DNA from: a virus
Reading direction: 5' to 3' (one strand)
DNA: 64,000 nt
Virus record (IMG/VR): IMGVR_UViG_3300040751_002066
Location: 4,930-68,929 of that record
In this document: positions 1 to 64,000 of the stretch, piece by piece
Layout of the letters: each line of letters starts with the position of its first letter
How positions within the stretch are numbered: the stretch's first letter is position 1
Program-made: the position numbers and the translations under genes
Notes under the pieces: generated by a model
Databases searched by the model: none
The model's input: only the letters and a program-made list of their open reading frames with translations
What the model was told of the DNA's origin: nothing

Positions 1-1436
1 GCGTCCTCCCTCTGCTTCTCGATGGGCTCTCCGGCATACTTCCGGTCCACGGCCTTACGAAGTTGGTCCGACTCCTTCTCGGCGAAGGCCCACGCACTCG
101 CCCCGAACCCTGATCCCAGAACCACGGGCTTGGTAAAGTTACGTAGGTCGGGATCCACCTCCTTCATGCTCCCCTTCTCGGGGTCCCAAAGCCCGAAGGC
201 TTCGGCAAACGCTTGGTAGATGTCCGGGGATTCTGCGATACGCTTCAGCATCTCCTTGTCTCGGGACAACCAAGCCAAGGTCCGGACCTCAATTTGCGAC
301 AGATCAAGCGCCGCCATCACGGTTCCGGGCGCAGCGCAAAAGAAGTCACGGAAGCGGAACGTGGCCTCGGACCCGTTACACTCGAAGTGCTGGGTCCCTT
401 TGGGTGGGTTCTGCATGTTCAGGTTTCCGCCACTCCCGGACCACCTCTTGGTATGTGCGCCGCAGTATTTCATGTGTCCGAAGTAGCGGTAGTGGTCTCC
501 CACGTTTCGCGTGGCCCGGATAACGGCCTCAACTTTTTTGAGGAGGGCGTTGGCTTTACGCCAGTTGCGGTACGCGTAGATCCATTGGTGCTCCTTCTCA
601 TTGGCCACCAGCCAGTCTTCAGACTCGGGATTATCTTGGGCAAGGCTCTTCGGTGGGGTGAGCCCACACACCTTGCACTGCCTGTTGAACGCGGCGCGGG
701 ACAGGAGCTTGTGCTCCCCGGTCCACGGGATGCAGTTCTCGAATTCGAAGAGTACGTCCTTCAGACTTGCCGCGGCGGCGATGGCTTTGTCGATGTCGCA
801 GGGCACCCCGCGTCTGGCGATTGTCCGGGTGTGGCGGGAGAGGTTTCTCTCGTGCTCCGGCCACCGGTCGGCCCGAGCCTCCCAGAGTTTCAGGCACCAG
901 ACGGCGTCGTCAAGCGCGTAGGCAAGCATGGCGTCCCAGTCCTTGTCGGTCATGGGTTCCCAGATACCTTCGGGGATATCCTTGTGGACGCACTCCCAGT
1001 GTTTCGGGGGCCGCTTACCGGCGGCGGCGTTACGGACCTCCTTACTCAGTTCAACATTGAACACACTGTGGACGGCGTTCTTGAGTGAGTGGGGCTCGCC
1101 GCAGTAGGCTGCCAAATCCATTGTGCAGTCCCAAACAGGAGGTGTCGGGAGGTTTCCCCACCAACCCAACTCTTGCGCGATGAGGTAAAGGTTCTCGTCG
1201 AAGGCGGTGTTGTGCGCGATCCAGTGGTGGTCGGCGATCTCATTCCATGGGGCGTCCTTGGGGTGCCCTACAAATTCAATGCCATCGGTAGTTTTGATGG
1301 CGACGAGGTAGCACTCGAAGTTTGGGTGGCGGAAGTACGCGTCCCATCCGAGGGGGTTGATCGAGCATTCTTTATCATAGGTGGTCTCGAAATCCACCGC
1401 GGCGATTGGTCTGTCTTGTGTCATAATATTATCCAT
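1..1436 (-). CDS. polA: Family A DNA polymerase with 3'-5' exonuclease domain (3' end runs off the window)
   Basis: Manual translation of the minus strand from ATG 1436 (or 1424): ExoI VDFET, ExoII AHNTAFD, ExoIII YALDD, motif A DLSQIEVR, motif B RNFTKPVVLGSGFG. Missing from the ORF track because no stop codon falls in the window. Confidence 0.93.
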   Translation of the reverse strand, partial: MDNIMTQDRPIAAVDFETTYDKECSINPLGWDAYFRHPNFECYLVAIKTTDGIEFVGHPKDAPWNEIADHHWIAHNTAFDENLYLIAQELGWWGNLPTPPVWDCTMDLAAYCGEPHSLKNAVHSVFNVELSKEVRNAAAGKRPPKHWECVHKDIPEGIWEPMTDKDWDAMLAYALDDAVWCLKLWEARADRWPEHERNLSRHTRTIARRGVPCDIDKAIAAAASLKDVLFEFENCIPWTGEHKLLSRAAFNRQCKVCGLTPPKSLAQDNPESEDWLVANEKEHQWIYAYRNWRKANALLKKVEAVIRATRNVGDHYRYFGHMKYCGAHTKRWSGSGGNLNMQNPPKGTQHFECNGSEATFRFRDFFCAAPGTVMAALDLSQIEVRTLAWLSRDKEMLKRIAESPDIYQAFAEAFGLWDPEKGSMKEVDPDLRNFTKPVVLGSGFGASAWAFAEKESDQLRKAVDRKYAGEPIEKQRED

Positions 1437-1452
1437 AGTGAAAACTTTGAAT

Positions 1453-1490
1453 CAAAAAAGAACCGTGTCTGGCTAGGCCCCAGACACGGT
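1453..1490 (-). terminator. Probable intrinsic terminator between the SSB-like gene and the polymerase
   Basis: Hairpin CCGTGTCTGG..CCAGACACGG followed on the minus strand by TTCTTTTTTG. Confidence 0.6.
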
Positions 1491-1549
1491 GGCAACTCCC
1501 CCTGAATTACGCTTCGTTCGGCTAGTCGAGAGGCGCAGGGGGAAGGGGG

Positions 1550-2284
1550 TTAGGCCCCGCGGAGGGACTGAGCGAACTCAAAGGCCTCTTCGGGTGCTTC
1601 CTTGTTGGTGCCTTTCAGGATGAACTGGTGCCAACTGAACTGGGTGCCTTTACCCTTCTCGATTGAGCTAAGGTTAAAGTAGTACCCGGTCGCGTCGACA
1701 CCTTTGGTGGCCCGTGCCCGGATCTGGGTGTTAATCGTTCCGTAGTTCTCCCGAACAGCTTGCGACTTCTGAACGGTGTACTTTACGAGAGCGAACTCCT
1801 TGCCACCAAACTCATAGAGGAAGATGGAGCTAGCCTCCTCATCATCTGTAAAGGACTCGGGGCGTTCGACGAGAACAGTGATGTCACACACAGGAACAAC
1901 TCCGAAAGAGCTGTCTGCTGCGAGGTCTGACTTCTCCTCGATGGTGTTGGCGAAGCGTGGAGTGGTTTGGTCCCCGTAAGGGATGTTCTCCTTCCAGTAC
2001 TTCCGGGCGTGGACGACAACTGCTCGGAGAGGGTCGCCGACGTGAGCCAGTGGGGTCTCCTTGTTGATGCAGATGTCTCCCAGTTCTCCACCTTCTGGGT
2101 CAAAGTGGGAAGACTTCCCGTAGATCTGCAAGTGATCGATGTTGATGTCTTCTGCCGCAGGTCCTTCGCTACGTTGGGTAGCGACTGCCCCGCCGGTCTG
2201 TGGTTCTTGGGGTTTGGACACCTCGTTTTCAGCGGGTGTCTCTTTGGCTTCTTTATCAATGTCTCCGAATGATGTGGTACTCAT
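1550..2284 (-). CDS. Hypothetical protein, possible ssDNA-binding protein
   Basis: 244-aa acidic, beta-rich ORF lying between the DUF2800-type nuclease and the polymerase, the usual SSB position. Function inferred from synteny only. Confidence 0.5.
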   Translation of the reverse strand: MSTTSFGDIDKEAKETPAENEVSKPQEPQTGGAVATQRSEGPAAEDINIDHLQIYGKSSHFDPEGGELGDICINKETPLAHVGDPLRAVVVHARKYWKENIPYGDQTTPRFANTIEEKSDLAADSSFGVVPVCDITVLVERPESFTDDEEASSIFLYEFGGKEFALVKYTVQKSQAVRENYGTINTQIRARATKGVDATGYYFNLSSIEKGKGTQFSWHQFILKGTNKEAPEEAFEFAQSLRGA

Positions 2285-2394
2285 AATGGTTATCTGTGTT
2301 TCAGTGTTTCAGTGTTGGTGTGGCCGTCGTGGCCAGCACCACGAAAGCCCGCAGCTCCATTACGGCTTGCGGGCTTAGTGTGTTGTTGGTGTGA

Positions 2395-3555
2395 TTACTC
2401 GTCAGAGGACTCGGGTTTGAGGGTCAGTCGCTCTTTACCTAGAACTATAACACCCATGTCAACCCCATCCTCGATAAATTCCTGAGCTACCTTGGCTTTT
2501 TCCCCACGGGGGGCTTTATCCTTAAGGACATCACGGAGTTTAGCGACCGGAATCCTAATGTTAGTGAGCAATTCGTCAAGGGTAATCCCGTGTGAGGCGC
2601 AGTAATCCCAGAATTCCTTGTTATCCGAAGCGAGTTTGGTACACCCCATGGATCGGAGCTCCCATCCGGGCAGGACTTCACCCTCATGGGACAACTCAAC
2701 CGCCTTTGATTTGATCCTCTCCAGCAGGGGCTCAACCATTTTGGCGATGCCATATAGAATGGCGACCTGTTCCGGATCCTCAAGGTTACCCACATCAATA
2801 GTGTCTGGTACCCCTACCCCGGCGGCCTCGGCGAAGTCCAACAACACCCCGTTAATCGCGGGGCAGTACTGGGCGTGGCGGCAATACGTGCAGTTCTCGT
2901 TGGGGTTCAGCTTCTCGTGGTTATCTGAGATAGTTCCGTTGGCCCACCGTTGGCGGTAGTCTTGAGCTGTCGCCACGATGACCGTAATGATCTGCCTATC
3001 GATGTCCACCGACTCCGGAGGGAAGTCGTACCAGTTGATCCAGTCAATCTGAGGGGCCAAGAAAATAAATCTCAGCTCTTCCAAGTCAGGGAACTTTTCG
3101 TAGGCCCCGTTCTTATAAGCCCGGGCCTGCAGGTTGTCGACCGCGTCGTCGACTTGCATGCGGCCGGACTTGTAATCAATCGCCAGACCTTTTTCTCCGG
3201 ACTCCGAGATACACAAAACGTCTCCGGTGCCCCACAACTCGAGGCCGCCATTCAGTTCCATAGTTAGTGGGAGTTCGTTGTACCGCTCGAAGGGCTCGTC
3301 ACCGAAGTACTCGGCAATCAACCGGTCCTCCGCTTCGACGCACTTATCAAACAGCTCGACTTCAAGCTCCGATTGGAGGTTGCACGGATCTCGTACTTCG
3401 AGGGCCTCGTGTATCCGGGTCCCCATCTCAGCAGCCGCTGAGGTTCCGGGGCGGTTCTCAAAGCCGGGACACTTCTGAAGGGCTTTCAACTGGGAGGGCC
3501 CTTGCGGGTGGTGGCCACGACTGGCGTGGTCCGGATGCTTGGTGTCATCACTCAT
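2395..3555 (-). CDS. DUF2800-like PD-(D/E)XK (Cas4-like) exonuclease
   Basis: GPS..C.G N-terminus, GTRIHEALE, GTGD..IDYKSG, QARAY, C-terminal NENCTYC....CP. Confidence 0.85.
   Translation of the reverse strand: MSDDTKHPDHASRGHHPQGPSQLKALQKCPGFENRPGTSAAAEMGTRIHEALEVRDPCNLQSELEVELFDKCVEAEDRLIAEYFGDEPFERYNELPLTMELNGGLELWGTGDVLCISESGEKGLAIDYKSGRMQVDDAVDNLQARAYKNGAYEKFPDLEELRFIFLAPQIDWINWYDFPPESVDIDRQIITVIVATAQDYRQRWANGTISDNHEKLNPNENCTYCRHAQYCPAINGVLLDFAEAAGVGVPDTIDVGNLEDPEQVAILYGIAKMVEPLLERIKSKAVELSHEGEVLPGWELRSMGCTKLASDNKEFWDYCASHGITLDELLTNIRIPVAKLRDVLKDKAPRGEKAKVAQEFIEDGVDMGVIVLGKERLTLKPESSDE
2444..2466 (-). promoter_or_regulatory. Class II promoter-like motif GGGGTTGACA-N7-TATAGT
   Basis: Minus strand GGGGTTGACA tgggtgt TATAGT, inside the nuclease 3' end and upstream of the SSB-like gene. 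Confidence 0.6.
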
Positions 3556-3935
3556 GGTAGTGGGAAGTCTAGGGTTTCAATAATCACGTGGCGCTGGGCT
3601 TTAGGTACCGCCATAGGGAGCTTGGGGTACACCTCCTTGGCGGAGACCTTAATGTCCCGCAGCTCCGCGGGGGAACGCTTCAAAAGAAAGGGAGGGAACC
3701 AACGCAATTTGAAGTGGTCCCACCACGTCTTGGGAGTTTGGAAGACCACGATAGGTTCGTACTCGTCCCGTATAAACACTGAGCCTTTTAGGTGGATGGT
3801 GAGTCGGTCGTAGGCCTGATGGATGTAGGTCCTCGCTGTGAGGGGCCCGAATTCCCTCAGGTCAATGTCTACTTGGGCCTGAACCTCTTCTTCTATAAGC
3901 CGGATTGTATCCGGGGTTACTTCGTGTGTGCTCAT
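3552..3935 (-). CDS. Hypothetical protein
   Basis: 127-aa ORF with 4-bp start/stop overlaps with both neighbours. Confidence 0.75.
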   Translation of the reverse strand: MSTHEVTPDTIRLIEEEVQAQVDIDLREFGPLTARTYIHQAYDRLTIHLKGSVFIRDEYEPIVVFQTPKTWWDHFKLRWFPPFLLKRSPAELRDIKVSAKEVYPKLPMAVPKAQRHVIIETLDFPLP

Positions 3936-4834
3936 GCGGACACCTCCTCGTGTACCTCGATGTCCTCGATCTTGACGTCAGGGAACTGTCGCTGGTGTTT
4001 GAGGAACGCCCCGCCCTTGGCTTCATCTTCGTTGGTCGCACGTACGGCTACGGACTTGTCGGGGTGGTCTCCTTCGCAAATTACATTGAGCAAGAAAGTC
4101 TTGAGACCGCTACGTATGGCCCGTTCGATGCGGGCGAGTTTGGAGGAGGGCCCACCAAAGGCACCGGGAGTCCCGCGACGTTCCTCTTTCGGCGTCATGA
4201 ATCGGTGCTCCGTAGGGTGGAGGCGGGGCAGTCCTTTGCTTTTACGGACCTTGCTGCGGACCTGCGGCGGGACATCTTTCCACTTGTCGATGAACGGGCG
4301 GGTATCCGAGATGTGCTCCACGGGAAAGTCATGCCACCCATAGCCTAAGGCCCGGTCGTTAAGCACGAGAGTTTTGTCGTCGAACTGGCAGGACACCCCC
4401 CGAATATCCTTGGGATTTCTCTGTACGAGACAGGCTTGCCCTTGCAGCTCCTTGATGGGGCCCATGTATATCTCGACGTTGCGGTGCCTGTCCGACTTTG
4501 CCTTAAGGTCACTCTTACCAATTTCGTACTCGGTAGACTTGAGCTTGGCCTCAACCTCATCCGCGTCGTCGTGCTTGGTGAAGGTGTACCCCTTCTCCTC
4601 GTCGGAGCGGGTCTCTTCTTCCGGCTCCGGGAAGAGGAGCTCCTCCCGGGTCTTTACCACCGGCACCTCCGGGGTGAGTGCCTCTTGGGATTCGAGGAAG
4701 GCGACCACCTCGGGAGACGCGACGACCCTGCCGGTGCCCTCCTCTTTCTCAAAAGGAATACCTGCCTGCTCAAGGGAGTGGATGAGGGTCTCGTTACTGT
4801 TTGTCGGTTTCTGTGTTTCTGTATCTTGTGTCAT
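3932..4834 (-). CDS. Hypothetical protein
   Basis: 300-aa ORF preceded by a class II motif and translationally coupled to the next gene. Confidence 0.8.
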   Translation of the reverse strand: MTQDTETQKPTNSNETLIHSLEQAGIPFEKEEGTGRVVASPEVVAFLESQEALTPEVPVVKTREELLFPEPEEETRSDEEKGYTFTKHDDADEVEAKLKSTEYEIGKSDLKAKSDRHRNVEIYMGPIKELQGQACLVQRNPKDIRGVSCQFDDKTLVLNDRALGYGWHDFPVEHISDTRPFIDKWKDVPPQVRSKVRKSKGLPRLHPTEHRFMTPKEERRGTPGAFGGPSSKLARIERAIRSGLKTFLLNVICEGDHPDKSVAVRATNEDEAKGGAFLKHQRQFPDVKIEDIEVHEEVSA

Positions 4835-4862
4835 AAATTTATTTAGCTGAAGTTGTGGGCGT

Positions 4863-4885
4863 AGCCTACCACGGGTGTCAACCCC
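4863..4885 (-). promoter_or_regulatory. Class II promoter-like motif GGGGTTGACA-N7-TAGGCT
   Basis: Intergenic GGGGTTGACA cccgtgg TAGGCT, 29 nt before ATG 4834. Confidence 0.65.
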
Positions 4886-5155
4886 CTACCACGTTTTCCC
4901 TACGCGTACCCCGGGCTCCGTCATTGCAAATACTCGCAGGCCCATAACGCGTGCGCCCTCCCCATCTTGGAAAGTCTTCGGGGTAACGGTCGGATAAGCT
5001 ACGAGGGAGTTTTCCGCATACAACTTGAGTGCCTCACGCTCCGGCGGTCCCAGCCACACCTCGGAGGGTCGGTGCCCCTCCTGTATGGATCTTCTTTGCC
5101 CGTCCTGAATGAGCCTAAATATACGGTGGATGTTAGATTTTGGAAAAGGCTTCAT
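4886..5155 (-). CDS. Hypothetical protein
   Basis: 89-aa ORF with a TAATG overlap with the helicase stop. Confidence 0.7.
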   Translation of the reverse strand: MKPFPKSNIHRIFRLIQDGQRRSIQEGHRPSEVWLGPPEREALKLYAENSLVAYPTVTPKTFQDGEGARVMGLRVFAMTEPGVRVGKTW

Positions 5156-6489
5156 TACCCTAGCATTGTATCCATGTTGTCAACCCCCTCGGAACATATA
5201 CGGTAAACGTACTCCTCGATGGTGCCGGCCGCTACCATTACCTTCTGAAGCAGGTCGGTCTTCATACCTGCCCTGTACGCTCGGCCAAGAACCTGCTTGT
5301 ACCCATGGGGGGAGAAGTCCGGGGAGATCAAAGTGACCCGTGGGAACTCACCCCGTACGTCATGGAGGTTGACCCCTGTTCCCCCCGCCTGAGTCTGGAC
5401 CGCTAGGACACGCATCTTATCCTCGGCCCAGTCGTCGAGAACCTGCTGCCTGTCCTTCTGCCCACCGATCACGGCTCCGGAATCAGGGAACGCCTTGCGG
5501 AACAGCTCGATGGATTCGCGGAAGTTGAAGAACCCTATGACACTCTTGCCTTCTGCAAGGAGTTCGTTGGTCTGCTCCACGAAGTGAGGCACCTTAAGGG
5601 TTTCGACGTGCTGGCGGGCCCGTAGGATGTCCGTGATCACGGCTCCGGACTCTTCTTTCTTTTCAGAAATATACCCCAGAACTTCTGAAATTATTTCCTC
5701 CGTCAAACCCGCTTGTTCGTACGCCGCGGCGGCGCCATCGTAGTCGCGGAGGTCTACCACAATGTTCTGGTTTTTGAACGCCCCGGGCATGTCACTAGTC
5801 TCAAGGCCGTGGGCCACTTGACGCGCCTCAAACAGCTCGAGGTTTAAAGTGGACAGGTCTCCGCCTTGGTTGAACTTGTACCGGTAGGGGTTGAACGGGT
5901 CCTTCACGCAACCCACGGACTCAGCCCAGTGGAAGAAGCTGTTGTTCCCCTTCATATTGTTGAGTTCGTGGAGACCCAGCGCGTACCCGAGGGCCCGCAT
6001 TTCGGAGGGGTCCTTCGCGGCCGTCGCGCTGAGGTTGAGGGTGTGATACCCCTGCTGTTTCGCAGCAATGAGTAGATTCCCGTTCTGAGTGTGGGACCCG
6101 CGGCACCACTGGACCTCGTCAAAGATAAGTAGGGTATCCTTGGGGACCTGCCACTCGAAGTACTTGTCGGTACGCCCCGTGCGTTTGCACTTCCTCTTCC
6201 TCTTGATGCGGACACAACCGTCTACGCCGTTACGTAGCTTCTCGTAGTTGTTCACGAAGAGGGGGGTTACCCCGTGGGCCGCAAGAGTGCGTTCCCAGTT
6301 GGTGACCACACTCTTGGGGCAGACTACGACCACTCCTTTCCCTTGCGACGCCCAATGAGCTGCGATGTGGGAGCTGATGATCGTCTTCCCGGTCCCTGTC
6401 TTGGAGGTGTCGAGGGCGCTACGGTGTGTGAGGAGGGCTCGGTAGATTGCCTTCGCGTGGTCGTCTTGTTTTGGGTAAAGGGTAGTCAT
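5155..6489 (-). CDS. SF2 (SNF2-like) DNA helicase
   Basis: Walker A TGTGKT, DEVQ, SAT, GGTGVNL, QVLGRAYRAG. Confidence 0.9.
   Translation of the reverse strand: MTTLYPKQDDHAKAIYRALLTHRSALDTSKTGTGKTIISSHIAAHWASQGKGVVVVCPKSVVTNWERTLAAHGVTPLFVNNYEKLRNGVDGCVRIKRKRKCKRTGRTDKYFEWQVPKDTLLIFDEVQWCRGSHTQNGNLLIAAKQQGYHTLNLSATAAKDPSEMRALGYALGLHELNNMKGNNSFFHWAESVGCVKDPFNPYRYKFNQGGDLSTLNLELFEARQVAHGLETSDMPGAFKNQNIVVDLRDYDGAAAAYEQAGLTEEIISEVLGYISEKKEESGAVITDILRARQHVETLKVPHFVEQTNELLAEGKSVIGFFNFRESIELFRKAFPDSGAVIGGQKDRQQVLDDWAEDKMRVLAVQTQAGGTGVNLHDVRGEFPRVTLISPDFSPHGYKQVLGRAYRAGMKTDLLQKVMVAAGTIEEYVYRICSEGVDNMDTMLG
5165..5187 (-). promoter_or_regulatory. Class II promoter-like motif GGGGTTGACA-N7-TACAAT
   Basis: GGGGTTGACA acatgga TACAAT in the helicase 3' end, 9 nt before ATG 5155. 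Confidence 0.6.
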
Positions 6490-6562
6490 GGGTACAAGTA
6501 ACCCGGCCCCTGAGTGTCGTGTCCTGAAGGACGGGGCCGGGTATTGGGGTTGGGGTTGGGGA

Positions 6563-7048
6563 TTACTTCTTGGCGGCGCGGGGCTTGGCCTTCGCCTTCG
6601 CCTTCACTTCCTCGTTGGCTTTGGTGATCGCTTCACCCACCTTCTCGGATTCGATTCCGTGCTCCTCGATGACTTCGTCAATCGTTGGCTCCGCTCCCCC
6701 GTCGTCAGACAGGATTGTGTGGTCGATGTTCGCCGCCTCGGATACGGCACGACCGAAGTGGAGAAACAACTTGGGTAGGAATTGAAGAAGGGGCGGACGT
6801 CCCTTCCAAAGGACTTGGGTCGCGTCGTCGGGCTCCTTTCCGCAGGACAAACTCCACACGTCCCACACTTCTTTCCCGTCAAGGGCGGCTCGTGCGGCGT
6901 TGGTGAGGTAGAGCTTCTTGAGGTCAGGGACCTGACTCCACGAGGGGAGGTCCTGTGCTCCTTGAGCGTTGCGGGCGGCTCTCGCCACTTCGTATGCTCT
7001 TTCGGCTACGTTCAGGGCGAGGGTATCTGTGGTCTGTGGTGTCGACAT
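6563..7048 (-). CDS. Hypothetical protein with a basic C-terminal tail
   Basis: 161-aa ORF in the operon, ending KAKAKAKPRAAKK. Confidence 0.75.
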   Translation of the reverse strand: MSTPQTTDTLALNVAERAYEVARAARNAQGAQDLPSWSQVPDLKKLYLTNAARAALDGKEVWDVWSLSCGKEPDDATQVLWKGRPPLLQFLPKLFLHFGRAVSEAANIDHTILSDDGGAEPTIDEVIEEHGIESEKVGEAITKANEEVKAKAKAKPRAAKK

Positions 7049-7051
7049 AGC

Positions 7052-7366
7052 TTAGTGTTTCAGGCCATCGGCGGTTGGCTCGATGTCCGGGGATTCGGGG
7101 TTCTTACTTTCGGGGTACGGGTTCTCCGTTCCGGGGGCACCCTCTTCGTTCTGTGCTTGGAGGTCTTTCCCGAGCCACATAAGGGCCTCCTCCACTTTCG
7201 TGATGGCAAGGGACCTTTCCCGGGAGGATCGGACTTTGGGTTCGTCCTCCGGACGTCCCTGACGCTGCCCGCTACGCCGTTTGAGGCGGTCGAGGACTCC
7301 GTCGAGGTCTTTCCGGAACTGCTTTGTATCTGCCACTACATGTGGCGTATTGTTTAGTGTACTCAT
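7052..7366 (-). CDS. Acb2/Tad1-like helical hairpin protein (putative immune-signal sponge)
   Basis: Motif SRERSLAITKVEEALMWL matches the Tad1/Acb2 family signature; 104 aa. Confidence 0.6.
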   Translation of the reverse strand: MSTLNNTPHVVADTKQFRKDLDGVLDRLKRRSGQRQGRPEDEPKVRSSRERSLAITKVEEALMWLGKDLQAQNEEGAPGTENPYPESKNPESPDIEPTADGLKH

Positions 7367-7377
7367 AGATTCTAAAG

Positions 7378-7869
7378 TTAATCGTCTGGCTGGTCCGCAG
7401 CTTCAAGGGCAAAGATCTCCTCCCGACTGAGTGGGATTGCGGCCCTCTCCTTGATGCGGAGGTCGTTAATTGTCGCTTCGTGTTGCTTTTCGCTCACCCC
7501 GGAGGTGAGGCCGATGAATTTATCCAGCTCCTTCTGGGCGGCGGCGGTCCGGTTAGCGAACGGGTGCTCCTCCATTTCGGCATCCAGCTCCCGTTGGAGC
7601 AGAGCGAGTGCCCTCCATGCTACCTTCGCGGAGTGCCGGATCCCATCCGTGTCTACGGTCCCAGCGTCGACGAGATGGCGGAGAAGGGCGTCCCCCTCGT
7701 CGGTGCTTTTTGACTTGTCCCAGTGTAGGGGTTTGTCCGGGTGGTGCTGGTCGTTGCCTTTCTGGCTACACTCCGCGACGGCGCAGAGGGCGTCAGGAAA
7801 ATATTTGAGGACCCCACTGTACAGGGGGATTCCTTTTCGTTCGTTTGGGTTAGTGGGTAGGTTACTCAT
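7378..7869 (-). CDS. dATP/dGTP diphosphohydrolase domain protein (DUF5664-like)
   Basis: K..PL...LKYFPDAL.AVA..S.KG..QH...W, ALLRHL, D.DG.RH.AKVAWRALA. Confidence 0.85.
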   Translation of the reverse strand: MSNLPTNPNERKGIPLYSGVLKYFPDALCAVAECSQKGNDQHHPDKPLHWDKSKSTDEGDALLRHLVDAGTVDTDGIRHSAKVAWRALALLQRELDAEMEEHPFANRTAAAQKELDKFIGLTSGVSEKQHEATINDLRIKERAAIPLSREEIFALEAADQPDD

Positions 7870-8414
7870 TACTTAAGTTTGTTGAATGTTCGGAGGAAGG
7901 TGGCCATCGCGGCCTCCGGTGTCCACGGAATAATGCGCGGCACACCGATCAACCCGTCATAATCGCGGACGGGGATGGGCAACTCGAAGTCGCGTGCTTC
8001 GGCTGAAAGCATTAGCGCATCGGCGTCCTCCACTGCGGGATTAAGGGTGGCCCCGACACACCCCTTACGTGCCACCTTAAAGTGGCGGAAGATGGACTCC
8101 TGTACCTTGTCCTCAATCTTGCAATACTCCGGGAGGAGGCTCTTGAGAGGGGCGGGGATGTCAGAAAGGAAAGCCTCCGAGGCGTCGTGCAACAGAGCTT
8201 CCAACGCGTACTCTTTGGGGACAATTCGGGAGCACAGCACACTGTGCTGGGCGACCGAGTAGAAGGTCGAAAGATTCCCACTAAACCGGCAGAGCTGGGA
8301 CAAGGCCCTAGCTATCTGGCGGATGGTGTATGGGTACTGCTCCGGGCTGAGAAAGTAAAATGCCTTCCCATTGGGGAGCACAATGTGTCGATCTTCGGGT
8401 TTTGGGACGCTCAT
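7869..8414 (-). CDS. HD-domain 5'-deoxynucleotidase (YfbR-like)
   Basis: IARALSQLCRF.G, FYSVAQHS, LLHDASEA..SDIP.PLK, AD..ML..E.RD; likely start ATG 8414. Confidence 0.88.
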   Translation of the reverse strand: MSVPKPEDRHIVLPNGKAFYFLSPEQYPYTIRQIARALSQLCRFSGNLSTFYSVAQHSVLCSRIVPKEYALEALLHDASEAFLSDIPAPLKSLLPEYCKIEDKVQESIFRHFKVARKGCVGATLNPAVEDADALMLSAEARDFELPIPVRDYDGLIGVPRIIPWTPEAAMATFLRTFNKLK

Positions 8415-8420
8415 GTATGA

Positions 8421-8443
8421 ACAATAACACACATGTCAACCCC
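8421..8443 (-). promoter_or_regulatory. Class II promoter-like motif GGGGTTGACA-N7-TATTGT
   Basis: Intergenic GGGGTTGACA tgtgtgt TATTGT; ATG 8414 starts 7 nt after the hexamer, the expected +1. Confidence 0.7.
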
Positions 8444-8453
8444 TGATCAGAAA

Positions 8454-8942
8454 CTAGTGGGTGAGGCTCTCGGACTCTGCCTTGGTCCGAAGCAGGGACG
8501 TGTCGGCCGCGGCATACCAAAGGGCACAGGCATCCGCGAGGTCGTTACTGGGGATAGTGCTAAAGTCCCCTCGCCTCACTGCCTCGTTCTGCATGTCTTC
8601 CTTAGACGCCTTACCTCCCCCGGTGAAGAACTTCTTGAGGGTGGTTGGGGGGACCTCGTGGATGATCCGCACCCCGGCAGTGGCGCAGGCTAGGCGTACC
8701 ACTCCTCCTATCTCTCCGAGACGGTGTTGCCGAGAACGGGCGGCGAAGGCATACCCCTCAATGACTGCCACCTCGGGCTTGTGTTTGAGGAGGTGCGCAA
8801 GGATCTTGTCGTGCATGGTGCGGAGACGGGTGACCCCTCGCTCTGACCCGCCTTTGATTTCTTCGTACTGGCCCGGGCCGAAGTACATGGCGGTGTTGGT
8901 TAGGGACACATCAATGCCCACGGCGTTACTCGGAGTCTTCAT
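8454..8942 (-). CDS. ruvC: RuvC-like Holliday junction resolvase
   Basis: VGIDVSLTNT, VIEGY, LGEIGGVVR, VPPTTLKKFFTGGGKASKEDM, NDLADA. Confidence 0.88.
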   Translation of the reverse strand: MKTPSNAVGIDVSLTNTAMYFGPGQYEEIKGGSERGVTRLRTMHDKILAHLLKHKPEVAVIEGYAFAARSRQHRLGEIGGVVRLACATAGVRIIHEVPPTTLKKFFTGGGKASKEDMQNEAVRRGDFSTIPSNDLADACALWYAAADTSLLRTKAESESLTH

Positions 8943-9516
8943 CTTGTTTCGGAGGTAGGGTTTCTGCGTCCACCACATCTGCGTCAATTACGGTGGGTTT
9001 CTCCTTGACCACATCGAACTGGATCTGGAGCTTGGAAGTTCCACCGCCGCCCTTTCCTTTGTTGGGGTTGAGGATGCTCTCCATGATACGGTGCGCCTTC
9101 TCGGCGTCGGACCACGTGCGGATCTGGGGAGGCGCCTGCATCACCTTGTGGAAAATTTGATAAAGCTGCTGCGCCATCAAGACCCGGTACTTCTCTTCTA
9201 CCCCATCCTGCATTTCGAGGAACATCCCCAAGGCCGCTTCGGTGTTCTGGTTTCGTAGCTCCTTGGTGAACGCGTCCATGACGTGGTCCGGCTGGGGCAT
9301 CACCATGGGGTTGGCTTCTGGTTCCAAGGCCTGCCCCCTCTTGGCCCCGGATTCCTTGGCCCACCGGGAAACAGTCGACGGGTGGACCGCGATGGAGTCG
9401 GCGATTGCGGCAAGACTCTCCCCCATCATGTATCGATGGAGTGCCTTTTCTTTGAGCTGGGGGGCGACGCTCTTAAACTTATTCCCCTCGACGTTGGAGT
9501 TCTTGGGCTTGGACAT
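8926..9516 (-). CDS. HTH DNA-binding protein, probable terminase small subunit
   Basis: N-terminal HTH GESLAAIADSIAVHPSTVSRW; C-terminal TVIDADVV tail; close to TerL but divergent from it. Confidence 0.55.
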   Translation of the reverse strand: MSKPKNSNVEGNKFKSVAPQLKEKALHRYMMGESLAAIADSIAVHPSTVSRWAKESGAKRGQALEPEANPMVMPQPDHVMDAFTKELRNQNTEAALGMFLEMQDGVEEKYRVLMAQQLYQIFHKVMQAPPQIRTWSDAEKAHRIMESILNPNKGKGGGGTSKLQIQFDVVKEKPTVIDADVVDAETLPPKQDEDSE

Positions 9517-9701
9517 TAGAGGGGTGGGTTTTGTTCTCGGAGGGCGCGGCGTACCCGGAACCATTGCGAAGACTCCTCTGGGATACGCATGTAAGCCAAA
9601 GCAGACTCGGGACTCAACTCCCCCGCGAGGACCTCGTCCCAGATGGACGCGTGTTCAAGGTACAACTCTTCGAGGTCTCTGTTTGGGTACGGATTACTCA
9701 T
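9516..9701 (-). CDS. Small hypothetical protein
   Basis: 61-aa ORF (MSNPYP...) with a TAATG overlap with the next gene. Confidence 0.6.
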   Translation of the reverse strand: MSNPYPNRDLEELYLEHASIWDEVLAGELSPESALAYMRIPEESSQWFRVRRALREQNPPL

Positions 9702-9745
9702 TGACTTATGCGCGACAGTTTGACACACTCCGAATACCATGTCAA
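9701..9745. promoter_or_regulatory. Overlapping divergent sigma70-like promoters
   Basis: Plus strand TTGACT-17-CACACT (9701-9729) before terL; minus strand TTGACA-17-CAAACT (9745-9717). Confidence 0.45.
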
Positions 9746-11541
9746 GCACTCCCGTTGCGACTCAATTACCGGACGGCCGGTGGCAATTCAAAAACCTCCT
9801 AACCGCTAGCCCATGTGGGAAGACCGCAGCTATGTTATTCATCGGCAAGCACTTTTACGAAGATGGCCCGGCCATGGAGTATGCGTTCTGGGAGTTCACC
9901 AAGTCTGTGTGGCAGATGGATCCCGACAATATCCTTTTGGAAAAGCACAAATGGTCAGAGGAGATCATCCACGACCTCGCCCACGAACGGTACGTTGCGT
10001 TCGGGGGGTGCGGCTCCTCAGGTAAGTCCCACGTCTGCGCCGCGTGGGGAATCTTTCGGTGGCTTTGCGACCCTGAGAATACCATCGTGTTGACCACCAC
10101 GACCGCAATGAAGGACGCGGACCAACGGGTGTGGGGCAGTTTCATCCGCCTGACTGCGCCCCTCCAAGGGCCGGCCCCGTTCAGGGAGCGGCCCTCCCTC
10201 CACGACTTTGTGTTGCAAGAGCCGGGGAAGAAGATGAATATTTCACGGGGGATGTTCCTCGTCGCCGCGGAGAAGAAGAAGACCCGGGAAGCAGTGGGTA
10301 AGTTCGTGGGTCGAAAGGCCCACCACATCATCCTAATTGCGGACGAGTTGGGGGAACTTTCCCCCGCCATCATGAACGCCGGTATCTCCAACCTCACGGC
10401 GGGTGGTGAGAAATCCTTTCAAGCCATCGGTATGTCTAACCCGGACTCACGGTTCGACGCGTTCGGGGACTGGGCCACTCCGGAAGAGGGATGGGAACAC
10501 GTGGACACAACCACTGCGATGACGTGGCGCACGAAATGGAAGGGACTGTACCGGAGGTTCGACGCCTACGAGAGCCCCCACTTCCACCGTGCCAAGTCCT
10601 ACCTCCCAACCGAGGGTAAGGTAGAGGAGGCCAAGGAGCAGCTAGGGTCAAAGTCCCGGGCGTTCATGCGTATGTGGAGGGCCGTGTTCTTCGACGGCGG
10701 AGAAGAGAGCGGCGTGTACACCGAGCTCGAGCTGGCCAAGAGCGGCGCCCTGAACCCGGTATCCGGAACCCCGATCCCCAACATCATTGGCCGGGTCGCG
10801 GGCATGGACTTGGGGTACACGTGGGGCGGAGACGCCACCATGTTCCGGGCGGTGGACATCGGGTACGCGAGCGACGGACGCATGGTTGCGCGGCTCAGGG
10901 AACTGGAAACAATCAGGGACGACGTCCACTCGGGGGAACCGCGGTCGTATCAGATTGGTCACGGCACGGTGGACCTGATGCGCAAATACAAGATCCCGGC
11001 GAGGCACCTGAGCGTGGACGCCACGGCAGGGGGTAACCCCATTTGCGACGTGATTGACATGTGTATCGAAGAGTCGGACCTGCCGTCTGCGTTGAAGGGT
11101 CGGGTCACCCGGGTCCAGTTCGGGGGCAAGCCCACCAAGAACCGGCCCAACCCCCGGGTCAAGAAGACAGCGGATGAGTTGTACCGTAACCGGGTGACGG
11201 AGCTATGGTTCGCGTCCAAGGAGCTGTTCCGTTGCGGACAGATCGTGGGGCTGGATGGGTCCACCGCGAAGGAGATGACGTTGCGCGAGTTCGATCAGAA
11301 GAAAGCGGGCTCAGGGCTCAGGATTCAGCTTGAGTCCAAGGGGGAGTACAAGGCCCGGACCAACATGCCCTCACCGGATGCCGCAGATACCACCTTCTTG
11401 GCCTTGGATTCTGCGCGTACCAACTTCAGTCTGTTTCCGATTGAGCGTCGCAAGGATGACGCCCCCGCACACATGCGCCGCCCACCACTTAGGTTGGAGC
11501 AGGTTGACGTGGCCGGGCAGAGTGACGACGCGTGGCTGTAA
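9739..11541 (+). CDS. terL: Terminase large subunit
   Basis: Walker A GCGSSGKS, Walker B ILIADE, MSNP coupling motif, nuclease GMDLG...GDAT, VDATAGG, SPDAAD. Confidence 0.92.
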   Translation: MSSTPVATQLPDGRWQFKNLLTASPCGKTAAMLFIGKHFYEDGPAMEYAFWEFTKSVWQMDPDNILLEKHKWSEEIIHDLAHERYVAFGGCGSSGKSHVCAAWGIFRWLCDPENTIVLTTTTAMKDADQRVWGSFIRLTAPLQGPAPFRERPSLHDFVLQEPGKKMNISRGMFLVAAEKKKTREAVGKFVGRKAHHIILIADELGELSPAIMNAGISNLTAGGEKSFQAIGMSNPDSRFDAFGDWATPEEGWEHVDTTTAMTWRTKWKGLYRRFDAYESPHFHRAKSYLPTEGKVEEAKEQLGSKSRAFMRMWRAVFFDGGEESGVYTELELAKSGALNPVSGTPIPNIIGRVAGMDLGYTWGGDATMFRAVDIGYASDGRMVARLRELETIRDDVHSGEPRSYQIGHGTVDLMRKYKIPARHLSVDATAGGNPICDVIDMCIEESDLPSALKGRVTRVQFGGKPTKNRPNPRVKKTADELYRNRVTELWFASKELFRCGQIVGLDGSTAKEMTLREFDQKKAGSGLRIQLESKGEYKARTNMPSPDAADTTFLALDSARTNFSLFPIERRKDDAPAHMRRPPLRLEQVDVAGQSDDAWL

Positions 11542-11556
11542 GCACAATGTAAAAGT

Positions 11557-11665
11557 GGCGTTCCCCACTCCGCAAACCTCCCATAAAGGTATTATCAGAA
11601 GAGATTGTACTTTCTCAGTAATACAGAAAACTCTTCTATAAGGGGTTTGCGGAGTGGGGGACGCC
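11557..11665. repeat. Inverted-repeat element with ~22-bp arms and an AT-rich core; inverted copy of the core of the 44.1-44.4 kb element
   Basis: GGCGTTCCCCACTCCGCAAACC...GGTTTGCGGAGTGGGGGACGCC; the spacer matches the reverse complement of 44221-44280 with few differences. Confidence 0.9.
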
Positions 11666-11693
11666 CCAGCGGCAGCATGGAAACTTTGCGGGA

Positions 11694-11716
11694 GGGGTTG
11701 ACACCTGTGGTATGGT
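11694..11716 (+). promoter_or_regulatory. Class II promoter-like motif upstream of the tRNA pair
   Basis: GGGGTTGACA cctgtgg TATGGT. Confidence 0.65.
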
Positions 11717-11805
11717 GGTACCACAAGTCGCCCGAGGGAACTGCGGAACAACCCAAGACCATCTTACAGGCGAACCTCCTTCCCTCCGGTGACTTACCCA
11801 TTTAC

Positions 11806-11882
11806 AGCAGGGTAGCCAAGTCTGGTAAGGCGGCGGGTTCATGTCCCGTTCATCGTGGGTTCGAATCCCACCCCTGCAACCA
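11806..11882 (+). tRNA. tRNA-Met(CAU), initiator type
   Basis: Full cloverleaf, A1:A72 mismatch, three consecutive G-C pairs in the anticodon stem, loop TT-CAT-GT, TTCGAAT T-loop, encoded CCA. Confidence 0.92.
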
Positions 11883-11884
11883 AT

Positions 11885-11957
11885 GACGTGGTAGTGTTCA
11901 ACGGCAGCACATCTGGCTTCCAACCAGATAGTCTCGGTTCAAATCCGAGTCGCGTCT
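11885..11957 (+). tRNA. tRNA-Gly(UCC)
   Basis: Acceptor GACGTGG/TCGCGTC, anticodon arm TCTGG-CTTCCAA-CCAGA, T arm CTCGG-TTCAAAT-CCGAG, discriminator U, no encoded CCA. Confidence 0.88.
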
Positions 11958-11978
11958 CTCCCTCTCTTTTTTCTTTTC

Positions 11979-12007
11979 TTGCCAAGGCCCCCCTGTTTAC
12001 CTATAAT
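11979..12007 (+). promoter_or_regulatory. Canonical sigma70-type promoter with leaderless geometry
   Basis: TTGCCA-17-TATAAT, with ATG 12013 five nt downstream. Confidence 0.7.
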
Positions 12008-12012
12008 ACGCC

Positions 12013-13041
12013 ATGCCTCTCACAGTAGGAAGATTAGGAGACTCTCGCCCCTTGGGTGGGTCCCGCGGCGCGTTACGCCGGGAGATCCGCAGGGCCGAAC
12101 GCAAAGGAAACACCGCCCTAGCCAACCAACTGGGGGCCCGCCTCGCCGATGAGAACTTGCGACGCGCCTCCGTAGGCGAGGGCCTTATCGGCAACTCAGA
12201 CTCAGATGCCCAAGAGGTAAGCGGCATGCGGTCCCTACGCAGAGAACAACTCCAAGAGAAATCCCGCCTCGCCTCCGGCGGCCTCCAACCTTCCGGCGGC
12301 CTCCAACCTTCCGGCGGCCTCCAACCTTCCGGCGGCCTCCAACCTTCCGGCGGCCTCCAACCTTCCGGCGGCCTCCAACCTTCCGGCGGCCTCCAACCTT
12401 CCGGCGGCCTCCAACGCACCCCCGCCGCAGTCGCGGCCCAAGCCGCCACAAGTACCGTAGACTCCTTAGGTTCTCCGGACCTCGAACCAGCGGCCCCCAT
12501 TGCCCCCGACGCTCCCCCCACAGAACCCTCCCCCCGATTGGGCAGGGCCGCCGGAAGTATAAACGGCCGTCCCGTCGGGGACGCTCTATCTCAGTCTGAG
12601 CAAAACGTCCTCGCGAGACAGGCAATCCAAGATGGCCGGCTACCCGACCGAGACAATTCTTCTTTAAGCGCCGAGGAGGTCCGCGCCCAACGCAAAGAGG
12701 ACTTGCGACTATTCGAGGAAACTCATGGTCGGGAAGCCCTCATGGAACGCCTGCTTGATCTAACTGATTCCCGGAAAGAAGAGCGCCGCCTCCGGGGGGA
12801 CCAAAAGAAGTGGGACAAGACTACTTTCCTTGACTGGGAGGAAGCTGTCGCGGACCAACGGAGAGATGCCCTCAGAAGGGGAAGCGGGGAATCGGAATAC
12901 TCCAGCCGAGACAGGAAGACCTTCCTTGACTGGGAGGGTGCAGTTGAAGACCAACGGAGGGGGAGCCTCGGAATTCAGAAAAAGACCAAGACGTACCCCA
13001 ACTGGGACTCGGTCATCGAAGCCCAAATGAAACGACTCTGA
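12013..13041 (+). CDS. Putative internal virion (ejection) protein with SGGLQP repeats
   Basis: 342-aa low-complexity, helical ORF, first of three co-oriented genes ending in the giant protein. Confidence 0.65.
   Translation: MPLTVGRLGDSRPLGGSRGALRREIRRAERKGNTALANQLGARLADENLRRASVGEGLIGNSDSDAQEVSGMRSLRREQLQEKSRLASGGLQPSGGLQPSGGLQPSGGLQPSGGLQPSGGLQPSGGLQPSGGLQRTPAAVAAQAATSTVDSLGSPDLEPAAPIAPDAPPTEPSPRLGRAAGSINGRPVGDALSQSEQNVLARQAIQDGRLPDRDNSSLSAEEVRAQRKEDLRLFEETHGREALMERLLDLTDSRKEERRLRGDQKKWDKTTFLDWEEAVADQRRDALRRGSGESEYSSRDRKTFLDWEGAVEDQRRGSLGIQKKTKTYPNWDSVIEAQMKRL
12274..12414 (+). repeat. 18-bp tandem repeat x8 (TCCGGCGGCCTCCAACCT) encoding SGGLQP
   Basis: Directly visible perfect repeats; the last copy is partial. 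Confidence 0.97.
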
Positions 13042-13042
13042 T

Positions 13043-13933
13043 ATGGAACAGGACCCTCTCGACAACGTGCGCCCCGTCAGCCCCAAGTTCTTCGCGGCAG
13101 TGTCCCAGAACCAAGGGTTGTCCCTTTCGGCTAAAGAGAACCTCGTCAATGAGGCACTCTCCGGACGTCTCCAGCTAGATGAGGCACGCTCCAGATTGGT
13201 ACGCACCCGACAGCAGGAGCAGCTCGCATCCTTACGGATCGAACGGGAAGACTTCATGTTGTCCCGCGCACGAGAGGAGGCCCGTAGGGACCAGCAGACC
13301 GTGGAGACCAGTCGTGCTTTAGCCGGCTCCCTCACTGGGTTACTGGACGACCCCGACCTTACCCCGGAGGAGAAACGGAACACCATGGCTCGTATCCGTC
13401 TCCAGAACCCTGATACCTTCGCCCGGAACCCCGGACTTCGAGACCAGTTCTCGACCCTTGACTCCATTCTCCCCAAGCCCCCTCGACCCCTATCCGTGTC
13501 TGAGAAGATTGCGCTCACCAACCAAGAGAGGGCCTTCCAAAAGGACGCCATTGCGCTTGAGCGGGCCGCAGAGAAGGAACAGGAAGCCCGGATCAAGGAG
13601 GAGCGCGAGCTGTTTGAAGAATCATTCAAGCGGGTCGAGGATATGGGAACCGGGAAAAAAGAAGGTGCACTCGGGACCGTGCCGGACCCCGCATCATTCG
13701 AGAACCCGGAGGACCAAGACCTCATCCTCGCTTTCTTAACCGAGTACGGCCCTTCTGCCGGCGTACCCGTACCCCCTATCGAACTCCTCCAGCGCCAACC
13801 CGCCGACACCCTGCGTAAGTTGGCTGGTGAAGTGTACCGCAAGGCCCGTCCCGTATTCTTGGGTGGTTCTGGTGGACGTGGCCCAGCCAACCGAGAGGTG
13901 AGTAAGCTAAACATTCCGTCGGTGATAGAATAA
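13043..13933 (+). CDS. Putative internal virion protein (coiled-coil)
   Basis: 296-aa helical ORF immediately upstream of the giant protein. Confidence 0.65.
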   Translation: MEQDPLDNVRPVSPKFFAAVSQNQGLSLSAKENLVNEALSGRLQLDEARSRLVRTRQQEQLASLRIEREDFMLSRAREEARRDQQTVETSRALAGSLTGLLDDPDLTPEEKRNTMARIRLQNPDTFARNPGLRDQFSTLDSILPKPPRPLSVSEKIALTNQERAFQKDAIALERAAEKEQEARIKEERELFEESFKRVEDMGTGKKEGALGTVPDPASFENPEDQDLILAFLTEYGPSAGVPVPPIELLQRQPADTLRKLAGEVYRKARPVFLGGSGGRGPANREVSKLNIPSVIE

Positions 13934-13936
13934 AGG

Positions 13937-13965
13937 TTGACTTAGGGTATCTTTCTCGGTAGTAT
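13937..13965 (+). promoter_or_regulatory. Canonical sigma70-type promoter
   Basis: TTGACT-17-TAGTAT upstream of ATG 13978. Confidence 0.65.
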
Positions 13966-13977
13966 TCGGGCCACATT

Positions 13978-16900
13978 ATGGCTCTGTCCACTACTACCCC
14001 CTTCGACCAATGGGTCGATTCCGAGGAGGCCCAAGGTCTCGAAGGTATCGACAAGATCAAAGCATACGGTGATCACTACCGTACCACTCAATTCGCCGCG
14101 GGTAGTTACAACCCGCAGCAGGCCCAACTGGTAGACAGGCAACTGTTTGATCTGGCCCGCAACAGCGGGTTCGTTGAGGGCGAAGAGGAAGAAGCATACG
14201 CCCAGTTTGTGGCGCCCACACCCAAGGAACCCACCAATCAGGACCTTGCGCAAGTCGTGGAACACCAGTACGGTGTGGAAGGTAAGGGCCTGACCCCCGT
14301 TCGCGACTACCTGTCGCTACGAAATATTAGCGGGGCCGACGAGGACCTCGTAGCCGAGAGGGCCGAGGCCGCCGCCGAGTATCTCACCCCGGAAAAGATT
14401 GACGAGGCCAAGCGATTCGCGGCCCAGCGTGGTGACATCCCCCTCCACGCGTCCCCCGTCGAAGGTGGGCTGGACATTGAAGTGAGTCCTTTCCTCGAAG
14501 AAGACGAGATCACCAATGAGATGCTTGTCGACATCGCCAAGTCCCAAGGTATTGACTCCCGGTACCTACCACAAATTAAGGACCTCATCTCGAAACCGGC
14601 CGGACTAAATGTTTCCAAGGCCCGCGCCGTGCGCAACATGGAGATCCGTAGCGTCGTCGCATCCTCCGATGACGAAGCCATCACCCAAGTAAGGGACCGT
14701 GTACTCAGTCTGGTTAAAGACGGGGACCTCGCCTACGCGAGAAACGTGGCCCAAGACGCGGCTCGTTCAGGTGCCCTGTCCCGACAGTACAGCTCCAACG
14801 ACGTGGTAGACGCGGTGATGGACTACGCCAAAGTGGCTACTCAGAAAGACCAGCCATCGATCCTCTCCACTGGGGAGGTGATGATGCCCCACGCTTTGCT
14901 CACCCGTGGCGAAGACCACGACGCTTTGGTAGACAGTCTCGACATCTCCGACGAACAGAAGGCTCTAACTAAAGAGTCCCGCTCGATCCGCCTCGCCCAG
15001 ATGGCGCCCCACATGCACAAGGTCGCGACCGCGGCAGCCGGTTCTGAGTACACTGAATTCTACGAGCAGGGTAAGGCCTCCGGTAAAAGCGACGCGGCTA
15101 TTATCGAGGAGTGGTTCTCGGATGACGACAACTTTTCTGGCTCTCGCCAGATGCTCGAGGGTGCAGGTACCGGATTCCTACGTGGATTCGGCGGACTCGT
15201 GCTGTATCCCCTCGCCTTGGCCGGCAATGAAACGGCCCGCAAGGACCTCGCCCGTCTCCAAGAGGATGAGTCCCACCGCCAAGAGTACGCCTCCCTTTTT
15301 GGCGAGGAGTTTGGCATTGGTTACTCCATCGTGACGACCGCTCCCGAGGTGGCCGCAGACATTCTACTTTCCATCCCCACCGGTGGTGCCGCCGGAGTCG
15401 CTTCCGCAGGTACCCGGTGGACTATGAAGCAGGGTGCCAAGGTCGTCTTGCGTGACGCCCTCAGTACCTCGGCCCGAGCCACCACTGCGGCCGCCATTAA
15501 GAAAGGAGCACCCGGTTCTATCACCGCGGCACTCGAGCTGTCCGGACGTAGCTTCACCCAGAAGTTGGGGACCCTCGCGCAGACAACTCTAGCCACTGCC
15601 CCCACCGCATATTCCCGCTCGGCTGGTGCCACCTATGCCTCAACATACAGTGCCCTCGAAGCCAAGCACCCCGAGTGGTCCGCCGAGAAGATCCGTACCG
15701 CCGCACTGGGCCACGCCAACATTACCGGAATGCTAACGGTGGGTATCATGTCTGCCTTCTCCGGTCTCGCCCTCGCCAGCCCCAAGTACTTCGGGGCAGG
15801 TGTGGAAGAGTGGGCAACCAGCTTGGGTGACGGCCTCACCGTACGCCAAGCCCGGGCCGCCTACCAGAAACTTGCCCTCAAAACCAACAAGATCCCGGCC
15901 GCCGCGAAGCACTACCTCAACATGGAGAGCTTCGAAGGGTTCGTATCTTCTATCGCCAAAGAAGGGATGCGGAAATCGTTCGGGAAGAACCTTGTACGTC
16001 AGGGTTCCTCAGAGGCACTGGAGGAAGGCCTCGACGAATTCATCAACGGGTGGAGAACCTCTGCCTTCCTCGACGAAGACAAGAGTATCCTCGACCACCT
16101 CCGGTCAGCCGCACACGCCGCCATCGTTGGGGGTGTGTTTGGTACAACTGCCGCCGTGAAAGAAGGCGGGTTCACTTCCAAGGTCAGCGACACCGCGCAA
16201 GCACAGTTCGAACGGGATAGCTTTGTCACCATCGCCGACGGACTTGAGAGAAGCGGGGACGTCCAATCTGCCGCGGTCCTTCGCGGGCTGGTGGCCCGTT
16301 CCCGGCGCCAGAAAAACGAGGTCACCAAACAACTGGAGACCCTCGGACGCTTCGCACAGAGGCAGGAGGTTAAGGTCGGAGCCGAAGTCTCCCCCTACGA
16401 GAACCTCGTATCTGTCGACCCCACTCTCCCCCGTGTCCTCCAAGACGAGCTAACCTACGCGGAGCAGTACATCGATTCATTTAAGGGTCGCAACCTTGCG
16501 GAGCTCAGTACCCAAGAGAGAGTCAACTTGGCCGCCGCCAAGATCTACCGATCCAAGATTTCAGACGTCCACGCCAAAGCCGCGACTGAGGCTGAAGCCG
16601 GCGTCGAACCACTCACTGATCCGGACGAGACCCGCACGAACATCGCGGCCCTCGAGGAAGAGATCACGCGCCTGTCTGCTAGCCCGTCCCAAGCGTCCCG
16701 GGTAGCGGAGCTCACTACTCAGAAGGAAGCCCTCGAGGCCCGGCTCGCCCCTGAACCCAGTACCCCGACTCCTGTTCCCTTACCCGGGGACCGTGGTCCC
16801 GGACCCGTCAACTCCAAGATCCACAACCAGCTTGCCCAGACCGAGGAACTCCTCGCACGGCTCAGGGTTCAGGAGAAAGCCAACCCAGCCTTACGTAATT

Positions 16901-19900
16901 CTCCGGCCCACCGCGCCAAAAAGTTTGAGTTGCGGGACCAGCGCCGCCGCCAACGCGAAGCCCTCGCAAACGGAGATCCCGTCGGCAAGGAGCTCAAGTG
17001 GAGACAGTTCCCTCTTGAACGTATCGCCGAGATCCTCCAGCAAGGTACCCGCGGCGAAGTGTATGACCCTTCCACCAATCGGATGGTCTCCCCTACTGAA
17101 GACCCAGCCCTTGCGGTCGACATTATCCAGCGGGCCGCAGCCGAGAAGGAGAAGTTTGACAATGCGTCTCGCGCCAAACAGCGCCGAGGAACACCCCTCA
17201 CCGAGGCGGAAAAGATTTCCCTCGCCACACAGGACCCCCTCGAGGCCTATGAAAAGATCCTCACGAAGTTCGGCGGTCCCGTCGCCACCCCTCCCGGAAA
17301 TAAAGGACCGGGCCCCGGCAACTCCAAGATCCACAACCAGCTTGCCCAGACTGAGGAACTCCTCGCACGGCTCGGTGCGCAGGAGAAAGCCAACCCATCC
17401 TTGCGTAATTCTCCGTCTCACCGAATTAAGAAGTTCGAGCTACGGGACCAGCGCCGCCGCCAACGCGAAGCCCTCGCAAACGGAGGTCCTGTCAGCAAGG
17501 ATATCAAGTGGAGGCACCACCCTCTTGAACGCATCGCCGAGCTCATCCGCACCAACAGTGTCGACGAGGTGTTCGACCCCGCCAGCAACCAGACCTTCAT
17601 CCCTGCTAAAGACCCGGCCCGTGCGGTCGACATTATCCAGCGGGCCGCAGCCGAGAAGGAGAAGTTTGACAATGCGTCTCGCGCCAAACAGCGCCGAGGA
17701 ACACCCCTCACCGAGGCGGAAAAGATTTCCCTCGCCACACAGGACCCCCTCGAAGCGTACCAAGACATCCTCACGAAGTTCGGCGGTCCCGTCGCCACCC
17801 CTCCCGGAAATAAAGGACCGGGCCCCGGCAACTCCAAGATCCACAACCAGCTTGCCCAGACCGAGGAGCTCCTCGCACGGCTCGGTGCGCAGGAGAAAGC
17901 CAACCCATCCTTGCGTAATTCTCCGGCCCACCGGATTCAGAAGTTTGAGCTACGGGACCAGCGACGCCGCCAACGCGAAGCCCTCGCAAACGGAGGTCCT
18001 GTCCGCAATGAGATCAAATGGAGGCACCACCCTCTTGAACGCATCGCCGAGCTCATCCGCACCGACAGTGTCGACGAGGTGTTCGACCCCGCCAGCAACC
18101 AGACCTTCATCCCTACCATCGACCCCGAGCTCGCGGTCGAGACCATCAAGCGTGCCTCCGCGGAGAAGGCGAAGTTTGACAATGCGTCCCGCGCCAAACA
18201 GCGCCGTGGCACCACACTCACCGAGGCGGAGAAGGTTTCCCTCGTGACTCAGGACCCCCTCGAAGCGTACCAAGACATCCTTGAGAAGGTGGAGGATGTG
18301 ATTGAGGAACTCGCGTTCGATCCCTCCGACGAATCCGATTCACCCAATCCAGATGTAGCCTCAAGGGCACGCGCCCTCCGGGTAGCCAAGGCCGCCGCCC
18401 AGCGTGCCGAGGCTGAAGCCGAGATTGATGCTATCCCCGAGGACGCGCCCGGCGTAGCCGAGGCGGTGCAGAAATTTGCGGAAGCTGCGTCCGAAGTGCC
18501 GGAGGCCCAGCCTCGTTCGTCTCAGATCACTGCCGAAGGTAGTGACACTATCGTGGTGGTTACTGAGTCGGAGGCCACCGTGTACGAGGGTGACGAAGAA
18601 GTATCTACCGAACCCGTCTCTTCATTTGAAGAAGCGGTTGCCATCGCCAATGAGGTGTTCATAAAAGAGGGAGTCGAGCCTGAAGACATTTCCCAAACGG
18701 AACCTATTGAGGAGGCCCAACCGGTTGACCCCAACGAAGGTATTGAAGAGGCTCTTTCCGAGGCCGCCGACGCCGAGACTGAAGAGGCCGCCGCCGAGTA
18801 CATTGCTGCGGAGCTTGAAGCTATTCAAACGGGCAAGTCCACCACCGAGGTACTGGAGGAGAAAGAGGAGGAGGTACGTAAGGAGTTTAAGGTAATCGCA
18901 GACGTCGCACCTCTGCTGAGTTCCCATCCCGGAGCCGGGTGGACCGCGGTGTGGGTGAACAAACCAGTAGCCATCAAAGGCTACGACCCCGCGAAGCACG
19001 TCGCAAAGTCTGAGAATGGGGAAGTAGTGGTACGCCTACGCAAGGGCAACAAGCGTAAGCTTAAGAAAGAAGTGGTGCCTTTGTTCGGGCCCGAAACTAC
19101 TCTGTACGACGACAATGGTTCGCCTCAATTCCTCACCACTGAGGACGAGACTTTGTTCTACGATCTCGTGGAGCGTGGAGTAAGTGAGATCTCAGACAAG
19201 AGCTTCAGAAAAGAGGGCCCCTATGACCTGTCCTCCAAGAGTTCATACTACATGAACCCCTTCCTTGCTACCCTTAGGGCAGAGGTTGAGGCGCGGTACG
19301 AAGTGCCAGAGCTTCCGGAGAATACTATCCTTTCCGCTACCCCACCCAGCCCCGAGGAGACGAAGCGTTCAGTCACCGAGACCTACGTCATTCTTCTGGA
19401 GAATGGACAAGATGTTGGTGCCCTTACTGACACTCTTATCTCCAGACGGGAGTCCCTCCACGAGTCCCTGCTCGACCCCGAGACAGGCAAGCGCCGCACC
19501 AAGAAGAGCCGGGACATCGCCGCACTGGAGAGGGCAAATGACCAGCTCCATAAAGCCCAAGCCGAACTTGCGGAGACCGAGTCCATCGAACCAGACGAGG
19601 TATCTGAGTACTACTCCCTCTTACAAAAGGTGGCAAACGCAGAAGCCCGTTACAACTTTGAAGTGGAGCAGGCGCGGGAAGCCCAGCAGGCACGGGACGA
19701 GAAAGCGGAACCCCTACCCTACGGTGCGCGGGCGCGTGTCGAGGACCAAGCGACGGCCCCCGAGGTACGGCGTGGTTTCAAGGCGGCAGAGAAGCGGTTC
19801 AAGAAAGCGACACAAGAAGCGGACCGGGCCTATGCTTTGTGGCAAGGTTTGCGTACCGACCTCGCGAAGTTAAAGGATCCCCGAACTCTTCCGGAGCGTA

Positions 19901-22900
19901 CCGCTCTCCAGTCTAAAGTGGATGATGCCCAACAGAAGCTGGCCGACGTGAAGCGGGGTATCCGAAGCGGAGATTTCCGTGAGGCCACCATCGTTCAGCG
20001 TATCAAGGACATTGACCAAGCTCTGAGCAAAGCTATCGCCACCAAGACACGGGGCGTGGAGTATGATAAAGATGGGAAGCCGGTCAACACCCGGAACCAG
20101 AAGGTGGTAGAGATTGATCGTAGGTCCAAGCCCATTTCCAGTGGGCGTGCAAACCGCATAGACACAGCCAAAAAGGACCACCAGCGTGCCGTGAAGGCGG
20201 CCCTCAAACGAGGCAAGTCAACGTCCGGGGGAGTAACCCAGAACCTACAATTCCCCGTAGTAGTCGACACCACTGTGGCGAAGGACGGTACCATCCGGCG
20301 TGTCCAGTACATCCCCTTTACCAATACCCCCCTCGTCATGGCGGAGGCGTTGAACCTCGGGTACGAGGTCAAGGTCCCCAAAGAGTTCCGGGGAAACTCC
20401 GCGAAGCTCAACCCATCCATTCGGGTAAGTCGAGACGGGTATGTCGCCGAAGTGTTCCACCCCAAAGAGAATAGGTGGGTGAAGTCCCCCGGTGATCTCG
20501 TTGTGTACTCCCGTGACTCAGCCTTCACACCATCCTCCGTCAAGGATGGGGTACGGGCCAAGTATGTGAGTGCCCTCCCTCCCGTCCGGGCACAAGATGT
20601 CCCCCTACTGGGGGCCACACCCCTCGGTATTGAGGGGGACAGCGTCGCCACCATCCGGGACCGGGAGAATCCGGAACTCAGTGGTGCAGACGGAGAGTAC
20701 ATCCTCGGAGCTTTGGACTTCTTTGATGGGATCTCCGGAGGCAACCGTCGCCGGGTAGACACCGACGCGTTTACCAAAGCGTCCCGCAAGATCAATCGGT
20801 TCTTCCGCAAGGAGGTGGGACCGTTGTCCCGTCAGCGTTACCTCTTGGAAGAGGCACTATCCCTTCAGCCCAAGATCGGTACCGTCACCATCCCACCCGC
20901 GCTCCTTCCGGCCAACCTCGAGACCGGAGAGAAGCCCACAGTGGGTGCCGAAGTATCGGAAGAGAAGATCAACTCCCTGATCGCGGAAGCGGAAGGGCGG
21001 GTTGAGAATGGTACCGCAGATGACCGGGTCAGGGGCGTACTCGAGAGCCTTCGCTTGGTTAGGCGCGAGTTCCTTGAGTCCAAGGAGTCTTTCGAAGAGG
21101 CCCAGAAAAGTGAGAAGCTCACAGAGGACCAACTCGCCGAGTTACTTGAAGATGTTCCTTCAGACTCGGAGGAGCACTCGCGTATCGCCCTACGTATTTC
21201 CCGGGGGGTAGACCCCAAGACCCTGCGGGACGCCATCGAACAGCGCAAGGCTGCTGTTGAAGAAGCCCGAGCCAAGGCACGGGAAGCGGTGGCGCGAGCT
21301 AAAGAAAAGTTTGGAGAACCCTCCGAGGATGCGGGCCGCACCTACATCCGACAGGGTGGGTCGGTCACTGACCTCCTACAAGTGGTGGACAAAGCAAACG
21401 GGGAACACTCGGATGCCCGGGCTGCCGCCCAGCTTATCTACACTCAGGAGATCCGAGAGTTCGGAGTGGCCCTCCGCCTTCTTGAGGCCAACGAGAGGGG
21501 GAAGGTCCCATCCGTGTGGTTCAAGAAATTTCTCAAGTCCCTCGCACCCGAAGCCCGCAAGGATTATCTCAAGTACATCCGGTCACGCCACAAGTCCAAG
21601 GTGTCCCGGAAGATGACCGCCGACGAGGCCGTGAGCTTCCTTGCGGAGGCCGGCGTAGGGGAGGACCTTGACACCCTCTCATCCGCCCTACTGAAGTGGG
21701 ACCAAGGTAAGAAGCGTCCCGACCGAATCACTACCAAGCAGCTCAAGGGCTTCCTTACTCGCCTCAAGAGTCCGGAGCTAGTAGCCAAGCTCGATGCCCA
21801 CTTGGACGCGGAGGCTAAGGCCAACGTGAACGATGACTTCTTCATCAGCAACTACGTGACTGAGCTCCTCGACCGGATCGCACCGGACGGGGGGACCTCC
21901 CCGTGGGTGACTACGCCCGGAGGAGTGGCCCGACCACAGTCATTTAACAAAGTCCTCCGGTCTGTTCGCAAGAACTACCTCGACTCTTTGGCCAACACCA
22001 AGTCTCTGGAGTTCACGTCCATTGACGCGTCTCCGGAAGGCGGCGGAGAATCGGGCGGTTCCTCCGGCGTACTCGCCGCGGAACTCAGCGCCGCTTGGGG
22101 ACTCAACCCCGAGGCAGGTAACCTGAACCTAAGTGAGGACCCCGAAGCCGAAGCCGAGGTAGCCAGTATGCGTCGCGCCGAGTCGGAGCTCACCACCACT
22201 GAGTTCTATGTTCAGCTCGCCCGCCGGGTCCGCAACTCTTCGGCGGCACAAGCTGCCGTTCGCGACCTCGCCGAGGAACTGGGTGCGATAGAGCGTCCCG
22301 ACATCCAGCCGATTGAGTCGGTGTTGATGGCGACCCACGAGATGCTCTTCCGGGACCCGAACATCGTAACGTCCCTCGACCCCGAACTCCGCACCATCGT
22401 GCAACGTCTGTATCGTTCCGGCCTCGGGTCCGGCATGGACTTTGGAACCGCCGAGGACATTCAGGAGACCATTGATTCCAACAAGGCATGGTACTCGTTC
22501 CGCATCCGCAAGGCAGGTTTCCAAACGGAGGGTGTGACGCACGTCCCATCTCTGGATCGCAATGATGTCCGTTGGCTCACCGAATCATACATCAGCGGCA
22601 AGGGCGTACTCACCCCCGCTCAGAAGCAGGTGTTTGACAAGGTCGCGGGCACCCTCAACGCGTTCAACGACTGGCCAACCCTGTCCTTCTTTGACCATCC
22701 CAACTCTGCGTACGCCCGATACACCGGAGCATACTCCCCGGATTCAAAGGGGTTGTACATCAACCTGTCCCGGGACGACGCCGCCTCCCCAGACACGTTG
22801 CTCCGTGGCCTGATCCAGCATGCCCTCTCCATTGTGGAGCCCGGCGGGCCTGCCGATGCTGCTATCCGTGACGTGGCTGGCGACATCATCAAGAGTTACC

Positions 22901-25900
22901 CCAACAAGAAACATCTCGCCACCAAGGACCTGACTCCCGACGCACCACACAACCCTTCAGTGTTGCGCTTCGCAATGAATGACCCGGTCGTGTTCAACCA
23001 CCTCAACCGACGCAACCCTTCGTTCATCCGTAAGGTTGTGGACGCCGTGGCTAAGGCCATTGGCTTGACCAGCAACGTCGGGCGCGGGCGACTCAGCTCC
23101 ATCGTGAGCCCTGCACCCGGAACCGTGTGGGGAGGAGAACCTAAGGAGACTCGAGCCGCGTACCGTCCGGAGGATGTTACTTCCGAGAGCGCACTCAGTA
23201 TCCTGAACCGTGTGTCTCCTGCCGGAGTCCGGATCCATTCATCCGAGGACCACAACCAACCCGCTTGGGTGTCGACTACGTCCCCCGACACGGTGTTCGT
23301 GAACGCCAAAGTTGTGGAGGAGTACACGTCTCACCTCAGCCCCGAGGGTAAGGAGCAAGTAGTGTCGGCCCTGCTCAACCACGAGCTCGCCCACCTTGCG
23401 TCCCTCCAGACCCTGACCGACGCCGACCGTGCCGAGATCTTGGCGGGCATGACCCGACGGGACTTCGAGGAAACACTCAGCCGCGTGCCCGAGGGCACCG
23501 GACACTTGGAGCTCGCCGAGGAATTCATCCGCATGAAGGTGGAGCAGATCACCGGGGGAGTCGACTCAGACGTCACGGTGCAATCGATCCTGAACTATGG
23601 CACAGGGTTCCGGGCTCAGGTGGTACGCGCCATTCAAAAGTTCTTTGCGCAACTGTCACGTATGTTCAAGGCTCGTCCGAATACCCGGACGGCGGTACAC
23701 TTGAACAAGGTGCGGGACGCACTCGCCAGTATCCAACGCGGCGGCATGCCTCTTCGCCCCGTCCCTACCGAGGACGTGGATGGGCACTGGACCGCACTCA
23801 ATGAACTGGCCGAAGGAACCGAACGCACCTTCTTCTCTGTTCCCCTTCACTCCACCGACCCGGCCCACGAAAGTAAGTGGGCGAGGTGGCGCAAGCAACG
23901 GGCGATCAAGCGGGAAGTCCGGGAAGTGGAGAACCACATCAACTACAACCGTAACGTATATGACGCCATCATTAAGGACTTCCACCGCAAGGTTCGGAAC
24001 GCCGGTAAGGATCGGGGGGTAGACGTCCGCGGGCTTGTACCCACTCTCAACGCGGCAATGGGTTCCACCGACGCATACTTCACTGAGCAGCAGGAGGAAG
24101 TGCTACGCGTAGCCAAGGAGCGGGACGCCGCCAATGGTATGTCCCCGGAGGAAGTCCTCGCCGCGGACACGGAGCGCCGCCGCGTTGCGCAGCGGACCCA
24201 CGTTCAGAACAAGACCCAGCAACAGGAGGCCGCGATGGCCCGGATCAAGCAGATTGATCCCGAGCTGGCGAACCACGTCAAACACTTCCGGGACCTCCTC
24301 GCGAAAGACTCACGTGCCGTGGGGTCCATTCATGGAGACGGCGCATTCAAGGCTATCTTCGACGACCGGGCACACATCCACTTGATTCGCTCCTATGAGT
24401 TCTTCCACTCCAAGGCCTACCGGGACGCCGTCCTAGCAGGCAGCACCGGCGGGGTCAAGGGCTACGAGGATGTCAACTTCAATGACCTCCGTACCCTTGC
24501 GATCAAGAGCATCAAGGAGACGCACCACGCTAGGTACGGAACTACTATTGATGGCAAGAAGGCCTACAAAATCCTTGACGGTCTTCTCTCCGAGTGGGCC
24601 CAGCTCCGTCCGGACCAGATCAAACTAAACGCGTTGACTAAGTCACACGCCTTGTTTGAATCCAAGGAGGCCCTACCTGAAGGGGTCCGTAACCTACTCG
24701 GGCAACACTCCGAACTGGACAGTGCGGCCACCACAGCGGTGCGTCTCAGCAACTACCTCGCGAAGCACGAGGGGGCCAAGACGGTACGCAAGTTGTTGCT
24801 CTCCAATAAGTGGGCCTTTGAAGACCCACGTGCCGGGGGTGCTACCCAGCTTGTACCTCTCTGGAATTCCCTCCAAAACGACGCGGACTATGCGGCGTTA
24901 CACGGACTATGGGCGCCGGCCGAGGACAAGGCCCTCATTGAAGAGACCCTCACCTCCGTTCTCCCACCAACAGCGGGACCGGAGGTAGATGCCGTAGCCA
25001 AGAAAACCGCGAACCTCGTTCGTCGAGGGTTCGGTGCCTCCCTTACTTTGAAGACCCTGTTCTCTCCCGGCTTCTTCACACGTAACGAAGGCGCGATGAG
25101 TCTGGTTATGCTACCCATGCAGGGGTACTTCAGCGGGGCCTTGGGTTTATTTGGCGCGTCGAATAAAGGACGCCGGGCCGCCGGTCTGGCATGGAGCGGG
25201 CTGGGTGCTCGTGAGTTCGACCCCGGTGACGAAGCCTACATTCGGGAACTACTTAAGCACGGCATCATTCATGACGACGTGAACGCCGGCCTCTTGCGGG
25301 ACATCCACGGGAGCACCGTCTCCCTTGGGCAGGACATTGACAAGGACCTGAACGACTTTGCCGAGACTGGCAAACCCAAAGGCTGGATCAAGAAGTCCAT
25401 CGAGAGGTGGGGCAAAGCCAATGGGCTGAAGGCCGCAGCAATCGACGCCCTCCTCACTGGTAAGGGAGGCGCCGATAACTTGACGGCGTTCCTGTCCAAG
25501 ATTAACGAGGCCATCGATGCCAAGGGAAAGATTCAACTTTATGAGTACGAGTTGTCGGTGCTTAAGAAAGCCCGGGACGAAGCAGACGGAGCGTTCAGCG
25601 CACTCACTGATGAGGAACTGAAAGCCAAGGCCGCGGCCAAGATCCACCGAACGCTACCCGGGCACTCGCAGGTGTATAACTCCGTGCGATCCTTGACCCG
25701 GTCCAACCTTGGCCTGCTTATCGCACCCTTCGCACGATTCAAGGGAGAGACGGTGAGGATCTTCGCCAACACCATACCACTCGGGTTGGAGGAAATCCGG
25801 GAGGGACGTGAGATAGGGAGCGCCGCGCTGAAAAGACGGGGCCTCAAACGTGTCGCATCCTTTGGTCTGGTCAACCTTGCGTTCGGCACCGCCTTCACCT

Positions 25901-26913
25901 CCCTTATCTCCATGTTGTTTGATGGTATCGACGATGCCGAGGATAGGGAAGAAAGCTTCGTACCTCTTCGGGGGGAGATCGGGCGGGCCATCCGCTCGTC
26001 GCTTCCCAAGTGGTCACGTAGCCACAACATTATGGCGAGAGCCAATGAGGATGGCACGATCACCACGTATGACCTGACCTACTACAACCCTCTGTCCTTT
26101 GTGCAAGATCCGCTCCTCGTTATGTGGGACCGGACCGCCACGGATGGGGCCGACGCCGGCGCCACCGCGTTCTTAGACGCCCTTGTGAATGATGTTATCG
26201 GCGAGGGTATCGGACCCGGAGCCCTGCGCCAAGTGCTGACGAACTCGGATGACTACGGGCGGGACATCTTCCTCGAGACAGATGACCTCGGAACCAAGGT
26301 TACCAAGGCGTTGACCCACTACTACGAGGGGGCCCTCGAGCCCGGAGCTTTCCGGTTGGCTGAGAAGTTGACCGACGCCAGCAGCAGGGAGGATGCCGTG
26401 GATGGGGACCGGGTGTACAACGTGACACCTATCCTAGTGGGCGAGGTGGTTGGTGTGAAACCATACGAGTATAAGAACTCGAAACTAATCGAGCGTTCTG
26501 CGAAATCCACCAAGCGCCAGCTTGACGAGATCAAGACACTCCTGAGCCCGGTCACCTCTCCGGGGTACAAGACCAAGGAGGAGATTCAGGAAGCAGTGCG
26601 CGGGTATCAGGAAGCCTACGAGCAGCTTTGGAAACAACACCGCCGCAACGCCGCCGCATGGGTGGGACTCACGGGAGACGAAAAAGCCCGGGAACTCTAC
26701 GCACGCAGCATGGTTGATGCCGGACACAGCAAGGCTCGGACCAGACAGGTCCTCTATGAGGGGGTGCTGGACCGCTTTGTTAGGAATCGTTCAGGACTCG
26801 AGACCATCTTCGAGGCCGCCGAGAATGAGGGTGCGGAGCATGGCGCGGTCCGGGTCGAGAGATTTGTAGACACGGTCCTTGAGAAGCCACGATTCATTCC
26901 GCTGACCGAGTGA
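13978..26913 (+). CDS. Giant (4311 aa) polyvalent-type internal virion/ejection protein
   Basis: Uninterrupted ORF; N-terminal Ala/Gly-rich helical region with EALEE motif, three 170-aa repeats, zincin-like LNHELAHL (23380-23394), C-terminus reminiscent of LPD38-type domains. Confidence 0.8.
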   Translation: MALSTTTPFDQWVDSEEAQGLEGIDKIKAYGDHYRTTQFAAGSYNPQQAQLVDRQLFDLARNSGFVEGEEEEAYAQFVAPTPKEPTNQDLAQVVEHQYGVEGKGLTPVRDYLSLRNISGADEDLVAERAEAAAEYLTPEKIDEAKRFAAQRGDIPLHASPVEGGLDIEVSPFLEEDEITNEMLVDIAKSQGIDSRYLPQIKDLISKPAGLNVSKARAVRNMEIRSVVASSDDEAITQVRDRVLSLVKDGDLAYARNVAQDAARSGALSRQYSSNDVVDAVMDYAKVATQKDQPSILSTGEVMMPHALLTRGEDHDALVDSLDISDEQKALTKESRSIRLAQMAPHMHKVATAAAGSEYTEFYEQGKASGKSDAAIIEEWFSDDDNFSGSRQMLEGAGTGFLRGFGGLVLYPLALAGNETARKDLARLQEDESHRQEYASLFGEEFGIGYSIVTTAPEVAADILLSIPTGGAAGVASAGTRWTMKQGAKVVLRDALSTSARATTAAAIKKGAPGSITAALELSGRSFTQKLGTLAQTTLATAPTAYSRSAGATYASTYSALEAKHPEWSAEKIRTAALGHANITGMLTVGIMSAFSGLALASPKYFGAGVEEWATSLGDGLTVRQARAAYQKLALKTNKIPAAAKHYLNMESFEGFVSSIAKEGMRKSFGKNLVRQGSSEALEEGLDEFINGWRTSAFLDEDKSILDHLRSAAHAAIVGGVFGTTAAVKEGGFTSKVSDTAQAQFERDSFVTIADGLERSGDVQSAAVLRGLVARSRRQKNEVTKQLETLGRFAQRQEVKVGAEVSPYENLVSVDPTLPRVLQDELTYAEQYIDSFKGRNLAELSTQERVNLAAAKIYRSKISDVHAKAATEAEAGVEPLTDPDETRTNIAALEEEITRLSASPSQASRVAELTTQKEALEARLAPEPSTPTPVPLPGDRGPGPVNSKIHNQLAQTEELLARLRVQEKANPALRNSPAHRAKKFELRDQRRRQREALANGDPVGKELKWRQFPLERIAEILQQGTRGEVYDPSTNRMVSPTEDPALAVDIIQRAAAEKEKFDNASRAKQRRGTPLTEAEKISLATQDPLEAYEKILTKFGGPVATPPGNKGPGPGNSKIHNQLAQTEELLARLGAQEKANPSLRNSPSHRIKKFELRDQRRRQREALANGGPVSKDIKWRHHPLERIAELIRTNSVDEVFDPASNQTFIPAKDPARAVDIIQRAAAEKEKFDNASRAKQRRGTPLTEAEKISLATQDPLEAYQDILTKFGGPVATPPGNKGPGPGNSKIHNQLAQTEELLARLGAQEKANPSLRNSPAHRIQKFELRDQRRRQREALANGGPVRNEIKWRHHPLERIAELIRTDSVDEVFDPASNQTFIPTIDPELAVETIKRASAEKAKFDNASRAKQRRGTTLTEAEKVSLVTQDPLEAYQDILEKVEDVIEELAFDPSDESDSPNPDVASRARALRVAKAAAQRAEAEAEIDAIPEDAPGVAEAVQKFAEAASEVPEAQPRSSQITAEGSDTIVVVTESEATVYEGDEEVSTEPVSSFEEAVAIANEVFIKEGVEPEDISQTEPIEEAQPVDPNEGIEEALSEAADAETEEAAAEYIAAELEAIQTGKSTTEVLEEKEEEVRKEFKVIADVAPLLSSHPGAGWTAVWVNKPVAIKGYDPAKHVAKSENGEVVVRLRKGNKRKLKKEVVPLFGPETTLYDDNGSPQFLTTEDETLFYDLVERGVSEISDKSFRKEGPYDLSSKSSYYMNPFLATLRAEVEARYEVPELPENTILSATPPSPEETKRSVTETYVILLENGQDVGALTDTLISRRESLHESLLDPETGKRRTKKSRDIAALERANDQLHKAQAELAETESIEPDEVSEYYSLLQKVANAEARYNFEVEQAREAQQARDEKAEPLPYGARARVEDQATAPEVRRGFKAAEKRFKKATQEADRAYALWQGLRTDLAKLKDPRTLPERTALQSKVDDAQQKLADVKRGIRSGDFREATIVQRIKDIDQALSKAIATKTRGVEYDKDGKPVNTRNQKVVEIDRRSKPISSGRANRIDTAKKDHQRAVKAALKRGKSTSGGVTQNLQFPVVVDTTVAKDGTIRRVQYIPFTNTPLVMAEALNLGYEVKVPKEFRGNSAKLNPSIRVSRDGYVAEVFHPKENRWVKSPGDLVVYSRDSAFTPSSVKDGVRAKYVSALPPVRAQDVPLLGATPLGIEGDSVATIRDRENPELSGADGEYILGALDFFDGISGGNRRRVDTDAFTKASRKINRFFRKEVGPLSRQRYLLEEALSLQPKIGTVTIPPALLPANLETGEKPTVGAEVSEEKINSLIAEAEGRVENGTADDRVRGVLESLRLVRREFLESKESFEEAQKSEKLTEDQLAELLEDVPSDSEEHSRIALRISRGVDPKTLRDAIEQRKAAVEEARAKAREAVARAKEKFGEPSEDAGRTYIRQGGSVTDLLQVVDKANGEHSDARAAAQLIYTQEIREFGVALRLLEANERGKVPSVWFKKFLKSLAPEARKDYLKYIRSRHKSKVSRKMTADEAVSFLAEAGVGEDLDTLSSALLKWDQGKKRPDRITTKQLKGFLTRLKSPELVAKLDAHLDAEAKANVNDDFFISNYVTELLDRIAPDGGTSPWVTTPGGVARPQSFNKVLRSVRKNYLDSLANTKSLEFTSIDASPEGGGESGGSSGVLAAELSAAWGLNPEAGNLNLSEDPEAEAEVASMRRAESELTTTEFYVQLARRVRNSSAAQAAVRDLAEELGAIERPDIQPIESVLMATHEMLFRDPNIVTSLDPELRTIVQRLYRSGLGSGMDFGTAEDIQETIDSNKAWYSFRIRKAGFQTEGVTHVPSLDRNDVRWLTESYISGKGVLTPAQKQVFDKVAGTLNAFNDWPTLSFFDHPNSAYARYTGAYSPDSKGLYINLSRDDAASPDTLLRGLIQHALSIVEPGGPADAAIRDVAGDIIKSYPNKKHLATKDLTPDAPHNPSVLRFAMNDPVVFNHLNRRNPSFIRKVVDAVAKAIGLTSNVGRGRLSSIVSPAPGTVWGGEPKETRAAYRPEDVTSESALSILNRVSPAGVRIHSSEDHNQPAWVSTTSPDTVFVNAKVVEEYTSHLSPEGKEQVVSALLNHELAHLASLQTLTDADRAEILAGMTRRDFEETLSRVPEGTGHLELAEEFIRMKVEQITGGVDSDVTVQSILNYGTGFRAQVVRAIQKFFAQLSRMFKARPNTRTAVHLNKVRDALASIQRGGMPLRPVPTEDVDGHWTALNELAEGTERTFFSVPLHSTDPAHESKWARWRKQRAIKREVREVENHINYNRNVYDAIIKDFHRKVRNAGKDRGVDVRGLVPTLNAAMGSTDAYFTEQQEEVLRVAKERDAANGMSPEEVLAADTERRRVAQRTHVQNKTQQQEAAMARIKQIDPELANHVKHFRDLLAKDSRAVGSIHGDGAFKAIFDDRAHIHLIRSYEFFHSKAYRDAVLAGSTGGVKGYEDVNFNDLRTLAIKSIKETHHARYGTTIDGKKAYKILDGLLSEWAQLRPDQIKLNALTKSHALFESKEALPEGVRNLLGQHSELDSAATTAVRLSNYLAKHEGAKTVRKLLLSNKWAFEDPRAGGATQLVPLWNSLQNDADYAALHGLWAPAEDKALIEETLTSVLPPTAGPEVDAVAKKTANLVRRGFGASLTLKTLFSPGFFTRNEGAMSLVMLPMQGYFSGALGLFGASNKGRRAAGLAWSGLGAREFDPGDEAYIRELLKHGIIHDDVNAGLLRDIHGSTVSLGQDIDKDLNDFAETGKPKGWIKKSIERWGKANGLKAAAIDALLTGKGGADNLTAFLSKINEAIDAKGKIQLYEYELSVLKKARDEADGAFSALTDEELKAKAAAKIHRTLPGHSQVYNSVRSLTRSNLGLLIAPFARFKGETVRIFANTIPLGLEEIREGREIGSAALKRRGLKRVASFGLVNLAFGTAFTSLISMLFDGIDDAEDREESFVPLRGEIGRAIRSSLPKWSRSHNIMARANEDGTITTYDLTYYNPLSFVQDPLLVMWDRTATDGADAGATAFLDALVNDVIGEGIGPGALRQVLTNSDDYGRDIFLETDDLGTKVTKALTHYYEGALEPGAFRLAEKLTDASSREDAVDGDRVYNVTPILVGEVVGVKPYEYKNSKLIERSAKSTKRQLDEIKTLLSPVTSPGYKTKEEIQEAVRGYQEAYEQLWKQHRRNAAAWVGLTGDEKARELYARSMVDAGHSKARTRQVLYEGVLDRFVRNRSGLETIFEAAENEGAEHGAVRVERFVDTVLEKPRFIPLTE
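16801..18280 (+). repeat. ~510-bp tandem repeat x3 inside the giant gene
   Basis: Units start at 16801, 17311 and 17821 (AACTCCAAGATCCACAACCAGCTTGCCCAGAC...). Confidence 0.95.
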
Positions 26914-26920
26914 TCAGGGC

Positions 26921-26968
26921 ACAAAAAAAGGCCCGACCTGCAATGAAGCAGGCCGGGCCTTGTGGTTT
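26921..26968. terminator. Intrinsic terminator between convergent modules
   Basis: AAGGCCCGACCTGC-6-GCAGGCCGGGCCTT stem with a 7-U tract on the minus strand. Confidence 0.8.
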
Positions 26969-26969
26969 G

Positions 26970-27191
26970 TTAGCTGAGTGGGGTCACCGCCCACTTTTTG
27001 TCCTCGGCAAGTAGCTCGCCGAGATTCTCTTCAATGAACTCTCGCTCATCATCCGAGTTGTGGGTGACGCGCACTCCTCCACCGATGCGTTCGTGCTTCG
27101 GTCGGCACCAGCACTTACCGGAACGGGTGATTGTGTGCCGCCGGGTGTCGTTCTCCGGGTGGACATGCACCACTTGATGGCGACTATCCAT
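26970..27191 (-). CDS. Small His/Cys-rich hypothetical protein
   Basis: HVHP.ND...H.....CWC.P...VTHNS pattern; overlaps the upstream stop. Confidence 0.65.
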   Translation of the reverse strand: MDSRHQVVHVHPENDTRRHTITRSGKCWCRPKHERIGGGVRVTHNSDDEREFIEENLGELLAEDKKWAVTPLS

Positions 27192-27504
27192 TGTGGTGCC
27201 AGTCGAACTCGTTCAACTTTTCGGAGAGGGTGGCGTAGTGGTCGATCCCCGTCGCGTCCTCGAGGAAGTCGGAGACCATTACGCGGGTCGCCTCGTCATG
27301 TAGGATCGAGGAAGATCGGATAGTAACACCGATCCACTTGATCCATACTTCGTAGAACTCGTGCTTCGGGTTTCCGTCGCGGTGCGGGGACACGGTCACC
27401 GACACCCGGACCCCGTCACGGGTCAGGACTTTTTTGGATTCGAGTTTGAACTCCGTCAGGGTTGTTCGCTTCATGGGGGTCTTTATGTTTTGATCACTGC
27501 TCAT
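27184..27504 (-). CDS. Hypothetical protein
   Basis: Start reassigned to ATG 27504, which follows the A/C-rich leader AACCAAACCAAAATG. Confidence 0.65.
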   Translation of the reverse strand: MSSDQNIKTPMKRTTLTEFKLESKKVLTRDGVRVSVTVSPHRDGNPKHEFYEVWIKWIGVTIRSSSILHDEATRVMVSDFLEDATGIDHYATLSEKLNEFDWHHNG

Positions 27505-27514
27505 TTTGGTTTGG

Positions 27515-27814
27515 TTAGTAAGAGGGTTGGATGTGGGTCTTGGCCCACTCAATGTCCGAACGGCGCACGCATTTTTTTGCGAGGCCACGTAGCGTTCGGC
27601 GGTGTGCAGGGGTGAGTCTCTTGTGTTTATCAAGATACGTCAAGGCCTGCGTACTTGGGGTTACAAAGGGGCTGCACCGCCCGCCTTGGTCGGCGGGTCG
27701 GTCGGTCCAGTTTAGGAAAAGGATACCGGCCCGGATAAGGGGTATGTCTGTTTCTTTTATTTCATCTCGGTTTGGGTAGTCTAGTAGTTCTTGAATTCTC
27801 TGTTGCTCAGTCAT
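27515..27814 (-). CDS. Hypothetical protein
   Basis: 99-aa ORF in the operon. Confidence 0.6.
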   Translation of the reverse strand: MTEQQRIQELLDYPNRDEIKETDIPLIRAGILFLNWTDRPADQGGRCSPFVTPSTQALTYLDKHKRLTPAHRRTLRGLAKKCVRRSDIEWAKTHIQPSY

Positions 27815-27922
27815 CGTCTAGGGTGTATGGCTGGGCCTCCCCCTCCCCCTTCCTACGTGGGATGAGTTGAAGGGGCAGGCGTACCAGATACGCGAGGATG
27901 AGGAGTGCCACGAACGAAGACA

Positions 27923-28840
27923 TTACTCGCTCTTAAATGCGTGGGTCAGGACCTGATCCTTGTACCATTCGGGGAGACCGGAAATCACCCCCCGCTTTAT
28001 GGCGGGCCAGAAGTGCGTGAAGAGAACTTGCTTGATGGCATCCTCTTCTTCCTCCTTGATGTCGGTCTGCGCCGCAACGATTAGCTTCCCGATGTCTTGG
28101 GGTGTCTCAGTCAGGACACCTTCCTCGCGAAGGTGTTGCACCGCTTTCTGCCAGCGGGCCTCCGTTCGAAGCTGTTCAATGAGGTGAGTCACGACATCTT
28201 TAGTAGATGGGTTGGACTTCTTCCATTCTCCTTGGTGCTTCTCTTTGAACGCTTCACTCACGAACTTGCCGACACAGAACCGTTGGTCCACCGAGTTGAA
28301 CTGGTGGTAATTCTTTGCGACGACCCCCTCAACGTGTACCCCGCCAAGGAAGGAAGTCGTTTCCAGCAGGGCCTTGAGTTGCTCGCTTGTCTTGATGATG
28401 CCGTCGAACAAGACAGGCACCGAGTCGAGCCCGATCCGTGCGGCCTCTGCTTCCAGCGCCGCCGGAGTCGTGAACCCTTGGGCCGCCGAGTCTGGGTGTG
28501 CGTCGAACAGTACGAGATTCCCTTTGGGCTCTCGCTCATAGGCCAGCGTATTGTGCTTGGGACCTTGGAGGTACTCGGCCCGGTACACCCACCCCTCGTG
28601 GAGGAGGGCGGCGCGTTCCTGCACCGAGGCCACCGCCTTGGTGAACATCTTCTCCGGTGCGTCGAGCACCAGTTGTTTCCCCTTGGAGCGGCAGAAGATC
28701 TCGCCGTTTACTTTTCCGAAGGTGAACTGGCTACCGTCCACCTTCTCTTGGACCACGACTGGTCCGGTGAAGATGTTTGCGATGGCTCGGTGGCCGATGG
28801 GATATACTTTTCCGTAGGATGGTAATTGATAATTGCTCAT
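27923..28840 (-). CDS. RNA ligase (Rnl2-like nucleotidyltransferase)
   Basis: Motif I QEKVDGSQ, RAEY, LFD, VPVLFDG, motif IV EGVVAK, motif V GKFV...FKE. Confidence 0.85.
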   Translation of the reverse strand: MSNYQLPSYGKVYPIGHRAIANIFTGPVVVQEKVDGSQFTFGKVNGEIFCRSKGKQLVLDAPEKMFTKAVASVQERAALLHEGWVYRAEYLQGPKHNTLAYEREPKGNLVLFDAHPDSAAQGFTTPAALEAEAARIGLDSVPVLFDGIIKTSEQLKALLETTSFLGGVHVEGVVAKNYHQFNSVDQRFCVGKFVSEAFKEKHQGEWKKSNPSTKDVVTHLIEQLRTEARWQKAVQHLREEGVLTETPQDIGKLIVAAQTDIKEEEEDAIKQVLFTHFWPAIKRGVISGLPEWYKDQVLTHAFKSE

Positions 28841-28846
28841 AGTAAT

Positions 28847-29167
28847 TTAGGGTTGGGTTGGGTTGGCGACCATAGTAAGGGCAGGGGACTCGTGGTACCC
28901 CACCTCTACTTGGTCAAAGTCGTGGGCAAGGGCGGCACACAAGGACTCGATGCGTTGGTCGAGATCTTCGGCGCACACGTAGATCGTGAGGGAGGGTTCA
29001 TACTCCCCCCGCCAAAAGCCACTTGCGCCAATGACGGTGGCCCCCTCCACGTCGTACCCGGTGAGGAGGTCAGTGAGTTGGGTCAGTAACTTCTCGGGAG
29101 TGAACAATCTACGAACGTATTCACCGCCACGTGTGATGAGGCCGAGGTATATGGTATATGCTTTCAT
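28847..29167 (-). CDS. SAM-lyase-like / DUF3574-like protein
   Basis: IYLGL...GATV..ASGFWRGEYEPS...LAHDFDQVEV: the G-x-W..E and downstream Q-x-x-V pattern of phage SAM lyases. Confidence 0.55.
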   Translation of the reverse strand: MKAYTIYLGLITRGGEYVRRLFTPEKLLTQLTDLLTGYDVEGATVIGASGFWRGEYEPSLTIYVCAEDLDQRIESLCAALAHDFDQVEVGYHESPALTMVANPTQP

Positions 29168-29188
29168 GGTATTTAGTCTAGGTCTATT

Positions 29189-29374
29189 TTAGATTGGGTT
29201 CTTCATTTCTTGGTTGTTCGCGCTGCACTTACAAGATCGGATCTTTGCGCCACACTGGCGACACCAACCAATCCCGATTCCATTCTCCTTCCATTCGCCA
29301 GTCGTCTCGTCCCTGTAATAGCCCATGCGAGCCTCTACTGTTGGAACTTCGGCTTCGTTTTTTGGTGTATCCAT
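29189..29374 (-). CDS. Small Cys-rich hypothetical protein
   Basis: 61 aa with CxxC...CxC. Confidence 0.5.
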   Translation of the reverse strand: MDTPKNEAEVPTVEARMGYYRDETTGEWKENGIGIGWCRQCGAKIRSCKCSANNQEMKNPI

Positions 29375-29378
29375 ATTT

Positions 29379-30836
29379 TTATGTTAGGGTGATTGCCGCG
29401 AACTCCCCCCATGGGAAGTGCGACTTTGGTTTCTTGTATGAGAGCCACAGTACCGGGTACTCGGGCTCAGTCATTTGTTTGTGGTCTGTACACACCCCGT
29501 CGGTGAAGTAGATCAGCAACAGGGGGTCGATGCAAAGATGGTGGGGGTCTTCGGTGACCCAGTCGAACGCCGCCTTGAAGGAGGTGCCCCCTCCCCCTCG
29601 GAAAGAGGAGGGGACAGTCTCGCCAACTTCAAGTATGACGTGGTCCTTTACCTTATCGGAACAGGAGAGGAGGAGCAACCGGTTGGGTTCCACCTCGTCG
29701 AGGATGTACTGGTTCAGCTCAATGAACTTGTCCCACGCCTCCCGATTGATGGACCCGGAAGAGTCGGCGACGACAATGATGTCACCCACCTTCTTACCCT
29801 CCCGGCCGGGGGCACACAGACCGGACGCAACGTACACCCCGTGGTTGTAGGGTGCGAGCCACCCGTCTTCGCAACGGGTCTCAATGAACTGCTGGGCGTA
29901 GGATACCCAGTCTTGTGGAGAGGAGCTCTTGCGTTCACTGGCAATTCGGTTGGCAGTGTCGCCGCCCGACCCACACGCCGATTGCTCGACCGAGTCCTGA
30001 AACATGAGCCGTTCATTCTGTTCCTCGAGGCTGGTCTCCAGTTCTACTTGGTCCTCCCCTTCGCCAGCGACAGGGGCGAAGGTGTCGACACCTCCTGCAC
30101 CGGGTCGTGGGTCAGGGGCAGGGGAATCGGATCCGGGATCAGGAGGCCCAGCGTCAAGGTCGCCCCCGCCCCCGTCGCCAGCAGTGCCACCATCAGGTTG
30201 TCCTTGCGGATCTTCTTCTCGGTCGTCACCACTATCTCCTCCGGCCGGTTGATCACCGTCGGGGTGTTCGGGGGGATCGTCCGGGGAAGCTTGATTCGGG
30301 GGTTCTGGTCTATCAGGTGCATGGTCTTTGAGTAGGCGTTGGTATAGTTGCTCGGTGTTGTACCCATCCGAGAGGGTGGTGTCAAGTAACGCCCACTCCG
30401 GAACAGGGAACAGGGTTCGACGTCCGGGGTTGCGGGGGTCGTGGAGGCTCTCGAAGTTGTGTTCCCATATGATCTGGTTGATCACATAGTCAGCGGCTTG
30501 GTTCGCCACCTCGGGGCGGGTGAACTTGGAGAGCCGAACCCCGTGATTGAGCAGCGCATGGAGCGCCTCATGCAGCAGCAAGAACGCGACATATCCGACG
30601 CCATCTTGGAGCGTATCCTGCCCTTCGTTGAACATGTCATCCACCCCGTCCACGTTGAGCCACATGTAGATGCCATCCGTGGCCCCATACGGTACCTCTT
30701 CGGACCACACCCAGTTGAGACACATGAGCTTGGAGTAGGCGAGGGGCCAGTGGGTGGCGACCCTCCGGGTGGCCCGCTTCAACGGGTGGTCACGGTCCAG
30801 CCCCCGAAGATCTACTTGTTGGTCACAGTTCATCAT
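29379..30836 (-). CDS. DUF2201-type metallopeptidase plus VWA domain protein
   Basis: ATDG, LLHEALH, N.AAD.VIN, acidic Pro/Gly linker, MIDAS DSSGS, GGGGTSF, YFTDG. Confidence 0.9.
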   Translation of the reverse strand: MMNCDQQVDLRGLDRDHPLKRATRRVATHWPLAYSKLMCLNWVWSEEVPYGATDGIYMWLNVDGVDDMFNEGQDTLQDGVGYVAFLLLHEALHALLNHGVRLSKFTRPEVANQAADYVINQIIWEHNFESLHDPRNPGRRTLFPVPEWALLDTTLSDGYNTEQLYQRLLKDHAPDRPEPPNQASPDDPPEHPDGDQPAGGDSGDDREEDPQGQPDGGTAGDGGGGDLDAGPPDPGSDSPAPDPRPGAGGVDTFAPVAGEGEDQVELETSLEEQNERLMFQDSVEQSACGSGGDTANRIASERKSSSPQDWVSYAQQFIETRCEDGWLAPYNHGVYVASGLCAPGREGKKVGDIIVVADSSGSINREAWDKFIELNQYILDEVEPNRLLLLSCSDKVKDHVILEVGETVPSSFRGGGGTSFKAAFDWVTEDPHHLCIDPLLLIYFTDGVCTDHKQMTEPEYPVLWLSYKKPKSHFPWGEFAAITLT

Positions 30837-31399
30837 GACTGTATCTCCTCGAGCACGGGTTCAAGGGTGATCGACGAGTAATAGTACCCGGCCCGGGCAC
30901 GTTGCGCCGTCCAGACAGCGGCCTGCACCTGCGCCGGGGACCACCCAAGGGTGCGTGCCACCCATCCGATGCGCTTCTCCGCCTCGGTCTGGACACTCTT
31001 GTTACGGAGCTTGGCCGCAGGTACATTGAGGGCGTGCCCCATGTGGGTATCCAGTACCACCGCGTCTTCGTCTCCGAGCAGGGCGTGGGCGAAGCGACGG
31101 GTCTTCGGTCCCCGGATAGAGGACAGTGCGAACTGGGAATCCTTGGCCCGGTCGAAGGAGGCAGCCACTGAGGGCAGGACCCTCGGGTATATCCCATATA
31201 GGAACCACAAGAGGGTCAGCTTGATATTCTGCCGCACGCTTACTTGTGGCGAGAGTACGGCGAGAGCGACCACGAACTTGATTGTGTCCCAGCCATGGTT
31301 GCAGCAGGTTAGGTCAATGTCCGCGAGGGCCTCTGGGTACCATAGCTTTCCGTAGGACCCTTCAATCGCTAGTTGTAATATTTTTTGTTTTGAGGTCAT
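30833..31399 (-). CDS. Conserved phage protein with HhH-glycosylase-like motifs
   Basis: G..WY, AVLSPQVSV..N, GPKT..F..AL.G....VVLDTHM, AQVQAAVW; start reassigned to ATG 31399. Confidence 0.6.
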   Translation of the reverse strand: MTSKQKILQLAIEGSYGKLWYPEALADIDLTCCNHGWDTIKFVVALAVLSPQVSVRQNIKLTLLWFLYGIYPRVLPSVAASFDRAKDSQFALSSIRGPKTRRFAHALLGDEDAVVLDTHMGHALNVPAAKLRNKSVQTEAEKRIGWVARTLGWSPAQVQAAVWTAQRARAGYYYSSITLEPVLEEIQS

Positions 31400-31416
31400 G
31401 TTATTTTGAATAGGGG

Positions 31417-31692
31417 TTAGGCTGGGTTGCTGATTTCCACGGTGACTACCTCTCCCGGCGGGAGGGGCACCACGCGAAATGTAGTGTCGTCGGCGCGAGA
31501 CCATCCCCCTCCGGGGTAGGTGCGGGTAAGGTTCATAACCTCGTGATGAAACTTGGACTGGGTCCGCATCACTAGGTCACCATGGTATGAACCCCCCGGG
31601 GCGTGGATCCGGGCAATCTGGAGCGGTGCCAGACTAGACATAGGGATGACTTTTGGCTTGGCGTTTTCTTTGGTTGTAATAACTTTAATCAT
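31417..31692 (-). CDS. Hypothetical protein
   Basis: 91-aa ORF downstream of a dyad hairpin and an A/C-rich leader. Confidence 0.7.
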   Translation of the reverse strand: MIKVITTKENAKPKVIPMSSLAPLQIARIHAPGGSYHGDLVMRTQSKFHHEVMNLTRTYPGGGWSRADDTTFRVVPLPPGEVVTVEISNPA

Positions 31693-31776
31693 AATGGTTG
31701 TACTGTTTGGTTGTTGGTGGGGCGCCCCGCATACTAGTGTCGACCAGTATGCGGGGCGGGTTGGATTAGGTGGGGG

Positions 31777-32694
31777 CTACGCAGAGATGCCGAGGTCTCC
31801 GAGGATACTTTGGGAAACGGTTCCCACCGCTGCCTTGGCAGTGGCCTCAAGATCACGACGGTGGTCAGTGTCTCCGCGCACCACGTCAAGGTCCGCGTTG
31901 GCGATAGGCTCGAGGGCAGCAATAGCTTCGTCGAATCGCTCCGACTCGATCCAGTTATACTCCTTGGCCACCTCGAGTCGGGACCGGAGCTTCTCGAACC
32001 GGCTACGACGCACCCGGCAGTCGGAGCCGAGCACTCCGAGGATCCCTTGGTCCGTGTCACCCGCACCGGTGACGATGGCCAACAGCTCACGAAGCAGGTT
32101 CTCTTGTGCGTCTTGAAGGATGTGATTACGGGACTCTTCGACTTGGGCCCGGACCTTGGCCGCGACTTCCTCACTCACCCCTGCGAGTAGGATGTCCCCG
32201 GAGGTGGGGTCTGGGGTGTAGTCCAGCTTGTGGGTGAACTTGGCCGCCGCCACTTCCGCGGAAGGGAACTCGATGTCTTCACAGGCACTCGCCAGTTTCT
32301 TCTGGGACGCTGCGACAAGCGCCGGGTATTGCCGGCGAAGCTCGCCACGCAAGCGTTCGAGCTGGTCGTCGGCGTCGTCAAAGATCTCGTTCACTTCAGT
32401 CAAGCGGTCGGCTCGGACGAGGATGCCCCCGGTACTGAGCTTGAGTCCCAGCTTGTTGAGGTTGGCGAGAGTCTGTGCAAACAGCGAGAGCATCTGCCCG
32501 ATGGGAGTGCCCTTGGATTCGAACAGGCGGGCCACGGTGCGGAGCGCCTTCGGGTCGGCTCCGGTACGTTGGCAGTTCTCATTGGTGATACGCTTGTGGG
32601 TCACGGTGAGTCCGGTTCGAGTGGTCGAGTAGTGGACCAGAAGGTTACCGGTGACAGAGACAGGAGTAGAGGTAGTAGTAGTAGGAGTATTCAT
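31777..32694 (-). CDS. Helical protein (DUF3150-like) associated with the AAA+/VWA module
   Basis: 305 aa from ATG 32694; Y..LV......L......FPS.E....KF pattern; located between the VWA and AAA+ genes. Confidence 0.6.
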   Translation of the reverse strand: MNTPTTTTSTPVSVTGNLLVHYSTTRTGLTVTHKRITNENCQRTGADPKALRTVARLFESKGTPIGQMLSLFAQTLANLNKLGLKLSTGGILVRADRLTEVNEIFDDADDQLERLRGELRRQYPALVAASQKKLASACEDIEFPSAEVAAAKFTHKLDYTPDPTSGDILLAGVSEEVAAKVRAQVEESRNHILQDAQENLLRELLAIVTGAGDTDQGILGVLGSDCRVRRSRFEKLRSRLEVAKEYNWIESERFDEAIAALEPIANADLDVVRGDTDHRRDLEATAKAAVGTVSQSILGDLGISA

Positions 32695-32795
32695 AGTAAT
32701 AATATTTTTGTTGGTTGTTGGTTGTTGGTTGTTGGTTGTTGGTTGTTGGGTTGGGCCCCGCATACTAGTGGCGACCAGTATGCGGGGCAGTTGGA

Positions 32796-33488
32796 CTAGT
32801 GGTCAGTGTCTTCAGGGTAGTCGAACAGGTAGTTGCTTGGGTACTCCGTTTCGGGGCAGCACTCGGTTCCGTAGTTGGGGAACTTGACCCCCACCTCGGA
32901 ACCCCACTCTTCCCACACGTCTCCTACCCACACCCACTCTCCGGTCGGGGATTTCTCATGACCGTCGAATACCGCCGTGAAGTGGGCCTCGCCCCTGAAG
33001 GACAGACACCCGGGGTACCGAGGCGGGGGGTCTCCCCGGTACACTGTGTCGAGGGCCTCCATTAGTTGAGGGAGCGTAACCCCAAGGACCCTTGCCTTCC
33101 CCGCAAGGAACTCATTGACTGGAGGGTCGGGCCGGGTGGGCTGCGAAGCGGAGGCGTCCACCCCCTCAAGGTCCCACTCATGCCTGACTTCCTTCACCTT
33201 GTTGGGACTTACCAGTACCCACACGAGGGAACCAGTAGGGTAGGGTCCCCGGAAGGGGTCGCACACCCCAATGGGGGTGGCCTTGTGCCCCGCGTTGCGC
33301 TCTCGGTATGGTTGTTTAGACACCCGGTTGAAGTTTCCTTGGGGGTTGATGTACACCTCGTCCCCGGCACTCAAGGGGGCCGCCGCGTAACCGGAGAGGA
33401 TGGCTACGTGGATGGCGTCCTTAACACCCGGGGCTACGGGCGTGGTTCCGAGGGTGTTCTTCTTGTTAATCTGTGATGTGGTACTCAT
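32796..33488 (-). CDS. Hypothetical protein
   Basis: 230-aa ORF (KDAIHVAI...GVCDPF...RHEW). Confidence 0.75.
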   Translation of the reverse strand: MSTTSQINKKNTLGTTPVAPGVKDAIHVAILSGYAAAPLSAGDEVYINPQGNFNRVSKQPYRERNAGHKATPIGVCDPFRGPYPTGSLVWVLVSPNKVKEVRHEWDLEGVDASASQPTRPDPPVNEFLAGKARVLGVTLPQLMEALDTVYRGDPPPRYPGCLSFRGEAHFTAVFDGHEKSPTGEWVWVGDVWEEWGSEVGVKFPNYGTECCPETEYPSNYLFDYPEDTDH

Positions 33489-33491
33489 AAT

Positions 33492-33689
33492 TTATACAGT
33501 TGGTTTGGTTGGTCCGTCCATTGAGGCTGGACGGTTCGCCTTTCGGGTGGGGATTAGTAACTCGTCGCGTAACTCTTGGACGTTCTGTTCCAAAAGTACC
33601 AGTCGAGTGATCGCTTTGTTGAGCATCTGCTGAGTCTCGATGAGTCTCCTCTTCAGTGTTTCTTTTGAGACCATGGCTTGGGCTAACAT
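33492..33689 (-). CDS. Small coiled-coil protein
   Basis: 65 aa with a heptad pattern. Confidence 0.55.
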   Translation of the reverse strand: MLAQAMVSKETLKRRLIETQQMLNKAITRLVLLEQNVQELRDELLIPTRKANRPASMDGPTKPTV

Positions 33690-34222
33690 GGTATGGGTTC
33701 GAGTTCGAGGATGTATTCCGCATCCTTGTCCCCCGGGGTGATGCGGGAGACGGCAGCAACGGTGGCGAGTTGGGGGTCTGTCACTATCTGAATGCCGTAG
33801 CCAATGTATGGGCCCCCATCCGGGTCAATGAAGGACAGGTCTCCGTCCTCCTCCTCCCCCCACCGGCAACTTAGGGCCCCGACAAGAGACAGCTTGGCGT
33901 AGTGGGACCCGTCCTTCCGACGGTACACCTCGATGGGCCACCGCTTGTTGTACCGGGAGCGCAAGGCCCCCCTCCGTGTGCAGGTCGTCGGCCCGTTGTC
34001 TGGCTCAAGGTGCTCCTCGAGCCAGTCAAGTAGCTCGTCGCTGTCTGCGGTCTCGGTGTCAACCTTGGCGTCCCATCCGTGTGCCGTGTCGGTGTATCGG
34101 ATGAGGGTCATGTCGTTGTTTTGCGTGCCCCTCTCGACGGCGAGGAGCAGCCCCTCCCGTTGGAAGGTTACGCTGTCGGCGGGAGTTATTTCGTGGATTT
34201 CTCGTAGTTCTTTTAGGTTCAT
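33683..34222 (-). CDS. Hypothetical protein
   Basis: 179-aa ORF after a (CCAACAA)n leader. Confidence 0.7.
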   Translation of the reverse strand: MNLKELREIHEITPADSVTFQREGLLLAVERGTQNNDMTLIRYTDTAHGWDAKVDTETADSDELLDWLEEHLEPDNGPTTCTRRGALRSRYNKRWPIEVYRRKDGSHYAKLSLVGALSCRWGEEEDGDLSFIDPDGGPYIGYGIQIVTDPQLATVAAVSRITPGDKDAEYILELEPIPC

Positions 34223-34225
34223 TTC

Positions 34226-34660
34226 TTAGTTGGTTGTTGGTTGTTGGTTGTTACTAGTCTTGACCAGTATGTAGGGGACGTCGTATCGGACCCACATGAA
34301 TGCCCACTTGGCGTCGTGTATCGGTGAGGGGTCTGACTCCCCCACGACGGGTGCGGTGCGGAAGTACCCCGATACGTGTGGGTTGTACCATACCTGATGG
34401 GACCACCCGTGCCGGTATAGTTCGTGGTGTTCCGGAGGGAAGGCGAGCGGGAAGGAGGCCACGTCCCCCATGTCCGGGGCGGTCACGAAGGCGTGGACAT
34501 TCTTGCGTCCCTCCCTGATAACCCGCTGCCTTCCCCCCTCCTGAACCACGAACCGTGGACCATGGATCAGGATACAGGGAGTGTGGAACAGGACCCGGCC
34601 GCCTTGGCGCACGGAGAATAGTTTCTTGTGCAGGTTGAAGTAAACTTCTACTCGGCTCAT
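34226..34660 (-). CDS. Conserved phage hypothetical protein
   Basis: VYFNLHKKLFSV...GRQRVIREGRKNVHAFV, a motif recognisable from other phage early genes; the C-terminus runs through the dyad and CAA repeat. Confidence 0.75.
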   Translation of the reverse strand: MSRVEVYFNLHKKLFSVRQGGRVLFHTPCILIHGPRFVVQEGGRQRVIREGRKNVHAFVTAPDMGDVASFPLAFPPEHHELYRHGWSHQVWYNPHVSGYFRTAPVVGESDPSPIHDAKWAFMWVRYDVPYILVKTSNNQQPTTN

Positions 34661-34854
34661 GGCTCCCCTAACCTTTCCACTAGGATCTTCAGTGCCTCGT
34701 CCCGGTTGGGCGCCTCGAAAGGCGGGACCACTCGCAGCACAAAGGGGTTGTCTTGCACGTCGTAGGTGTAGTCCTTCGGATCATTAAAGTACCGCTTGAG
34801 GATGGCCTTGCCACTGCTGTGCCAGTAGCCCCACCATTTAATTGGTTCACTCAT
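34657..34854 (-). CDS. Hypothetical protein
   Basis: 65-aa ORF with overlapping start/stop codons. Confidence 0.65.
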   Translation of the reverse strand: MSEPIKWWGYWHSSGKAILKRYFNDPKDYTYDVQDNPFVLRVVPPFEAPNRDEALKILVERLGEP

Positions 34855-35110
34855 GGCTACTCACCCTTTCCCGCACTTCCTTTAGGATGGACCGGGCCTG
34901 CGAGGGGCCCACTGACTGTAACGCCCGGGGGCTTTCGTAGCTCACCCCAAGGAACCGTCCCTCGCTCCGCTCGAACGCGTCCCCAACCTTGGGAGTGTTG
35001 AGGTGGTTAGTGAGTATCTCATGCCCCTCCCCTTGGGGGGAGAGGAGAAGGACCCCCCGAAGCCCGAAGCTGTTCGTGTTCTCAGATATACTTATAACGT
35101 GGAATTTCAT
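34847..35110 (-). CDS. Hypothetical protein
   Basis: Start ATG 35110 after a CAA-rich leader. Confidence 0.65.
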   Translation of the reverse strand: MKFHVISISENTNSFGLRGVLLLSPQGEGHEILTNHLNTPKVGDAFERSEGRFLGVSYESPRALQSVGPSQARSILKEVRERVSSHE

Positions 35111-35163
35111 AATAGTTGTTTGGTTGTTAGTTGTTGGTTGTCGGTTGTTGGTTGGGTTGGTTG

Positions 35164-36291
35164 TTACGCACCTACTAGTTCTGCCCACATCTCAGGTCGG
35201 CGTTCAGGCACGTTGATGCCCCGTCTCTGGGCAGTGGACAACCCGTAAGCTGCGACCTCGGGGTTGAGTCTCGCCATGCCATCCATCGCCCAGTCCAGCT
35301 TACCGGAGTGAAGTGCGGCACCGACGTCGCTTATGCCGCGGGTGGCATATAGCAAGGCGCCACTCGCCAGCATGAACTGCTGGTCGCTACGCTTGGGGAC
35401 CGTGAACCCTTCCGGGTCTTTCTTCATGGCCTCGAAAGCGGGCCGGTCCTCGAGGACTGCCAAGAAGGCGAACAAGGCGTTGCTCGCCGCGTCCCCGACC
35501 CACCCTTGGACGTTCACCCGCGCCGCCTCTCTGGTGCAGCGTCCCTCTCGTTGGTGGATGAGAGTCTTCATGACCTCCTCCCATGCACGTGGGGAGGGCT
35601 GGGCGTTGGGGACGAGAGGGTCAAAATCGGACGGGTCTCCGAGGAAGTGATCCTTGTGGGCCTCCGAAGCGGATACGCTGTTGCCATACGCAATGAACGC
35701 AGGGACGAAGGTCTCCGCATACTCGGGGACTGAGTCGGCCCACCGCCACCAGTTGGCCGCGTCGGGAATCAAGGTAACAAGGCTCGCCCGTCGGCACTCC
35801 GGGATGGAGTACCGACCAACCGCCGCCCCGTCGCTGCGTCTGTTGGTTGTGAGTCCACAAACCACGTTGGGTCCGATGATGTGAGACCCGAGGTATCGGT
35901 GCTTACCGGCGGGCGGGGACAGTACCCCGTGGAACGCGGCCCGGACTTGTGGGTCCCAGTTTCCCCACTCGTCGAGCACCCAATACACGTGGCTGTCTCC
36001 GACCCTGTCCATGGTGGGGATTCCCTCGGGCTGGGAGAACACCATGTTGAGTATCTTGTCTTCCCACTTGGGGAGTCCGAGTCCAGTTACTTCGACCGGA
36101 CCTTTGCCTGCAAAGTTGGACAGGGTAACCGTGTCAAACAAGGGACGTGCGGCATTGGCCATGATGGTTGTCTTACCTACCCCGCTGGGTCCGAAGACCA
36201 TGAGGGTAGATTGGGTGGCCCGTTGCAGGGCTACTTGTTCCTCCAACTGGGGAGGGCTGATCGGATTTTCGTTTTTCATTTCTTTTTTCAT
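35164..36291 (-). CDS. MoxR-like AAA+ ATPase
   Basis: Walker A GPSGVGKT, Walker B WVLDE, TTNR..D.A, PSPRAWE. Confidence 0.88.
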   Translation of the reverse strand: MKKEMKNENPISPPQLEEQVALQRATQSTLMVFGPSGVGKTTIMANAARPLFDTVTLSNFAGKGPVEVTGLGLPKWEDKILNMVFSQPEGIPTMDRVGDSHVYWVLDEWGNWDPQVRAAFHGVLSPPAGKHRYLGSHIIGPNVVCGLTTNRRSDGAAVGRYSIPECRRASLVTLIPDAANWWRWADSVPEYAETFVPAFIAYGNSVSASEAHKDHFLGDPSDFDPLVPNAQPSPRAWEEVMKTLIHQREGRCTREAARVNVQGWVGDAASNALFAFLAVLEDRPAFEAMKKDPEGFTVPKRSDQQFMLASGALLYATRGISDVGAALHSGKLDWAMDGMARLNPEVAAYGLSTAQRRGINVPERRPEMWAELVGA

Positions 36292-36307
36292 TTCTTTGTT
36301 GGGTTAC

Positions 36308-36823
36308 TTAGTCACGGATACGGAGGGACTTCACGTCTACTCCCGCAAGGTCGGCCACCTCTTGCAAGGTGAGGGTGGTTTCCTTGGCGGGTTCGGGGAT
36401 GTGAGTACCGTGGTGATACCACTTCTTGGAGCCGTCGGACCACTCAATGGCGGGACCGTCTTCACGGTGGAACCGGCCGTTGAGGTACCACGACTTGGAG
36501 CCGTCGGACCACTCAATGGCGGGACCGTCTTCACGGTGGCGCTGGCCGTGGTGATACCACTCCTTGATGCCGTTGGGTTCCTCAATGGCGGGACCGTCCT
36601 CACGGTGGAGCTTGCCGTGGTGATACCATGACTGGGCGCCGTCGGCATACTCAACGGCGGGACCGTTCTCACGGTGGAGCTGGCCGTTGATGTACCACTC
36701 CTTGGTGCCGTTGGAATACTCAATGGCGGGACCGTCTTCACGGTGGTAGGTGGTAAGCTTACGGTTGGAATAGTAACGGCGGGTGCCGTTGGGGTCTACG
36801 TAGATGTATTGTTCTTTGATCAT
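36308..36823 (-). CDS. HREDGPA-repeat (MORN-variant-like) protein, copy A
   Basis: Five 23-aa HRE(D/N)GPA(I/V)E....K.WY..G repeats and a C-terminal LTLQEVA tail. Confidence 0.85.
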   Translation of the reverse strand: MIKEQYIYVDPNGTRRYYSNRKLTTYHREDGPAIEYSNGTKEWYINGQLHRENGPAVEYADGAQSWYHHGKLHREDGPAIEEPNGIKEWYHHGQRHREDGPAIEWSDGSKSWYLNGRFHREDGPAIEWSDGSKKWYHHGTHIPEPAKETTLTLQEVADLAGVDVKSLRIRD

Positions 36824-36851
36824 ATTCTTTGTTGGTTGTTGGTTGGATGGG

Positions 36852-37367
36852 TTAGTCACGGATACGGAGGGACTTCACGTCTACTCCCGCAAGGTCGGCC
36901 ACCTCTTGCAAGGTGAGGGTGGTCTCCTTGGTGGGTTCGGGGATGTGAGTACCTTGGTGATACCACTCCTTGATGCCGTCGGGTTCCTCAATGGCGGGAC
37001 CGTCCTCACGGTGGCGCTGGCCGTTGAGCCACCACTCCTTGATGCCGTTGGCATACTCAATGGCGGGACCGTTCTCACGGTGGCGCTGGCCGTGGTGATA
37101 CCACTTCTTGGTGCCGTTGGCATACTCACTGGCGGGACCGTCCTCACGGTGGCGCTGGCCGTGGTGATACCACTTCTTGGTGCCGTTGGGATACTCAACG
37201 GCGGGACCGTCCTCACGGTGGAGCTTGCCGTGGTGATACCACTTCTTGGTGCCGTTGGGATACTCAACGGCGGGACCGTCCTCACGGTGGAAGGTGGTAA
37301 GCTCACGGTTGGAATAGTAATGGCGGGTGCCGTTGGAGTAGACGTGGATGTATTGTTCTTTGATCAT
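36852..37367 (-). CDS. HREDGPA-repeat protein, copy B (tandem duplicate)
   Basis: Same length and termini as copy A; the duplication unit is 544 bp (36308-36851 and 36852-37395). Confidence 0.85.
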   Translation of the reverse strand: MIKEQYIHVYSNGTRHYYSNRELTTFHREDGPAVEYPNGTKKWYHHGKLHREDGPAVEYPNGTKKWYHHGQRHREDGPASEYANGTKKWYHHGQRHRENGPAIEYANGIKEWWLNGQRHREDGPAIEEPDGIKEWYHQGTHIPEPTKETTLTLQEVADLAGVDVKSLRIRD

Positions 37368-37438
37368 ATTCTTTGTTGGTTGTTGGTTGGATGGGTGCCC
37401 CACATACTGGTTGCTACTAGTATGCAGGACAAGTCGGT

Positions 37439-37870
37439 CTACTCAAATGTAACAGTAAAGTTAGGCGCCTTGCTAGCGAGGTACCCCTCGATAGCCCCTT
37501 CCAAAGCGTCGTCGCTGATGTGTTCAGCGAGGTCGCCGAGGTCGATGTAGTCGGCAACCTTAATCGGGGATACGTGGGTGGCAACTCCAGACAGGCTCAG
37601 TTCCTCGGACAATTCCTCGAGGTCCACCCCCGCCGCCACCTTGTGGGGAGGGACGAAGGTCGCGACAACGGCGGGGTCCAGTTCGTCGGCCACCTGATCG
37701 GCAGTCGGAAGGTGGCGTGCAACCATGTCGGCAAGGTTCGCCGCTGCCTTGGTTGCCTCGTCTCTCCGGATGTCCTCTAAGTAGTCGAGGAGTAGCCAGT
37801 CAAGGACCATGTACCAGATGATGCGGGCTTGAAGGAGGGGGTAGCTGAGTAGTAGGGTAATGTATTTCAT
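37439..37870 (-). CDS. Hypothetical protein with a hydrophobic N-terminus and short internal repeats
   Basis: Start ATG 37870 after a CAA leader; repeated P..VA..(L/V/I)D units. Confidence 0.65.
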   Translation of the reverse strand: MKYITLLLSYPLLQARIIWYMVLDWLLLDYLEDIRRDEATKAAANLADMVARHLPTADQVADELDPAVVATFVPPHKVAAGVDLEELSEELSLSGVATHVSPIKVADYIDLGDLAEHISDDALEGAIEGYLASKAPNFTVTFE

Positions 37871-37959
37871 AATAGTTTTGTTGGTCGTTGGTTGTTGGTT
37901 GGTTGGGGAGCACCCTGAACCATGGGGTCGGACCATGGTTCAGGGTTCTGGGTTCAGGG

Positions 37960-38226
37960 TTAGATACCAAGATCGTCGTCTTCCTTCTTCTTCGCCTCCG
38001 CTGCCTCTTCCTCTTCCTCAATCAAAGCGTCGAAGCGTTCGTTGAGGGTGTCCCGAAGGGAACGAAGAGCTGCCAACGTCTCGCTGCGTGTAGCCTTAAG
38101 GGTAGGCTTACTCCCGGGGACTTGGGTGGTCACCTTCTCATTGAGGAGGGTGGAGGTTTGGTAAGTATCAACCTTGTGCGTGATGGCGAGGTCGAGGGTA
38201 ATGGTAGTTTCGGATGGTGTTTTCAT
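37960..38226 (-). CDS. Hypothetical acidic-tailed protein
   Basis: 88-aa ORF. Confidence 0.65.
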   Translation of the reverse strand: MKTPSETTITLDLAITHKVDTYQTSTLLNEKVTTQVPGSKPTLKATRSETLAALRSLRDTLNERFDALIEEEEEAAEAKKKEDDDLGI

Positions 38227-38258
38227 AGTAACAGTGGTAGTGGTAGTTGTAGTTGTAG

Positions 38259-38597
38259 TTAGAGAACCAGCTCATGGGTGTACGAACTGGTGCGATTGAA
38301 GGTACGTGCGAGTGTCCACGAGTAGGGCAGGCCCTTACAAGTTAGGATAACGAGCACACGGTCGTGGAAGTAGGATGTTGTAACCTCTTGCACTTCATAA
38401 AAAGTGGAATCGTATCGGAAGCGAACCCACTTGAGGTTGGTCTGAAGCCATTGCAACTGGGCAGTCGGACCGGCGAGGCGGGCCTCCTGTTTGCGGATGG
38501 CTGCGAGGTGGCGGGAGGCCCCGACCTCACGGACATCTTTCGATGCGCCGTGGGGCAGGACCTCGGGGTGCCTCCACTCAGGAAGAGGCAGTGACAT
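38259..38597 (-). CDS. Hypothetical protein
   Basis: 112-aa ORF. Confidence 0.55.
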   Translation of the reverse strand: MSLPLPEWRHPEVLPHGASKDVREVGASRHLAAIRKQEARLAGPTAQLQWLQTNLKWVRFRYDSTFYEVQEVTTSYFHDRVLVILTCKGLPYSWTLARTFNRTSSYTHELVL

Positions 38598-38844
38598 AAG
38601 AGGGGAGCACTACGGATGACCGCACACCCACCTCCGATGGGTGAACCTTCTGATGCTCGACCAAGGGAAGCACCCTCGACACTGGGACCCGATTGGGTGG
38701 GACGAATGGACGAACAATCAGGAGGTTACCCTCCCGACCCAACACCACGACACGGCGTCCCCTCAGCATAAGGGTCTCGCCGACGTAAATGGCCCAGCCT
38801 CTCGTACTAATGCCGACTAGTTTGGTATTGGTTCTACGCTTCAT
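38578..38844 (-). CDS. Hypothetical protein
   Basis: 88-aa ORF overlapping both neighbours. Confidence 0.55.
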   Translation of the reverse strand: MKRRTNTKLVGISTRGWAIYVGETLMLRGRRVVVLGREGNLLIVRPFVPPNRVPVSRVLPLVEHQKVHPSEVGVRSSVVLPSYVTASS

Positions 38845-39169
38845 AATATCCGGGGGTGGAGGGTTGGTCTGGCTGGGGGTAGTGTCCCCAGTAACTCTCG
38901 ACTACCTTGTCGAGGGCGTCGGAGTCAATGGTGTTCCACCTCTCGGAGGTGAGGGTATCGAACTCGGCACCATACTTCTCACAGGTCCTTCTCAGGAACT
39001 CCCGCTTGAACTTGTGGGCGAGGTCGATGTACTTGGTGCAACGGCTACGTGCCGAGTGGAGGATGACGTGGTCCTTACCTACACTGACCGAACACCGGCG
39101 CTTGAAGGGTTTAGGGGCCGGACCTTTCGGCTTCTCGTTGTCTGCTTTAATTTGAGGTAGTGCTTTCAT
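38834..39169 (-). CDS. Hypothetical protein
   Basis: 111-aa ORF after the leader AACCAAAACAAATAGCTATG. Confidence 0.7.
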   Translation of the reverse strand: MKALPQIKADNEKPKGPAPKPFKRRCSVSVGKDHVILHSARSRCTKYIDLAHKFKREFLRRTCEKYGAEFDTLTSERWNTIDSDALDKVVESYWGHYPQPDQPSTPGYYEA

Positions 39170-39238
39170 AGCTATTTGTTTTGGTTAAATGCACCGCTCT
39201 TGAAGAGGTGGCGGTGTGCCTCACCTGCTTGGTTGGGG

Positions 39239-39676
39239 TTACTTCAGGGATTTCTTTACCCCAACGGCGGCGCGATTGATCTCTGCAAGGGAGCTGAAGG
39301 ATATGGTCTGGCACCCCACGTGGATGCCTTCCTTATCTACCGTTGCGGTGTAATCCCCGACACCGGGGACCTCAATACTAAGCTCCTCTTCCACAGGGGC
39401 GAGGAGGCTTATGATTTGTGCGAGGTCTTCCTGCCAGTCCCACAGATTAGTGAGGCCCGCCCCGTGAGCATATCCCCCAACTACTTGGAGGGCGTCCGGT
39501 CTTACCTTCACCACGGTGTACCTCGGGTATGACTTGTCCACCCATTCTTCCGGGGTGGCATCATACACTGTGATCGAGCCGGGTGTGTAGATCGCATACC
39601 CCATAGTTGAGAGTAGGGTCAGGCATTGGATGGCGTCTTGATGGCTGGAGAATTGGATGTTAATTACTTTAGACAT
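39239..39676 (-). CDS. Hypothetical protein
   Basis: Start ATG 39676 after a dyad hairpin and CAA leader. Confidence 0.7.
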   Translation of the reverse strand: MSKVINIQFSSHQDAIQCLTLLSTMGYAIYTPGSITVYDATPEEWVDKSYPRYTVVKVRPDALQVVGGYAHGAGLTNLWDWQEDLAQIISLLAPVEEELSIEVPGVGDYTATVDKEGIHVGCQTISFSSLAEINRAAVGVKKSLK

Positions 39677-39751
39677 ACTATTTTGTTGGTTGTTGGTTGT
39701 TGGTTGGGTGCCCCACATACTGGTCTTCACTAGTATGTGGGGCAGGTTAGC

Positions 39752-40267
39752 CTAGAGGGCAGCTTGCAGCTCCTTTTGGATCGTTGACGCCAGCGCCTCC
39801 ACACATTCCAGACCGGCCGCGCCCACCATGATGAGGTCCTTGGCACGTTCCACCTCCTTGGAGATGCGGTCTTCAGTCGCTTGGAGGCGGGCCTCCAACT
39901 TAGCCTGCACTTTCCTGAGTGCCTTCTTCTCCTTGGAGAGACGAGTGATCTCCTCTTGGTGGTCGTTGGTGATGAGGTTAAGCACCGGAATATTAGCTAC
40001 GTAACCACCCAAGTTGGAACGATTCTCTTCGATGGTCGCAGCAATAACCTTCCGGACCGCCGCCGCCGGTGCGGGACGGGGGTTGGCATAGGGATCCTCA
40101 AGGAGCGAGTTGATTCGATCCCGGATCCAATCGATCCGCACCCGGCCATCAGTGCGGGCAGCGTCGCAGAGGTCATGGTGCGCGTCGCGGGCAAGAGAGT
40201 CGAGGCGTTTCACGATGTGCTTCTTCTCCGAGGCTGTCATTTTTGGGGTGTTATTTGTAGTCTTCAT
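39752..40267 (-). CDS. Hypothetical coiled-coil protein flanked by direct repeats
   Basis: 171 aa; near-identical ~70-bp hairpin-plus-leader blocks on both sides. Confidence 0.75.
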   Translation of the reverse strand: MKTTNNTPKMTASEKKHIVKRLDSLARDAHHDLCDAARTDGRVRIDWIRDRINSLLEDPYANPRPAPAAAVRKVIAATIEENRSNLGGYVANIPVLNLITNDHQEEITRLSKEKKALRKVQAKLEARLQATEDRISKEVERAKDLIMVGAAGLECVEALASTIQKELQAAL

Positions 40268-40353
40268 ACTATTTTGTTGGTTGTTGGTTGTTGGTTGTTG
40301 GTTGGGTGCCCCACATACTGGTCTTCACTAGTATGTGGGGCGATTGGTTGTGG

Positions 40354-40638
40354 TTAGCCACGCATCATGGCGGCGGCGAGACCGGAAACGTCACCCGTCT
40401 TGAGCATGCGTTCACTGTCCTCCATGGATGCGGCTTGCTTAAGGCCACGGGCCCGACGGTCTACCGATTTCTTCGCGACCGTCGGGTTCGCTACGACTTC
40501 AATCACCCCGTCTTCACGGGAGGTCAAGTCTTTGTTGATAATAAGAATCACTGGAGCCTTCGCGCCACGCGCAAGAGTCAGAGTGAATCCTTTGTATTGG
40601 GCGGTTGCCCCCATCTTGTTTTCTGTTTTGGTTTTCAT
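40354..40638 (-). CDS. Hypothetical basic protein
   Basis: 94-aa ORF. Confidence 0.6.
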   Translation of the reverse strand: MKTKTENKMGATAQYKGFTLTLARGAKAPVILIINKDLTSREDGVIEVVANPTVAKKSVDRRARGLKQAASMEDSERMLKTGDVSGLAAAMMRG

Positions 40639-40753
40639 GTTACAGGCCGGAAGTCTATCCGGTGGGGTATGTCCCGCGCAGCCGAAGCCACACGGGGCAC
40701 ACAGTCACCGTGCATACTTAGTCACGGATACAGAGGGACTTGTTGGGGATTAA

Positions 40754-41041
40754 CTAGCGAGCCGTTCCGAAGAACCGGATCAAGCGGCGAGCCGCCTCCC
40801 GATCTGATGTCTCGAACACCTCCCGCTCGGAGTGGCGACCCACCTTGGTGACAAGGCGGACCCCCTCTGGATCCACGTCAACAGTGGCGCACCGTTCATG
40901 GGTGCGCAACTCGACGTGTCCGTTGTCATCATTCTGGAAGGCCAGCACCCCGGATGGCACCACCATCATGAGGGTGGCGACACGAGTGGCTGCGGCACGT
41001 GACGGAACTCCCGTCACACTTTGGTTGTTTTTTGTATTCAT
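40754..41041 (-). CDS. Hypothetical protein
   Basis: 95-aa ORF after a hairpin and CAA leader. Confidence 0.65.
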   Translation of the reverse strand: MNTKNNQSVTGVPSRAAATRVATLMMVVPSGVLAFQNDDNGHVELRTHERCATVDVDPEGVRLVTKVGRHSEREVFETSDREAARRLIRFFGTAR

Positions 41042-41173
41042 TGTTTTGTTGGCTGGGTTGTTAGTTGTTACCCAGTGCTATGTCACTTGTGATACATACT
41101 AGTTGATACTAGTAGGTCACAAGTGACACGCCACTGAGAGTATAAGAACTCAATCTTATACCTGTGGTTGGGG

Positions 41174-41359
41174 TTAAATGATAGATGCGGTTAGCACCAC
41201 GAGTATGGCGAGGATGGCCCACGACGCTAGCTCGAATGCGGTTCTCATGGAGCGGGCCAAGTGTGGTTCACCCACTGGGCGAGTTTGCCTAGCCCAATCA
41301 CAAGGGCCACGAAGGCCACGAGATAAGCCAATCTCACTGGTCCCTCCCTTCTTGCTCAC
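41174..41359 (-). CDS. Small membrane protein
   Basis: C-terminal hydrophobic helix WAILAILVVLTASII. Confidence 0.45.
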   Translation of the reverse strand: MSKKGGTSEIGLSRGLRGPCDWARQTRPVGEPHLARSMRTAFELASWAILAILVVLTASII

Positions 41360-41528
41360 GTCGGATCCGAAAGGTGGTGACGTAGTTGCGGAGGATCTCC
41401 CGCACCAAGGGCATGCGCCTGTCCCGCCACCAATGCCGGAACGCCCACTTCAAGTCGGCGTCTATCGCGCCACGATGGTTAGTAAACCCCGGAGGCCGGG
41501 GCTTTATCTTTTGCTTATTTGTTTTCAT
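41334..41528 (-). CDS. Small basic hypothetical protein
   Basis: 64 aa; ATGA overlap with the upstream gene. Confidence 0.6.
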   Translation of the reverse strand: MKTNKQKIKPRPPGFTNHRGAIDADLKWAFRHWWRDRRMPLVREILRNYVTTFRIRREQEGRDQ

Positions 41529-41905
41529 ATCAATTTGGATACTTGTTCCACTTGTTCAAGAGGCCAAGACTTGTCTCCGTAGTAGAGGTTTTCGAGGTCG
41601 TGGGTTTCGAGATACGCCTCGAGCAAGGCGCGGAACATGGGGCCCACATTGTCCATGAACGGAGCGGGTCGGATCGCCAAGAAGTCATACGTGACTCCTC
41701 GGAACTTGAAGCAGTCGTTGGCGACGCGGAGGATGGGCTCGACTATAGTGTGGCCCTCATTGGTCACGCCGGTCACTACTTCAATGGAACTCCCCGAGTA
41801 AAGCGTGGACCAGAACGTCTCACACCAATGGGCGCGGAGCTTGGTTCCGTTGCCGGGTGAGGTGCCGCATGAGCGTAGCTCTATCTCTATGATCTTTGGA
41901 TACAT
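41525..41905 (-). CDS. Hypothetical protein
   Basis: 126 aa; dyad directly upstream of the ATG. Confidence 0.65.
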   Translation of the reverse strand: MYPKIIEIELRSCGTSPGNGTKLRAHWCETFWSTLYSGSSIEVVTGVTNEGHTIVEPILRVANDCFKFRGVTYDFLAIRPAPFMDNVGPMFRALLEAYLETHDLENLYYGDKSWPLEQVEQVSKLI

Positions 41906-41935
41906 GATGATACTGGTTGGGACTAGTAAGTGGGC

Positions 41936-42412
41936 CTAGTAAGTGTCACGGCGGGAGGCCCCGCGAACATTGACACGAGGGTAGGATTTAGGTTCCTTGG
42001 CGAGGCGCAAATCCGCGAGGACGTAGCACAAGGAGGTCAGGCCGTTGCGGGTGGTCCGGACGGACCGGTGCGGATACTTGTCGCTAAAGTGCGACGCTAG
42101 GCAACAGTGGAGCACCCATTCAAGGGACCGGAGCAGGTAGGTCCGGATCACCCCCTCGACATCCGTCCCTCTTTGATCCTCCTCGTCTACAAGGATGCGA
42201 CTCATGCGGGCCCCCAACTCGCGGGTGCACACCCCCTCGGGAAGGCCGTTGGGGAAATGAAGGGTCACCTCTAGGGGAACCTCGACATCCACGGGGTCTC
42301 TCTTCACAGGGGCGGGGGGAACCCCGCGATTGATGAAGCGCCCTTGGGCGTTGCTGGCTTTGCCCTTATTCATTCGGATAAGGGCCTTTCGTTTTTGTTT
42401 GTGCTCTTTCAT
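41936..42412 (-). CDS. Hypothetical basic protein
   Basis: Start reassigned to ATG 42412 (MKEHKQK); the longer called ORF runs through tandem repeats. Confidence 0.55.
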   Translation of the reverse strand: MKEHKQKRKALIRMNKGKASNAQGRFINRGVPPAPVKRDPVDVEVPLEVTLHFPNGLPEGVCTRELGARMSRILVDEEDQRGTDVEGVIRTYLLRSLEWVLHCCLASHFSDKYPHRSVRTTRNGLTSLCYVLADLRLAKEPKSYPRVNVRGASRRDTY

Positions 42413-42523
42413 AGCGGACACCCTCCCCCGTCCGGAGACGTGAGAGGGTGGGTCGCTATGCCCTGATCCATGATCCCCGATCCCCGATCCGATACTAGTA
42501 GCCCCTAGTATGGAGTCAGGGTG

Positions 42524-42611
42524 CAGTGCCATACAGTGCCATACAGTGCCATACAGTGCCATACAGTGCCATACAGTGCCATACAGGATACAGGATACAG
42601 GATACAGGATA
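42524..42611. repeat. Compound microsatellite (CAGTGCCATA)x6 plus (CAGGATA)x4
   Basis: Directly visible perfect tandem arrays. Confidence 0.97.
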
Positions 42612-42613
42612 CG

Positions 42614-42982
42614 CTATACACTGGCAATCTCAATGGCGGGACCGTCCTCACGGTGGGGCCGTCCGATTGAGAACCATTTCGAATGCCGCTCGCATACTGT
42701 TTCGAATGCGACGGTCCTCTCAAGAGTGTTCGCCCCTATGGTCCTCGCGTATCTTTTAACGCAAACGGTGGCATCTTGGAGGTCGCCGAAGTGATCCGTA
42801 TAATAGTCCATTTGCCTGATGAGGTCGTCGATACGACCGAGGGATGCGCAAAGCACAGGGGGGAGGAAAGCTGCGCAAACTCGCAGGAATTCCTCCCTTG
42901 TGGGAGTAATACTGCGCAACTGGATTGCGAGGGCCGCCTTAAACGTGGAGCTTTCGCCCTCAAGGTATTGATGTAGTGTCAT
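42614..42982 (-). CDS. Hypothetical protein ending in one HREDGPAIE unit
   Basis: 122 aa after a hairpin and AAACC-rich leader. Confidence 0.65.
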   Translation of the reverse strand: MTLHQYLEGESSTFKAALAIQLRSITPTREEFLRVCAAFLPPVLCASLGRIDDLIRQMDYYTDHFGDLQDATVCVKRYARTIGANTLERTVAFETVCERHSKWFSIGRPHREDGPAIEIASV

Positions 42983-43079
42983 AGTTTTTGTTTTGGTTTT
43001 GGTTCTTGTTTTGGTTTTGGGTAAAGTAAAGGGACCATACTAGAGCTTACTAGTATGGTCCCTTGTCGGTGCGGTCTTC

Positions 43080-43634
43080 TTAGGCGAAGACCTTGGCGAG
43101 GAGGAGTGCGGCCGCCTTGGCCTCGGCCCATTCTTTTGAATGGGTGTTCTGCCCGTCCAACTTGGCGGTCAGGGATTCAATCTGCTTGGCGATTGAATCG
43201 GGATTTAATGCCCTAGCCTTCCCGCCTTTCGCCTTGCCCTTTCCGGAAGTCTGAATGTTCCAAAGATCCTCCGACTTTTTGAGGCCCATCCATTTTCCAG
43301 AGAAACTAGACAAAGACTTGGCGTCTTTGGTTTCCTTGGGGAACAAGAGCTTGGCAGCCCCCCGCATCCCTTGGTGAAACAAGTCCCATTCGAAGTTGGC
43401 ACGGTAGGCCCAAAGGCCAATTTGCTTCCATTGAGGCTTGCCCCATACTTTACTAGTCCCGACTAGTAACTCCGCAAGGAAGGACGTGGCCGCATCCTGC
43501 TCGGCCATGCCCGTTTCAGCCAGTTGGTTCCAGCGGGCACAGAGGGCAACGACTAGTTTATCTTCGGACTTGTCGAATGCTTCGAGGGCGTTAAGGATGA
43601 TCGCGGATACTTCGATTTTGTTTTTAGTTGTCAT
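43080..43634 (-). CDS. Hypothetical protein, first gene of the early block
   Basis: 184-aa ORF; dyads upstream (43699) and inside (43451). Confidence 0.75.
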   Translation of the reverse strand: MTTKNKIEVSAIILNALEAFDKSEDKLVVALCARWNQLAETGMAEQDAATSFLAELLVGTSKVWGKPQWKQIGLWAYRANFEWDLFHQGMRGAAKLLFPKETKDAKSLSSFSGKWMGLKKSEDLWNIQTSGKGKAKGGKARALNPDSIAKQIESLTAKLDGQNTHSKEWAEAKAAALLLAKVFA

Positions 43635-44087
43635 TTTCTTTTCTTGGTTATGGGAAAGCGGTGTGCTCTCCCTTCACTAGGATAGGTGAACAGACCCCCA
43701 TACTAGTCGGGACCAGTTTGCGCGGCGGACCCTGATCCCCGACCCCTGATCCCTGAGCCTTGGTTCCGGATGCAGGGCCCTGAGCCTCCGACCCGGCTGC
43801 TGGGGGGTGGGTTCGTTTTTCTCGGTACCGGAATCATAGTATATTATGGTGCACACAATTTGTTGAAAATACTTTTGTTGCACCGGAGGGGGTTGTGGAA
43901 CGGACTGAGAATCAGTGACTTACAAAAGTGTGACATTTTGTCGCACCTGTTTCGCAATATATTGCACAAGTTGCACCGGGCCGGCGCAAGATTCAGAGCA
44001 CGGGGCTCGCAAGCCTTGTACCTACAACGATCCTCGGTGCAATATTTGTTGCACGCGGGTGCAAAATCAGGGATCAGGGCGCAGGGT

Positions 44088-44412
44088 AAAAATGGGCTTA
44101 CTGAGTATCAATGAGTTAGCGGTTCGTTTTGCCGCAAATAGGGGCGCTAGCCCGCATAGGTACAAGGAAACGCAACGTGAGGGATCCCCCACTCCACGGA
44201 CCCCCACTCCACAAACCCCTTAAGGAAGAGTTTTCTGTATTACTGAGAGAGTAGGATCTCTTCTGATAATACCTTTATGGAGGGTTTGTGGAGTGGGGGT
44301 CCGTGGAGTGGGGGTTCCCGCGGACCACGTTTCCTTGTACCTATGCGGGCTGGAGCCTCTATTTGCGGCAAAACGAACCGCTAACTCACTGATACTCAGT
44401 AAACCCCTTTTT
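44088..44412. repeat. Large imperfect inverted repeat (~132-bp arms, ~61-bp AT-rich spacer); candidate origin or packaging/terminus signal
   Basis: Arm 44088-44219 is the reverse complement of 44281-44412 with scattered mismatches; each arm has two CCCCCACTCCAC units; sits at the strand-divergence point. Confidence 0.92.
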
Positions 44413-44443
44413 GCGACCCATCAAAAGACCAGATTACCCGAAT

Positions 44444-44466
44444 GGGGTTGACACGTGTGGTACCTT
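44444..44466 (+). promoter_or_regulatory. Class II promoter-like motif GGGGTTGACA-N7-TACCTT
   Basis: GGGGTTGACA cgtgtgg TACCTT, with ATG 44472 five nt downstream. Confidence 0.65.
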
Positions 44467-44471
44467 TAGGT

Positions 44472-45278
44472 ATGGCAAAAACAACCACACCCTACATAGA
44501 ATCACTACACTCCGCCGTCATCCTACTCAGCGACCCTGATACCATTGCGGAGACCGTACCAAACATAGAGTACCACGGACTCGCAGTGGTCGGGGCCTCA
44601 CCCCTGCCCGGGGCGTCCCCCGAGGACGTAGAGGAAGCTCTTCTCGAAGAGGTCCACGAAGTCCTCAAATACCTCCCCAACCTCCACAGCATCCACTCTG
44701 TCTACCTCCGCTCCAAGGGGGAGCCTACCCGAGTCGATATTGAGAAGCTGCAGGAGCTCATCCACGCCGAGGGGTTCGGGGGTGGGTGTGTCCATCTCCA
44801 TACCGAGGCCGGCCTACGCTCCTTCATCGAGGATGGCCTCGAGCTGGAACGGGACGACTCCAGCCCCTGCTCCGAAGAGTTTGTCGAGGAGCTGAAGAAA
44901 GAAGTTTCCGATTTCCTACGTCAACTCTTCGCCGAGGGGAACCCTGAACCCGGTACCCAGAACCCTGAACCCGACAACGTGGTCCCCTTCCATGAGGCCG
45001 GTACCCAGAACCCTGAACCCAAGACCTTCTATCCCGGACCCAATACTCCCGCTCCTGACTCCGGGTCCGGGTCCGGGTCCGGGTCCGGGGATCAGGGAGC
45101 TCTCTCCCCCGAGCGGCGCATCGCTGCCCTCAGCGGGGAGCTCGCCGCCTTGTCTGAGGACTATCAGCAACTCCAAGCCGCTCACGACCGCGTAGTGGGG
45201 GTCCTCGCGTCTATCGCAGTGGGTCTCAAGGAGGTGGCCGCCGCCACCGAAGGCGTCATCTCTGAGTGCGCGGACTAA
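44472..45278 (+). CDS. Hypothetical acidic protein with GTQNPEP and GS repeats and a C-terminal coiled coil
   Basis: ORF from ATG 44472 (MAKTTT). Confidence 0.75.
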   Translation: MAKTTTPYIESLHSAVILLSDPDTIAETVPNIEYHGLAVVGASPLPGASPEDVEEALLEEVHEVLKYLPNLHSIHSVYLRSKGEPTRVDIEKLQELIHAEGFGGGCVHLHTEAGLRSFIEDGLELERDDSSPCSEEFVEELKKEVSDFLRQLFAEGNPEPGTQNPEPDNVVPFHEAGTQNPEPKTFYPGPNTPAPDSGSGSGSGSGDQGALSPERRIAALSGELAALSEDYQQLQAAHDRVVGVLASIAVGLKEVAAATEGVISECAD

Positions 45279-45359
45279 CCGGCCGTATCCGCCAACAATG
45301 TGGGGGAGGGTATTCCCAACCCTGCCCTCCCCCACACAACCCTAACGACTACTACTCCA

Positions 45360-46076
45360 ATGGGAAACCCCGTATCCAATTTCATCTCCTTCGACCGGAG
45401 TAAGTACCCCCGGTACAAGTTCCGCAAAAGCAACACCTCGGTATTTGACACCAAGTTTCGCAGGAACCTCAACCCCAAATCCAAGCGGGGCGCCCCGCCC
45501 TACTTCCGTCTGGTCAACGCCGACGGCGAAGCTGACCACGTGTTGGCGACCGACATCTTCGACAAACACGTGGACCTCATGGACGTCGAGAGCACCTTCG
45601 ATCCCCAAGACTTTGCGGACCGCTACGACTTTGATCTCTCGACTTCCCCGCCTACGGTAATCTGCCGCGGATCCAAGGGGGCCAAGGCCGGCGCACCCAT
45701 GACGCTCCATAGCCCCAACGGGTGGGACCACTGGTTCCTCCGACGCAACGACGGTCAACGTGTCCGGGTCACGCCCGCCGAGGTGGTTCAGTCCTTCGAC
45801 CGCAAGGTATGGGAGGTCCGGCCGCCGGAGGGGTCCAAGGTGGTGACTCCCCTGTTTGCCAACTACGCCTTTACCCCCGACGGTAGGGTGTGGCGCACCA
45901 AGTCCGACAAGGTCCTGATCCGCCCCGAGCAGGTTCCCTTGGCCGAGGTCCCGTGTCCGGGATCCAAGCACCCGGACTATGAGGCCGTCTACCTGCTGTA
46001 CTCTGAGAAATCCGGGAAGAACTATCGATTCTCCCGGGCGTCCATCAAATCCGTATTTGATTCCCAAACTAAGTAA
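45360..46076 (+). CDS. Hypothetical protein (paralogous domain shared with the next gene)
   Basis: FDPQDFADRYDFD matches FDPAEYSDRYNFE in 46095-46544; FANYAFTPDGRVWR resembles NUMOD4-like segments. Confidence 0.65.
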   Translation: MGNPVSNFISFDRSKYPRYKFRKSNTSVFDTKFRRNLNPKSKRGAPPYFRLVNADGEADHVLATDIFDKHVDLMDVESTFDPQDFADRYDFDLSTSPPTVICRGSKGAKAGAPMTLHSPNGWDHWFLRRNDGQRVRVTPAEVVQSFDRKVWEVRPPEGSKVVTPLFANYAFTPDGRVWRTKSDKVLIRPEQVPLAEVPCPGSKHPDYEAVYLLYSEKSGKNYRFSRASIKSVFDSQTK

Positions 46077-46094
46077 CCCGGACCCAACTACCAT

Positions 46095-46544
46095 ATGTCT
46101 AAAAAACTCCTTAAAGTCCTCTCAGACTTCGACCCCGCGGAGTACTCGGACCGGTACAACTTTGAGAAGGGGCTGGTGGTGTCTAAGGCCACTGGCCAAC
46201 CCCTCACCCCGCAGATCCAAATTAACCCACAGGGCCGGCAGTACTCCCACTACTGTTTGATCGACAACTCCGGTACCCGCCGCAAGGTGTCGACGTTACT
46301 CATGTCCGGGCGGGTGTCCCTCGAAGGGGACCTCTATCAGATCACCCACTGGCCCAAGGGGTGGGAGGCCCGCGCCGGCTTCCCCGCCTACCTGTTTCAT
46401 CCCGGCAAGAAGGAGGTGCGGCGGGTAGGGTTCCGAGTGCCCCGGGCAGACCCGGTTACCCTCAAGCCAAACAAGATCGGCCAGTACAAACTACTTACCC
46501 CGGACGGGTACAAGTGGTACGACCGCGACGTCCTGTTTCGCTAA
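46095..46544 (+). CDS. Hypothetical protein
   Basis: 149 aa; partial paralogue of the preceding gene. Confidence 0.7.
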   Translation: MSKKLLKVLSDFDPAEYSDRYNFEKGLVVSKATGQPLTPQIQINPQGRQYSHYCLIDNSGTRRKVSTLLMSGRVSLEGDLYQITHWPKGWEARAGFPAYLFHPGKKEVRRVGFRVPRADPVTLKPNKIGQYKLLTPDGYKWYDRDVLFR

Positions 46545-46586
46545 AATAAAGTAGACACAACTCCTAGAAACGCCCATACTCCCACC

Positions 46587-47195
46587 ATGCCCCAGATTCC
46601 CACCGGACGCGAATGTACCTCATGCGGCGAGTTCAAAGCATGGGGGGAGTTCCCTAGGAAAGCGGGAGGGCACCAGAATAGAGGGTCCCGCTGCCTCGTG
46701 TGTGAGAGGGAGAAACAGGCGGAGTACCGGGACCGAAACCGGGAACGGGAGAGGGCACGCTGCCGAAAGTACCGACTGGAAAATTTAGAGAAGGTGCGGG
46801 AGTCCAAGAGGAGGTCCGCCGCGAAGCATCGGGAAGCGCGGCGGAAAGCTTTCCGGGAGTACTACCAGAAAAACAAAGAGATCTGCCACCGCAGCAGCCG
46901 GAGGTACCGGGCTCGGAAAGTGGGGGCGGAAGACCCGAGTGCATGTCCCGAGACCATTGACAAGATTTACGCCCTATGCGAGGCGCTCAACAAGCGGTCC
47001 AAACGCAAGGGAGGCTGGTCCGTAGACCACACGACCCCTCTTGCGAAAGGTGGGACCCACCACGAGGAAAACTTACAAGTCGTCCCTTCGGCTTGGAACT
47101 GCCGGAAAGGAGACAGGCATCGGGAGCGGTGGCCCGGGAAGTACCCCAAGTGGGTCCATGACTTTTGCGTTGACATCGGTTTAAGCCTCGACTAA
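46587..47195 (+). CDS. HNH endonuclease with an N-terminal Zn finger
   Basis: CTSC...CLVC, Arg-rich helix, VDHTTPLAKGGTHHEENLQ...WNCRKG. Confidence 0.9.
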   Translation: MPQIPTGRECTSCGEFKAWGEFPRKAGGHQNRGSRCLVCEREKQAEYRDRNRERERARCRKYRLENLEKVRESKRRSAAKHREARRKAFREYYQKNKEICHRSSRRYRARKVGAEDPSACPETIDKIYALCEALNKRSKRKGGWSVDHTTPLAKGGTHHEENLQVVPSAWNCRKGDRHRERWPGKYPKWVHDFCVDIGLSLD

Positions 47196-47198
47196 GCT
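47170..47198 (+). promoter_or_regulatory. Canonical sigma70-type promoter for the portal operon
   Basis: TTGACA-17-TAAGCT before GTG 47207. Confidence 0.65.
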
Positions 47199-47206
47199 TC
47201 CTAACC

Positions 47207-49498
47207 GTGGCCCACCAGATCGACCTACTTGACGCTCCTGAGAATGACCTCCAGACTTTTGAAGGGGATGGTAAGTCCCCGGCCACCCCGCGGCTAAAGA
47301 CCCTCTCCGCGGCATTGGGGATATACCACACTTGCCTCATGGATGACCGCGAGAACTCGCGCAAGAGGGCAAAGGTAGACGGCATGTTCGATGGGCAGCC
47401 ACCCTACGACCAAGCCAAGTTACGGGCGGCCGGACAAGGAGGACGCTGTAACCTAAATTTTGGGGAAGGTCAACGACACCTCGACGCCGCCCTCGCAGGG
47501 TACGTCGACCTCGCGACCTCTACCGAGTTCCTCGTCGACACACATTCCAATAAGGGGGCCTCCGAGGAGACCGAGATTGGAGAGAGGGAGGCCAACGCTA
47601 TCCGCAACGAGGAACTCACCACCATGATCCGGGACTGGCCGGAGTGGAACTCCCGGTACCTCTCCCTCGTTACTGAATACCTTAAGCACGGAGTCGGCCC
47701 CACGTACTTCGACAACCACCACGATTGGCGCCCCCAAGTATCTTCTCTGCGTGACTTCAAGGTACCCCGTAACACACGCGCCAGCGAAGAGGCCATCGAC
47801 ATTTGTTTTGCGAGGAGGGATTATAGCGTAGCTGAACTGTACAAGTTCATCTCCAATGAGGATGCGGCCCGTACCCAAGGATGGGACATCGAGGCCACCC
47901 GGAAAGCGATTATGTCGGCCTGTCGCTCCAGTAAGGAGGACAAGGGTAACGACTGGGAGCATTGGCAGCGTCTGGTCAAGAATGGAGACACCCATGAAGC
48001 GATGGAGACCAAGTCGGTACGGCTGGTGCATACATGGGTCAAAGAACTCAACGGCAAGGTTTCCCACTATATCTGGGAAGAGAAACATTCGAAGCTCGCA
48101 GACAAGCAGGGGGGTAAGCAATCAAAGTTCGCCGGGCAGAACGAATCATTCCTGTACTCCAAGGAGTTCATCCACGAGCGGTCGGAACAGGCGTTCACCA
48201 TCTTCACGCATGGGGTGGGAAATAACGGCACGTACCACTCAGTACGTGGGTACGGTCACCGCATCTTCCCCTTGGTCCAATACCTCAATCGCCTCCAGTG
48301 CCAAGCGGCCGACGCCGCGGCTATCTCCGGCGGCATCCTTGTGCAGCCCAACTCCATGGAGGACCTGCGCGACATGGCTATCCAATTCTACGGACCTTGG
48401 AACGTGCTCCGCCCCAACGTGGAAGTCGTGGACCGTAAGGTCAACGCCGACCTAACCAAGAACATGTTGCCTGTCGTCAGTGACATCCGCAACCAGCTCG
48501 CGGATACCAGCGACTTCTACTCGACCACCCAAGCAACGAAGGGTTCCCCATATCGTAACACTCTCCAAGTACGAGCCGAGCTCGAAAGTGCGACCAGACT
48601 CTCCGCCTCCAACCTCGCATTGTTCTATGCGAGCTACGACCGCCTCCTTCGTGAGGTGGTGCGCCGAATTGTCGAGGGGCCTTCGACCGACCCAGCCATT
48701 AAGGTTTTCTTCGAGCGTTGCCGCGAGCGCGGCCTCACCGACGAACAGATTAAGAACGTCGACCACACCCGCACCAAGGCGGCCCGGGCAATCGGAGCCG
48801 GGAACCCTGCAGCCAGAATCGCGGTCCTTGACCAACTGAATCAGGAGCGCCCGTTCATGGACGAGGTCGGCAACCGCAACCTCACCTTTGACCGTGTGGC
48901 CGCCCGTATCGGCCACGAGTCCGCGGCGCGTTACGTCCAGAAGGATGAGCAGCCTCGCGGCACCACCGCCCAGACTGACGCGGTACTTGAGAACGCGCTC
49001 ATGAAACTGGGAGAGTCGGTACCTGTTTTACCTGCCCAGCTCCATGGAAGCCACCTCGAGCTCCACCTCCCCATCGCGCAACAGTACATTGATGCCGTGG
49101 TGTCCGGCCAACTAGACCCTCGCGAATCCCTCAACGTCTTGCAGGCCATCGGCGTCCACGTCCAAGGTCACGCCCAGCCTCTCGCCAGCGACCCCAACCA
49201 ACAGAACCTTGTGTCGGCTGCACTGGATGTTGCCAACAAACTCACCCAGATTATCGAGAACACCGAGAGGTCCATCGAGTCAGATGGAGGAGAAGAAGGA
49301 GGGGGCGTCTCGGACAAAGCAGCCGAGATGCGACAGCTCTCTTTGGTCAAGCAGGAGATCCTCCGGGCCGAGTCCGAGACACGGCAAGCCATCAAGCGAG
49401 ATGAGGCCCGACAGAAACAAAACCTTGCGGACTTCGCCGCGGCTCAGGAAGCCTTACGCAACTCTGCTCCGGAACAAGTACCGGATCTCTTTGCCTAA
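47207..49498 (+). CDS. Portal protein
   Basis: 763-aa helical protein heading the head module; DG..PY, N.NFG, G.G.R.FP, NR..C...D features and a Gln-rich barrel-like C-terminus. Assigned by pattern and synteny. Confidence 0.8.
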   Translation: MAHQIDLLDAPENDLQTFEGDGKSPATPRLKTLSAALGIYHTCLMDDRENSRKRAKVDGMFDGQPPYDQAKLRAAGQGGRCNLNFGEGQRHLDAALAGYVDLATSTEFLVDTHSNKGASEETEIGEREANAIRNEELTTMIRDWPEWNSRYLSLVTEYLKHGVGPTYFDNHHDWRPQVSSLRDFKVPRNTRASEEAIDICFARRDYSVAELYKFISNEDAARTQGWDIEATRKAIMSACRSSKEDKGNDWEHWQRLVKNGDTHEAMETKSVRLVHTWVKELNGKVSHYIWEEKHSKLADKQGGKQSKFAGQNESFLYSKEFIHERSEQAFTIFTHGVGNNGTYHSVRGYGHRIFPLVQYLNRLQCQAADAAAISGGILVQPNSMEDLRDMAIQFYGPWNVLRPNVEVVDRKVNADLTKNMLPVVSDIRNQLADTSDFYSTTQATKGSPYRNTLQVRAELESATRLSASNLALFYASYDRLLREVVRRIVEGPSTDPAIKVFFERCRERGLTDEQIKNVDHTRTKAARAIGAGNPAARIAVLDQLNQERPFMDEVGNRNLTFDRVAARIGHESAARYVQKDEQPRGTTAQTDAVLENALMKLGESVPVLPAQLHGSHLELHLPIAQQYIDAVVSGQLDPRESLNVLQAIGVHVQGHAQPLASDPNQQNLVSAALDVANKLTQIIENTERSIESDGGEEGGGVSDKAAEMRQLSLVKQEILRAESETRQAIKRDEARQKQNLADFAAAQEALRNSAPEQVPDLFA

Positions 49499-49500
49499 CC

Positions 49501-50340
49501 ATGAAAGTCGCCTTCGCCTTATGGAACGCGCCGAAGTCTTTCCACGCAAACGCCGTACGGCCGGTTTTTGAGTGGCACCAAAAACAGGGGCATGACGTGC
49601 GTTACGTGAGTTATGGGGATGGTTTGGAACATCGCCTCAGGGACACGGACCTCGTGTACCTCTGGAACGGAGAGTATGAATGGTTGTGGGGGGTCAAGGA
49701 AAGTATCCGCAGGAGGGGGGGAAAGACCATCAACATCGAGGTAGCTTGGTTCCCTCAAGATGAGAACACGTATTACGACTGGAGAGGCACAAATGGCAAC
49801 TGCTCCCTACGGTTCGATAGTCTGGATTGGTTAGAGCCGGCGGACTACGATAACCTCGACGCCCTTTCGGAGAAGTACCGCGAAGGACTTACTCCGACTG
49901 AAGAAGGTTATGTACTAGTTCCTCTCCAGCTCGCGAAGGACACCGCGGTCCAGAAGTGGAGCCCACTCAAGAGAATGGGAGGCGTAATCCGGATGGCGCG
50001 GAAGATGTTCCCCCACAAGGAGATCCTCTTCCGCAGGCACCCACTTGACGGGCATGACTATGCGGACTTGATTGACGACATCACTCTCGGAGAGAAGCGA
50101 CCCCTCAAGGAGCTCATCATGGGGGCCGATCTGGTTTGGGGCATGAACTCCACCGTCTTGACGGAGGCCGCCCTCATGGGAAAGAAGGTACAGGCTTGCG
50201 GGACGTCTCTTCTCCATATCGGGAGTAACCAACGGGACGCCCTCGCCGCCCTAGTTGCGCGTCAGATTCCCATGGACGTCTCTGACGTCACCCCATGGAT
50301 TCGAAGAGGACGGGGCCTCGAACATCTCGCGCTACTGTAA
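49501..50340 (+). CDS. Capsule-biosynthesis (KpsS/KpsC-like) glycosyltransferase
   Basis: WNG, IEVAWFP, D..G.N...SL, VPLQLAKD, RRHP, NSTVLTEAALMGKKV motifs. Confidence 0.75.
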   Translation: MKVAFALWNAPKSFHANAVRPVFEWHQKQGHDVRYVSYGDGLEHRLRDTDLVYLWNGEYEWLWGVKESIRRRGGKTINIEVAWFPQDENTYYDWRGTNGNCSLRFDSLDWLEPADYDNLDALSEKYREGLTPTEEGYVLVPLQLAKDTAVQKWSPLKRMGGVIRMARKMFPHKEILFRRHPLDGHDYADLIDDITLGEKRPLKELIMGADLVWGMNSTVLTEAALMGKKVQACGTSLLHIGSNQRDALAALVARQIPMDVSDVTPWIRRGRGLEHLALL

Positions 50341-50960
50341 TGCAGATCTATTTAGACCCACATAAGGACTTTGCCGTCTACGCCCCTGCTAAGGTTGGGT
50401 CGAGTACCATACGTGGTTTCCTATGGGAGATCCTCCACGGTACCCCCATTAAAGGGCACACGGATGTCCTGAGTCCCCATAAGAAAGACTCCGTATGGGG
50501 GGTATTCGAAGGTACGGGCCTACACACCGATGAAAAAAACATACCCCCGGACGCGGTGCGGGTCGCATTACACCGGTCCCCAGAGGACCGTCTGTTGTCT
50601 TGGTACCGGGGGCACGTAGCACCACGGGGGGTGGGCCTCGATACTTTCCTGAGCCGGTTGTATTCGAACCTCCTCGGCAACCACCGAAAGGCCGACCGTT
50701 TCCGTGTACATGTGCTACCACAGGTGAGTTACCTTGGCACCGACCTGAGTAAGTATGACATCATCCTTCCACTCCCACGAATTGGGGACCTACCAGATGT
50801 ACTGGGCAAAAAGTTAGGGCGGGATTTTCCGGTAGTACCTCACCTGAACATCAGCAACGCTGAATGCCCCCCGATCAGCGACTTCGCACGTGGGTTCATC
50901 GACTCTTTTACCGCGGCTGACCGCTTCGTCGGGTGGAATGGCGCGACGACAAAACTGTAA
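50340..50960 (+). CDS. Sulfotransferase (Sulfotransfer_2-like)
   Basis: 5'-PSB-like PAKVGSSTIR, 3'-PB-like RSPEDRLLSWY, H.LPQ, HLN.S; TAATG-coupled to the upstream gene. Confidence 0.75.
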   Translation: MQIYLDPHKDFAVYAPAKVGSSTIRGFLWEILHGTPIKGHTDVLSPHKKDSVWGVFEGTGLHTDEKNIPPDAVRVALHRSPEDRLLSWYRGHVAPRGVGLDTFLSRLYSNLLGNHRKADRFRVHVLPQVSYLGTDLSKYDIILPLPRIGDLPDVLGKKLGRDFPVVPHLNISNAECPPISDFARGFIDSFTAADRFVGWNGATTKL

Positions 50961-50997
50961 AAGGACATAAGGCGCCTCCTTCCCGTCAATAATATTG

Positions 50998-51026
50998 TTG
51001 ACACTACCCCCTAAAGAAAATATAAC
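50998..51026 (+). promoter_or_regulatory. Canonical sigma70-type promoter
   Basis: TTGACA-17-TATAAC. Confidence 0.6.
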
Positions 51027-51033
51027 TCCCTCA

Positions 51034-51342
51034 GTGACCCCTCTACCTTTTAGCAGCGTCGAGAAGTTTGAAGACGCCGACAGACTCACCCTCGCGAATC
51101 TCCTCAAGGATGAGACCCTCCGCCGAGCGTTCAGCGCCGTGATCTGGGAGGCCCAACCCCGGACCTACGAGCTCCAAAAAGCTAGCCCCACCGAGCAGGC
51201 CTCAGCCGCCAATCAAGTAGCGGGCATGGGCGAATTTGTACGCCAGCTCCATTTACTCGCCACCCCCTCCAAGGAGCTCCAACCCAAGGAGGACGTCTCA
51301 GCATGGGGGGAGTGGACACACATTGAACAACTTACTGAATAA
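51034..51342 (+). CDS. Small head-module protein
   Basis: GTG start just after the promoter; lies directly before the scaffold gene. Confidence 0.65.
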   Translation: MTPLPFSSVEKFEDADRLTLANLLKDETLRRAFSAVIWEAQPRTYELQKASPTEQASAANQVAGMGEFVRQLHLLATPSKELQPKEDVSAWGEWTHIEQLTE

Positions 51343-51354
51343 CCAGACCCCCTC

Positions 51355-52668
51355 ATGGCAAACCAAACAGATACCCCAGAAGCAACCCCCGGCGCAGGAG
51401 ACTTCCTCGACCGGATCGAAGCCCAACTAAACGCCACCTCCGGAGCGGACTCTCTCGCGCAACAGAGGGACGAAGGTACCCCAGACACAAATCCTGAGAG
51501 CACCCCGGATCCCAAACCGGAGGACCTCGAGGGCCTACGCAAGTCTGATGAAGGCGGGGGGCCGGACCCTCTTGACTCCCTCTCAGAAGGGGCGAACAAG
51601 GGAAGCGACCCCAAACCAGATGAGACACCCAAGCCGGATGAGACACCCAAGCCAGAAGCCGGAGACCCCTCTGACCTCCTCGCCTCCTTCGACCCGGAAG
51701 ACCAAGCGAAGATCCAGCAGTACCTCGACGACAAGTTGGCGGAAGAGCTCAAGCTCACTGAGACGGCCGGCGGAGCGTTCAAGCGCCTCAAAGGAGAGAA
51801 TCGAGAACTCGAGACAAAAGTACGCGAACTCGAAACTCGTACCGCGGAACCGGAGGCCCTGAAGGCCGCGACCGAAAAGATCACCACCCTCGAGGCCCAG
51901 CTCAAAGCCAACGAAGAGGCGAAGAGTGTTCTCCGTCTCGAGGACACCGAAGCGTACAAGGAGGCTGTGTCCAAGCCCCAACAGGAGATCCTCGCCGCCA
52001 GCGACAGCATCGCGGATCGATACGGAGTGGACAAGAACCAACTCGCGAATATCCTCGGCAGTCCCAACCGCCGGGAGTTGTCGGACAACATCAACAAACT
52101 CCTCGGAGATGACGTTGCAGACGCCGACAAGTTCGAGCTGTATAACCTTAGTCAGAAGGCGGAAGCCACGTTCGCCAAACGGGACGAACTCGTCAACAAC
52201 GCTGAGGCCGCCCTCAAGGAGGCGGAGGAGCTCGCTACGAAAGCGCAGGAGCGTCAGGCACTTGAGGCCCGGCAGACCCGGGAGGGCGCAGCCAAGGCCA
52301 CCGTGGACCGCCTGAAGGAAAAGGCCAAATTCCTCCTCGACATCGTCGGCGACGACGTTGTATCCGGATTCGTGAACGCGAACGCTGAAACCCCGGTCGA
52401 GGCCCTCGATCCAACGGACCAAGCTTTCGCTCGCTTCTCCTACGACGCCATCATCCCACTTGCGAAGCACGTCCGGAAGCTGGAGGGAGAACTTCAGACG
52501 GCCCTCGACGACAACCTCAAGCTGCGGGGATCGACTCCCGGGGGCGAGGGTTCAGGATCCGGCGGAGGGAAACCAACGGACAGCGACAACTCCTCCGAGC
52601 CCTTCAAGACTGAAGGAATCGGATCTGCGGTGGAGCGCATCGAGAAGGCTCTTGGCGCCGCTGTATAA
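51355..52668 (+). CDS. Capsid scaffolding protein
   Basis: Acidic Pro-rich N-terminus and long coiled coil, directly upstream of the MCP. Confidence 0.75.
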   Translation: MANQTDTPEATPGAGDFLDRIEAQLNATSGADSLAQQRDEGTPDTNPESTPDPKPEDLEGLRKSDEGGGPDPLDSLSEGANKGSDPKPDETPKPDETPKPEAGDPSDLLASFDPEDQAKIQQYLDDKLAEELKLTETAGGAFKRLKGENRELETKVRELETRTAEPEALKAATEKITTLEAQLKANEEAKSVLRLEDTEAYKEAVSKPQQEILAASDSIADRYGVDKNQLANILGSPNRRELSDNINKLLGDDVADADKFELYNLSQKAEATFAKRDELVNNAEAALKEAEELATKAQERQALEARQTREGAAKATVDRLKEKAKFLLDIVGDDVVSGFVNANAETPVEALDPTDQAFARFSYDAIIPLAKHVRKLEGELQTALDDNLKLRGSTPGGEGSGSGGGKPTDSDNSSEPFKTEGIGSAVERIEKALGAAV

Positions 52669-52709
52669 ATTTTTGCCATAAGGACCGCTACCACTACGGA
52701 CCCGACGCA

Positions 52710-52746
52710 TCCCATTGGGGGTTAATTCCCTCAATGGGATTTTTTT
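52710..52746 (+). terminator. Intrinsic terminator
   Basis: CCCATTGGGGG..CCCTCAATGGG followed by TTTTTTT. Confidence 0.7.
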
Positions 52747-52760
52747 ATTTCATTTTTTAC

Positions 52761-52789
52761 TTGTGACAAAATGTCGCACTTGGTATTCT
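52761..52789 (+). promoter_or_regulatory. MCP promoter overlapped by a TGTGACA-N3-TGTCGCA palindrome
   Basis: TTGTGA-17-TATTCT with extended -10 TG; the same palindrome occurs at 43929-43945. Confidence 0.55.
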
Positions 52790-52916
52790 TCCCGACATCA
52801 ACCGAATGCTCTGCTCTGGTAGCTAACCAGTTCTACGGTTCCAACCGGTCTCTGCACCACCCCACAAGCACGCCCGCGTAGGGCTCGACTACGCAGCAAA
52901 CTCACTTTTATTTACT

Positions 52917-54254
52917 ATGTCTACATTCTCCGGAACACGTACAGACGGGTTGGACCAAATCAACGCCGTCCTCGAACAGCAGGCTAACCATATCGGTTCT
53001 GATGTTCACGCCGAAAACGTCCACATCTCCCCGTGGCTTGACCTCATCCCCAAGGGTACCTTCCCCGAAGGAGTTGGGTATCGTCTCCAGTCTCTGATTT
53101 ATGAACGCTCCCTCCCAACCAACGCGGCTCAAGACGCGATTGGTCTTACTTGGGGAGACTTTGCGGGTCCCTCCGGCTACACCTCTGGCCAAGACCACTC
53201 TGGTCAGGTCAGCGGAAACGGCGGACTCCTCAACGACACCGTCTCTGACTTCCATGGCCAACTCGCCAACGACGCCTTGGGTAGTGCCGCCTCGACTAAC
53301 CCTTCTCGAATTGATTGGCAGAAGCGCCTCGAGCCATACAGCCTCAAGCGGGCCACAGTCTGGTCCCCTGAGATCAGCGTCGACGACCTCCGATTCGCCA
53401 CGCACCGTGCCGAGCAGCTCTCCGCATCCTTTGACGCTCTCGCCGAGGGTGTCCGCTACGGATGGGAAGAGCGTTACCGGGACGAGTACCAGCGCGTCGT
53501 CTATTACGTCGTCGAGTGTAAAGACTCTGGAACCAGCACCACTCAAACTTCGGTCACCGGCGGAGACGCAGTCGACCGATTTGACAATGGCGCCCCCGGT
53601 GGAACCATCGCAAACATCTCCAACGCCGTACTTGACAAGGTTTACAACACTCTCGTACGAAGTGGCGCAGGCCGCAAAGCGTGGGGAATGGAAAACGGCC
53701 GACCTCAGTTCGCTCTCGTTTGCTCTTCGGAAGCAAGCTACACCCTCCAAACGGAAAGCGAGATCCGCTCAGACGTCCGGGAGTCCTCTCGGGTTGACGA
53801 GCTCCTTGCGCCTCTCGGGGTGTCCAAAGGTTTCCGCGGGTTCTACCACATCATCGACGATCTCGCGCCGCGCTACCGCGCAGCCGATTCGGATGCGGGT
53901 TACGCCAACGGGGACTACCTCCGCGTCGAGCCGTATACGATCTCCTCGGGGGTCATTACCCCGAACTCGGCCTACGAAGCGGATACCGCTAAGTACGAAG
54001 TCGCCCACATCCTCCACAAGGAGGTGATGCAGTCGCTCATCCCGGCTCCCGCACCAAGTGCCGCCGGCCTTAGCTTCGATCCAGTCGATTACTCCGGTAA
54101 GTTCCACTGGGTGAACATCAAGAGCGTGGACCTCAACCCACTCGGAACCATCGGTAACTTCCTCGGAGTGCTCGCATCGGCGACGAAGGTGCTGAAGAAC
54201 CGCTTCGGATACGCACTCATCTACGACCGCACGTCTGCCACCTCGGCGGCGTAA
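52917..54254 (+). CDS. Major capsid protein
   Basis: 445 aa after the scaffold; own promoter and terminator; strongly biased codon usage; SPWLDLIPKGTFPEGVG N-terminus. Confidence 0.8.
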   Translation: MSTFSGTRTDGLDQINAVLEQQANHIGSDVHAENVHISPWLDLIPKGTFPEGVGYRLQSLIYERSLPTNAAQDAIGLTWGDFAGPSGYTSGQDHSGQVSGNGGLLNDTVSDFHGQLANDALGSAASTNPSRIDWQKRLEPYSLKRATVWSPEISVDDLRFATHRAEQLSASFDALAEGVRYGWEERYRDEYQRVVYYVVECKDSGTSTTQTSVTGGDAVDRFDNGAPGGTIANISNAVLDKVYNTLVRSGAGRKAWGMENGRPQFALVCSSEASYTLQTESEIRSDVRESSRVDELLAPLGVSKGFRGFYHIIDDLAPRYRAADSDAGYANGDYLRVEPYTISSGVITPNSAYEADTAKYEVAHILHKEVMQSLIPAPAPSAAGLSFDPVDYSGKFHWVNIKSVDLNPLGTIGNFLGVLASATKVLKNRFGYALIYDRTSATSAA

Positions 54255-54272
54255 GGTACGCAACCAATATCA

Positions 54273-54308
54273 AAGCCCTCCTCGCCCCTAAGGTGGGGAG
54301 GGCTTTTT
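54273..54308 (+). terminator. Intrinsic terminator after the MCP
   Basis: AAAGCCCTCCTCGCC..GGTGGGGAGGGCTTTTT. Confidence 0.8.
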
Positions 54309-54323
54309 ACTTACGCGACAACC

Positions 54324-54482
54324 ATGCCAAAAAGCACCATACCTGCTGACTCCGTAATTGAGGGCTTCCTCGAAAGTGATGAGTTATCCGACGACGACTT
54401 GATCCAAGTTTGGGATCGGGACGCCGGTGACTTCAAGTGGACCACACTTGCCCAACTCGAAGCCTTCCTCGCCGCTAACTAA
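54324..54482 (+). CDS. 52-aa protein paralogous to the N-terminus of the next gene (not in the ORF track)
   Basis: MPKSTIPADSVIEGFLESDELSDDDLIQVWDRDAGDFKWTTLAQLEAFL versus MPKSTRPVPPSLQGYLPSGDLNANDHILLRDRSTGAPKRTSLGELGSFL. Confidence 0.75.
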   Translation: MPKSTIPADSVIEGFLESDELSDDDLIQVWDRDAGDFKWTTLAQLEAFLAAN

Positions 54483-54488
54483 TTTCCA

Positions 54489-54926
54489 ATGCCTAAGTCG
54501 ACCAGACCCGTCCCACCAAGCCTTCAAGGATACCTTCCGTCCGGGGACTTGAATGCGAATGACCACATCCTACTTCGGGACCGTAGCACGGGCGCTCCGA
54601 AGCGAACATCTCTCGGGGAGCTTGGCAGCTTCTTAACAATCTCTTCGCCGGGAGTGACCTCTTATTGCGTGTCAGGTGCCGGAACCGCGGCGGCCAACGG
54701 CACCTACGTCGAGAGCGTTGAGGTAAGCGGGCGCCCCTCCTACGTCCATTCCGAGAACCCTAGCTTCAGCATCCTCTACTTGTGGGGTACGTGGGTAATC
54801 CGGGAGGCCGAGGTAGCCGACCGCTACCTAATCTCTACTGAACTCGATCCGGATTCAGAGCCTTGGCTGGTCGCCACGGGAACCGCTCCTGCGCCCACCG
54901 TTACTGCCGGCGCCTGCGGGGCTTAA
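54489..54926 (+). CDS. Putative capsid decoration/fibre protein
   Basis: Attachment-type N-terminus plus VSGAGTAAANGTY beta domain, directly after the MCP. Confidence 0.6.
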   Translation: MPKSTRPVPPSLQGYLPSGDLNANDHILLRDRSTGAPKRTSLGELGSFLTISSPGVTSYCVSGAGTAAANGTYVESVEVSGRPSYVHSENPSFSILYLWGTWVIREAEVADRYLISTELDPDSEPWLVATGTAPAPTVTAGACGA

Positions 54927-54972
54927 CCAACCTCCACCATCTAATTCTGCGCACCAATCTCGGGGTATCCTG

Positions 54973-55001
54973 TTGACCTAAGCGTACTCCCCTGATACAA
55001 T
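54973..55001 (+). promoter_or_regulatory. Canonical sigma70-type promoter for the lysis genes
   Basis: TTGACC-17-TACAAT. Confidence 0.65.
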
Positions 55002-55010
55002 CGAGCTGTT

Positions 55011-55187
55011 ATGAAAGAATTCTTCAAAGGTATCTGGACATCTAAGGCGACCACTTTTGCAGGTGCCGTCGTCGCTCTCGGGATCTGGCTCGCGTCCGAC
55101 GCGGTCGACGTCCCGGACTACATTTCCCTCCCCGCGGCGGGAATCGCCGTAGTAGCGGGCGCCCTGTACCCGGGGAAGTCCGAATAA
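55011..55187 (+). CDS. Putative holin (58 aa, two TM helices; not in the ORF track)
   Basis: MKEFFKGIWTSKATTFAGAVVALGIWLAS...AAGIAVVAGALYPGKSE. Confidence 0.6.
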   Translation: MKEFFKGIWTSKATTFAGAVVALGIWLASDAVDVPDYISLPAAGIAVVAGALYPGKSE

Positions 55188-55206
55188 CCCAACCCCACCC
55201 TTGACT

Positions 55207-55362
55207 ATGAAAACACTACTCCCCCTCGCCTTGGCTCTGATTACCCTCGCCCTCGTCTCATGTGGAGACATCTCCCCCACTGCGACCTTCAACCCCGCTA
55301 CTGGTGCTTTTGAATTCTCAGCGGAATTCAATCCAGTACCAATCGTCGAACCGGCAAAGTAA
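55207..55362 (+). CDS. Small lipoprotein, putative spanin (51 aa; not in the ORF track)
   Basis: Signal peptide MKTLLPLALALITLALVS-C with lipobox, within the lysis cluster. Confidence 0.6.
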   Translation: MKTLLPLALALITLALVSCGDISPTATFNPATGAFEFSAEFNPVPIVEPAK

Positions 55363-55364
55363 CC

Positions 55365-55952
55365 ATGGCAGACCCGGCAGCATGGGCGGCAGCGGTCACC
55401 GCCGTTCTGTCCGGAATATTTGCATTTGCAAAGTGGTTGCTCCCTTTCTTAAGGGAGTGGGACAAGTCCCGCACGGACACGAAGACTATTCGGGGGTTCG
55501 CTAAGTACCAGAAGTTATACCTAGCTCTGCAAGCTATCCAAGACGCGGGAGTGCAGAGGGCCATCATATTTGCGGGACACAACGGGGGTGGGATCCCCAA
55601 GCCGGGGTCCCCCTTTTATGTCTCAGCCCTGCACTGGACCACTGAGGATCCAGACAGGGGGGGCCCCTCTAAATACCAGCAGCTACCCGTCGACGCGGGG
55701 TACATTTCAATGCTGGTCAATGCTATGTCTTCTGGGGAAATAAGGTACAAGACCAAGGAGATGACTCCCTGCCAACTACGTGACATCTATCTAGCGGAGG
55801 GCGTTGAAGACAGCTTGGTTGTGTACCTCGGAACCCACGAACGCCAGCTCTTCTACATGAGCGCCGCGACGTTCTATGGGGGCCTGACTGATACCCAGCT
55901 CACCGAAATTCGCTTGCAAGCCAACGTCATTCGTAATATCCTGACCACCTAA
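55365..55952 (+). CDS. Single-TM membrane protein with a soluble (GAF-like?) domain; possible holin or lysis regulator
   Basis: N-terminal TM, RAIIFAGHNGG motif, adjacent to the endolysin. Confidence 0.55.
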   Translation: MADPAAWAAAVTAVLSGIFAFAKWLLPFLREWDKSRTDTKTIRGFAKYQKLYLALQAIQDAGVQRAIIFAGHNGGGIPKPGSPFYVSALHWTTEDPDRGGPSKYQQLPVDAGYISMLVNAMSSGEIRYKTKEMTPCQLRDIYLAEGVEDSLVVYLGTHERQLFYMSAATFYGGLTDTQLTEIRLQANVIRNILTT

Positions 55953-55953
55953 T

Positions 55954-56673
55954 ATGAGTTATTCAGCAGTAGGTAAAGTATGGGACGCCGAGTCCTTCAG
56001 AGCGCACGTCAAGAAGCACGCCGCCAGCATTAAGGGGTGGGCCAAGGGTGTGACTATCCACCACACCGCGGCCCCCAACCTCGCCCAGCGCCCCAACGGT
56101 TGGACTATCCAGCACATGAGGAATCTCGCCCACTTCTACGGCAAGAAATTGCGTTGGAGTGCGGGCCCCCACCTCTTTACGGATGAGGACCAGATCTTTG
56201 GTCTCTCCCCAATGACTGCCCGCGGGGTCCACGCACGGTCCTTTAACCCGGGGTACCTTGGGATAGAAGCCCTTGGGAACTACGACGTCGAGGACCCTCG
56301 TTCCGGACGGGGCCGCCAAGTATGGAGGAACACCGCCAAGGCTGTGAGTATTCTACAAGAGGAGCTGGGTTGGACCGACGCCCAAGTAACTTTCCACCGG
56401 GACGACCCCCGCACGTCTAAGACCTGCCCGGGGAGCAAAGTGTCCCGAGAGTGGTTCCTGAACCTTGTACACTCGGCCAAGTTCTCGAAGCCAGAACCCG
56501 GAGACCCGGGCGTGGACGGCCAAGCCCGGTCCGAGAACCAAGACCCCCCTAGTCCCCCGGAGGAATTCCTTGCGCTGGACCAAGAAGTAGTCTCGAGGAT
56601 TAGGGCCATCCGAGCCAGCATTGATTGGCAGGTGCAGAAGCTCTACAAACTCCTCGACGCCATAACCAAGTAA
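55954..56673 (+). CDS. Endolysin, N-acetylmuramoyl-L-alanine amidase (Amidase_2)
   Basis: TIHHTA, GVHA, GIEALGNYD, FHRD, KTCPG zinc-amidase motifs. Confidence 0.9.
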   Translation: MSYSAVGKVWDAESFRAHVKKHAASIKGWAKGVTIHHTAAPNLAQRPNGWTIQHMRNLAHFYGKKLRWSAGPHLFTDEDQIFGLSPMTARGVHARSFNPGYLGIEALGNYDVEDPRSGRGRQVWRNTAKAVSILQEELGWTDAQVTFHRDDPRTSKTCPGSKVSREWFLNLVHSAKFSKPEPGDPGVDGQARSENQDPPSPPEEFLALDQEVVSRIRAIRASIDWQVQKLYKLLDAITK

Positions 56674-56676
56674 GTC

Positions 56677-57924
56677 ATGCCCGCAGCCACCCGACAGAGA
56701 GTACTCGCATTCACCTCCCCCGACCTTCGGGATCTTTTCTTTTGGGAGCGGGACACTCTTTCTCGTGCCGACTACACGGACCTCACCAATGACGGGGTCC
56801 GGGCCTACGGAACTCCCCACCCTGACTCGGACAAGTTCCCGAATCACGTACTGTGTTACTGGGAACAGGATCAGGATTTTGAGTTCGGCCGGGACGGACA
56901 AGATTCTCTGCGGGTCCGGAAGTACTACGTCGCCGACCGGGCCGACCAAGACGAGTACAACTTTGAATTTTCGGCGGCTGACATTGGTGGACAAAAGTTT
57001 GACGCGGTGACCCGGACGTACATTATCCCACGCACCGAGTTTGACGAGGCGGCCCCCGCAATGGGCACCAGTATGCCCACTGCCCCATCAGGAAAGTTTT
57101 CTGCGGACACCTACGTTCTTTCCGGCCGGGTGCAGAAGCGCATCGGTCAGAAGGAACTCGACTCTCTCTACGTTGTGGAGGTACGCACCTATGTCAAGAA
57201 GGTCACTATTTCGCGGCAGCAGCTAGATGAGGCCACCGGAGGGGTGGTCGGGTCTTCCACTACCCTGTACTACCGGGGCGAGGACTACGGGGGAACCCCC
57301 ATTGAAACCGCGGCGGCCGACGCCTCTGCATGGGGTCTCACCGCCGGCGGGGTGAATGTGGAAGTGAACCAGATCTCCGAAAACTGGTGGGCCGTGACGA
57401 ACACAGAGGTAATCCCTCAGGGTTTACCGGACGGCCCGTATGGGAAGACCGTACGCGTCTACACCACTTGGCAGAATTTTACGTGGCCGGAGGTACTCGG
57501 TCCCGGTTCCCTCGAGTTCCGGGCCATTGCCCGCAAGAGTGGAAGTGACAACGTCTCCGTTGAGATCCGTCCCGAGAAGGACCGGTACAGTGGGGCGACC
57601 CGATTCCAAGTGGAACAGTACTGGTCCAAAGACGCGGTATCTCTACCCTCCCCCGTAATCTTCGACACCAAGAGCGGACGCTACTCCGGCGCCCAGTACT
57701 CCTTCAGCTTCAGCAACGTCCTACTCAACGGGAACATGACGCTAACGGACAATATTGGAACCAGCGACCCAGTCTTCGAGCCGGGCACGTATGGGGGAGA
57801 CCCTTGGGAAACTGCGACGGCCCTCCCTACTTGGCCCACGGGGCCCGCCGTCATCGGTTCTTCTCAGAAGCCCTTCCGGGGTGGTTACCTAGTGACCATC
57901 CAAAAAGCGTACCCTCCGTATTAA
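56677..57924 (+). CDS. Virion structural (tail) protein
   Basis: 415-aa beta-rich ORF (YGTPHPD..KFPNH.L; QD.YNFE) in the structural operon. Confidence 0.65.
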   Translation: MPAATRQRVLAFTSPDLRDLFFWERDTLSRADYTDLTNDGVRAYGTPHPDSDKFPNHVLCYWEQDQDFEFGRDGQDSLRVRKYYVADRADQDEYNFEFSAADIGGQKFDAVTRTYIIPRTEFDEAAPAMGTSMPTAPSGKFSADTYVLSGRVQKRIGQKELDSLYVVEVRTYVKKVTISRQQLDEATGGVVGSSTTLYYRGEDYGGTPIETAAADASAWGLTAGGVNVEVNQISENWWAVTNTEVIPQGLPDGPYGKTVRVYTTWQNFTWPEVLGPGSLEFRAIARKSGSDNVSVEIRPEKDRYSGATRFQVEQYWSKDAVSLPSPVIFDTKSGRYSGAQYSFSFSNVLLNGNMTLTDNIGTSDPVFEPGTYGGDPWETATALPTWPTGPAVIGSSQKPFRGGYLVTIQKAYPPY

Positions 57925-57925
57925 C

Positions 57926-59131
57926 ATGAGCGAAGAGCTGGACTCCATTGATTTTGATGCCCCATTTCCCCCTTCCCCCGAGCCGGTTATTCCCGGCGCG
58001 TCAGTAGAGGGGGCGCGGGGAGGGGGGTCTAAGGCGGACCGGGAGCACTTTCTTTTCAAGCCTCACGCCTTCGCCCTTACTCATGGGGATGGCGGGGCCA
58101 AGATTATGTACGGGGAGCTCCACTACGGGGTAACTATTCAGGAGGTTACCCGGGTCACCCTCGAGGAGGGAGTGACTGTAGTCGAATCAATCACTCAGAA
58201 CCCAATCCAAGAAACGAAAGTATGTGTCCCGAAGTATAATGGGACCGAACTGGACCCCGAGGTCCCAAACATCTACACCCAACTCGACGGGTATGGCGAA
58301 GTGTTCCTTTACTGGGAGTATGCCATCGGCGCGGGTGGCGAGATCACCGTCTGCGAGATCCGGGTCGGCCGGCCGGTGGAGCAAGATATTAGTTTTCTAA
58401 ACGAGGAGCTTGAACGGTCTGGGTCCGAAGGGTCGGGTGGTGGCTCGGGTAGCGGGTCTGGTACCGGCTGTACTGGTAAGTTTGCTATCCGCATCGGTAC
58501 CGTAAATGAGGGCAGTCCTGTCCTCCAAGATGTCTCCAGTGATGTCCCTTGGTTCGCCCACGTGGTGCAAGACACCAGCCCGTGTGGCGTGGGGTCTGAC
58601 AGTAGTAGTTCCTCGGGTCCCTCGGCTTCTTCCGCAGGACCCCCTTCCTCCTCATCCACCGGGGGTGGGAGTAGTTCCAAGAGTACCTGCATCGTCCCCG
58701 TCCCTCAGTGGTTCCACACCACCGGGTACGCCGCCCTGTTTATTATGGAGAGTCCCGAGGTGCGCTTCGAGGACTTTACCCAAGTCGAGATCACCGGTCG
58801 AATCACTCGAGTCCCGGTCGATCCTAAGTACGTAGTCGTCTGTGAACCCGGAACCCTGAATGTCCGTTCGGTTCAGGGGAAACGACCCGTGTCCTATGGA
58901 TCATGGATCGGCCACGACGGGTACCTGTATATTGATTCCGGCCTTCTCTGGCCCCTCAAGAAGGGACTGGTGAACGTATCCATTACCGGCATCCGGCGTG
59001 GGTTTGCGCACTCCCGCCACCCCAACGACCCATTCTACGACCCCCGCTTCCCCGCGAGAACTGCAAAACAATTCCTCGACAACGAGGAGTTCATCAATCA
59101 AGCTTACTCTCACCAGTCAGCAAGTGAATAG
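57926..59131 (+). CDS. Tail protein with a Ser/Gly-rich linker and a probable C-terminal intramolecular chaperone domain
   Basis: Poly-Ser linker, then KSTCIVP...ALFIMESPEVRFED...VDP.Y..VCE...GIRRGF. Confidence 0.65.
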   Translation: MSEELDSIDFDAPFPPSPEPVIPGASVEGARGGGSKADREHFLFKPHAFALTHGDGGAKIMYGELHYGVTIQEVTRVTLEEGVTVVESITQNPIQETKVCVPKYNGTELDPEVPNIYTQLDGYGEVFLYWEYAIGAGGEITVCEIRVGRPVEQDISFLNEELERSGSEGSGGGSGSGSGTGCTGKFAIRIGTVNEGSPVLQDVSSDVPWFAHVVQDTSPCGVGSDSSSSSGPSASSAGPPSSSSTGGGSSSKSTCIVPVPQWFHTTGYAALFIMESPEVRFEDFTQVEITGRITRVPVDPKYVVVCEPGTLNVRSVQGKRPVSYGSWIGHDGYLYIDSGLLWPLKKGLVNVSITGIRRGFAHSRHPNDPFYDPRFPARTAKQFLDNEEFINQAYSHQSASE

Positions 59132-60380
59132 TTACGGGTCAGCAAAGAGTACGTCGTTATCGAGTTCTTCGGTTAGCTTCTCTTCGTCCTTTAGCATAGG
59201 ACCTCCTTCCAGTAGCAGCAGCGGGGGTCTCCCGTTTACGCCCATACTAATCGACCTCCCCAACTCCTACGGGACCGTAGTTAAGTGGCGCTCGTTGCAG
59301 CGAAGCACATACGACGGTAAGTTGTATGGGGCAGGCTACGATAATATCGACGACCTCTTCATCCTCGACCCGGTAACTGACACAGTGGACCTGTCTGTGT
59401 CGACCGCGGGGATCACGACCGGGACCAAGAAGTGGGTGGATGGGATAAGCCACCCGGATGGTCGGCTCATCTTCAACCCCTCGGGCTCAGCGGCCGGGTA
59501 CCTTATTGTTGACCCCCGGACAACCCCGATCACCCTAAGTAGCTTCGGGGCCAATTATCAGGTACGAGGTGGGGCCCTCGGAGCCGACGGAGTTGTGTAC
59601 AGCACCGTGTATCAGGACTTCGATTACCTACGATCATTTAACCCAGACACTCCCTCCGCGTCTACGGTCGCCTACTCCCGCCATCCCGGGCCACCCTCAT
59701 GGACAGAGGGTACCCTCTTGGACAAGCTTGCGGGGTACCAGTGGGGGATGACCAAGGCCCCCAACACCGGCAAAATGTACGGCACTCCATGGGGTCCCCA
59801 CCGCGTGTTAATCTTTGACCCCTCCACGGGCGTCGTGTCGTGGAGCGCGACCAACTTGACTGGAGGCACAACCGTGGGGTCTGCCTTCTCAACCCCGGCG
59901 TACTTTGGAAAGTATGGCGGAAAGGGAGTATATGTCCCCGCCAACCAGTGCATATACATCATGCCACGGTCCGGGAACACGATCTTAAAGATCGATACCC
60001 TCACTGACGCCACAACGGAAATATCCCTACCTGCGGCCCTTCAAAGCAGCTCCGCCCAGCGGGCCATGTCCGCGGTACTGGGTCCGGATGGGAAAGTGTA
60101 CTCGACTGTCTGGTCCATGCCCTACCTGTTTTGGATTGACCCAGCCACCGACGAGATTGGATACACCGACGTGTCCGCCACCATGGCCCTCGCAGACGAT
60201 GGCAACGGGGGGACGGGGTACTGGACATACGGAGCGGCCACAGAAAATGCCATCTATTATGTTTGCGGAGGAGCCACAAAGGTTCTAAAGTTGGAGTTCG
60301 ACGGGTACCCGGCCCCCACAGATCCGTTGGCGCCGACTTCCTCCTCCTCCTCTTCTTCCTCCACCCCCGCTTCTTTTTAG
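59124..60380 (+). CDS. Beta-propeller protein with Ser-rich termini
   Basis: Probable GTG start at 59124 overlapping the previous stop; repeated (D/N)GK.Y..P....(L/V)..DP.T blades. Confidence 0.75.
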   Translation: MNSYGSAKSTSLSSSSVSFSSSFSIGPPSSSSSGGLPFTPILIDLPNSYGTVVKWRSLQRSTYDGKLYGAGYDNIDDLFILDPVTDTVDLSVSTAGITTGTKKWVDGISHPDGRLIFNPSGSAAGYLIVDPRTTPITLSSFGANYQVRGGALGADGVVYSTVYQDFDYLRSFNPDTPSASTVAYSRHPGPPSWTEGTLLDKLAGYQWGMTKAPNTGKMYGTPWGPHRVLIFDPSTGVVSWSATNLTGGTTVGSAFSTPAYFGKYGGKGVYVPANQCIYIMPRSGNTILKIDTLTDATTEISLPAALQSSSAQRAMSAVLGPDGKVYSTVWSMPYLFWIDPATDEIGYTDVSATMALADDGNGGTGYWTYGAATENAIYYVCGGATKVLKLEFDGYPAPTDPLAPTSSSSSSSSTPASF

Positions 60381-61394
60381 ATGAAAGTACTAGACAGACA
60401 TTTCAGTAGGGTTTACCTCATGACCTTAGAACCAGAGTCGGACAGGGCCCAGCGTTCTATCAAGGGTATCTCAAAGTACACTGACAAGCTGGAAGTTGTG
60501 ACCGCAATCCGGGGCGACGACCTCCCCCCGGCCTCTTGGTACCGGGCGGGTAACGGAGCGTGGGGTTGTCTCCAAACCCACATCCGTATCGCGCAGGACG
60601 TGTGGTTGAATGGGGCTCCAGATTACCTTGTGTTCGAGGATGACGTTGTTTTTGACAAGGGCTTTGAAGAGCGGCTCGACGACTTCATGGACAAGGTCCC
60701 TGAGAACTGGGACCAGATCTATCTGGGAGGGCAGCACCGAGGGAGTCCTCGCTGGGTGAACAGCGCAGTGTACGAGGCCGGACGCATCAACCGCACACAC
60801 TGCTTCGCGCTCAAGCGGGAAACAATCCCGGATTTCTTGACCCATGTCACGGACGCCCAAGACCACATCAAGGCCAAGTACCCCAAGCATATTGACCACA
60901 GATTGGAGGACGCGCACGAAACCCGCAAGTGGGTGACCTATACCCCAAGCTGGTGGCTCGTGGGGCAGGGGGAGAATGATTCTCAAATCAATGGGAATTG
61001 GCACCCCGACAAATGGTGGGACTACAACTCTGGGGTGTCCCATGTGCTCCCCTTTATTTGGGTGGACCGGGAGCCAACAGACGAAGAGGTTAAGTCCCTC
61101 CACTTCGGGTGGGCCGAGCGCCACGGGTACAAGTACCTCGACCCTTACTTCCTCGAACGGACTTCTGAGCCAGATCGGGGAATGCGTGTAATTATGGAAC
61201 AGGCGTTCGATTGCCGGAGGTTGGGGGCGGTTGCTTTCTATGAAAACCCAGACCTCGACCCGGACCCCTTCGTGTCCGCGTGGGGCGGGCCCGTCCTAAA
61301 GTTATCGGAATTGTCGGTACCGGAACTCAAGGGCCTCTGCGACTACCCGAGGAATGGGTTATTCGCCCACAGATGGTTCCCGGACAAGAAATAA
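60381..61394 (+). CDS. Glycosyltransferase family 25-like
   Basis: VYLMTL...DR, AIRG, GAWGCLQTH, LVFEDDV, WDQIYLGG, RTHCFAL, IDH. Confidence 0.85.
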   Translation: MKVLDRHFSRVYLMTLEPESDRAQRSIKGISKYTDKLEVVTAIRGDDLPPASWYRAGNGAWGCLQTHIRIAQDVWLNGAPDYLVFEDDVVFDKGFEERLDDFMDKVPENWDQIYLGGQHRGSPRWVNSAVYEAGRINRTHCFALKRETIPDFLTHVTDAQDHIKAKYPKHIDHRLEDAHETRKWVTYTPSWWLVGQGENDSQINGNWHPDKWWDYNSGVSHVLPFIWVDREPTDEEVKSLHFGWAERHGYKYLDPYFLERTSEPDRGMRVIMEQAFDCRRLGAVAFYENPDLDPDPFVSAWGGPVLKLSELSVPELKGLCDYPRNGLFAHRWFPDKK

Positions 61395-61397
61395 ATC

Positions 61398-61426
61398 TTG
61401 CCTATGCACCGGGTTCTGGCTACACT
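61398..61426 (+). promoter_or_regulatory. Canonical sigma70-type promoter
   Basis: TTGCCT-17-TACACT before GTG 61435. Confidence 0.55.
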
Positions 61427-61434
61427 ACCTTCCC

Positions 61435-62667
61435 GTGGCTAAGACTGTATCCACCCTCCAGTCCCTTCTGTCGGTGTACACGCACCCCGACCGTACTTTC
61501 TTGGCGACTCTCAACGAAATTCTCCCCCAGCTCGCATCCAAAGGGATCTGGAAGGACTTGACTTTTGAACAGTCCATCACGCTCGAGGACGGGGATCGGT
61601 TCTTCACACTGCCGGAAGAGGCGGACTCGATCCTGCACGCCATCGTCAACAACCGGCCCAGTCCTGTCCAGCCACTCTGGAATACGTATGTCAACGAGGG
61701 GGCAACCTCCGGAAGATCCGGACGTTGGTATGGCGTCGAAGATGCGGGGTACATCCCCACCAAAGAGGTACTATCCTCTGAACATTTTTATGCACTGGTG
61801 GCCTTCTCCGACTTCGAGTGGGGATCGGTGCTCGGGACCAACCGGGTCGCGGCCCAGAATCTTTCGGTCACTGATGAAGTGGTGATTGAGTATGAGGACT
61901 TCCAAGGCGCCGTCCGCACCGTTACGTGGAACCCAGAGGCCACATCTGGGCCTCGCCACATCCCCACCTCTCCTGTTAAGAACATCCGTTCCATCAAGCA
62001 CACGGGGTTTGACGTACCATGCCGGATCGTCGCGGTCCCCATTGAGCACTACGGAACCTTCTCTTCCCCCGGCGCCTCCATCGCCAACCTATCTGCATGG
62101 GCAGACTACCCTTCCGCGTACCTCACCCTGTTCCCGGACCCCCCAACCAGCGCCGCGTATCTGTACGACGCTGCCGGGTCCGGTCTGGTGAGCGCCCCTT
62201 TTCTCCCCACTTCCCCCACAGACACCTCAGGAGGTACCACTGCGTACCCCGGGGGCACTGGTTCGTGGGAGGTGTACGCGTTTCCTGACTCATGGCTCGG
62301 GGACGTACAAGACGCCAACGGGACGGGCCTCAAGACCGTCGCGATCCTGAAGGGGGACGGAGTGACCCGGTACCGATTGTTCAGGCAACAGGCCTCAGGG
62401 AACCAAGTCCATCTTCTTTTGCGTAAGGCGATGCCCACACTGACGGGGGACGAAGACATCGTTTGTCTCGACAATGTGTCGGCACTCAAGTATGCTATCC
62501 TTGCCAATGTCGCCGAATTCAACAATGACCTCACCCAAGCCCGCGGATGGTGGGCCGAGGCGGAGCGGGAACTCAATGAAGAATTAAGTAAAACCCTCGG
62601 GGCGGCCACCCCCCAAGTTAGGTTTGACCCCTCCGGGGGGCTCGGTGGCGTTGAAGCAATCACCTAA
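61435..62667 (+). CDS. Virion protein, probable head-tail adaptor/tail tubular protein
   Basis: LNE....L...G.WK N-terminus, TLP, C-terminal N..ALK...LA...E helices; likely GTG start at 61435. Confidence 0.6.
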   Translation: MAKTVSTLQSLLSVYTHPDRTFLATLNEILPQLASKGIWKDLTFEQSITLEDGDRFFTLPEEADSILHAIVNNRPSPVQPLWNTYVNEGATSGRSGRWYGVEDAGYIPTKEVLSSEHFYALVAFSDFEWGSVLGTNRVAAQNLSVTDEVVIEYEDFQGAVRTVTWNPEATSGPRHIPTSPVKNIRSIKHTGFDVPCRIVAVPIEHYGTFSSPGASIANLSAWADYPSAYLTLFPDPPTSAAYLYDAAGSGLVSAPFLPTSPTDTSGGTTAYPGGTGSWEVYAFPDSWLGDVQDANGTGLKTVAILKGDGVTRYRLFRQQASGNQVHLLLRKAMPTLTGDEDIVCLDNVSALKYAILANVAEFNNDLTQARGWWAEAERELNEELSKTLGAATPQVRFDPSGGLGGVEAIT

Positions 62668-62675
62668 TCACCATC

Positions 62676-62951
62676 ATGAACATTACTACTCTTATCAATG
62701 CCGCCGCGGGACTAAACGGGGTCCAGTACATTACTCCCGGCGAGACGGTCAACGCCCCCTCGGGTCGGATCATCATGTCCCTAATCCCCATGGGGGGAGA
62801 CGCTACGTTGAGTGGGATAATTGCTACGAGCCCCAATGCAGGCGTCCCCAGCGACATAGTGCTGACCCAAGACGTGGCGTACCCCCTTGCTTGCAGCTCA
62901 GTTACCCTTGACGCCGGGAGCGTCGGCAACCTCCTTGTAATTTTCGCGTAA
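62676..62951 (+). CDS. Small virion protein
   Basis: 91-aa beta-rich ORF. Confidence 0.65.
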   Translation: MNITTLINAAAGLNGVQYITPGETVNAPSGRIIMSLIPMGGDATLSGIIATSPNAGVPSDIVLTQDVAYPLACSSVTLDAGSVGNLLVIFA

Positions 62952-63109
62952 TGGCCTTCCTTCTACGAACTCTAAAACTCATCGGGTGTCAAGTAGGATG
63001 CCCCGCCTCAGGGGGTGGGGAACCCGCGGAGGCATCCTATTACCTTCGTCCAGACGGGGTTTCCTTTTACCTCCAACCTGATGGAATCTCTAAATACCAA
63101 CGACCTTAA
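62951..63109 (+). CDS. 52-aa hypothetical protein (not in the ORF track)
   Basis: TAATG-coupled; YYLRPDGVSFYLQPDGISKYQRP internal repeat. Confidence 0.6.
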   Translation: MAFLLRTLKLIGCQVGCPASGGGEPAEASYYLRPDGVSFYLQPDGISKYQRP

Positions 63110-63112
63110 GAA

Positions 63113-64000
63113 ATGGCTGATGTAATTTTATCAACTGCAATCGACAAGTTCCTGACCGGAACTGCGCTAACCGGTGGCGAGGCGACCACTTTACGTTCTG
63201 CCTTGATCGCACTTGGCGGAGCTGATGTTATCAATGATCTCGTATCGGGGGGAGTTGCTGTCCCTCTATCAGCAGCGCAAGGAGTGGCCTTGAAAGCCTT
63301 GATTGACGCGAAAGGAGACCTTTTGGCGGCTAACAATCTCTCAGACTTAGAGAATGCCGCAACGGCAGCGACGAACCTTGGGCTGGGTGCTGCTGATGAC
63401 GTGACTCATGGGAGTCTGACGGTGGATGGGGCAGTAACGGTAAATGCTGGAACCGATAGCGTAATCTTCAATTTTGGGGAAACTGGTAGATCGTTCACTT
63501 TCGACTACGGTTCCAGCAAAGTAATAACAACTGCGGTATTGAGCATGAGTTACAAGGATATCGAAAAAACGGCAAATATTTATCCCCAACTTGATAATTC
63601 TGCCGACCTAGGACAAATTGCAAAACGATACCGAGACGGATTCTTTGGCGGGACAGTCGCAACGGGAAACCTCGAGGCGAGCGGCACGGTCACGGCTGCG
63701 GGGGGGAGCTTTACTGGGGACCTGAATTTAACAAGCAGCACGTCGGCCAAGCCGCTGTTTAATGTCGAAAATACCAACAGTAATTCGGCTGGTGCAGTTA
63801 TTCAGGTTTACAAAAACACTCCTTCACCCGGTATAAATGATACAATTGGGAGTTTTAATTTCTTATCGAAAAGTAACCAAGGATCAGGCAGAGTTTACTC
63901 GTCCATAATTGCGAGAATCCATGATCCAGTTGCGGCGACCCTAAGTGGTGAACTTAAATTCAATCTTTGGTCGGCAGGCTCGGAGTCTACCGTGATGACG
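63113..64000 (+). CDS. Tail fibre / receptor-binding protein (truncated by the window end)
   Basis: Open from ATG 63113; LSAAQGVALK and GDLLAANNLSDLENAATAATNLGL fibre motifs; visibly more AT-rich than the rest. Confidence 0.8.
   Translation, partial: MADVILSTAIDKFLTGTALTGGEATTLRSALIALGGADVINDLVSGGVAVPLSAAQGVALKALIDAKGDLLAANNLSDLENAATAATNLGLGAADDVTHGSLTVDGAVTVNAGTDSVIFNFGETGRSFTFDYGSSKVITTAVLSMSYKDIEKTANIYPQLDNSADLGQIAKRYRDGFFGGTVATGNLEASGTVTAAGGSFTGDLNLTSSTSAKPLFNVENTNSNSAGAVIQVYKNTPSPGINDTIGSFNFLSKSNQGSGRVYSSIIARIHDPVAATLSGELKFNLWSAGSESTVMT

Follow-up and report, generated by a model that had tools for sequence, protein, structure and literature searches.

Sigma-70 holoenzymes contact promoters at -35 and -10 elements whose separation, about 17 bp, is set by holoenzyme architecture. 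T4 middle promoters combine a MotA box with a sigma-70 -10 element, and AsiA remodels sigma region 4; the MotA box has a TGCTT core and is centered near -30, 11 to 13 nt from the hexamer. At lambda PR', a -35-like TTGACT stands beside a pause-inducing -10-like element, and region 4 is bound there in the Q-loading complex. Sigma-54 promoters carry GG at -24 and GC at -12 (TGGCAC-N5-TTGC), mycobacteriophage L5 stoperators are asymmetric sites found many times across the genome, mostly away from promoters, and Thermus phages use leaderless starts. The Z-element is mapped, in the available text of the report (PMC3173786), to -24 to -18 with a core of AACCT or AACAT at -22 to -18; there it substituted for the -35 element with Thermus polymerase, had effects with the E. 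coli and B. subtilis polymerases too, and was loose in sequence, single changes having less than a 2-fold effect.

The window analyzed here, a 64,000-nt stretch of phage DNA, contains six sites with a TTGACA box 7 nt upstream of a TAnnnT hexamer (N7 sites). They resemble the described phage extended -10 class, which likewise has TG upstream of TAnnnT, lacks a normal -35 element, and uses the host polymerase; nothing is conserved from -20 to -30 in that class, whereas the N7 sites have an invariant TTGACA and a G/C tract. As in T4 middle promoters, a phage-specific class has its -35 element replaced by an upstream box at a fixed distance, but the N7 box is the -35 consensus, centered near -22/-23 and 7 nt from the hexamer, rather than TGCTT near -30. 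Lambda PR' provides a precedent for region 4, off the beta flap, binding a -35-like hexamer far closer than 17 bp, although the PR' complex is paused in early elongation and has a spacing of 1 bp, and the N7 sites are predicted initiation promoters with 7-bp spacing. Unlike sigma-54 promoters, the N7 sites lack GC at -12 and have TAnnnT with TG as the downstream element; unlike stoperators, each of the six boxes is tied to a -10 element at 7 nt. The Z-element, as far as the available text describes it (PMC3173786), resembles the N7 box as a spacer element near -24 to -18 able to replace the -35 element given a strong -10, but its AACCT/AACAT core is without the invariant TTGACA and upstream G/C tract, and the N7 sites read CATGG, CACCC, CAACA, CATGT, CACCT, and CACGT at that position.

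A conserved -35 hexamer 10 bp closer than normal would mean either an enzyme reshaped in an undescribed way or an unrecognized element beside an extended -10, read by the basal machinery or by an activator. The N7 sites are short and defined and could be tested in vitro without phage culture. For annotation, the motif would mark transcription units and leaderless starts in a widespread marine phage group that has no cultured member.

The N7 sites and the canonical promoters of the window phage

Searching the window for GGGGTTGACA-N7-TAnnnT returned six matches, against 0 in 100 dinucleotide shuffles. Their coordinates, strands, and hexamers are those given in a preliminary description of this DNA, and all six are co-oriented with the next gene, as it had proposed:

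N7 promoter 1, 2444..2466, minus strand: box 2457-2466, TGt, -10 TATAGT 2444-2449; matrix score 24.1
N7 promoter 2, 4863..4885, minus strand: box 4876-4885, -10 TAGGCT 4863-4868; matrix score 20.4
N7 promoter 3, 5165..5187, minus strand: box 5178-5187, -10 TACAAT 5165-5170; matrix score 20.8
N7 promoter 4, 8421..8443, minus strand: box 8434-8443, TGTGTGt, -10 TATTGT 8421-8426; matrix score 28.3
N7 promoter 5, 11694..11716, plus strand: box 11694-11703, -10 TATGGT 11711-11716; matrix score 26.1
N7 promoter 6, 44444..44466, plus strand: box 44444-44453, -10 TACCTT 44461-44466; matrix score 21.3

The whole 68,929-bp record contains the same six sites and no further ones, with 0 matches to a reversed-pattern control. 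Each of the six exact copies of GGGGTTGACA has TAnnnT 7 nt downstream and none stands alone; none of the three one-mismatch variants has TAnnnT at that distance. Of the genome's 34 TTGACA hexamers, 6 have TAnnnT after a 7-nt spacer, and any other spacer length from 3 to 25 nt occurs 0 or 1 time. The preliminary description had foreseen spacer peaks at both 7 and 17 nt; 7 is the only peak, and 17 is a single case that is none of the six sites. It had also extended the box upstream with GGGG. The TTGACA part holds, but the pooled sites are better described by a tract of G or C, variable in length. These counts support the N7 sites as a distinct promoter class, as predicted from sequence, with spacing fixed at 7 nt.

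The -10 hexamer is TAnnnT in all six sites, and five have the extended -10 TG at -15/-14 directly upstream, as the preliminary description had noted, with GG instead at 5165-5187. TG was not part of the search pattern; in the pooled set of 26 unique N7 sites, G occupies -14 in 24 and T occupies -15 in 18. Nothing resembling a -35 hexamer lies 16 to 18 bp upstream of the -10. The canonical place reads GAGGAT, TGGTAG, TCCGAG, TGATCA, GCGGGA, and CCGAAT, and information content at -35 to -30 is below 0.5 bit over the 26 sites, bearing out the claim that this position has no consensus. Instead, the G/C tract and TTGACA occupy about -30 to -20 (TTGACA itself about -25 to -20), and the invariance of this box suggests that upstream sequence matters for activity. 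The short distances to ATG reported earlier are also correct (9, 6, and 5 nt past the hexamer at 5165, 8421, and 44444). Extended -10 TG and leaderless geometry support the view that the -10 side carries independent, putative sigma-70 hallmarks.

N7 promoter 1 lies within the 3' end of the exonuclease gene, and its transcript is expected to start near 2437, about 150 nt upstream of the downstream 244-aa gene (1550-2284). N7 promoter 2 is separated by 28 nt from the ATG of the 300-aa gene (3932-4834), whereas N7 promoter 3, within the last codons of the helicase gene, is 9 nt from the ATG of the 89-aa gene (4886-5155). Conservation at N7 promoters 1 and 3, both within 3' gene ends, is partly coding. 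From N7 promoter 4 to the ATG at 8414 of the HD-domain dNMP/dNTP phosphohydrolase gene (7869-8414) is 6 nt, which predicts a leaderless mRNA. N7 promoter 5 lies about 90 nt upstream of tRNA-Met (11806-11882), which is followed by tRNA-Gly (11885-11958). N7 promoter 6 heads the rightward gene row 44472-52668, with its ATG at 44472, 5 nt past the hexamer in leaderless geometry; an inverted repeat with 131-nt arms ends 32 nt upstream of it. The flanks of the six copies have no mutual similarity.

We read the N7 sites, with a probability of about 0.8, as working extended -10 (TRTG-n-TAnnnT) promoters of a host sigma-70-family RNA polymerase, in which a compulsory G/C tract plus TTGACA would replace the -35 element. 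Transcription would start about 7 nt past the hexamer and yield mRNAs that are leaderless or have C/A-rich leaders without a Shine-Dalgarno sequence.

Promoters with conventional spacing also occur in the window:

9717..9745, minus strand: TTGACA-N17-(TGt)CAAACT; heads the leftward row of 62-aa protein, HTH protein, and RuvC
11979..12007, plus strand: TTGCCA-N17-TATAAT; ATG of the 342-aa gene 5 nt on
13937..13965, plus strand: TTGACT-N17-TAGTAT, read from sequence; upstream of the 4311-aa gene
52761..52789, plus strand: TTGTGA-N17-TATTCT, with palindrome TGTGACAAAATGTCGC within the spacer; upstream of the 445-aa gene
54973..55001, plus strand: TTGACC-N17-TACAAT with TG; upstream of the 58-aa holin-like ORF and the amidase gene

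The first is conserved as TTGACA-N17-CAnAAT in three relatives (L209, L211, and L216) and overlaps an operator-like palindrome; the second has a counterpart, TTGCTA-N17/18-TATAAT, upstream of the 342-aa orthologue in four (L209, L211, L212, and L216). The proposal that structural and lysis genes use N17 promoters stands for those before the 342-aa, 4311-aa, probable capsid, and holin-like ORFs, but not for the class at 36-56 kb, where 10 matches against 7.2 expected are not above chance.

Conservation in relatives and occurrence elsewhere

Relatives whose polymerase identity is as low as 51% have N7 sites at the same three gene junctions. The exonuclease/244-aa junction site (N7 promoter 1) is present in all relatives covering it (L209, L211, L212, L216, L217, and L221). 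L209, L216, L217, and L221 retain the helicase/300-aa junction site (N7 promoter 2), which L211 and L212 have lost. The site after RuvC (N7 promoter 4) occurs in L209, L211, L212, L215, L216, and L217; in these, a start codon follows 6 to 9 nt past the hexamer. Four relatives (L209, L211, L212, and L216) have neither the tRNAs nor the N7 promoter 5 site, and L217 has a degenerate copy of that site with altered spacing. The relatives' DNA compared lies outside the region of N7 promoter 6 (44444..44466).

The loci of six relatives contain 15 N7 matches, all on the gene strand, compared with a mean of 1.06 and a maximum of 5 in 50 shuffles. Further, a matrix trained solely on the relatives' 18 sites recovers exactly the six window sites, with scores of 20 to 28; no other window score exceeds 12, and the best shuffle reaches 14.7. 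Absence of the 7-bp spacing from relatives had been named as evidence that would count against the class; both the junction comparison and the relatives-trained matrix find the spacing conserved. Among 50,697 phage records, no match to the window phage exceeds 28% identity. A distant group of 147 loci is without the N7 motif, as are the distant relatives that share the polymerase, terminase, and HTH protein with the window phage but not the 62-aa, 161-aa, and 300-aa proteins and RuvC.

A second phage family (G001, G002, G308, and G310) has the N7 architecture as well, upstream of the terminase-portal operon, indicating that its use is not confined to replication genes. The temporal switch and the 'middle' label that the preliminary description gave these sites are conjectural. 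A tblastn comparison of window genome ORFs of at least 40 aa with the 25 to 31% of the second-family genomes covered by sequence found no credible shared protein. In this family and in contig L327, some promoters have two TTGACA boxes 9 to 10 bp apart, at N16/N17 and N7 spacing. Cellular genomes differ: 185,579 species genomes contain 24 exact N7 matches where uniform base composition predicts about 22, 301 Planctomycetota contain 7 against 13 for reversed-pattern controls, and five cellular genomes have a single N7 site apiece. The sampled cellular genomes, from which the host genome may differ, thus show no enrichment of the motif, and exact matches at chance level point to a phage-supplied helper. 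We consider the N7 architecture a real, conserved promoter class for which we found no description in the literature; its mechanism we can only infer.

Possible readers of the TTGACA box

The reader that we consider likeliest is sigma region 4, the module that recognizes TTGACA at -35, which would have been brought closer to the -10 element by about one helical turn (10 bp, ~34 A). The mover would be a small, fast-evolving phage protein, remodeling region 4 much as Thermus phage P23-45 gp39 or T4 AsiA does. Under this scheme, the remodeled enzyme alone would fire promoters that have just the close box, and both enzyme forms would fire the two-box promoters of the second family. This full mechanism is a tentative reading that may well be wrong. 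Doubtful, in our view, is its wider form, a new kind of sigma appropriation in which a small protein of several uncultured marine phage lineages pulls region 4 one turn and creates a private close-box class along with dual-use N17/N7 promoters.

In favor of region 4, all six positions of the box match the -35 consensus, and junction boxes are either intact or lost, whereas N17 promoters tolerate TTGCCA, TTGACT, TTGACC, and TTGCTA. A shift of 10 bp leaves the box on the same side of the helix. The recurrence of the architecture in a second family with no detected shared protein, and the two-box promoters with N16/N17 and N7 spacings, also fit. Against it, we know of no described sigma-70 holoenzyme that recognizes a -35 hexamer only 7 bp from the -10, and the promoter activity of the N7 sites is itself deduced from sequence. 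The N17 promoters before capsid-like and lysis genes would be awkward if remodeling shut N17 promoters off late. The G-or-C tract looks like shape readout, with no parallel at normal -35 elements; the host's own genome may use the N7 architecture, unlike the sampled genomes; and with 25 to 31% of second-family genomes seen, both families may have a factor or DNA-binding activator in common. Relocation of region 4 by a phage protein, over ~45 A, has a precedent in gp39, for which the available text does not report DNA binding by the relocated region (PMC3950348).

Among the PHROGs, Pfam, and NCBIfam matches of the scanned ORFs there are no relatives of phage sigma factors, RNA polymerase, AsiA, MotA, or gp39, although small, fast-evolving proteins would escape such scans. 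The HTH protein at 8926-9516, named earlier among the possible factors, is a weak candidate: its HTH is of the psq/transposase type, its weak matches are small-terminase-like, and 56 of the 147 distant loci, which lack the motif, encode a homologue of 27% identity. No candidate remodeler of region 4 emerged. The 62-aa acidic protein is clade-specific, with six homologues in 1.84 billion representatives, and structure comparisons gave it no significant match (best Z 4.9; Foldseek E 7.9).

Alternatively, by the logic of MotA, a phage activator could bind the G/C tract and TTGACA at -30 to -20 and recruit the host polymerase to the extended -10, region 4 not being the reader. Strict conservation of the box over 6 to 10 bp, its constant coupling to the -10, and the occurrence of N7 sites in phages without enrichment in sampled cellular genomes all fit, as does the absence of the motif from distant relatives that share the polymerase, terminase, and HTH protein but have no 62-aa, 161-aa, or 300-aa protein or RuvC. 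We nevertheless consider it unlikely. Equal DNA specificity would be needed in two families with no shared protein detected in partial genomes, as would a coincidence with the region 4 consensus; the conserved early part shows no DNA-binding protein except the terminase-like HTH protein, and interchangeable G and C tracts argue against base-specific reading of the tract.

A factor-free reading, in which the polymerase itself (the beta' zipper/zinc domain or sigma region 3) recognizes the box as a strong version of the Z-element, would account for the recurrence of the box in unrelated phages and for the failure to find a phage factor. It too is improbable, since reading by polymerases in general should lead to cellular use and the sampled genomes are at chance. 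The mapped Z-element (-24 to -18) lies near TTGACA at about -25 to -20, but, going by the available text (PMC3173786), it is loose, differs in sequence, and stops 4 nt short of the hexamer; for the invariant TTGACA that gap is 7 nt.

There is little to recommend a self-sufficient extended -10 promoter whose box is an operator at -30 to -20, where a phage or host repressor switches it off or delays it. The spacer region is well placed for blocking polymerase, the window phage has other operator-like repeats at promoters, and extended -10 promoters need no -35 element, according to the available text of PMC3950348. However, the site is single and asymmetric, the box is never found apart from the -10, and the distance between them is fixed to the base over 51 to 78% polymerase divergence and in the second family, as expected for contact within an initiation complex but not required for a steric block.

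That the sites are not promoters, and reflect chance or coding similarity, a recombination or packaging signal, or a -35 element with its real -10 17 nt downstream, is hardly credible despite the partly coding conservation at sites 1 and 3 inside 3' gene ends, given 0 matches by chance, the unrelated flanks of the six copies, TAnnnT 16 to 18 nt past the box in none of the six (and at N17 for 1 of the 34 TTGACA hexamers in the genome), and the location of all sites on the gene strand with TG at -15/-14 and leaderless geometry.

Close-box sites in the phage genome

Scanning for TTGACA followed after 7 nt by a TAnnnT hexamer (an N7 site) recovers the six sites of the preliminary description, compared with none in 100 shuffled sequences, and no further site in the whole genome. 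Their window positions are as follows.

2444-2466, minus strand: N7 site 1
4863-4885, minus strand: N7 site 2
5165-5187, minus strand: N7 site 3
8421-8443, minus strand: N7 site 4
11694-11716, plus strand: N7 site 5
44444-44466, plus strand: N7 site 6

TTGACA occurs 34 times on the two strands, and TAnnnT follows after 7 nt in six of these 34. Separate spacer peaks at 7 and 17 nt had been anticipated; over spacers of 3 to 25 nt, the former is present (six matches), but 17 nt occurs just once and every other spacer once or not at all. All six exact copies of GGGGTTGACA carry the TAnnnT hexamer, as do none of the three one-mismatch variants. The flanks of the six copies are mutually unrelated, indicating that they do not belong to a duplicated segment.

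Three features that lay outside the search pattern are shared by many of the sites. Across 26 unique sites pooled from the window and its relatives, two probable chance matches included, G is found at -14 in 24 and T at -15 in 18, forming the TG of an extended -10. An ATG follows the hexamer after 5, 6, and 9 nt at three window sites; six relatives have an orthologue of the site that follows RuvC, and in these the start codon lies 6 to 9 nt past the hexamer. Further, the claimed orientation along the gene strand holds for all six window sites and for 15 of 15 sites in relatives. Positions -35 to -30 carry no information in the 26 pooled sites, and no usable -10 lies 16 to 18 nt after the box at any of the six. 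The tract preceding TTGACA is mostly G-rich and elsewhere C-rich (S at 21 to 25 of the 26 sites over -29 to -26), with variable length. The extended -10 motif, the start-codon geometry, and the strand bias point to a sigma-70-type -10 element, and on this sequence evidence we regard the N7 sites as probable promoters (probability about 0.8).

Distribution among phages and cellular genomes

Relatives were retrieved as marine metagenome loci via polymerase alignment (polymerase identities of 78, 61-65, 51, and 44%). Their gene order is conserved, with the terminase in one direction and an opposite row that runs from a 62-aa protein through the HTH protein, RuvC, nucleotide-metabolism genes, helicase, a 300-aa protein, exonuclease, a 244-aa protein, and polymerase to primase-helicase. 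The 7-nt spacing described for the window is conserved in these phages: the histogram of TTGAC[AG]...TAnnnT spacers in six non-redundant loci peaks at 7 nt (15 matches), with six matches at 9 nt and one at 17 nt, and across 50 shuffles of the relatives the number of 7-nt matches averages 1.06 and never exceeds 5. The minor 9-nt peak was set aside, since most of it reflects the canonical promoter at the head of the leftward row (TTGACA-N17-CAnAAT) showing up under this spacing. The N7 sites after RuvC and at the exonuclease/244-aa junction are found in every locus covering these places, with TATAAA as the hexamer of the conserved junction site in two loci (L216 and L221). At the helicase/300-aa junction, four loci keep the site and two (L211 and L212) have lost both box and spacing. 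With a weight matrix trained on no sites but the 18 from relatives, the six window sites score 20.4 to 28.3 and no other genome position exceeds 12; on five shuffled genomes it gives at most one match above 12, the best scoring 14.7.

A more distant marine group, larger than the N7 clade (147 loci; polymerase identity 40-47%), shares the polymerase, primase-helicase, exonuclease, terminase, HTH protein, and start of the giant gene. The N7 class is absent from this group, with five single matches in 80 viral-collection loci, and its promoters look canonical with 17-nt spacing. Searches there for an analogous box by k-mer offset and repeated 9-mers gave coding repeats only.

The same N7 architecture is found in a second phage family outside the window lineage. 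Three of its contigs (G001, G002, and G308) carry two or three N7 sites each, and a fourth (G310), whose terminase shares 38% identity with theirs, has two strong sites; 7 nt is the sole spacer peak in each of the four. N7 promoters of this family lie at the following places.

L320 (contig G001), 6368-6610
L336 (contig G308), 9713-9892 and 1629-1647
L337 (contig G310), 284-414

The family's tandem pair is built of a G-tract, TTGACA, GGTGTGT, TATAAT or TATGAT, and an ATG after 6 nt; downstream of the pair come a small gene, a 181-aa gene, the terminase, and a 712-aa gene. In G310, a tRNA follows immediately after one of the sites. A divergent promoter in the family has one TTGACA at 16 nt and another at 7 nt from TATAAT, and a further contig, L327, has two TTGACA boxes exactly 10 bp apart. 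No credible protein shared with the window genome was found by tblastn covering 25-31% of the second-family genomes.

A strict pattern (G-tract box, GTG, hexamer, and ATG after 5 to 9 nt) finds nine stretches in the viral collection, which we grouped into four unrelated sets; one is the G001/G310 family, comprising two lineages, and the other three, each with a single site (G309, of which L329 is a duplicate; L327; and L322), may be chance matches. The 8-nt control finds one stretch and the 6-nt control four, each of the four being a canonical N17 promoter picked up in the wrong register. An initial scan of the viral collection with 15 specified bases was set aside as mostly chance matches: an ATG lies 4 to 10 nt after the hexamer in 15 of the 123 matches listed, about the chance level.

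Among 185,579 cellular species genomes, the strict pattern occurs in 24 stretches scattered over phyla, compared with about 22 expected if base composition is assumed uniform, and none of five matching genomes contains a second site. In 301 Planctomycetota genomes, a 13-base pattern gives 7 matches versus 13 for its reversed control. Thus, N7 is not a common cellular promoter type in the sampled genomes.

Possible readers of the close box

Word searches of open-access text returned no account of promoters that place TTGACA 7 nt from an extended -10 element. We place the N7 class with factor-modified or -35-independent sigma-70 promoters. T4 AsiA/MotA offers a precedent for relocating sigma region 4, and at lambda PR' region 4 binds close to a -10-like element. 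Our tentative mechanism is one in which sigma is likewise relocated, so that host region 4 would be the shared reading head of the close box within a phage-altered enzyme. Four observations favor region 4: the box matches the -35 consensus at every position and is kept more strictly than the -35 of the clade's canonical promoters; it is offset by 10 bp; some promoters carry both boxes; and the architecture recurs in unrelated phages and not in sampled cellular genomes. A further precedent is P23-45 gp39, which displaces region 4 by about 45 Å and spares extended -10 promoters (PMC3950348).

Alternatively, a MotA-like phage activator might itself read the box. The box might also be a factor-free element akin to the Z-element, which lies at -24 to -18 and is able to replace the -35 (PMC3173786); the published Z-element differs from the N7 box in both sequence and register. 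A further alternative is that the box serves as an operator.

The HTH protein (gene 8926-9516), proposed earlier as a candidate box reader, is a weak candidate for that role: it also occurs in the distant group, where N7 sites are lacking, it has a psq-type HTH, and it weakly matches small terminases. It is 196 aa long, with 16 clade members and a homologue of 27% identity in 56 of 147 distant-group loci. A profile search identifies a psq/transposase-type HTH at its N terminus (PDB 2elh, E = 5e-7), with IS630/IS3 matches, and no match of the profile to sigma region 4. There are weak matches to generic DNA-binding families, and small-terminase families are matched in 10 of the 16 members. In a low-confidence structure prediction (pLDDT 55.6, confident at the HTH only), the middle of the protein is helical and its tail disordered. 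The gene and that of the terminase stand back to back. The protein is probably a small terminase.

By its distribution alone, the acidic 62-aa protein that opens the same leftward row is a candidate reader or factor: a search of 1.84 billion representatives gives 6 homologues, all within the clade, and the protein is absent from the 147 distant-group loci. Its model has four helices (pLDDT 85.9), for which structure searches give no significant neighbor; the first Foldseek result, region 4 of sigma-E, is not evidence of likeness at E = 7.9 and TM = 0.30. A Sigma70_r3 match in a 161-aa protein (E = 0.036) was dropped, as it falls in a non-conserved acidic tail.

Genome setting and neighboring repeats

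The window covers bases 4930-68929 of a virus record of 68,929 bp, the ends of which repeat over 113 bp. The window has 58% G+C, and the genome encodes a family-A DNA polymerase, primase-helicase, helicase, exonuclease, RuvC, large terminase, amidase, and two tRNAs; family searches of its ORFs revealed neither an RNA polymerase nor a sigma factor. Nothing among 50,697 phage records is closely similar: megablast and terminase tblastn give no match at all, and the polymerase reaches 28% identity at best. The amidase has viral clusters as its nearest in the Atlas. Window 2300-12100 is present in seven public DNA metagenome runs (estuary, marine, and mollusc), with no RNA run listed among the public runs.

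No Shine-Dalgarno sequence precedes any of the approximately 60 starts examined. Leaders are C/A-rich, with tandem CCAACAA heptads (for example, window 32708-32749, 34232-34250, and 40274-40304) and often A at -3, a style also seen in the distant group (L194) and the second N7 family; they suggest hosts that start translation without Shine-Dalgarno pairing. Just outside the window, a gene flanked by those for the polymerase and the primase-helicase encodes a 124-aa protein with an RF-1 domain, of the ArfB/peptidyl-tRNA hydrolase type (Pfam 2e-22; genome 3760-4134, minus strand; locus L128). Three neighboring genes at window 7052-8414 (minus strand) encode an Acb2/Tad1 hairpin-domain protein (Pfam 1e-7), a protein matching the dATP/dGTP diphosphohydrolase N-terminal domain, and an HD phosphohydrolase (dNMP phosphatase families, with a weak dATPase match); no PurZ-like gene was seen. 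The giant 4311-aa ORF (window 13978-26913, plus strand) is without a family match in PHROGs or a credible one in Pfam, and its product has no sequence match among solved structures, polymerases included. It has internal repeats of about 510 bp and an upstream canonical TTGACT-N17-TAGTAT promoter, and 20 distant-group loci encode relatives of its first 1000 residues at 26% identity.

Repeats and palindromes in the window are listed here.

31730-43720: palindromic hairpin CATACTRGT-N4-ACYAGTATG, 12 copies (0.78 expected by chance)
44088-44412: inverted repeat, 131-nt arms, 89% complementary, 63 nt between, just upstream of N7 site 6
11557-11665: related hairpin, 40-nt arms, after the terminase gene
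9712-9727, 43929-43945, and 52762-52777: operator-like palindrome TGTGNCANAATGTCGC, three places (0.23 expected)
36408-36746 and 36955-37290: 69-bp tandem repeats, about five copies each, two adjacent paralogous 183-aa genes with a DUF6745 match
12274-12415: exact 18-bp unit, 7.9 copies, inside a 342-aa gene
42524-42620: 10-bp and 7-bp units, start of a 208-aa gene

The CATACTRGT hairpins all lie between small leftward genes, frequently with CCCC/GGGG flanks; T-runs on the gene strand are missing from all 12, and a C/A-rich leader follows most. Possible roles are RNA processing or stabilizing hairpins, or paired TAGTAT -10 elements. The long inverted repeats are possibly a bidirectional terminator or an origin, and relatives have a comparable long hairpin and T-run after the terminase gene. 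One copy of TGTGNCANAATGTCGC lies over the -10 region of a canonical leftward promoter, one in the spacer of the promoter before a 445-aa gene, and one in the 43.9-kb control region, suggesting a putative regulator of the canonical promoters that is distinct from the N7 class. TTGCAC/GTGCAA boxes are also repeated in the 43.9-kb region.

Follow-up and report, generated by a model that had tools for sequence, protein, structure and literature searches.

A repeated ACTAGT dyad in the early block of an uncultured estuarine phage, possibly an operator for the early cistrons

Thirteen copies of a short inverted repeat, TACTRGT-N4-ACYAGTA, are found within a leftward block, 12 kb long, made up of small ORFan genes in an uncultured estuarine phage (G000, here the source phage; genome 68,929 bp), and we tentatively favor reading this dyad as an operator through which a putative sequence-specific DNA-binding protein would coordinate the early cistrons. 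Protein binding, the identity of the binder, and the direction of its effect are parts of this proposal that we infer. Among the hypotheses listed in a preliminary description of this DNA, the operator emerged as the best supported. Coordinates are positions in the window, the 64,000-nt stretch of the genome that was analyzed, and gene models throughout are our own ORF calls.

Distribution and Sequence of the Dyad

The exact pattern occurs nine times and is absent from 100 shuffles. With up to two mismatches the count rises to 13 against 0.29 ± 0.52 expected (shuffle maximum 2), which reproduces exactly the copies and positions that had been proposed. The companion claim that none lie outside the early block is also borne out: all 12 sites with at most one mismatch in the whole 68,929-bp genome fall at 31.7-43.7 kb, and a reversed-pattern control returned no site genome-wide. 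As described, the spacer is 4 nt long in every copy and variable in sequence, and arm positions A2 C3 T4 G6 and A15 G16 T17 A18 are unchanged in 13/13 copies. On the sense strand, pair 5 reads A-U five times, G-U four times, and A.C four times, a mix that, as suggested earlier, favors neither strand. The tetramer CTAG is rare genome-wide (79 observed, 256 expected), yet 32 occurrences fall within the 12-kb dyad block.

The block has 16 long intergenic gaps, of which 10 hold a single dyad, typically 10-30 nt past a stop codon and 29-66 nt ahead of a start codon, in spacers that are G-poor on the sense strand (AC fraction 0.72). The leaders that follow intergenic dyads are CA-rich, of the form (CCAACAA)n, and lack a Shine-Dalgarno site; an SD-like motif precedes only 3 of 25 early genes. 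In the direction of the block, the series opens with a one-mismatch copy (43701..43718) that adjoins GGGGATC-type repeats 66 nt 5′ of the first early gene's ATG, followed by a perfect bare dyad (43451..43468) within that gene. A one-mismatch copy at 43038..43055 sits 27 nt past a stop codon in a 15-pair stem (~43029-43064, loop 6 nt), with a (CAAAAC)-type leader after it, and another (42493..42510) occupies a 201-nt gap beside tandem arrays of 10 nt × 6.3 and 7 nt × 4.6. The bare dyad at 41911..41928 lies in a 30-nt gap with the ATG 5 nt on and an additional CTAGTA half-site at 41936, and the perfect dyad at 41097..41114 is set in a stem (~41081-41128) with unrelated flanks, GTCACTTGTGA.../...TCACAAGTGAC. 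Copies 40316..40333 (GC-rich stem of 15-16 pairs, then a (CCAACAA)4.4 leader) and 39718..39735 (16-bp GC-rich stem) are near-identical across >60 nt, loop and leader included. A degenerate copy with two mismatches and no stem (38805..38822) lies in coding sequence. The dyad at 37405..37422, whose stem flank pairs through three sense-strand G.U pairs, precedes a heptamer leader, and the leader at 37372 is duplicated at 36828, ahead of tandem paralogues. Further along come a bare dyad (34252..34269) with a (CCAACAA)3.4 leader and then the following ATG immediately after it, a copy at 32763..32780 with a 15-bp GC-rich stem, a (CCAACAA)6 leader, and an additional ACTAGT 21 bp off at 32795, and the block's last copy (31732..31749) in a 16-bp GC-rich stem (31723-31758). 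A lone half-site, ACTAGTA (35173..35179, minus strand), stands immediately ahead of the longest CA-rich leader (35115-35165). The extra hexamer 21 bp from a dyad and this lone half-site both count for the operator, as do the CTAG distribution and the absence of strand bias among mismatches.

The only sigma-70-like match heading the leftward block is TCAACA-17-TATACT (43838..43866, minus strand), a consensus match only; the scan gave 7 matches against 6.3 expected, with none at a dyad. The block ends at a canonical intrinsic terminator, a GC hairpin with a T-run read directly from the sequence (26920..26959, minus strand). Unlike this terminator of the same genome, the dyads have no T-run.

The Copy within the First Early Gene

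Bare cores had been claimed inside ORFs at three places. Of these, 43451 lies within the first early gene, 34252 falls in the last 14 codons of its ORF (34226-34660), immediately ahead of the next gene's leader, and 38805 is the degenerate copy. The first early gene, ORF1 (43080..43634, minus strand), encodes 184 aa with an all-helical model whose predicted structure gave no fold match, and it is the only early-block protein common to the source phage and its relative G007. The best-conserved stretch of the family is ELLVxTSK, here LLVGTSK at the dyad; LLV and TSK coincide with its arms and x with its spacer. Rare codons spell this peptide (TTA and CTA, 3.4% and 9.2% of Leu; ACT, 20% of Thr; AGT, 11% of Ser), with a joint probability of ~7e-5. 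The dyad is carried with one mismatch by ORF1 of G007 and is identical in a variant contig with 19 other changes. Protein reasons alone could explain the conserved peptide.

Stems and the Relative G007

A long stem of 13-16 bp with covarying flanks is present in only 8 of the 13 copies. Across all 13, 76.9% of the cells of a 16-bp helix are paired against 67.8 ± 2.1 in shuffles (0/500), and sliding the partner lowers pairing to 29-42%. There are 25 double-sided changes against 11.8 ± 3.0 (0/500), and 77 of 117 flank cells are paired compared with about 37-38% at random positions. The stems with 16 pairs have MFE values of -25 to -35 kcal/mol. The flanks at 31723-31758, 39709-39744, 43029-43064, and 41081-41128 pair as had been claimed, and unrelated hairpins occupy the same place at 37.9, 39.2, and 40.7 kb.

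Comparison of dyad DNA in true relatives rests on one genome, G007 (61 kb, syntenic), which has 15 proteins in common with the source phage, the core proteins being 23-45% identical. It carries seven dyads, all inside 3.4 kb of the equivalent early block, and both ACTAGT hexamers, 10 bp apart, are invariant in 7/7. Its leaders are of the same CA-rich heptamer type; the early genes are wholly different save ORF1, and dyad and heptamer leader are kept in both phages. The stem, however, is 7 bp and AU-rich with an MFE of -5 to -10 kcal/mol, and only 18 of 63 flank cells are paired, below the random level of ~37%. Because G007 keeps the hexamers without the extended stems, the core is the conserved part, and, judged from these sequences, the extended hairpin is a lineage-specific layer added to it. 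The weight first placed on covarying hairpins as selected features of the core is thereby reduced, since the covariation is real in the source genome and lacking in G007. Retention of the core, and not the stems, at saturating divergence counts for a duplex-DNA operator, and recognition at the DNA level gained further support from the rare-codon copy inside ORF1 and from arrays with variable spacing in other phages.

These arrays occur in four unrelated AT-rich marine phage contigs (G008-G011), each with ACTAGT in two tight intergenic arrays of 4-12 hexamers. Hexamer spacing is variable and some hexamers abut, so not all can be hairpins, and a TTGACA and/or TATAAT box lies inside or adjoins most of the eight arrays listed. 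We count the arrays for the operator. They may nevertheless belong to an unrelated system; only 1-2 proteins are common to the source phage and the AT-rich phages, and the dyad was found in 0 of 3 deposited relatives of that group.

Candidate Proteins

No family was found for any early product in database searches, and 0 of 25 early proteins match a DNA-binding family. A candidate binder is a 212-aa protein (8926..9564, minus strand) with a weak helix-turn-helix match (HTH_38, E 5e-4, below cut-off) and a syntenic homologue in G007 (phmmer E 1e-7). Six-frame searches found no TrpR-family gene, integrase, tyrosine-recombinase family, or Y1/RAYT transposase. Searches of Pfam, PHROGs, and PDB sequences gave no match for the giant 4311-aa product, and a pattern search for a T7-type motif B or a conserved D.D.D motif found neither; its only conserved signature is HExxH, present in 3/3 family members. 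PF00940 was not found in six frames, although control genomes gave none either. We found no RNA polymerase, no nuclease candidate, and no lysogeny gene in the source phage, and no Rfam family for the dyad element.

Alternative Readings

Binding to duplex DNA leaves the covarying flanks unexplained, and a second function is needed for them. Placement after stops in G-poor spacers, moreover, would be equally expected of an RNA element. RNase III cleaves sites in the T7 early mRNA, and the transcribed dyad might be an intercistronic hairpin in a long early mRNA that a structure- or sequence-specific ribonuclease or RNA-binding protein recognizes. The outcome would be either a message cut into segments, each protected by a hairpin at its 3′ end and starting with an unstructured CA-rich leader, or control over translation of the next cistron. 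The scarcity of SD-like motifs, the strength and covariation of the stems, the unrelated hairpins that hold the same place, and a 17-kb block with a single promoter-like site at its head and a canonical terminator at its end all agree with this reading, which we nonetheless regard as unlikely. The weak 7-bp stem of G007 weakens an RNase III-type site in particular, the sense strand has an A.C mismatch in 4/13 copies, and the loop, where proteins usually make contact, shows free sequence variation. Bare copies within translated ORFs (43451, 34252), hexamer arrays of other phages that cannot all fold, and the lack of an Rfam family or nuclease candidate also weigh against it.

Rather improbable, in our estimation, is that dyad and leader serve as short homology between ORFan cassettes, with recombination swapping, deleting, or duplicating early genes and conservation reflecting recombination use or copying along with the cassettes. 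The preliminary suggestion of cassette recombination does fit the full replacement of early genes around elements that persist, the copies near-identical across >60 nt, the duplicated leader ahead of tandem paralogues, the ORFan character of all early products, and the precedent of PeSLs, composite stem-loop elements that adjoin ORFans in plastic regions (PMC2839356; PMC4122927). Homologous recombination would have very little to work with in an 18-bp core, however, and PeSL conservation is given as ~100 bp (PMC2839356). Most copies differ in loops and flanks but not in their arms, a pattern that speaks for selection acting on the arms rather than for recent copying; no integrase or Y1 transposase was found, and the copy in ORF1 lies away from any cassette edge. 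Cassette use and the operator reading can coexist. We give still less credence to hairpin or cruciform promoters like those of N4 and its kin, extruded from supercoiled DNA and read by a virion polymerase, for which the 4311-aa product would be the candidate and transcription would begin a few bases downstream in the 3′-flank G-run. The ~69-kb genome with a giant ORF among its virion genes, the numerous copies confined to the early block, and the AT-rich center between GC-rich flanks with a leader right after the element are in keeping with such promoters, as are the mixture of conserved and covarying stem positions described for N4 (PMC4496689) and the nine early hairpin promoters, together with some internal ones, of LUZ7 (PMC9163698). 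N4 differs in its stem of 5-7 bp, its 3-nt loop with required bases, and its T7-like polymerase domain, none of which was found in the source phage (PMC4496689; PMC9163698). The loop here is 4 nt and variable, the stems are lost in G007, some copies have A.C as template-strand pair 5 and others have G.T, and the searches for a polymerase, including those on the 4311-aa protein and for PF00940, found none, which counts against this earlier hypothesis.

Comparison with Known Elements

The E. coli trp operator, bound by TrpR, has two ACTAGT-type hexamers, for which the preliminary description gives a 2-bp spacer and hence 8 bp between centers. The resemblance noted earlier holds for the type of hexamer and not for the geometry, since a distance of 8 rather than 10 bp places the trp half-sites on a different face, and it has no TrpR-family gene to accompany it. 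The stoperators of Cluster A mycobacteriophages are many repressor-site copies in short intergenic spaces of co-directional operons, with a proposed block to elongation beyond promoter occlusion. They are asymmetric, oriented 13-mers spread genome-wide in temperate phages, whereas the site in the source phage is symmetric and lies within 12 kb only. Stoperators are mentioned in PMC3203893, whose account of Cluster K mycobacteriophages describes the ESAS, an inverted repeat of imperfect match whose spacer varies and which stands just 5′ of the start-associated SAS. The ESAS is confined to the non-structural genome half, is conserved from one subcluster to another ahead of unrelated genes, and has no binder or function assigned to it. 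Its arms are 17 bp and its spacer 4-13 bp, and the SAS, a G-rich 13-mer, looks like a ribosome-binding site (PMC3203893), whereas the source phage has 7-bp arms, a fixed 4-bp spacer, and a CA-rich heptamer array near the start.

The PeSLs of T4-type phages are likewise repeated composites; each places a stem-loop between early ORFan genes of a plastic region and ends at the next gene's translation start, while surrounding genes turn over (PMC2839356; PMC4122927). In those accounts they comprise a consensus sigma-70 promoter, a Shine-Dalgarno site, and terminator stem-loops with ~100 bp conserved; the source phage has an 18-bp core, no promoter consensus, SD, or T-run, and stems that are missing in G007. 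N4-type phages, at ~70 kb with a giant virion protein, have inverted repeats 5′ of early genes (PMC4496689; PMC9163698). The SPBRE (SPbeta repeated element) is a short conserved element dispersed through one phage genome, in about ten regions that are intergenic or contain promoters. It was known from in silico prediction well ahead of the discovery of its binder, the master repressor MrpR/YopR, and it co-controls many genes of unknown function (PMC10516654). That dispersed phage repeats of this kind proved to be repressor sites counts for the operator. The SPBRE is, however, 15 bp long, comes from a temperate Bacillus phage, and is bound by a protein of tyrosine-recombinase fold (PMC10516654), whereas the source phage has a strict dyad, long stems on eight copies, and no tyrosine-recombinase family in six frames.

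Proposed Role in the Early Block

As an operator, the dyad would be read as double-stranded DNA, as two self-complementary ACTAGT hexamers whose centers, 10 bp or one helical turn apart, would lie on the same side of the helix. The binder, most likely encoded by the phage and conserved across its family, would probably act as one dimer or as two. Having built up, this factor would most likely shut expression off through a roadblock or by occluding promoters, and activation is also possible; because the scan shows no promoter at the dyads, occlusion would act without a visible promoter, and the roadblock is a step that we infer. In the source genome the flanks of eight copies have evolved further into 13-16-bp palindromes, a second, lineage-specific layer; once transcribed, these palindromes would fold into stable hairpins between cistrons and could insulate or stabilize mRNA. 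With one site 5′ of most early cistrons, directly ahead of the CA-rich leaders, and one within the first early gene, a single factor could control the whole early block.

Genome Context

The viral record is 68,929 bp long with a 113-bp overlap at its ends, and the window spans its bases 4930-68929. Runs with matching DNA come from metagenomes labeled estuary, marine, and mollusc; no RNA run with this sequence is on record among the 9 runs, and their contigs are low-depth DNA fragments. The gene layout and gene models are our own ORF calls. A rightward run contains the terminase, two unknowns, and a 4311-aa ORF (13978-26913, plus strand), whose product is called the giant protein here. The leftward small-gene block, referred to as the early block, extends from ~43.9 kb to 27.0 kb, has a single sigma-70-like match at its head (43866-43838), and is closed by a canonical terminator, a hairpin with a run of seven T, at 26920-26959. 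A replication module (DNA polymerase, exonuclease, helicase, and a DUF5906 primase-like protein) is leftward and the structural and lysis block is rightward. The early-block products are ORFans almost throughout, the exceptions being an ATPase, a DUF2201/VWA protein, a DUF7178 protein, an L5-gp82-like protein, and an RNA ligase.

An inverted repeat with 131-nt arms (89% complementary, 63 nt between the arms) is located at 44088-44412, where the leftward early block and the rightward block diverge, and may serve as an origin or as a control region for both directions. Several TTGCAC/GTGCAA motifs occur at 43900-44110 (minus-strand reading), upstream of the sigma-70-like match; one pair is arranged as TTGCAC-N4-GTGCAA, a second dyad of different sequence, and the group looks like a putative operator set of the classical kind. 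Two paralogous genes stand in tandem at 36308-37367 (minus strand), each with about five 69-nt (23-aa) repeats and with their leaders duplicated. In the genome bases outside the window (L010:3760-4134), a 124-aa RF-1-domain protein (peptidyl-tRNA hydrolase/ArfB-like) is encoded with a primase-like gene on one side and a DNA polymerase gene on the other; a search with this protein for host identification gave no match.

A Repeated Dyad between Early Genes

The preliminary description reported 13 copies of a dyad, TACTRGT-N4-ACYAGTA, limited to 31.7-43.7 kb, and the counts agree. The dyad comprises two self-complementary ACTAGT hexamers with centers 10 bp apart, and copies are named by start coordinate. 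There are 9 exact copies (expected 0.00) and 13 with up to 2 mismatches (expected 0.29), and the 12 sites with up to 1 mismatch in the whole genome all fall within 31.7-43.7 kb of the window, leaving 0/12 outside the early block. CTAG is depleted genome-wide (79 observed vs 256 expected); the early block holds 32/79 CTAG and 18/22 ACTAGT, and extra ACTAGT hexamers adjoin two dyads. The loop, or spacer, is 4 nt and varies at all positions, as had been described. Long stems of 13-16 pairs are formed by 8 of the 13 copies, with flanks of at least three unrelated sequences. When all 13 copies are considered as a 16-pair helix, 76.9% of pairs form vs 67.8 ± 2.1 in shuffles (0/500), pairing falls to 29-42% when the partner is slid, and double-sided changes number 25 vs 11.8 ± 3.0 in shuffles (0/500). 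Pair 5, read on the sense strand, is A-U in 5 copies, G-U in 4, and A.C in 4, a split that favors neither strand and bears out what the mismatches had first suggested. An intrinsic terminator has a GC-rich hairpin followed by a T-run, whereas no dyad copy is followed by a T-run on either strand; the 40316 copy was the only one to pass a loose terminator scan, on the antisense strand. Rfam 15 at the gathering score returned 0 matches in window 27000-45000, which assigns the element to none of its known RNA families, and a sigma-70-type promoter scan of 18 kb found 7 sites vs 6.3 expected.

The early-block genes are all on the minus strand and form 26 junctions between 43.9 and 31.4 kb, 16 with a gap of at least 28 nt. 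These long gaps contain a dyad in 10 cases, a lone ACTAGTA half-site in 1 (35173), and an unrelated hairpin in 3 (40.7, 39.2, and 37.9 kb); 2 are empty. The dyad is placed 10-30 nt from the upstream stop codon and 29-66 nt from the next ATG, except for the 41911 copy at 5 nt. A G-poor, CA-rich leader starts directly after the element, and six leaders are near-perfect heptamer arrays, (CCAACAA)n, of 3.4-6.9 copies (32708-32749, 34229-34252, 35115-35165, 37878-37906, 39683-39706, and 40274-40304). In one marine run, the summed contig depth of bins over these arrays is very high, probably through other organisms with similar repeats. Dyad 42493 occupies one 201-nt gap together with a perfect 10-nt array of 6.3 copies (CAGTGCCATA) abutting a 7-nt array of 4.6 copies (ATACAGG) at 42524-42620. 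By a simple test, Shine-Dalgarno-like motifs are found for 3/25 early, 2/5 distal, 4/11 replication, and 0/23 rightward genes, and many gene starts across the whole window have ...TAACC or an A-rich tract just before them. The scarcity of Shine-Dalgarno-like motifs points to a host that may rely on Shine-Dalgarno-independent initiation. Bare cores had also been noted inside ORFs, and all three are in coding sequence: 43451 in the first early gene, 38805 (degenerate), and 34252 among the final codons of the gp82-like ORF. Comparing the tail of that ORF with a homologue at 55% identity shows the left-arm peptide to be a motif of the family, with a different right arm.

The Core in a Diverged Relative

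An IMG/VR scan for the perfect dyad gave 123 stretches, 80 of them listed, and among the matches listed a 61,446-bp contig, G007, has three separate perfect sites. This relative (GC 47%) has the gene order found here, including a 3569-aa ORF after the terminase, and 15 proteins in common with this phage at 23-45% identity, a portal-sized 752-aa protein being 40% identical. Allowing up to 2 mismatches, G007 has 7 dyads, all at 25.8-29.2 kb within its own leftward small-gene block, and a reversed-pattern control gave 0. The sense-strand site is nACTAGT-G-N-[CA]-C-ACTAGTA, with both hexamers invariant in 7/7 sites, a variable outer left base, and a fixed outer right A. Immediately after most of the sites comes a (CCAATAA)n, (AAACAA)n, or shorter A/C-rich leader, with an ATG 4-45 nt on. 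In this one relative, then, the motif recurs intact in the equivalent block, and its retention in G007 identifies two hexamers one turn apart plus a CA-rich leader as what the family keeps. BLAST found no early proteins in common between this phage and G007; ORF1, the product of the first early gene, was found in G007 by profile search (hmmsearch E 4e-53). By these sequence comparisons, the early genes except ORF1 appear unrelated between both genomes, while the dyad site appears to be kept (n = 1 relative). The flanks in G007 pair in 18/63 cells, below the random 37%, and the stems are a bare 7 bp. The earlier proposal that covarying hairpin flanks were selected thus holds for the present genome, where double-sided changes are in excess, and not for G007. 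Long stems appear confined to the lineage of this genome, and the 2 × ACTAGT core seems to outlast a divergence that replaced all neighboring early genes but ORF1, whereas the hairpin flanks do not.

The 43451 copy lies within ORF1 (43080-43634, minus strand), which encodes a 184-aa protein with seven distant homologues in a 1.84-billion-protein library in addition to the G007 protein. Six aligned homologues are 24-33% identical, and the best-conserved stretch of the family is ELLVxTSK, the codons of which form the dyad here, with LLV and TSK as the arms and x as the spacer. The G007 protein has ALVATSK, written as a dyad with one mismatch. Given the ORF1 peptide and the codon usage of the phage, the probability of the dyad arising is ~7e-5, and the copy is unchanged in a variant contig that shows 19 differences across 289 bases (one contig, low depth). 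Judged from their peptides, 2/8 family members (P0083 and P0086, from the protein library) could not encode the full dyad. Because the ORF1 site is written in rare codons, the regulatory site and the protein motif would constrain each other. The ORF1 model is all-helical (pLDDT 80), and Foldseek with this model gave no match at E ≤ 0.001.

Hexamers and Dyads in Other DNA

A megablast of the early block against deposited phages gave no match, and IMG/VR scans seeded with proteins (the ATPase, the giant C-terminus, an ATPase alignment, and an ORF1-subfamily alignment) found no close relative. The giant-protein relatives G001-G003 are fragments without the early block, with no dyad present; repeated matches in G001 are leucine-rich-repeat coding repeats and were rejected as copies of the phage element. 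Contigs G012-G016 have one site each. Among the matches listed, many AT-rich marine viral contigs have dyad pairs 45-46 bp apart. Four of these (G008-G011; ~43-61 kb, GC 36-37%, giant ORFs of 2327-3202 aa) have only 1-2 proteins in common with this phage, and each contains ACTAGT in two arrays of 4-12 hexamers per 50-300 bp of intergenic DNA (for example, G009 53417-53544 and G008 23025-23124). Spacing within the arrays is variable and includes abutting hexamers, and most of the 8 arrays have a TTGACA and/or TATAAT box within or next to them. The terminases of these contigs match those of three deposited phages, the Pelagibacter phages HTVC027P and HTVC023P and phage 023Pt_psg01, at 52-55% identity, and the dyad was found in 0/3 of those phage records. 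The arrays look like operator clusters and could not all be hairpins; their kinship with the present system is putative.

An extended pattern, the dyad with CA...TG flanks, was scanned in IMG/VR, metagenome contigs, and species genomes. IMG/VR gave 5 stretches; the sites in two large AT-rich viruses, G004 and G005, sit within longer paralogous repeats and were rejected. In the metagenome contigs there were 49 single sites, 10-bp satellites among them, and the long 10-bp satellites of L022, L029, L036, L052, L056, and other contigs, with TACTRGTAYR-type units, match the dyad by periodicity and were set aside as unrelated. In two related metagenome contigs, L028 and L033, the dyad overlaps the ATG of an AbrB/MazE-like gene, an antitoxin-type start, and is likely an autoregulatory operator in an unrelated setting. 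The species genomes gave 27 single sites, near chance level by our own estimate, and the extended dyad occurs at most once in any bacterial genome among 185,579 species, so there is no evident host regulon.

Candidate Binders

Four proteins encoded by both dyad-bearing genomes are candidates for binding the site: ORF1, a 212-aa HTH-like protein, a 244-aa protein, and the giant protein. The 212-aa protein (8926-9564) has a weak helix-turn-helix match and a counterpart in G007, and the 244-aa protein is conserved and encoded at window 1550-2284. The only conserved signature of the giant protein is HExxH at residue 3135, common to its 5261-aa and 4457-aa homologues; DUF7178 is part of the 4457-aa homologue and a separate gene here (30833-31504). 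Searches with the giant protein returned no RNA_pol in Pfam, no PHROG, and no PDB sequence match at E ≤ 1, a pattern search found no T7-like motif-B-type pattern and no conserved D.D.D motif, and its middle part gave no usable match in the ESM Atlas. It looks like an ejected multi-domain protein. Among the proteins scanned, there was one weak match to sigma-70 region 3 (E 0.036). As for a T7-like polymerase, PF00940 was absent in six frames, with control genomes silent as well.

Interpretation and Outlook

We tentatively read the element as an operator-like site with intercistronic hairpins built by this lineage, coordinate shut-off of the early cistrons being the most likely effect, and we would give this reading slightly less than an even chance. 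A protein would read the dyad as duplex DNA and the early cistrons would be shut off together, the hairpins having been added onto the operator-like site in this lineage. Recognition at the DNA level had been proposed in the preliminary description, and the stemless core in G007, the rare-codon copy in ORF1, and the lack of strand bias support it. Duplex recognition also accounts for a spacer fixed in length but free in sequence, the bare ORF copies, the extra hexamers, and the arrays in other phages; it leaves the covarying flanks unexplained, and there is no visible promoter to occlude. A primary role in RNA fits the stems and the placement of the dyads in G-poor spacers, but it fails on the loss of stems in G007, the sense-strand A.C mismatches, and the variable loop, and we consider it unlikely. 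It is these failures, set against the points for a duplex, that lead us to read the element as operator-like. As with a generic dispersed operator, the site is kept in G007 while neighboring genes change (n = 1 relative).

The nearest kinds of element are SPBRE/MrpR (PMC10516654), PeSLs (PMC2839356, PMC4122927), the ESAS/SAS repeats (PMC3203893), and the stoperators mentioned in the last of these. Like a PeSL, the dyad is a stem-loop between ORFans in a plastic region (8/13 long stems; 10/16 long gaps), but a PeSL includes a consensus sigma-70 early promoter and the promoter scan placed 0 sites at a dyad. In a PeSL, rearrangement joints between relatives would also fall in the element; G007, at 23-45% identity, has diverged too far for joints to be followed. 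PeSL-like cassette shuffling, possibly beside an operator role, is distinctly improbable. Six frames contain neither a tyrosine recombinase (PF00589; control positive in 14/14 genomes) nor a Y1, IS200-like transposase (PF01797). The first absence also separates the dyad from the SPBRE/MrpR or integron attC type, with its tyrosine-recombinase-fold binder or recombinase, and the second from REP/REPIN, which is associated with a RAYT (Y1) transposase. The trp operator has a TrpR-family repressor and its own hexamer spacing; the likeness once claimed survives in the ACTAGT hexamers and not in the 10-bp spacing or in the gene content, with PF01371 absent in six frames of the phage genome, as distinct from the host's (control positive in 13/14 genomes). 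An N4-like hairpin promoter is very unlikely: an N4-type system needs a T7-like catalytic domain in a polymerase carried by the virion, which was not found here, and the N4 promoter has a 5-7 bp stem and a conserved 3-nt loop with required bases, whereas here the loop is 4 nt and variable and stems reach 16 bp. We regard as a long shot a new early-expression system that uses the dyad as its address label, in which a virion-delivered or first-expressed factor binds and starts or licenses transcription of the cistrons. The factor would be either the giant HExxH protein or ORF1, which is encoded by a gene that itself contains the site; its target would be the paired ACTAGT hexamers or extruded hairpins before Shine-Dalgarno-less, CA-repeat-led cistrons; and the phages would be uncultured, of 60-70 kb, with a giant ejected protein and no recognizable RNA polymerase, sigma factor, or repressor. 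If true, this promoter logic would be unlike sigma-70 and unlike N4.

A string search of paper texts found none with the hexamer-pair strings. To our knowledge, dispersed repeats in phage early regions have been noticed often and explained seldom. The comparison with G007 cleanly separates two layers, the 2 × ACTAGT core and the hairpin flanks, and gives experiments a well-defined target, a single duplex site of 16-18 bp with four proteins that might bind it. The phage family has no member in culture, and hardly any of its early functions are annotated. The expression style of these phages is unusual, with rare Shine-Dalgarno-like sites, heptamer-repeat CA-rich leaders, and one site in coding sequence. 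Finding the binder would give a name to a new family of regulators, and to the regulon it controls, in phages that are abundant in estuarine and marine settings.
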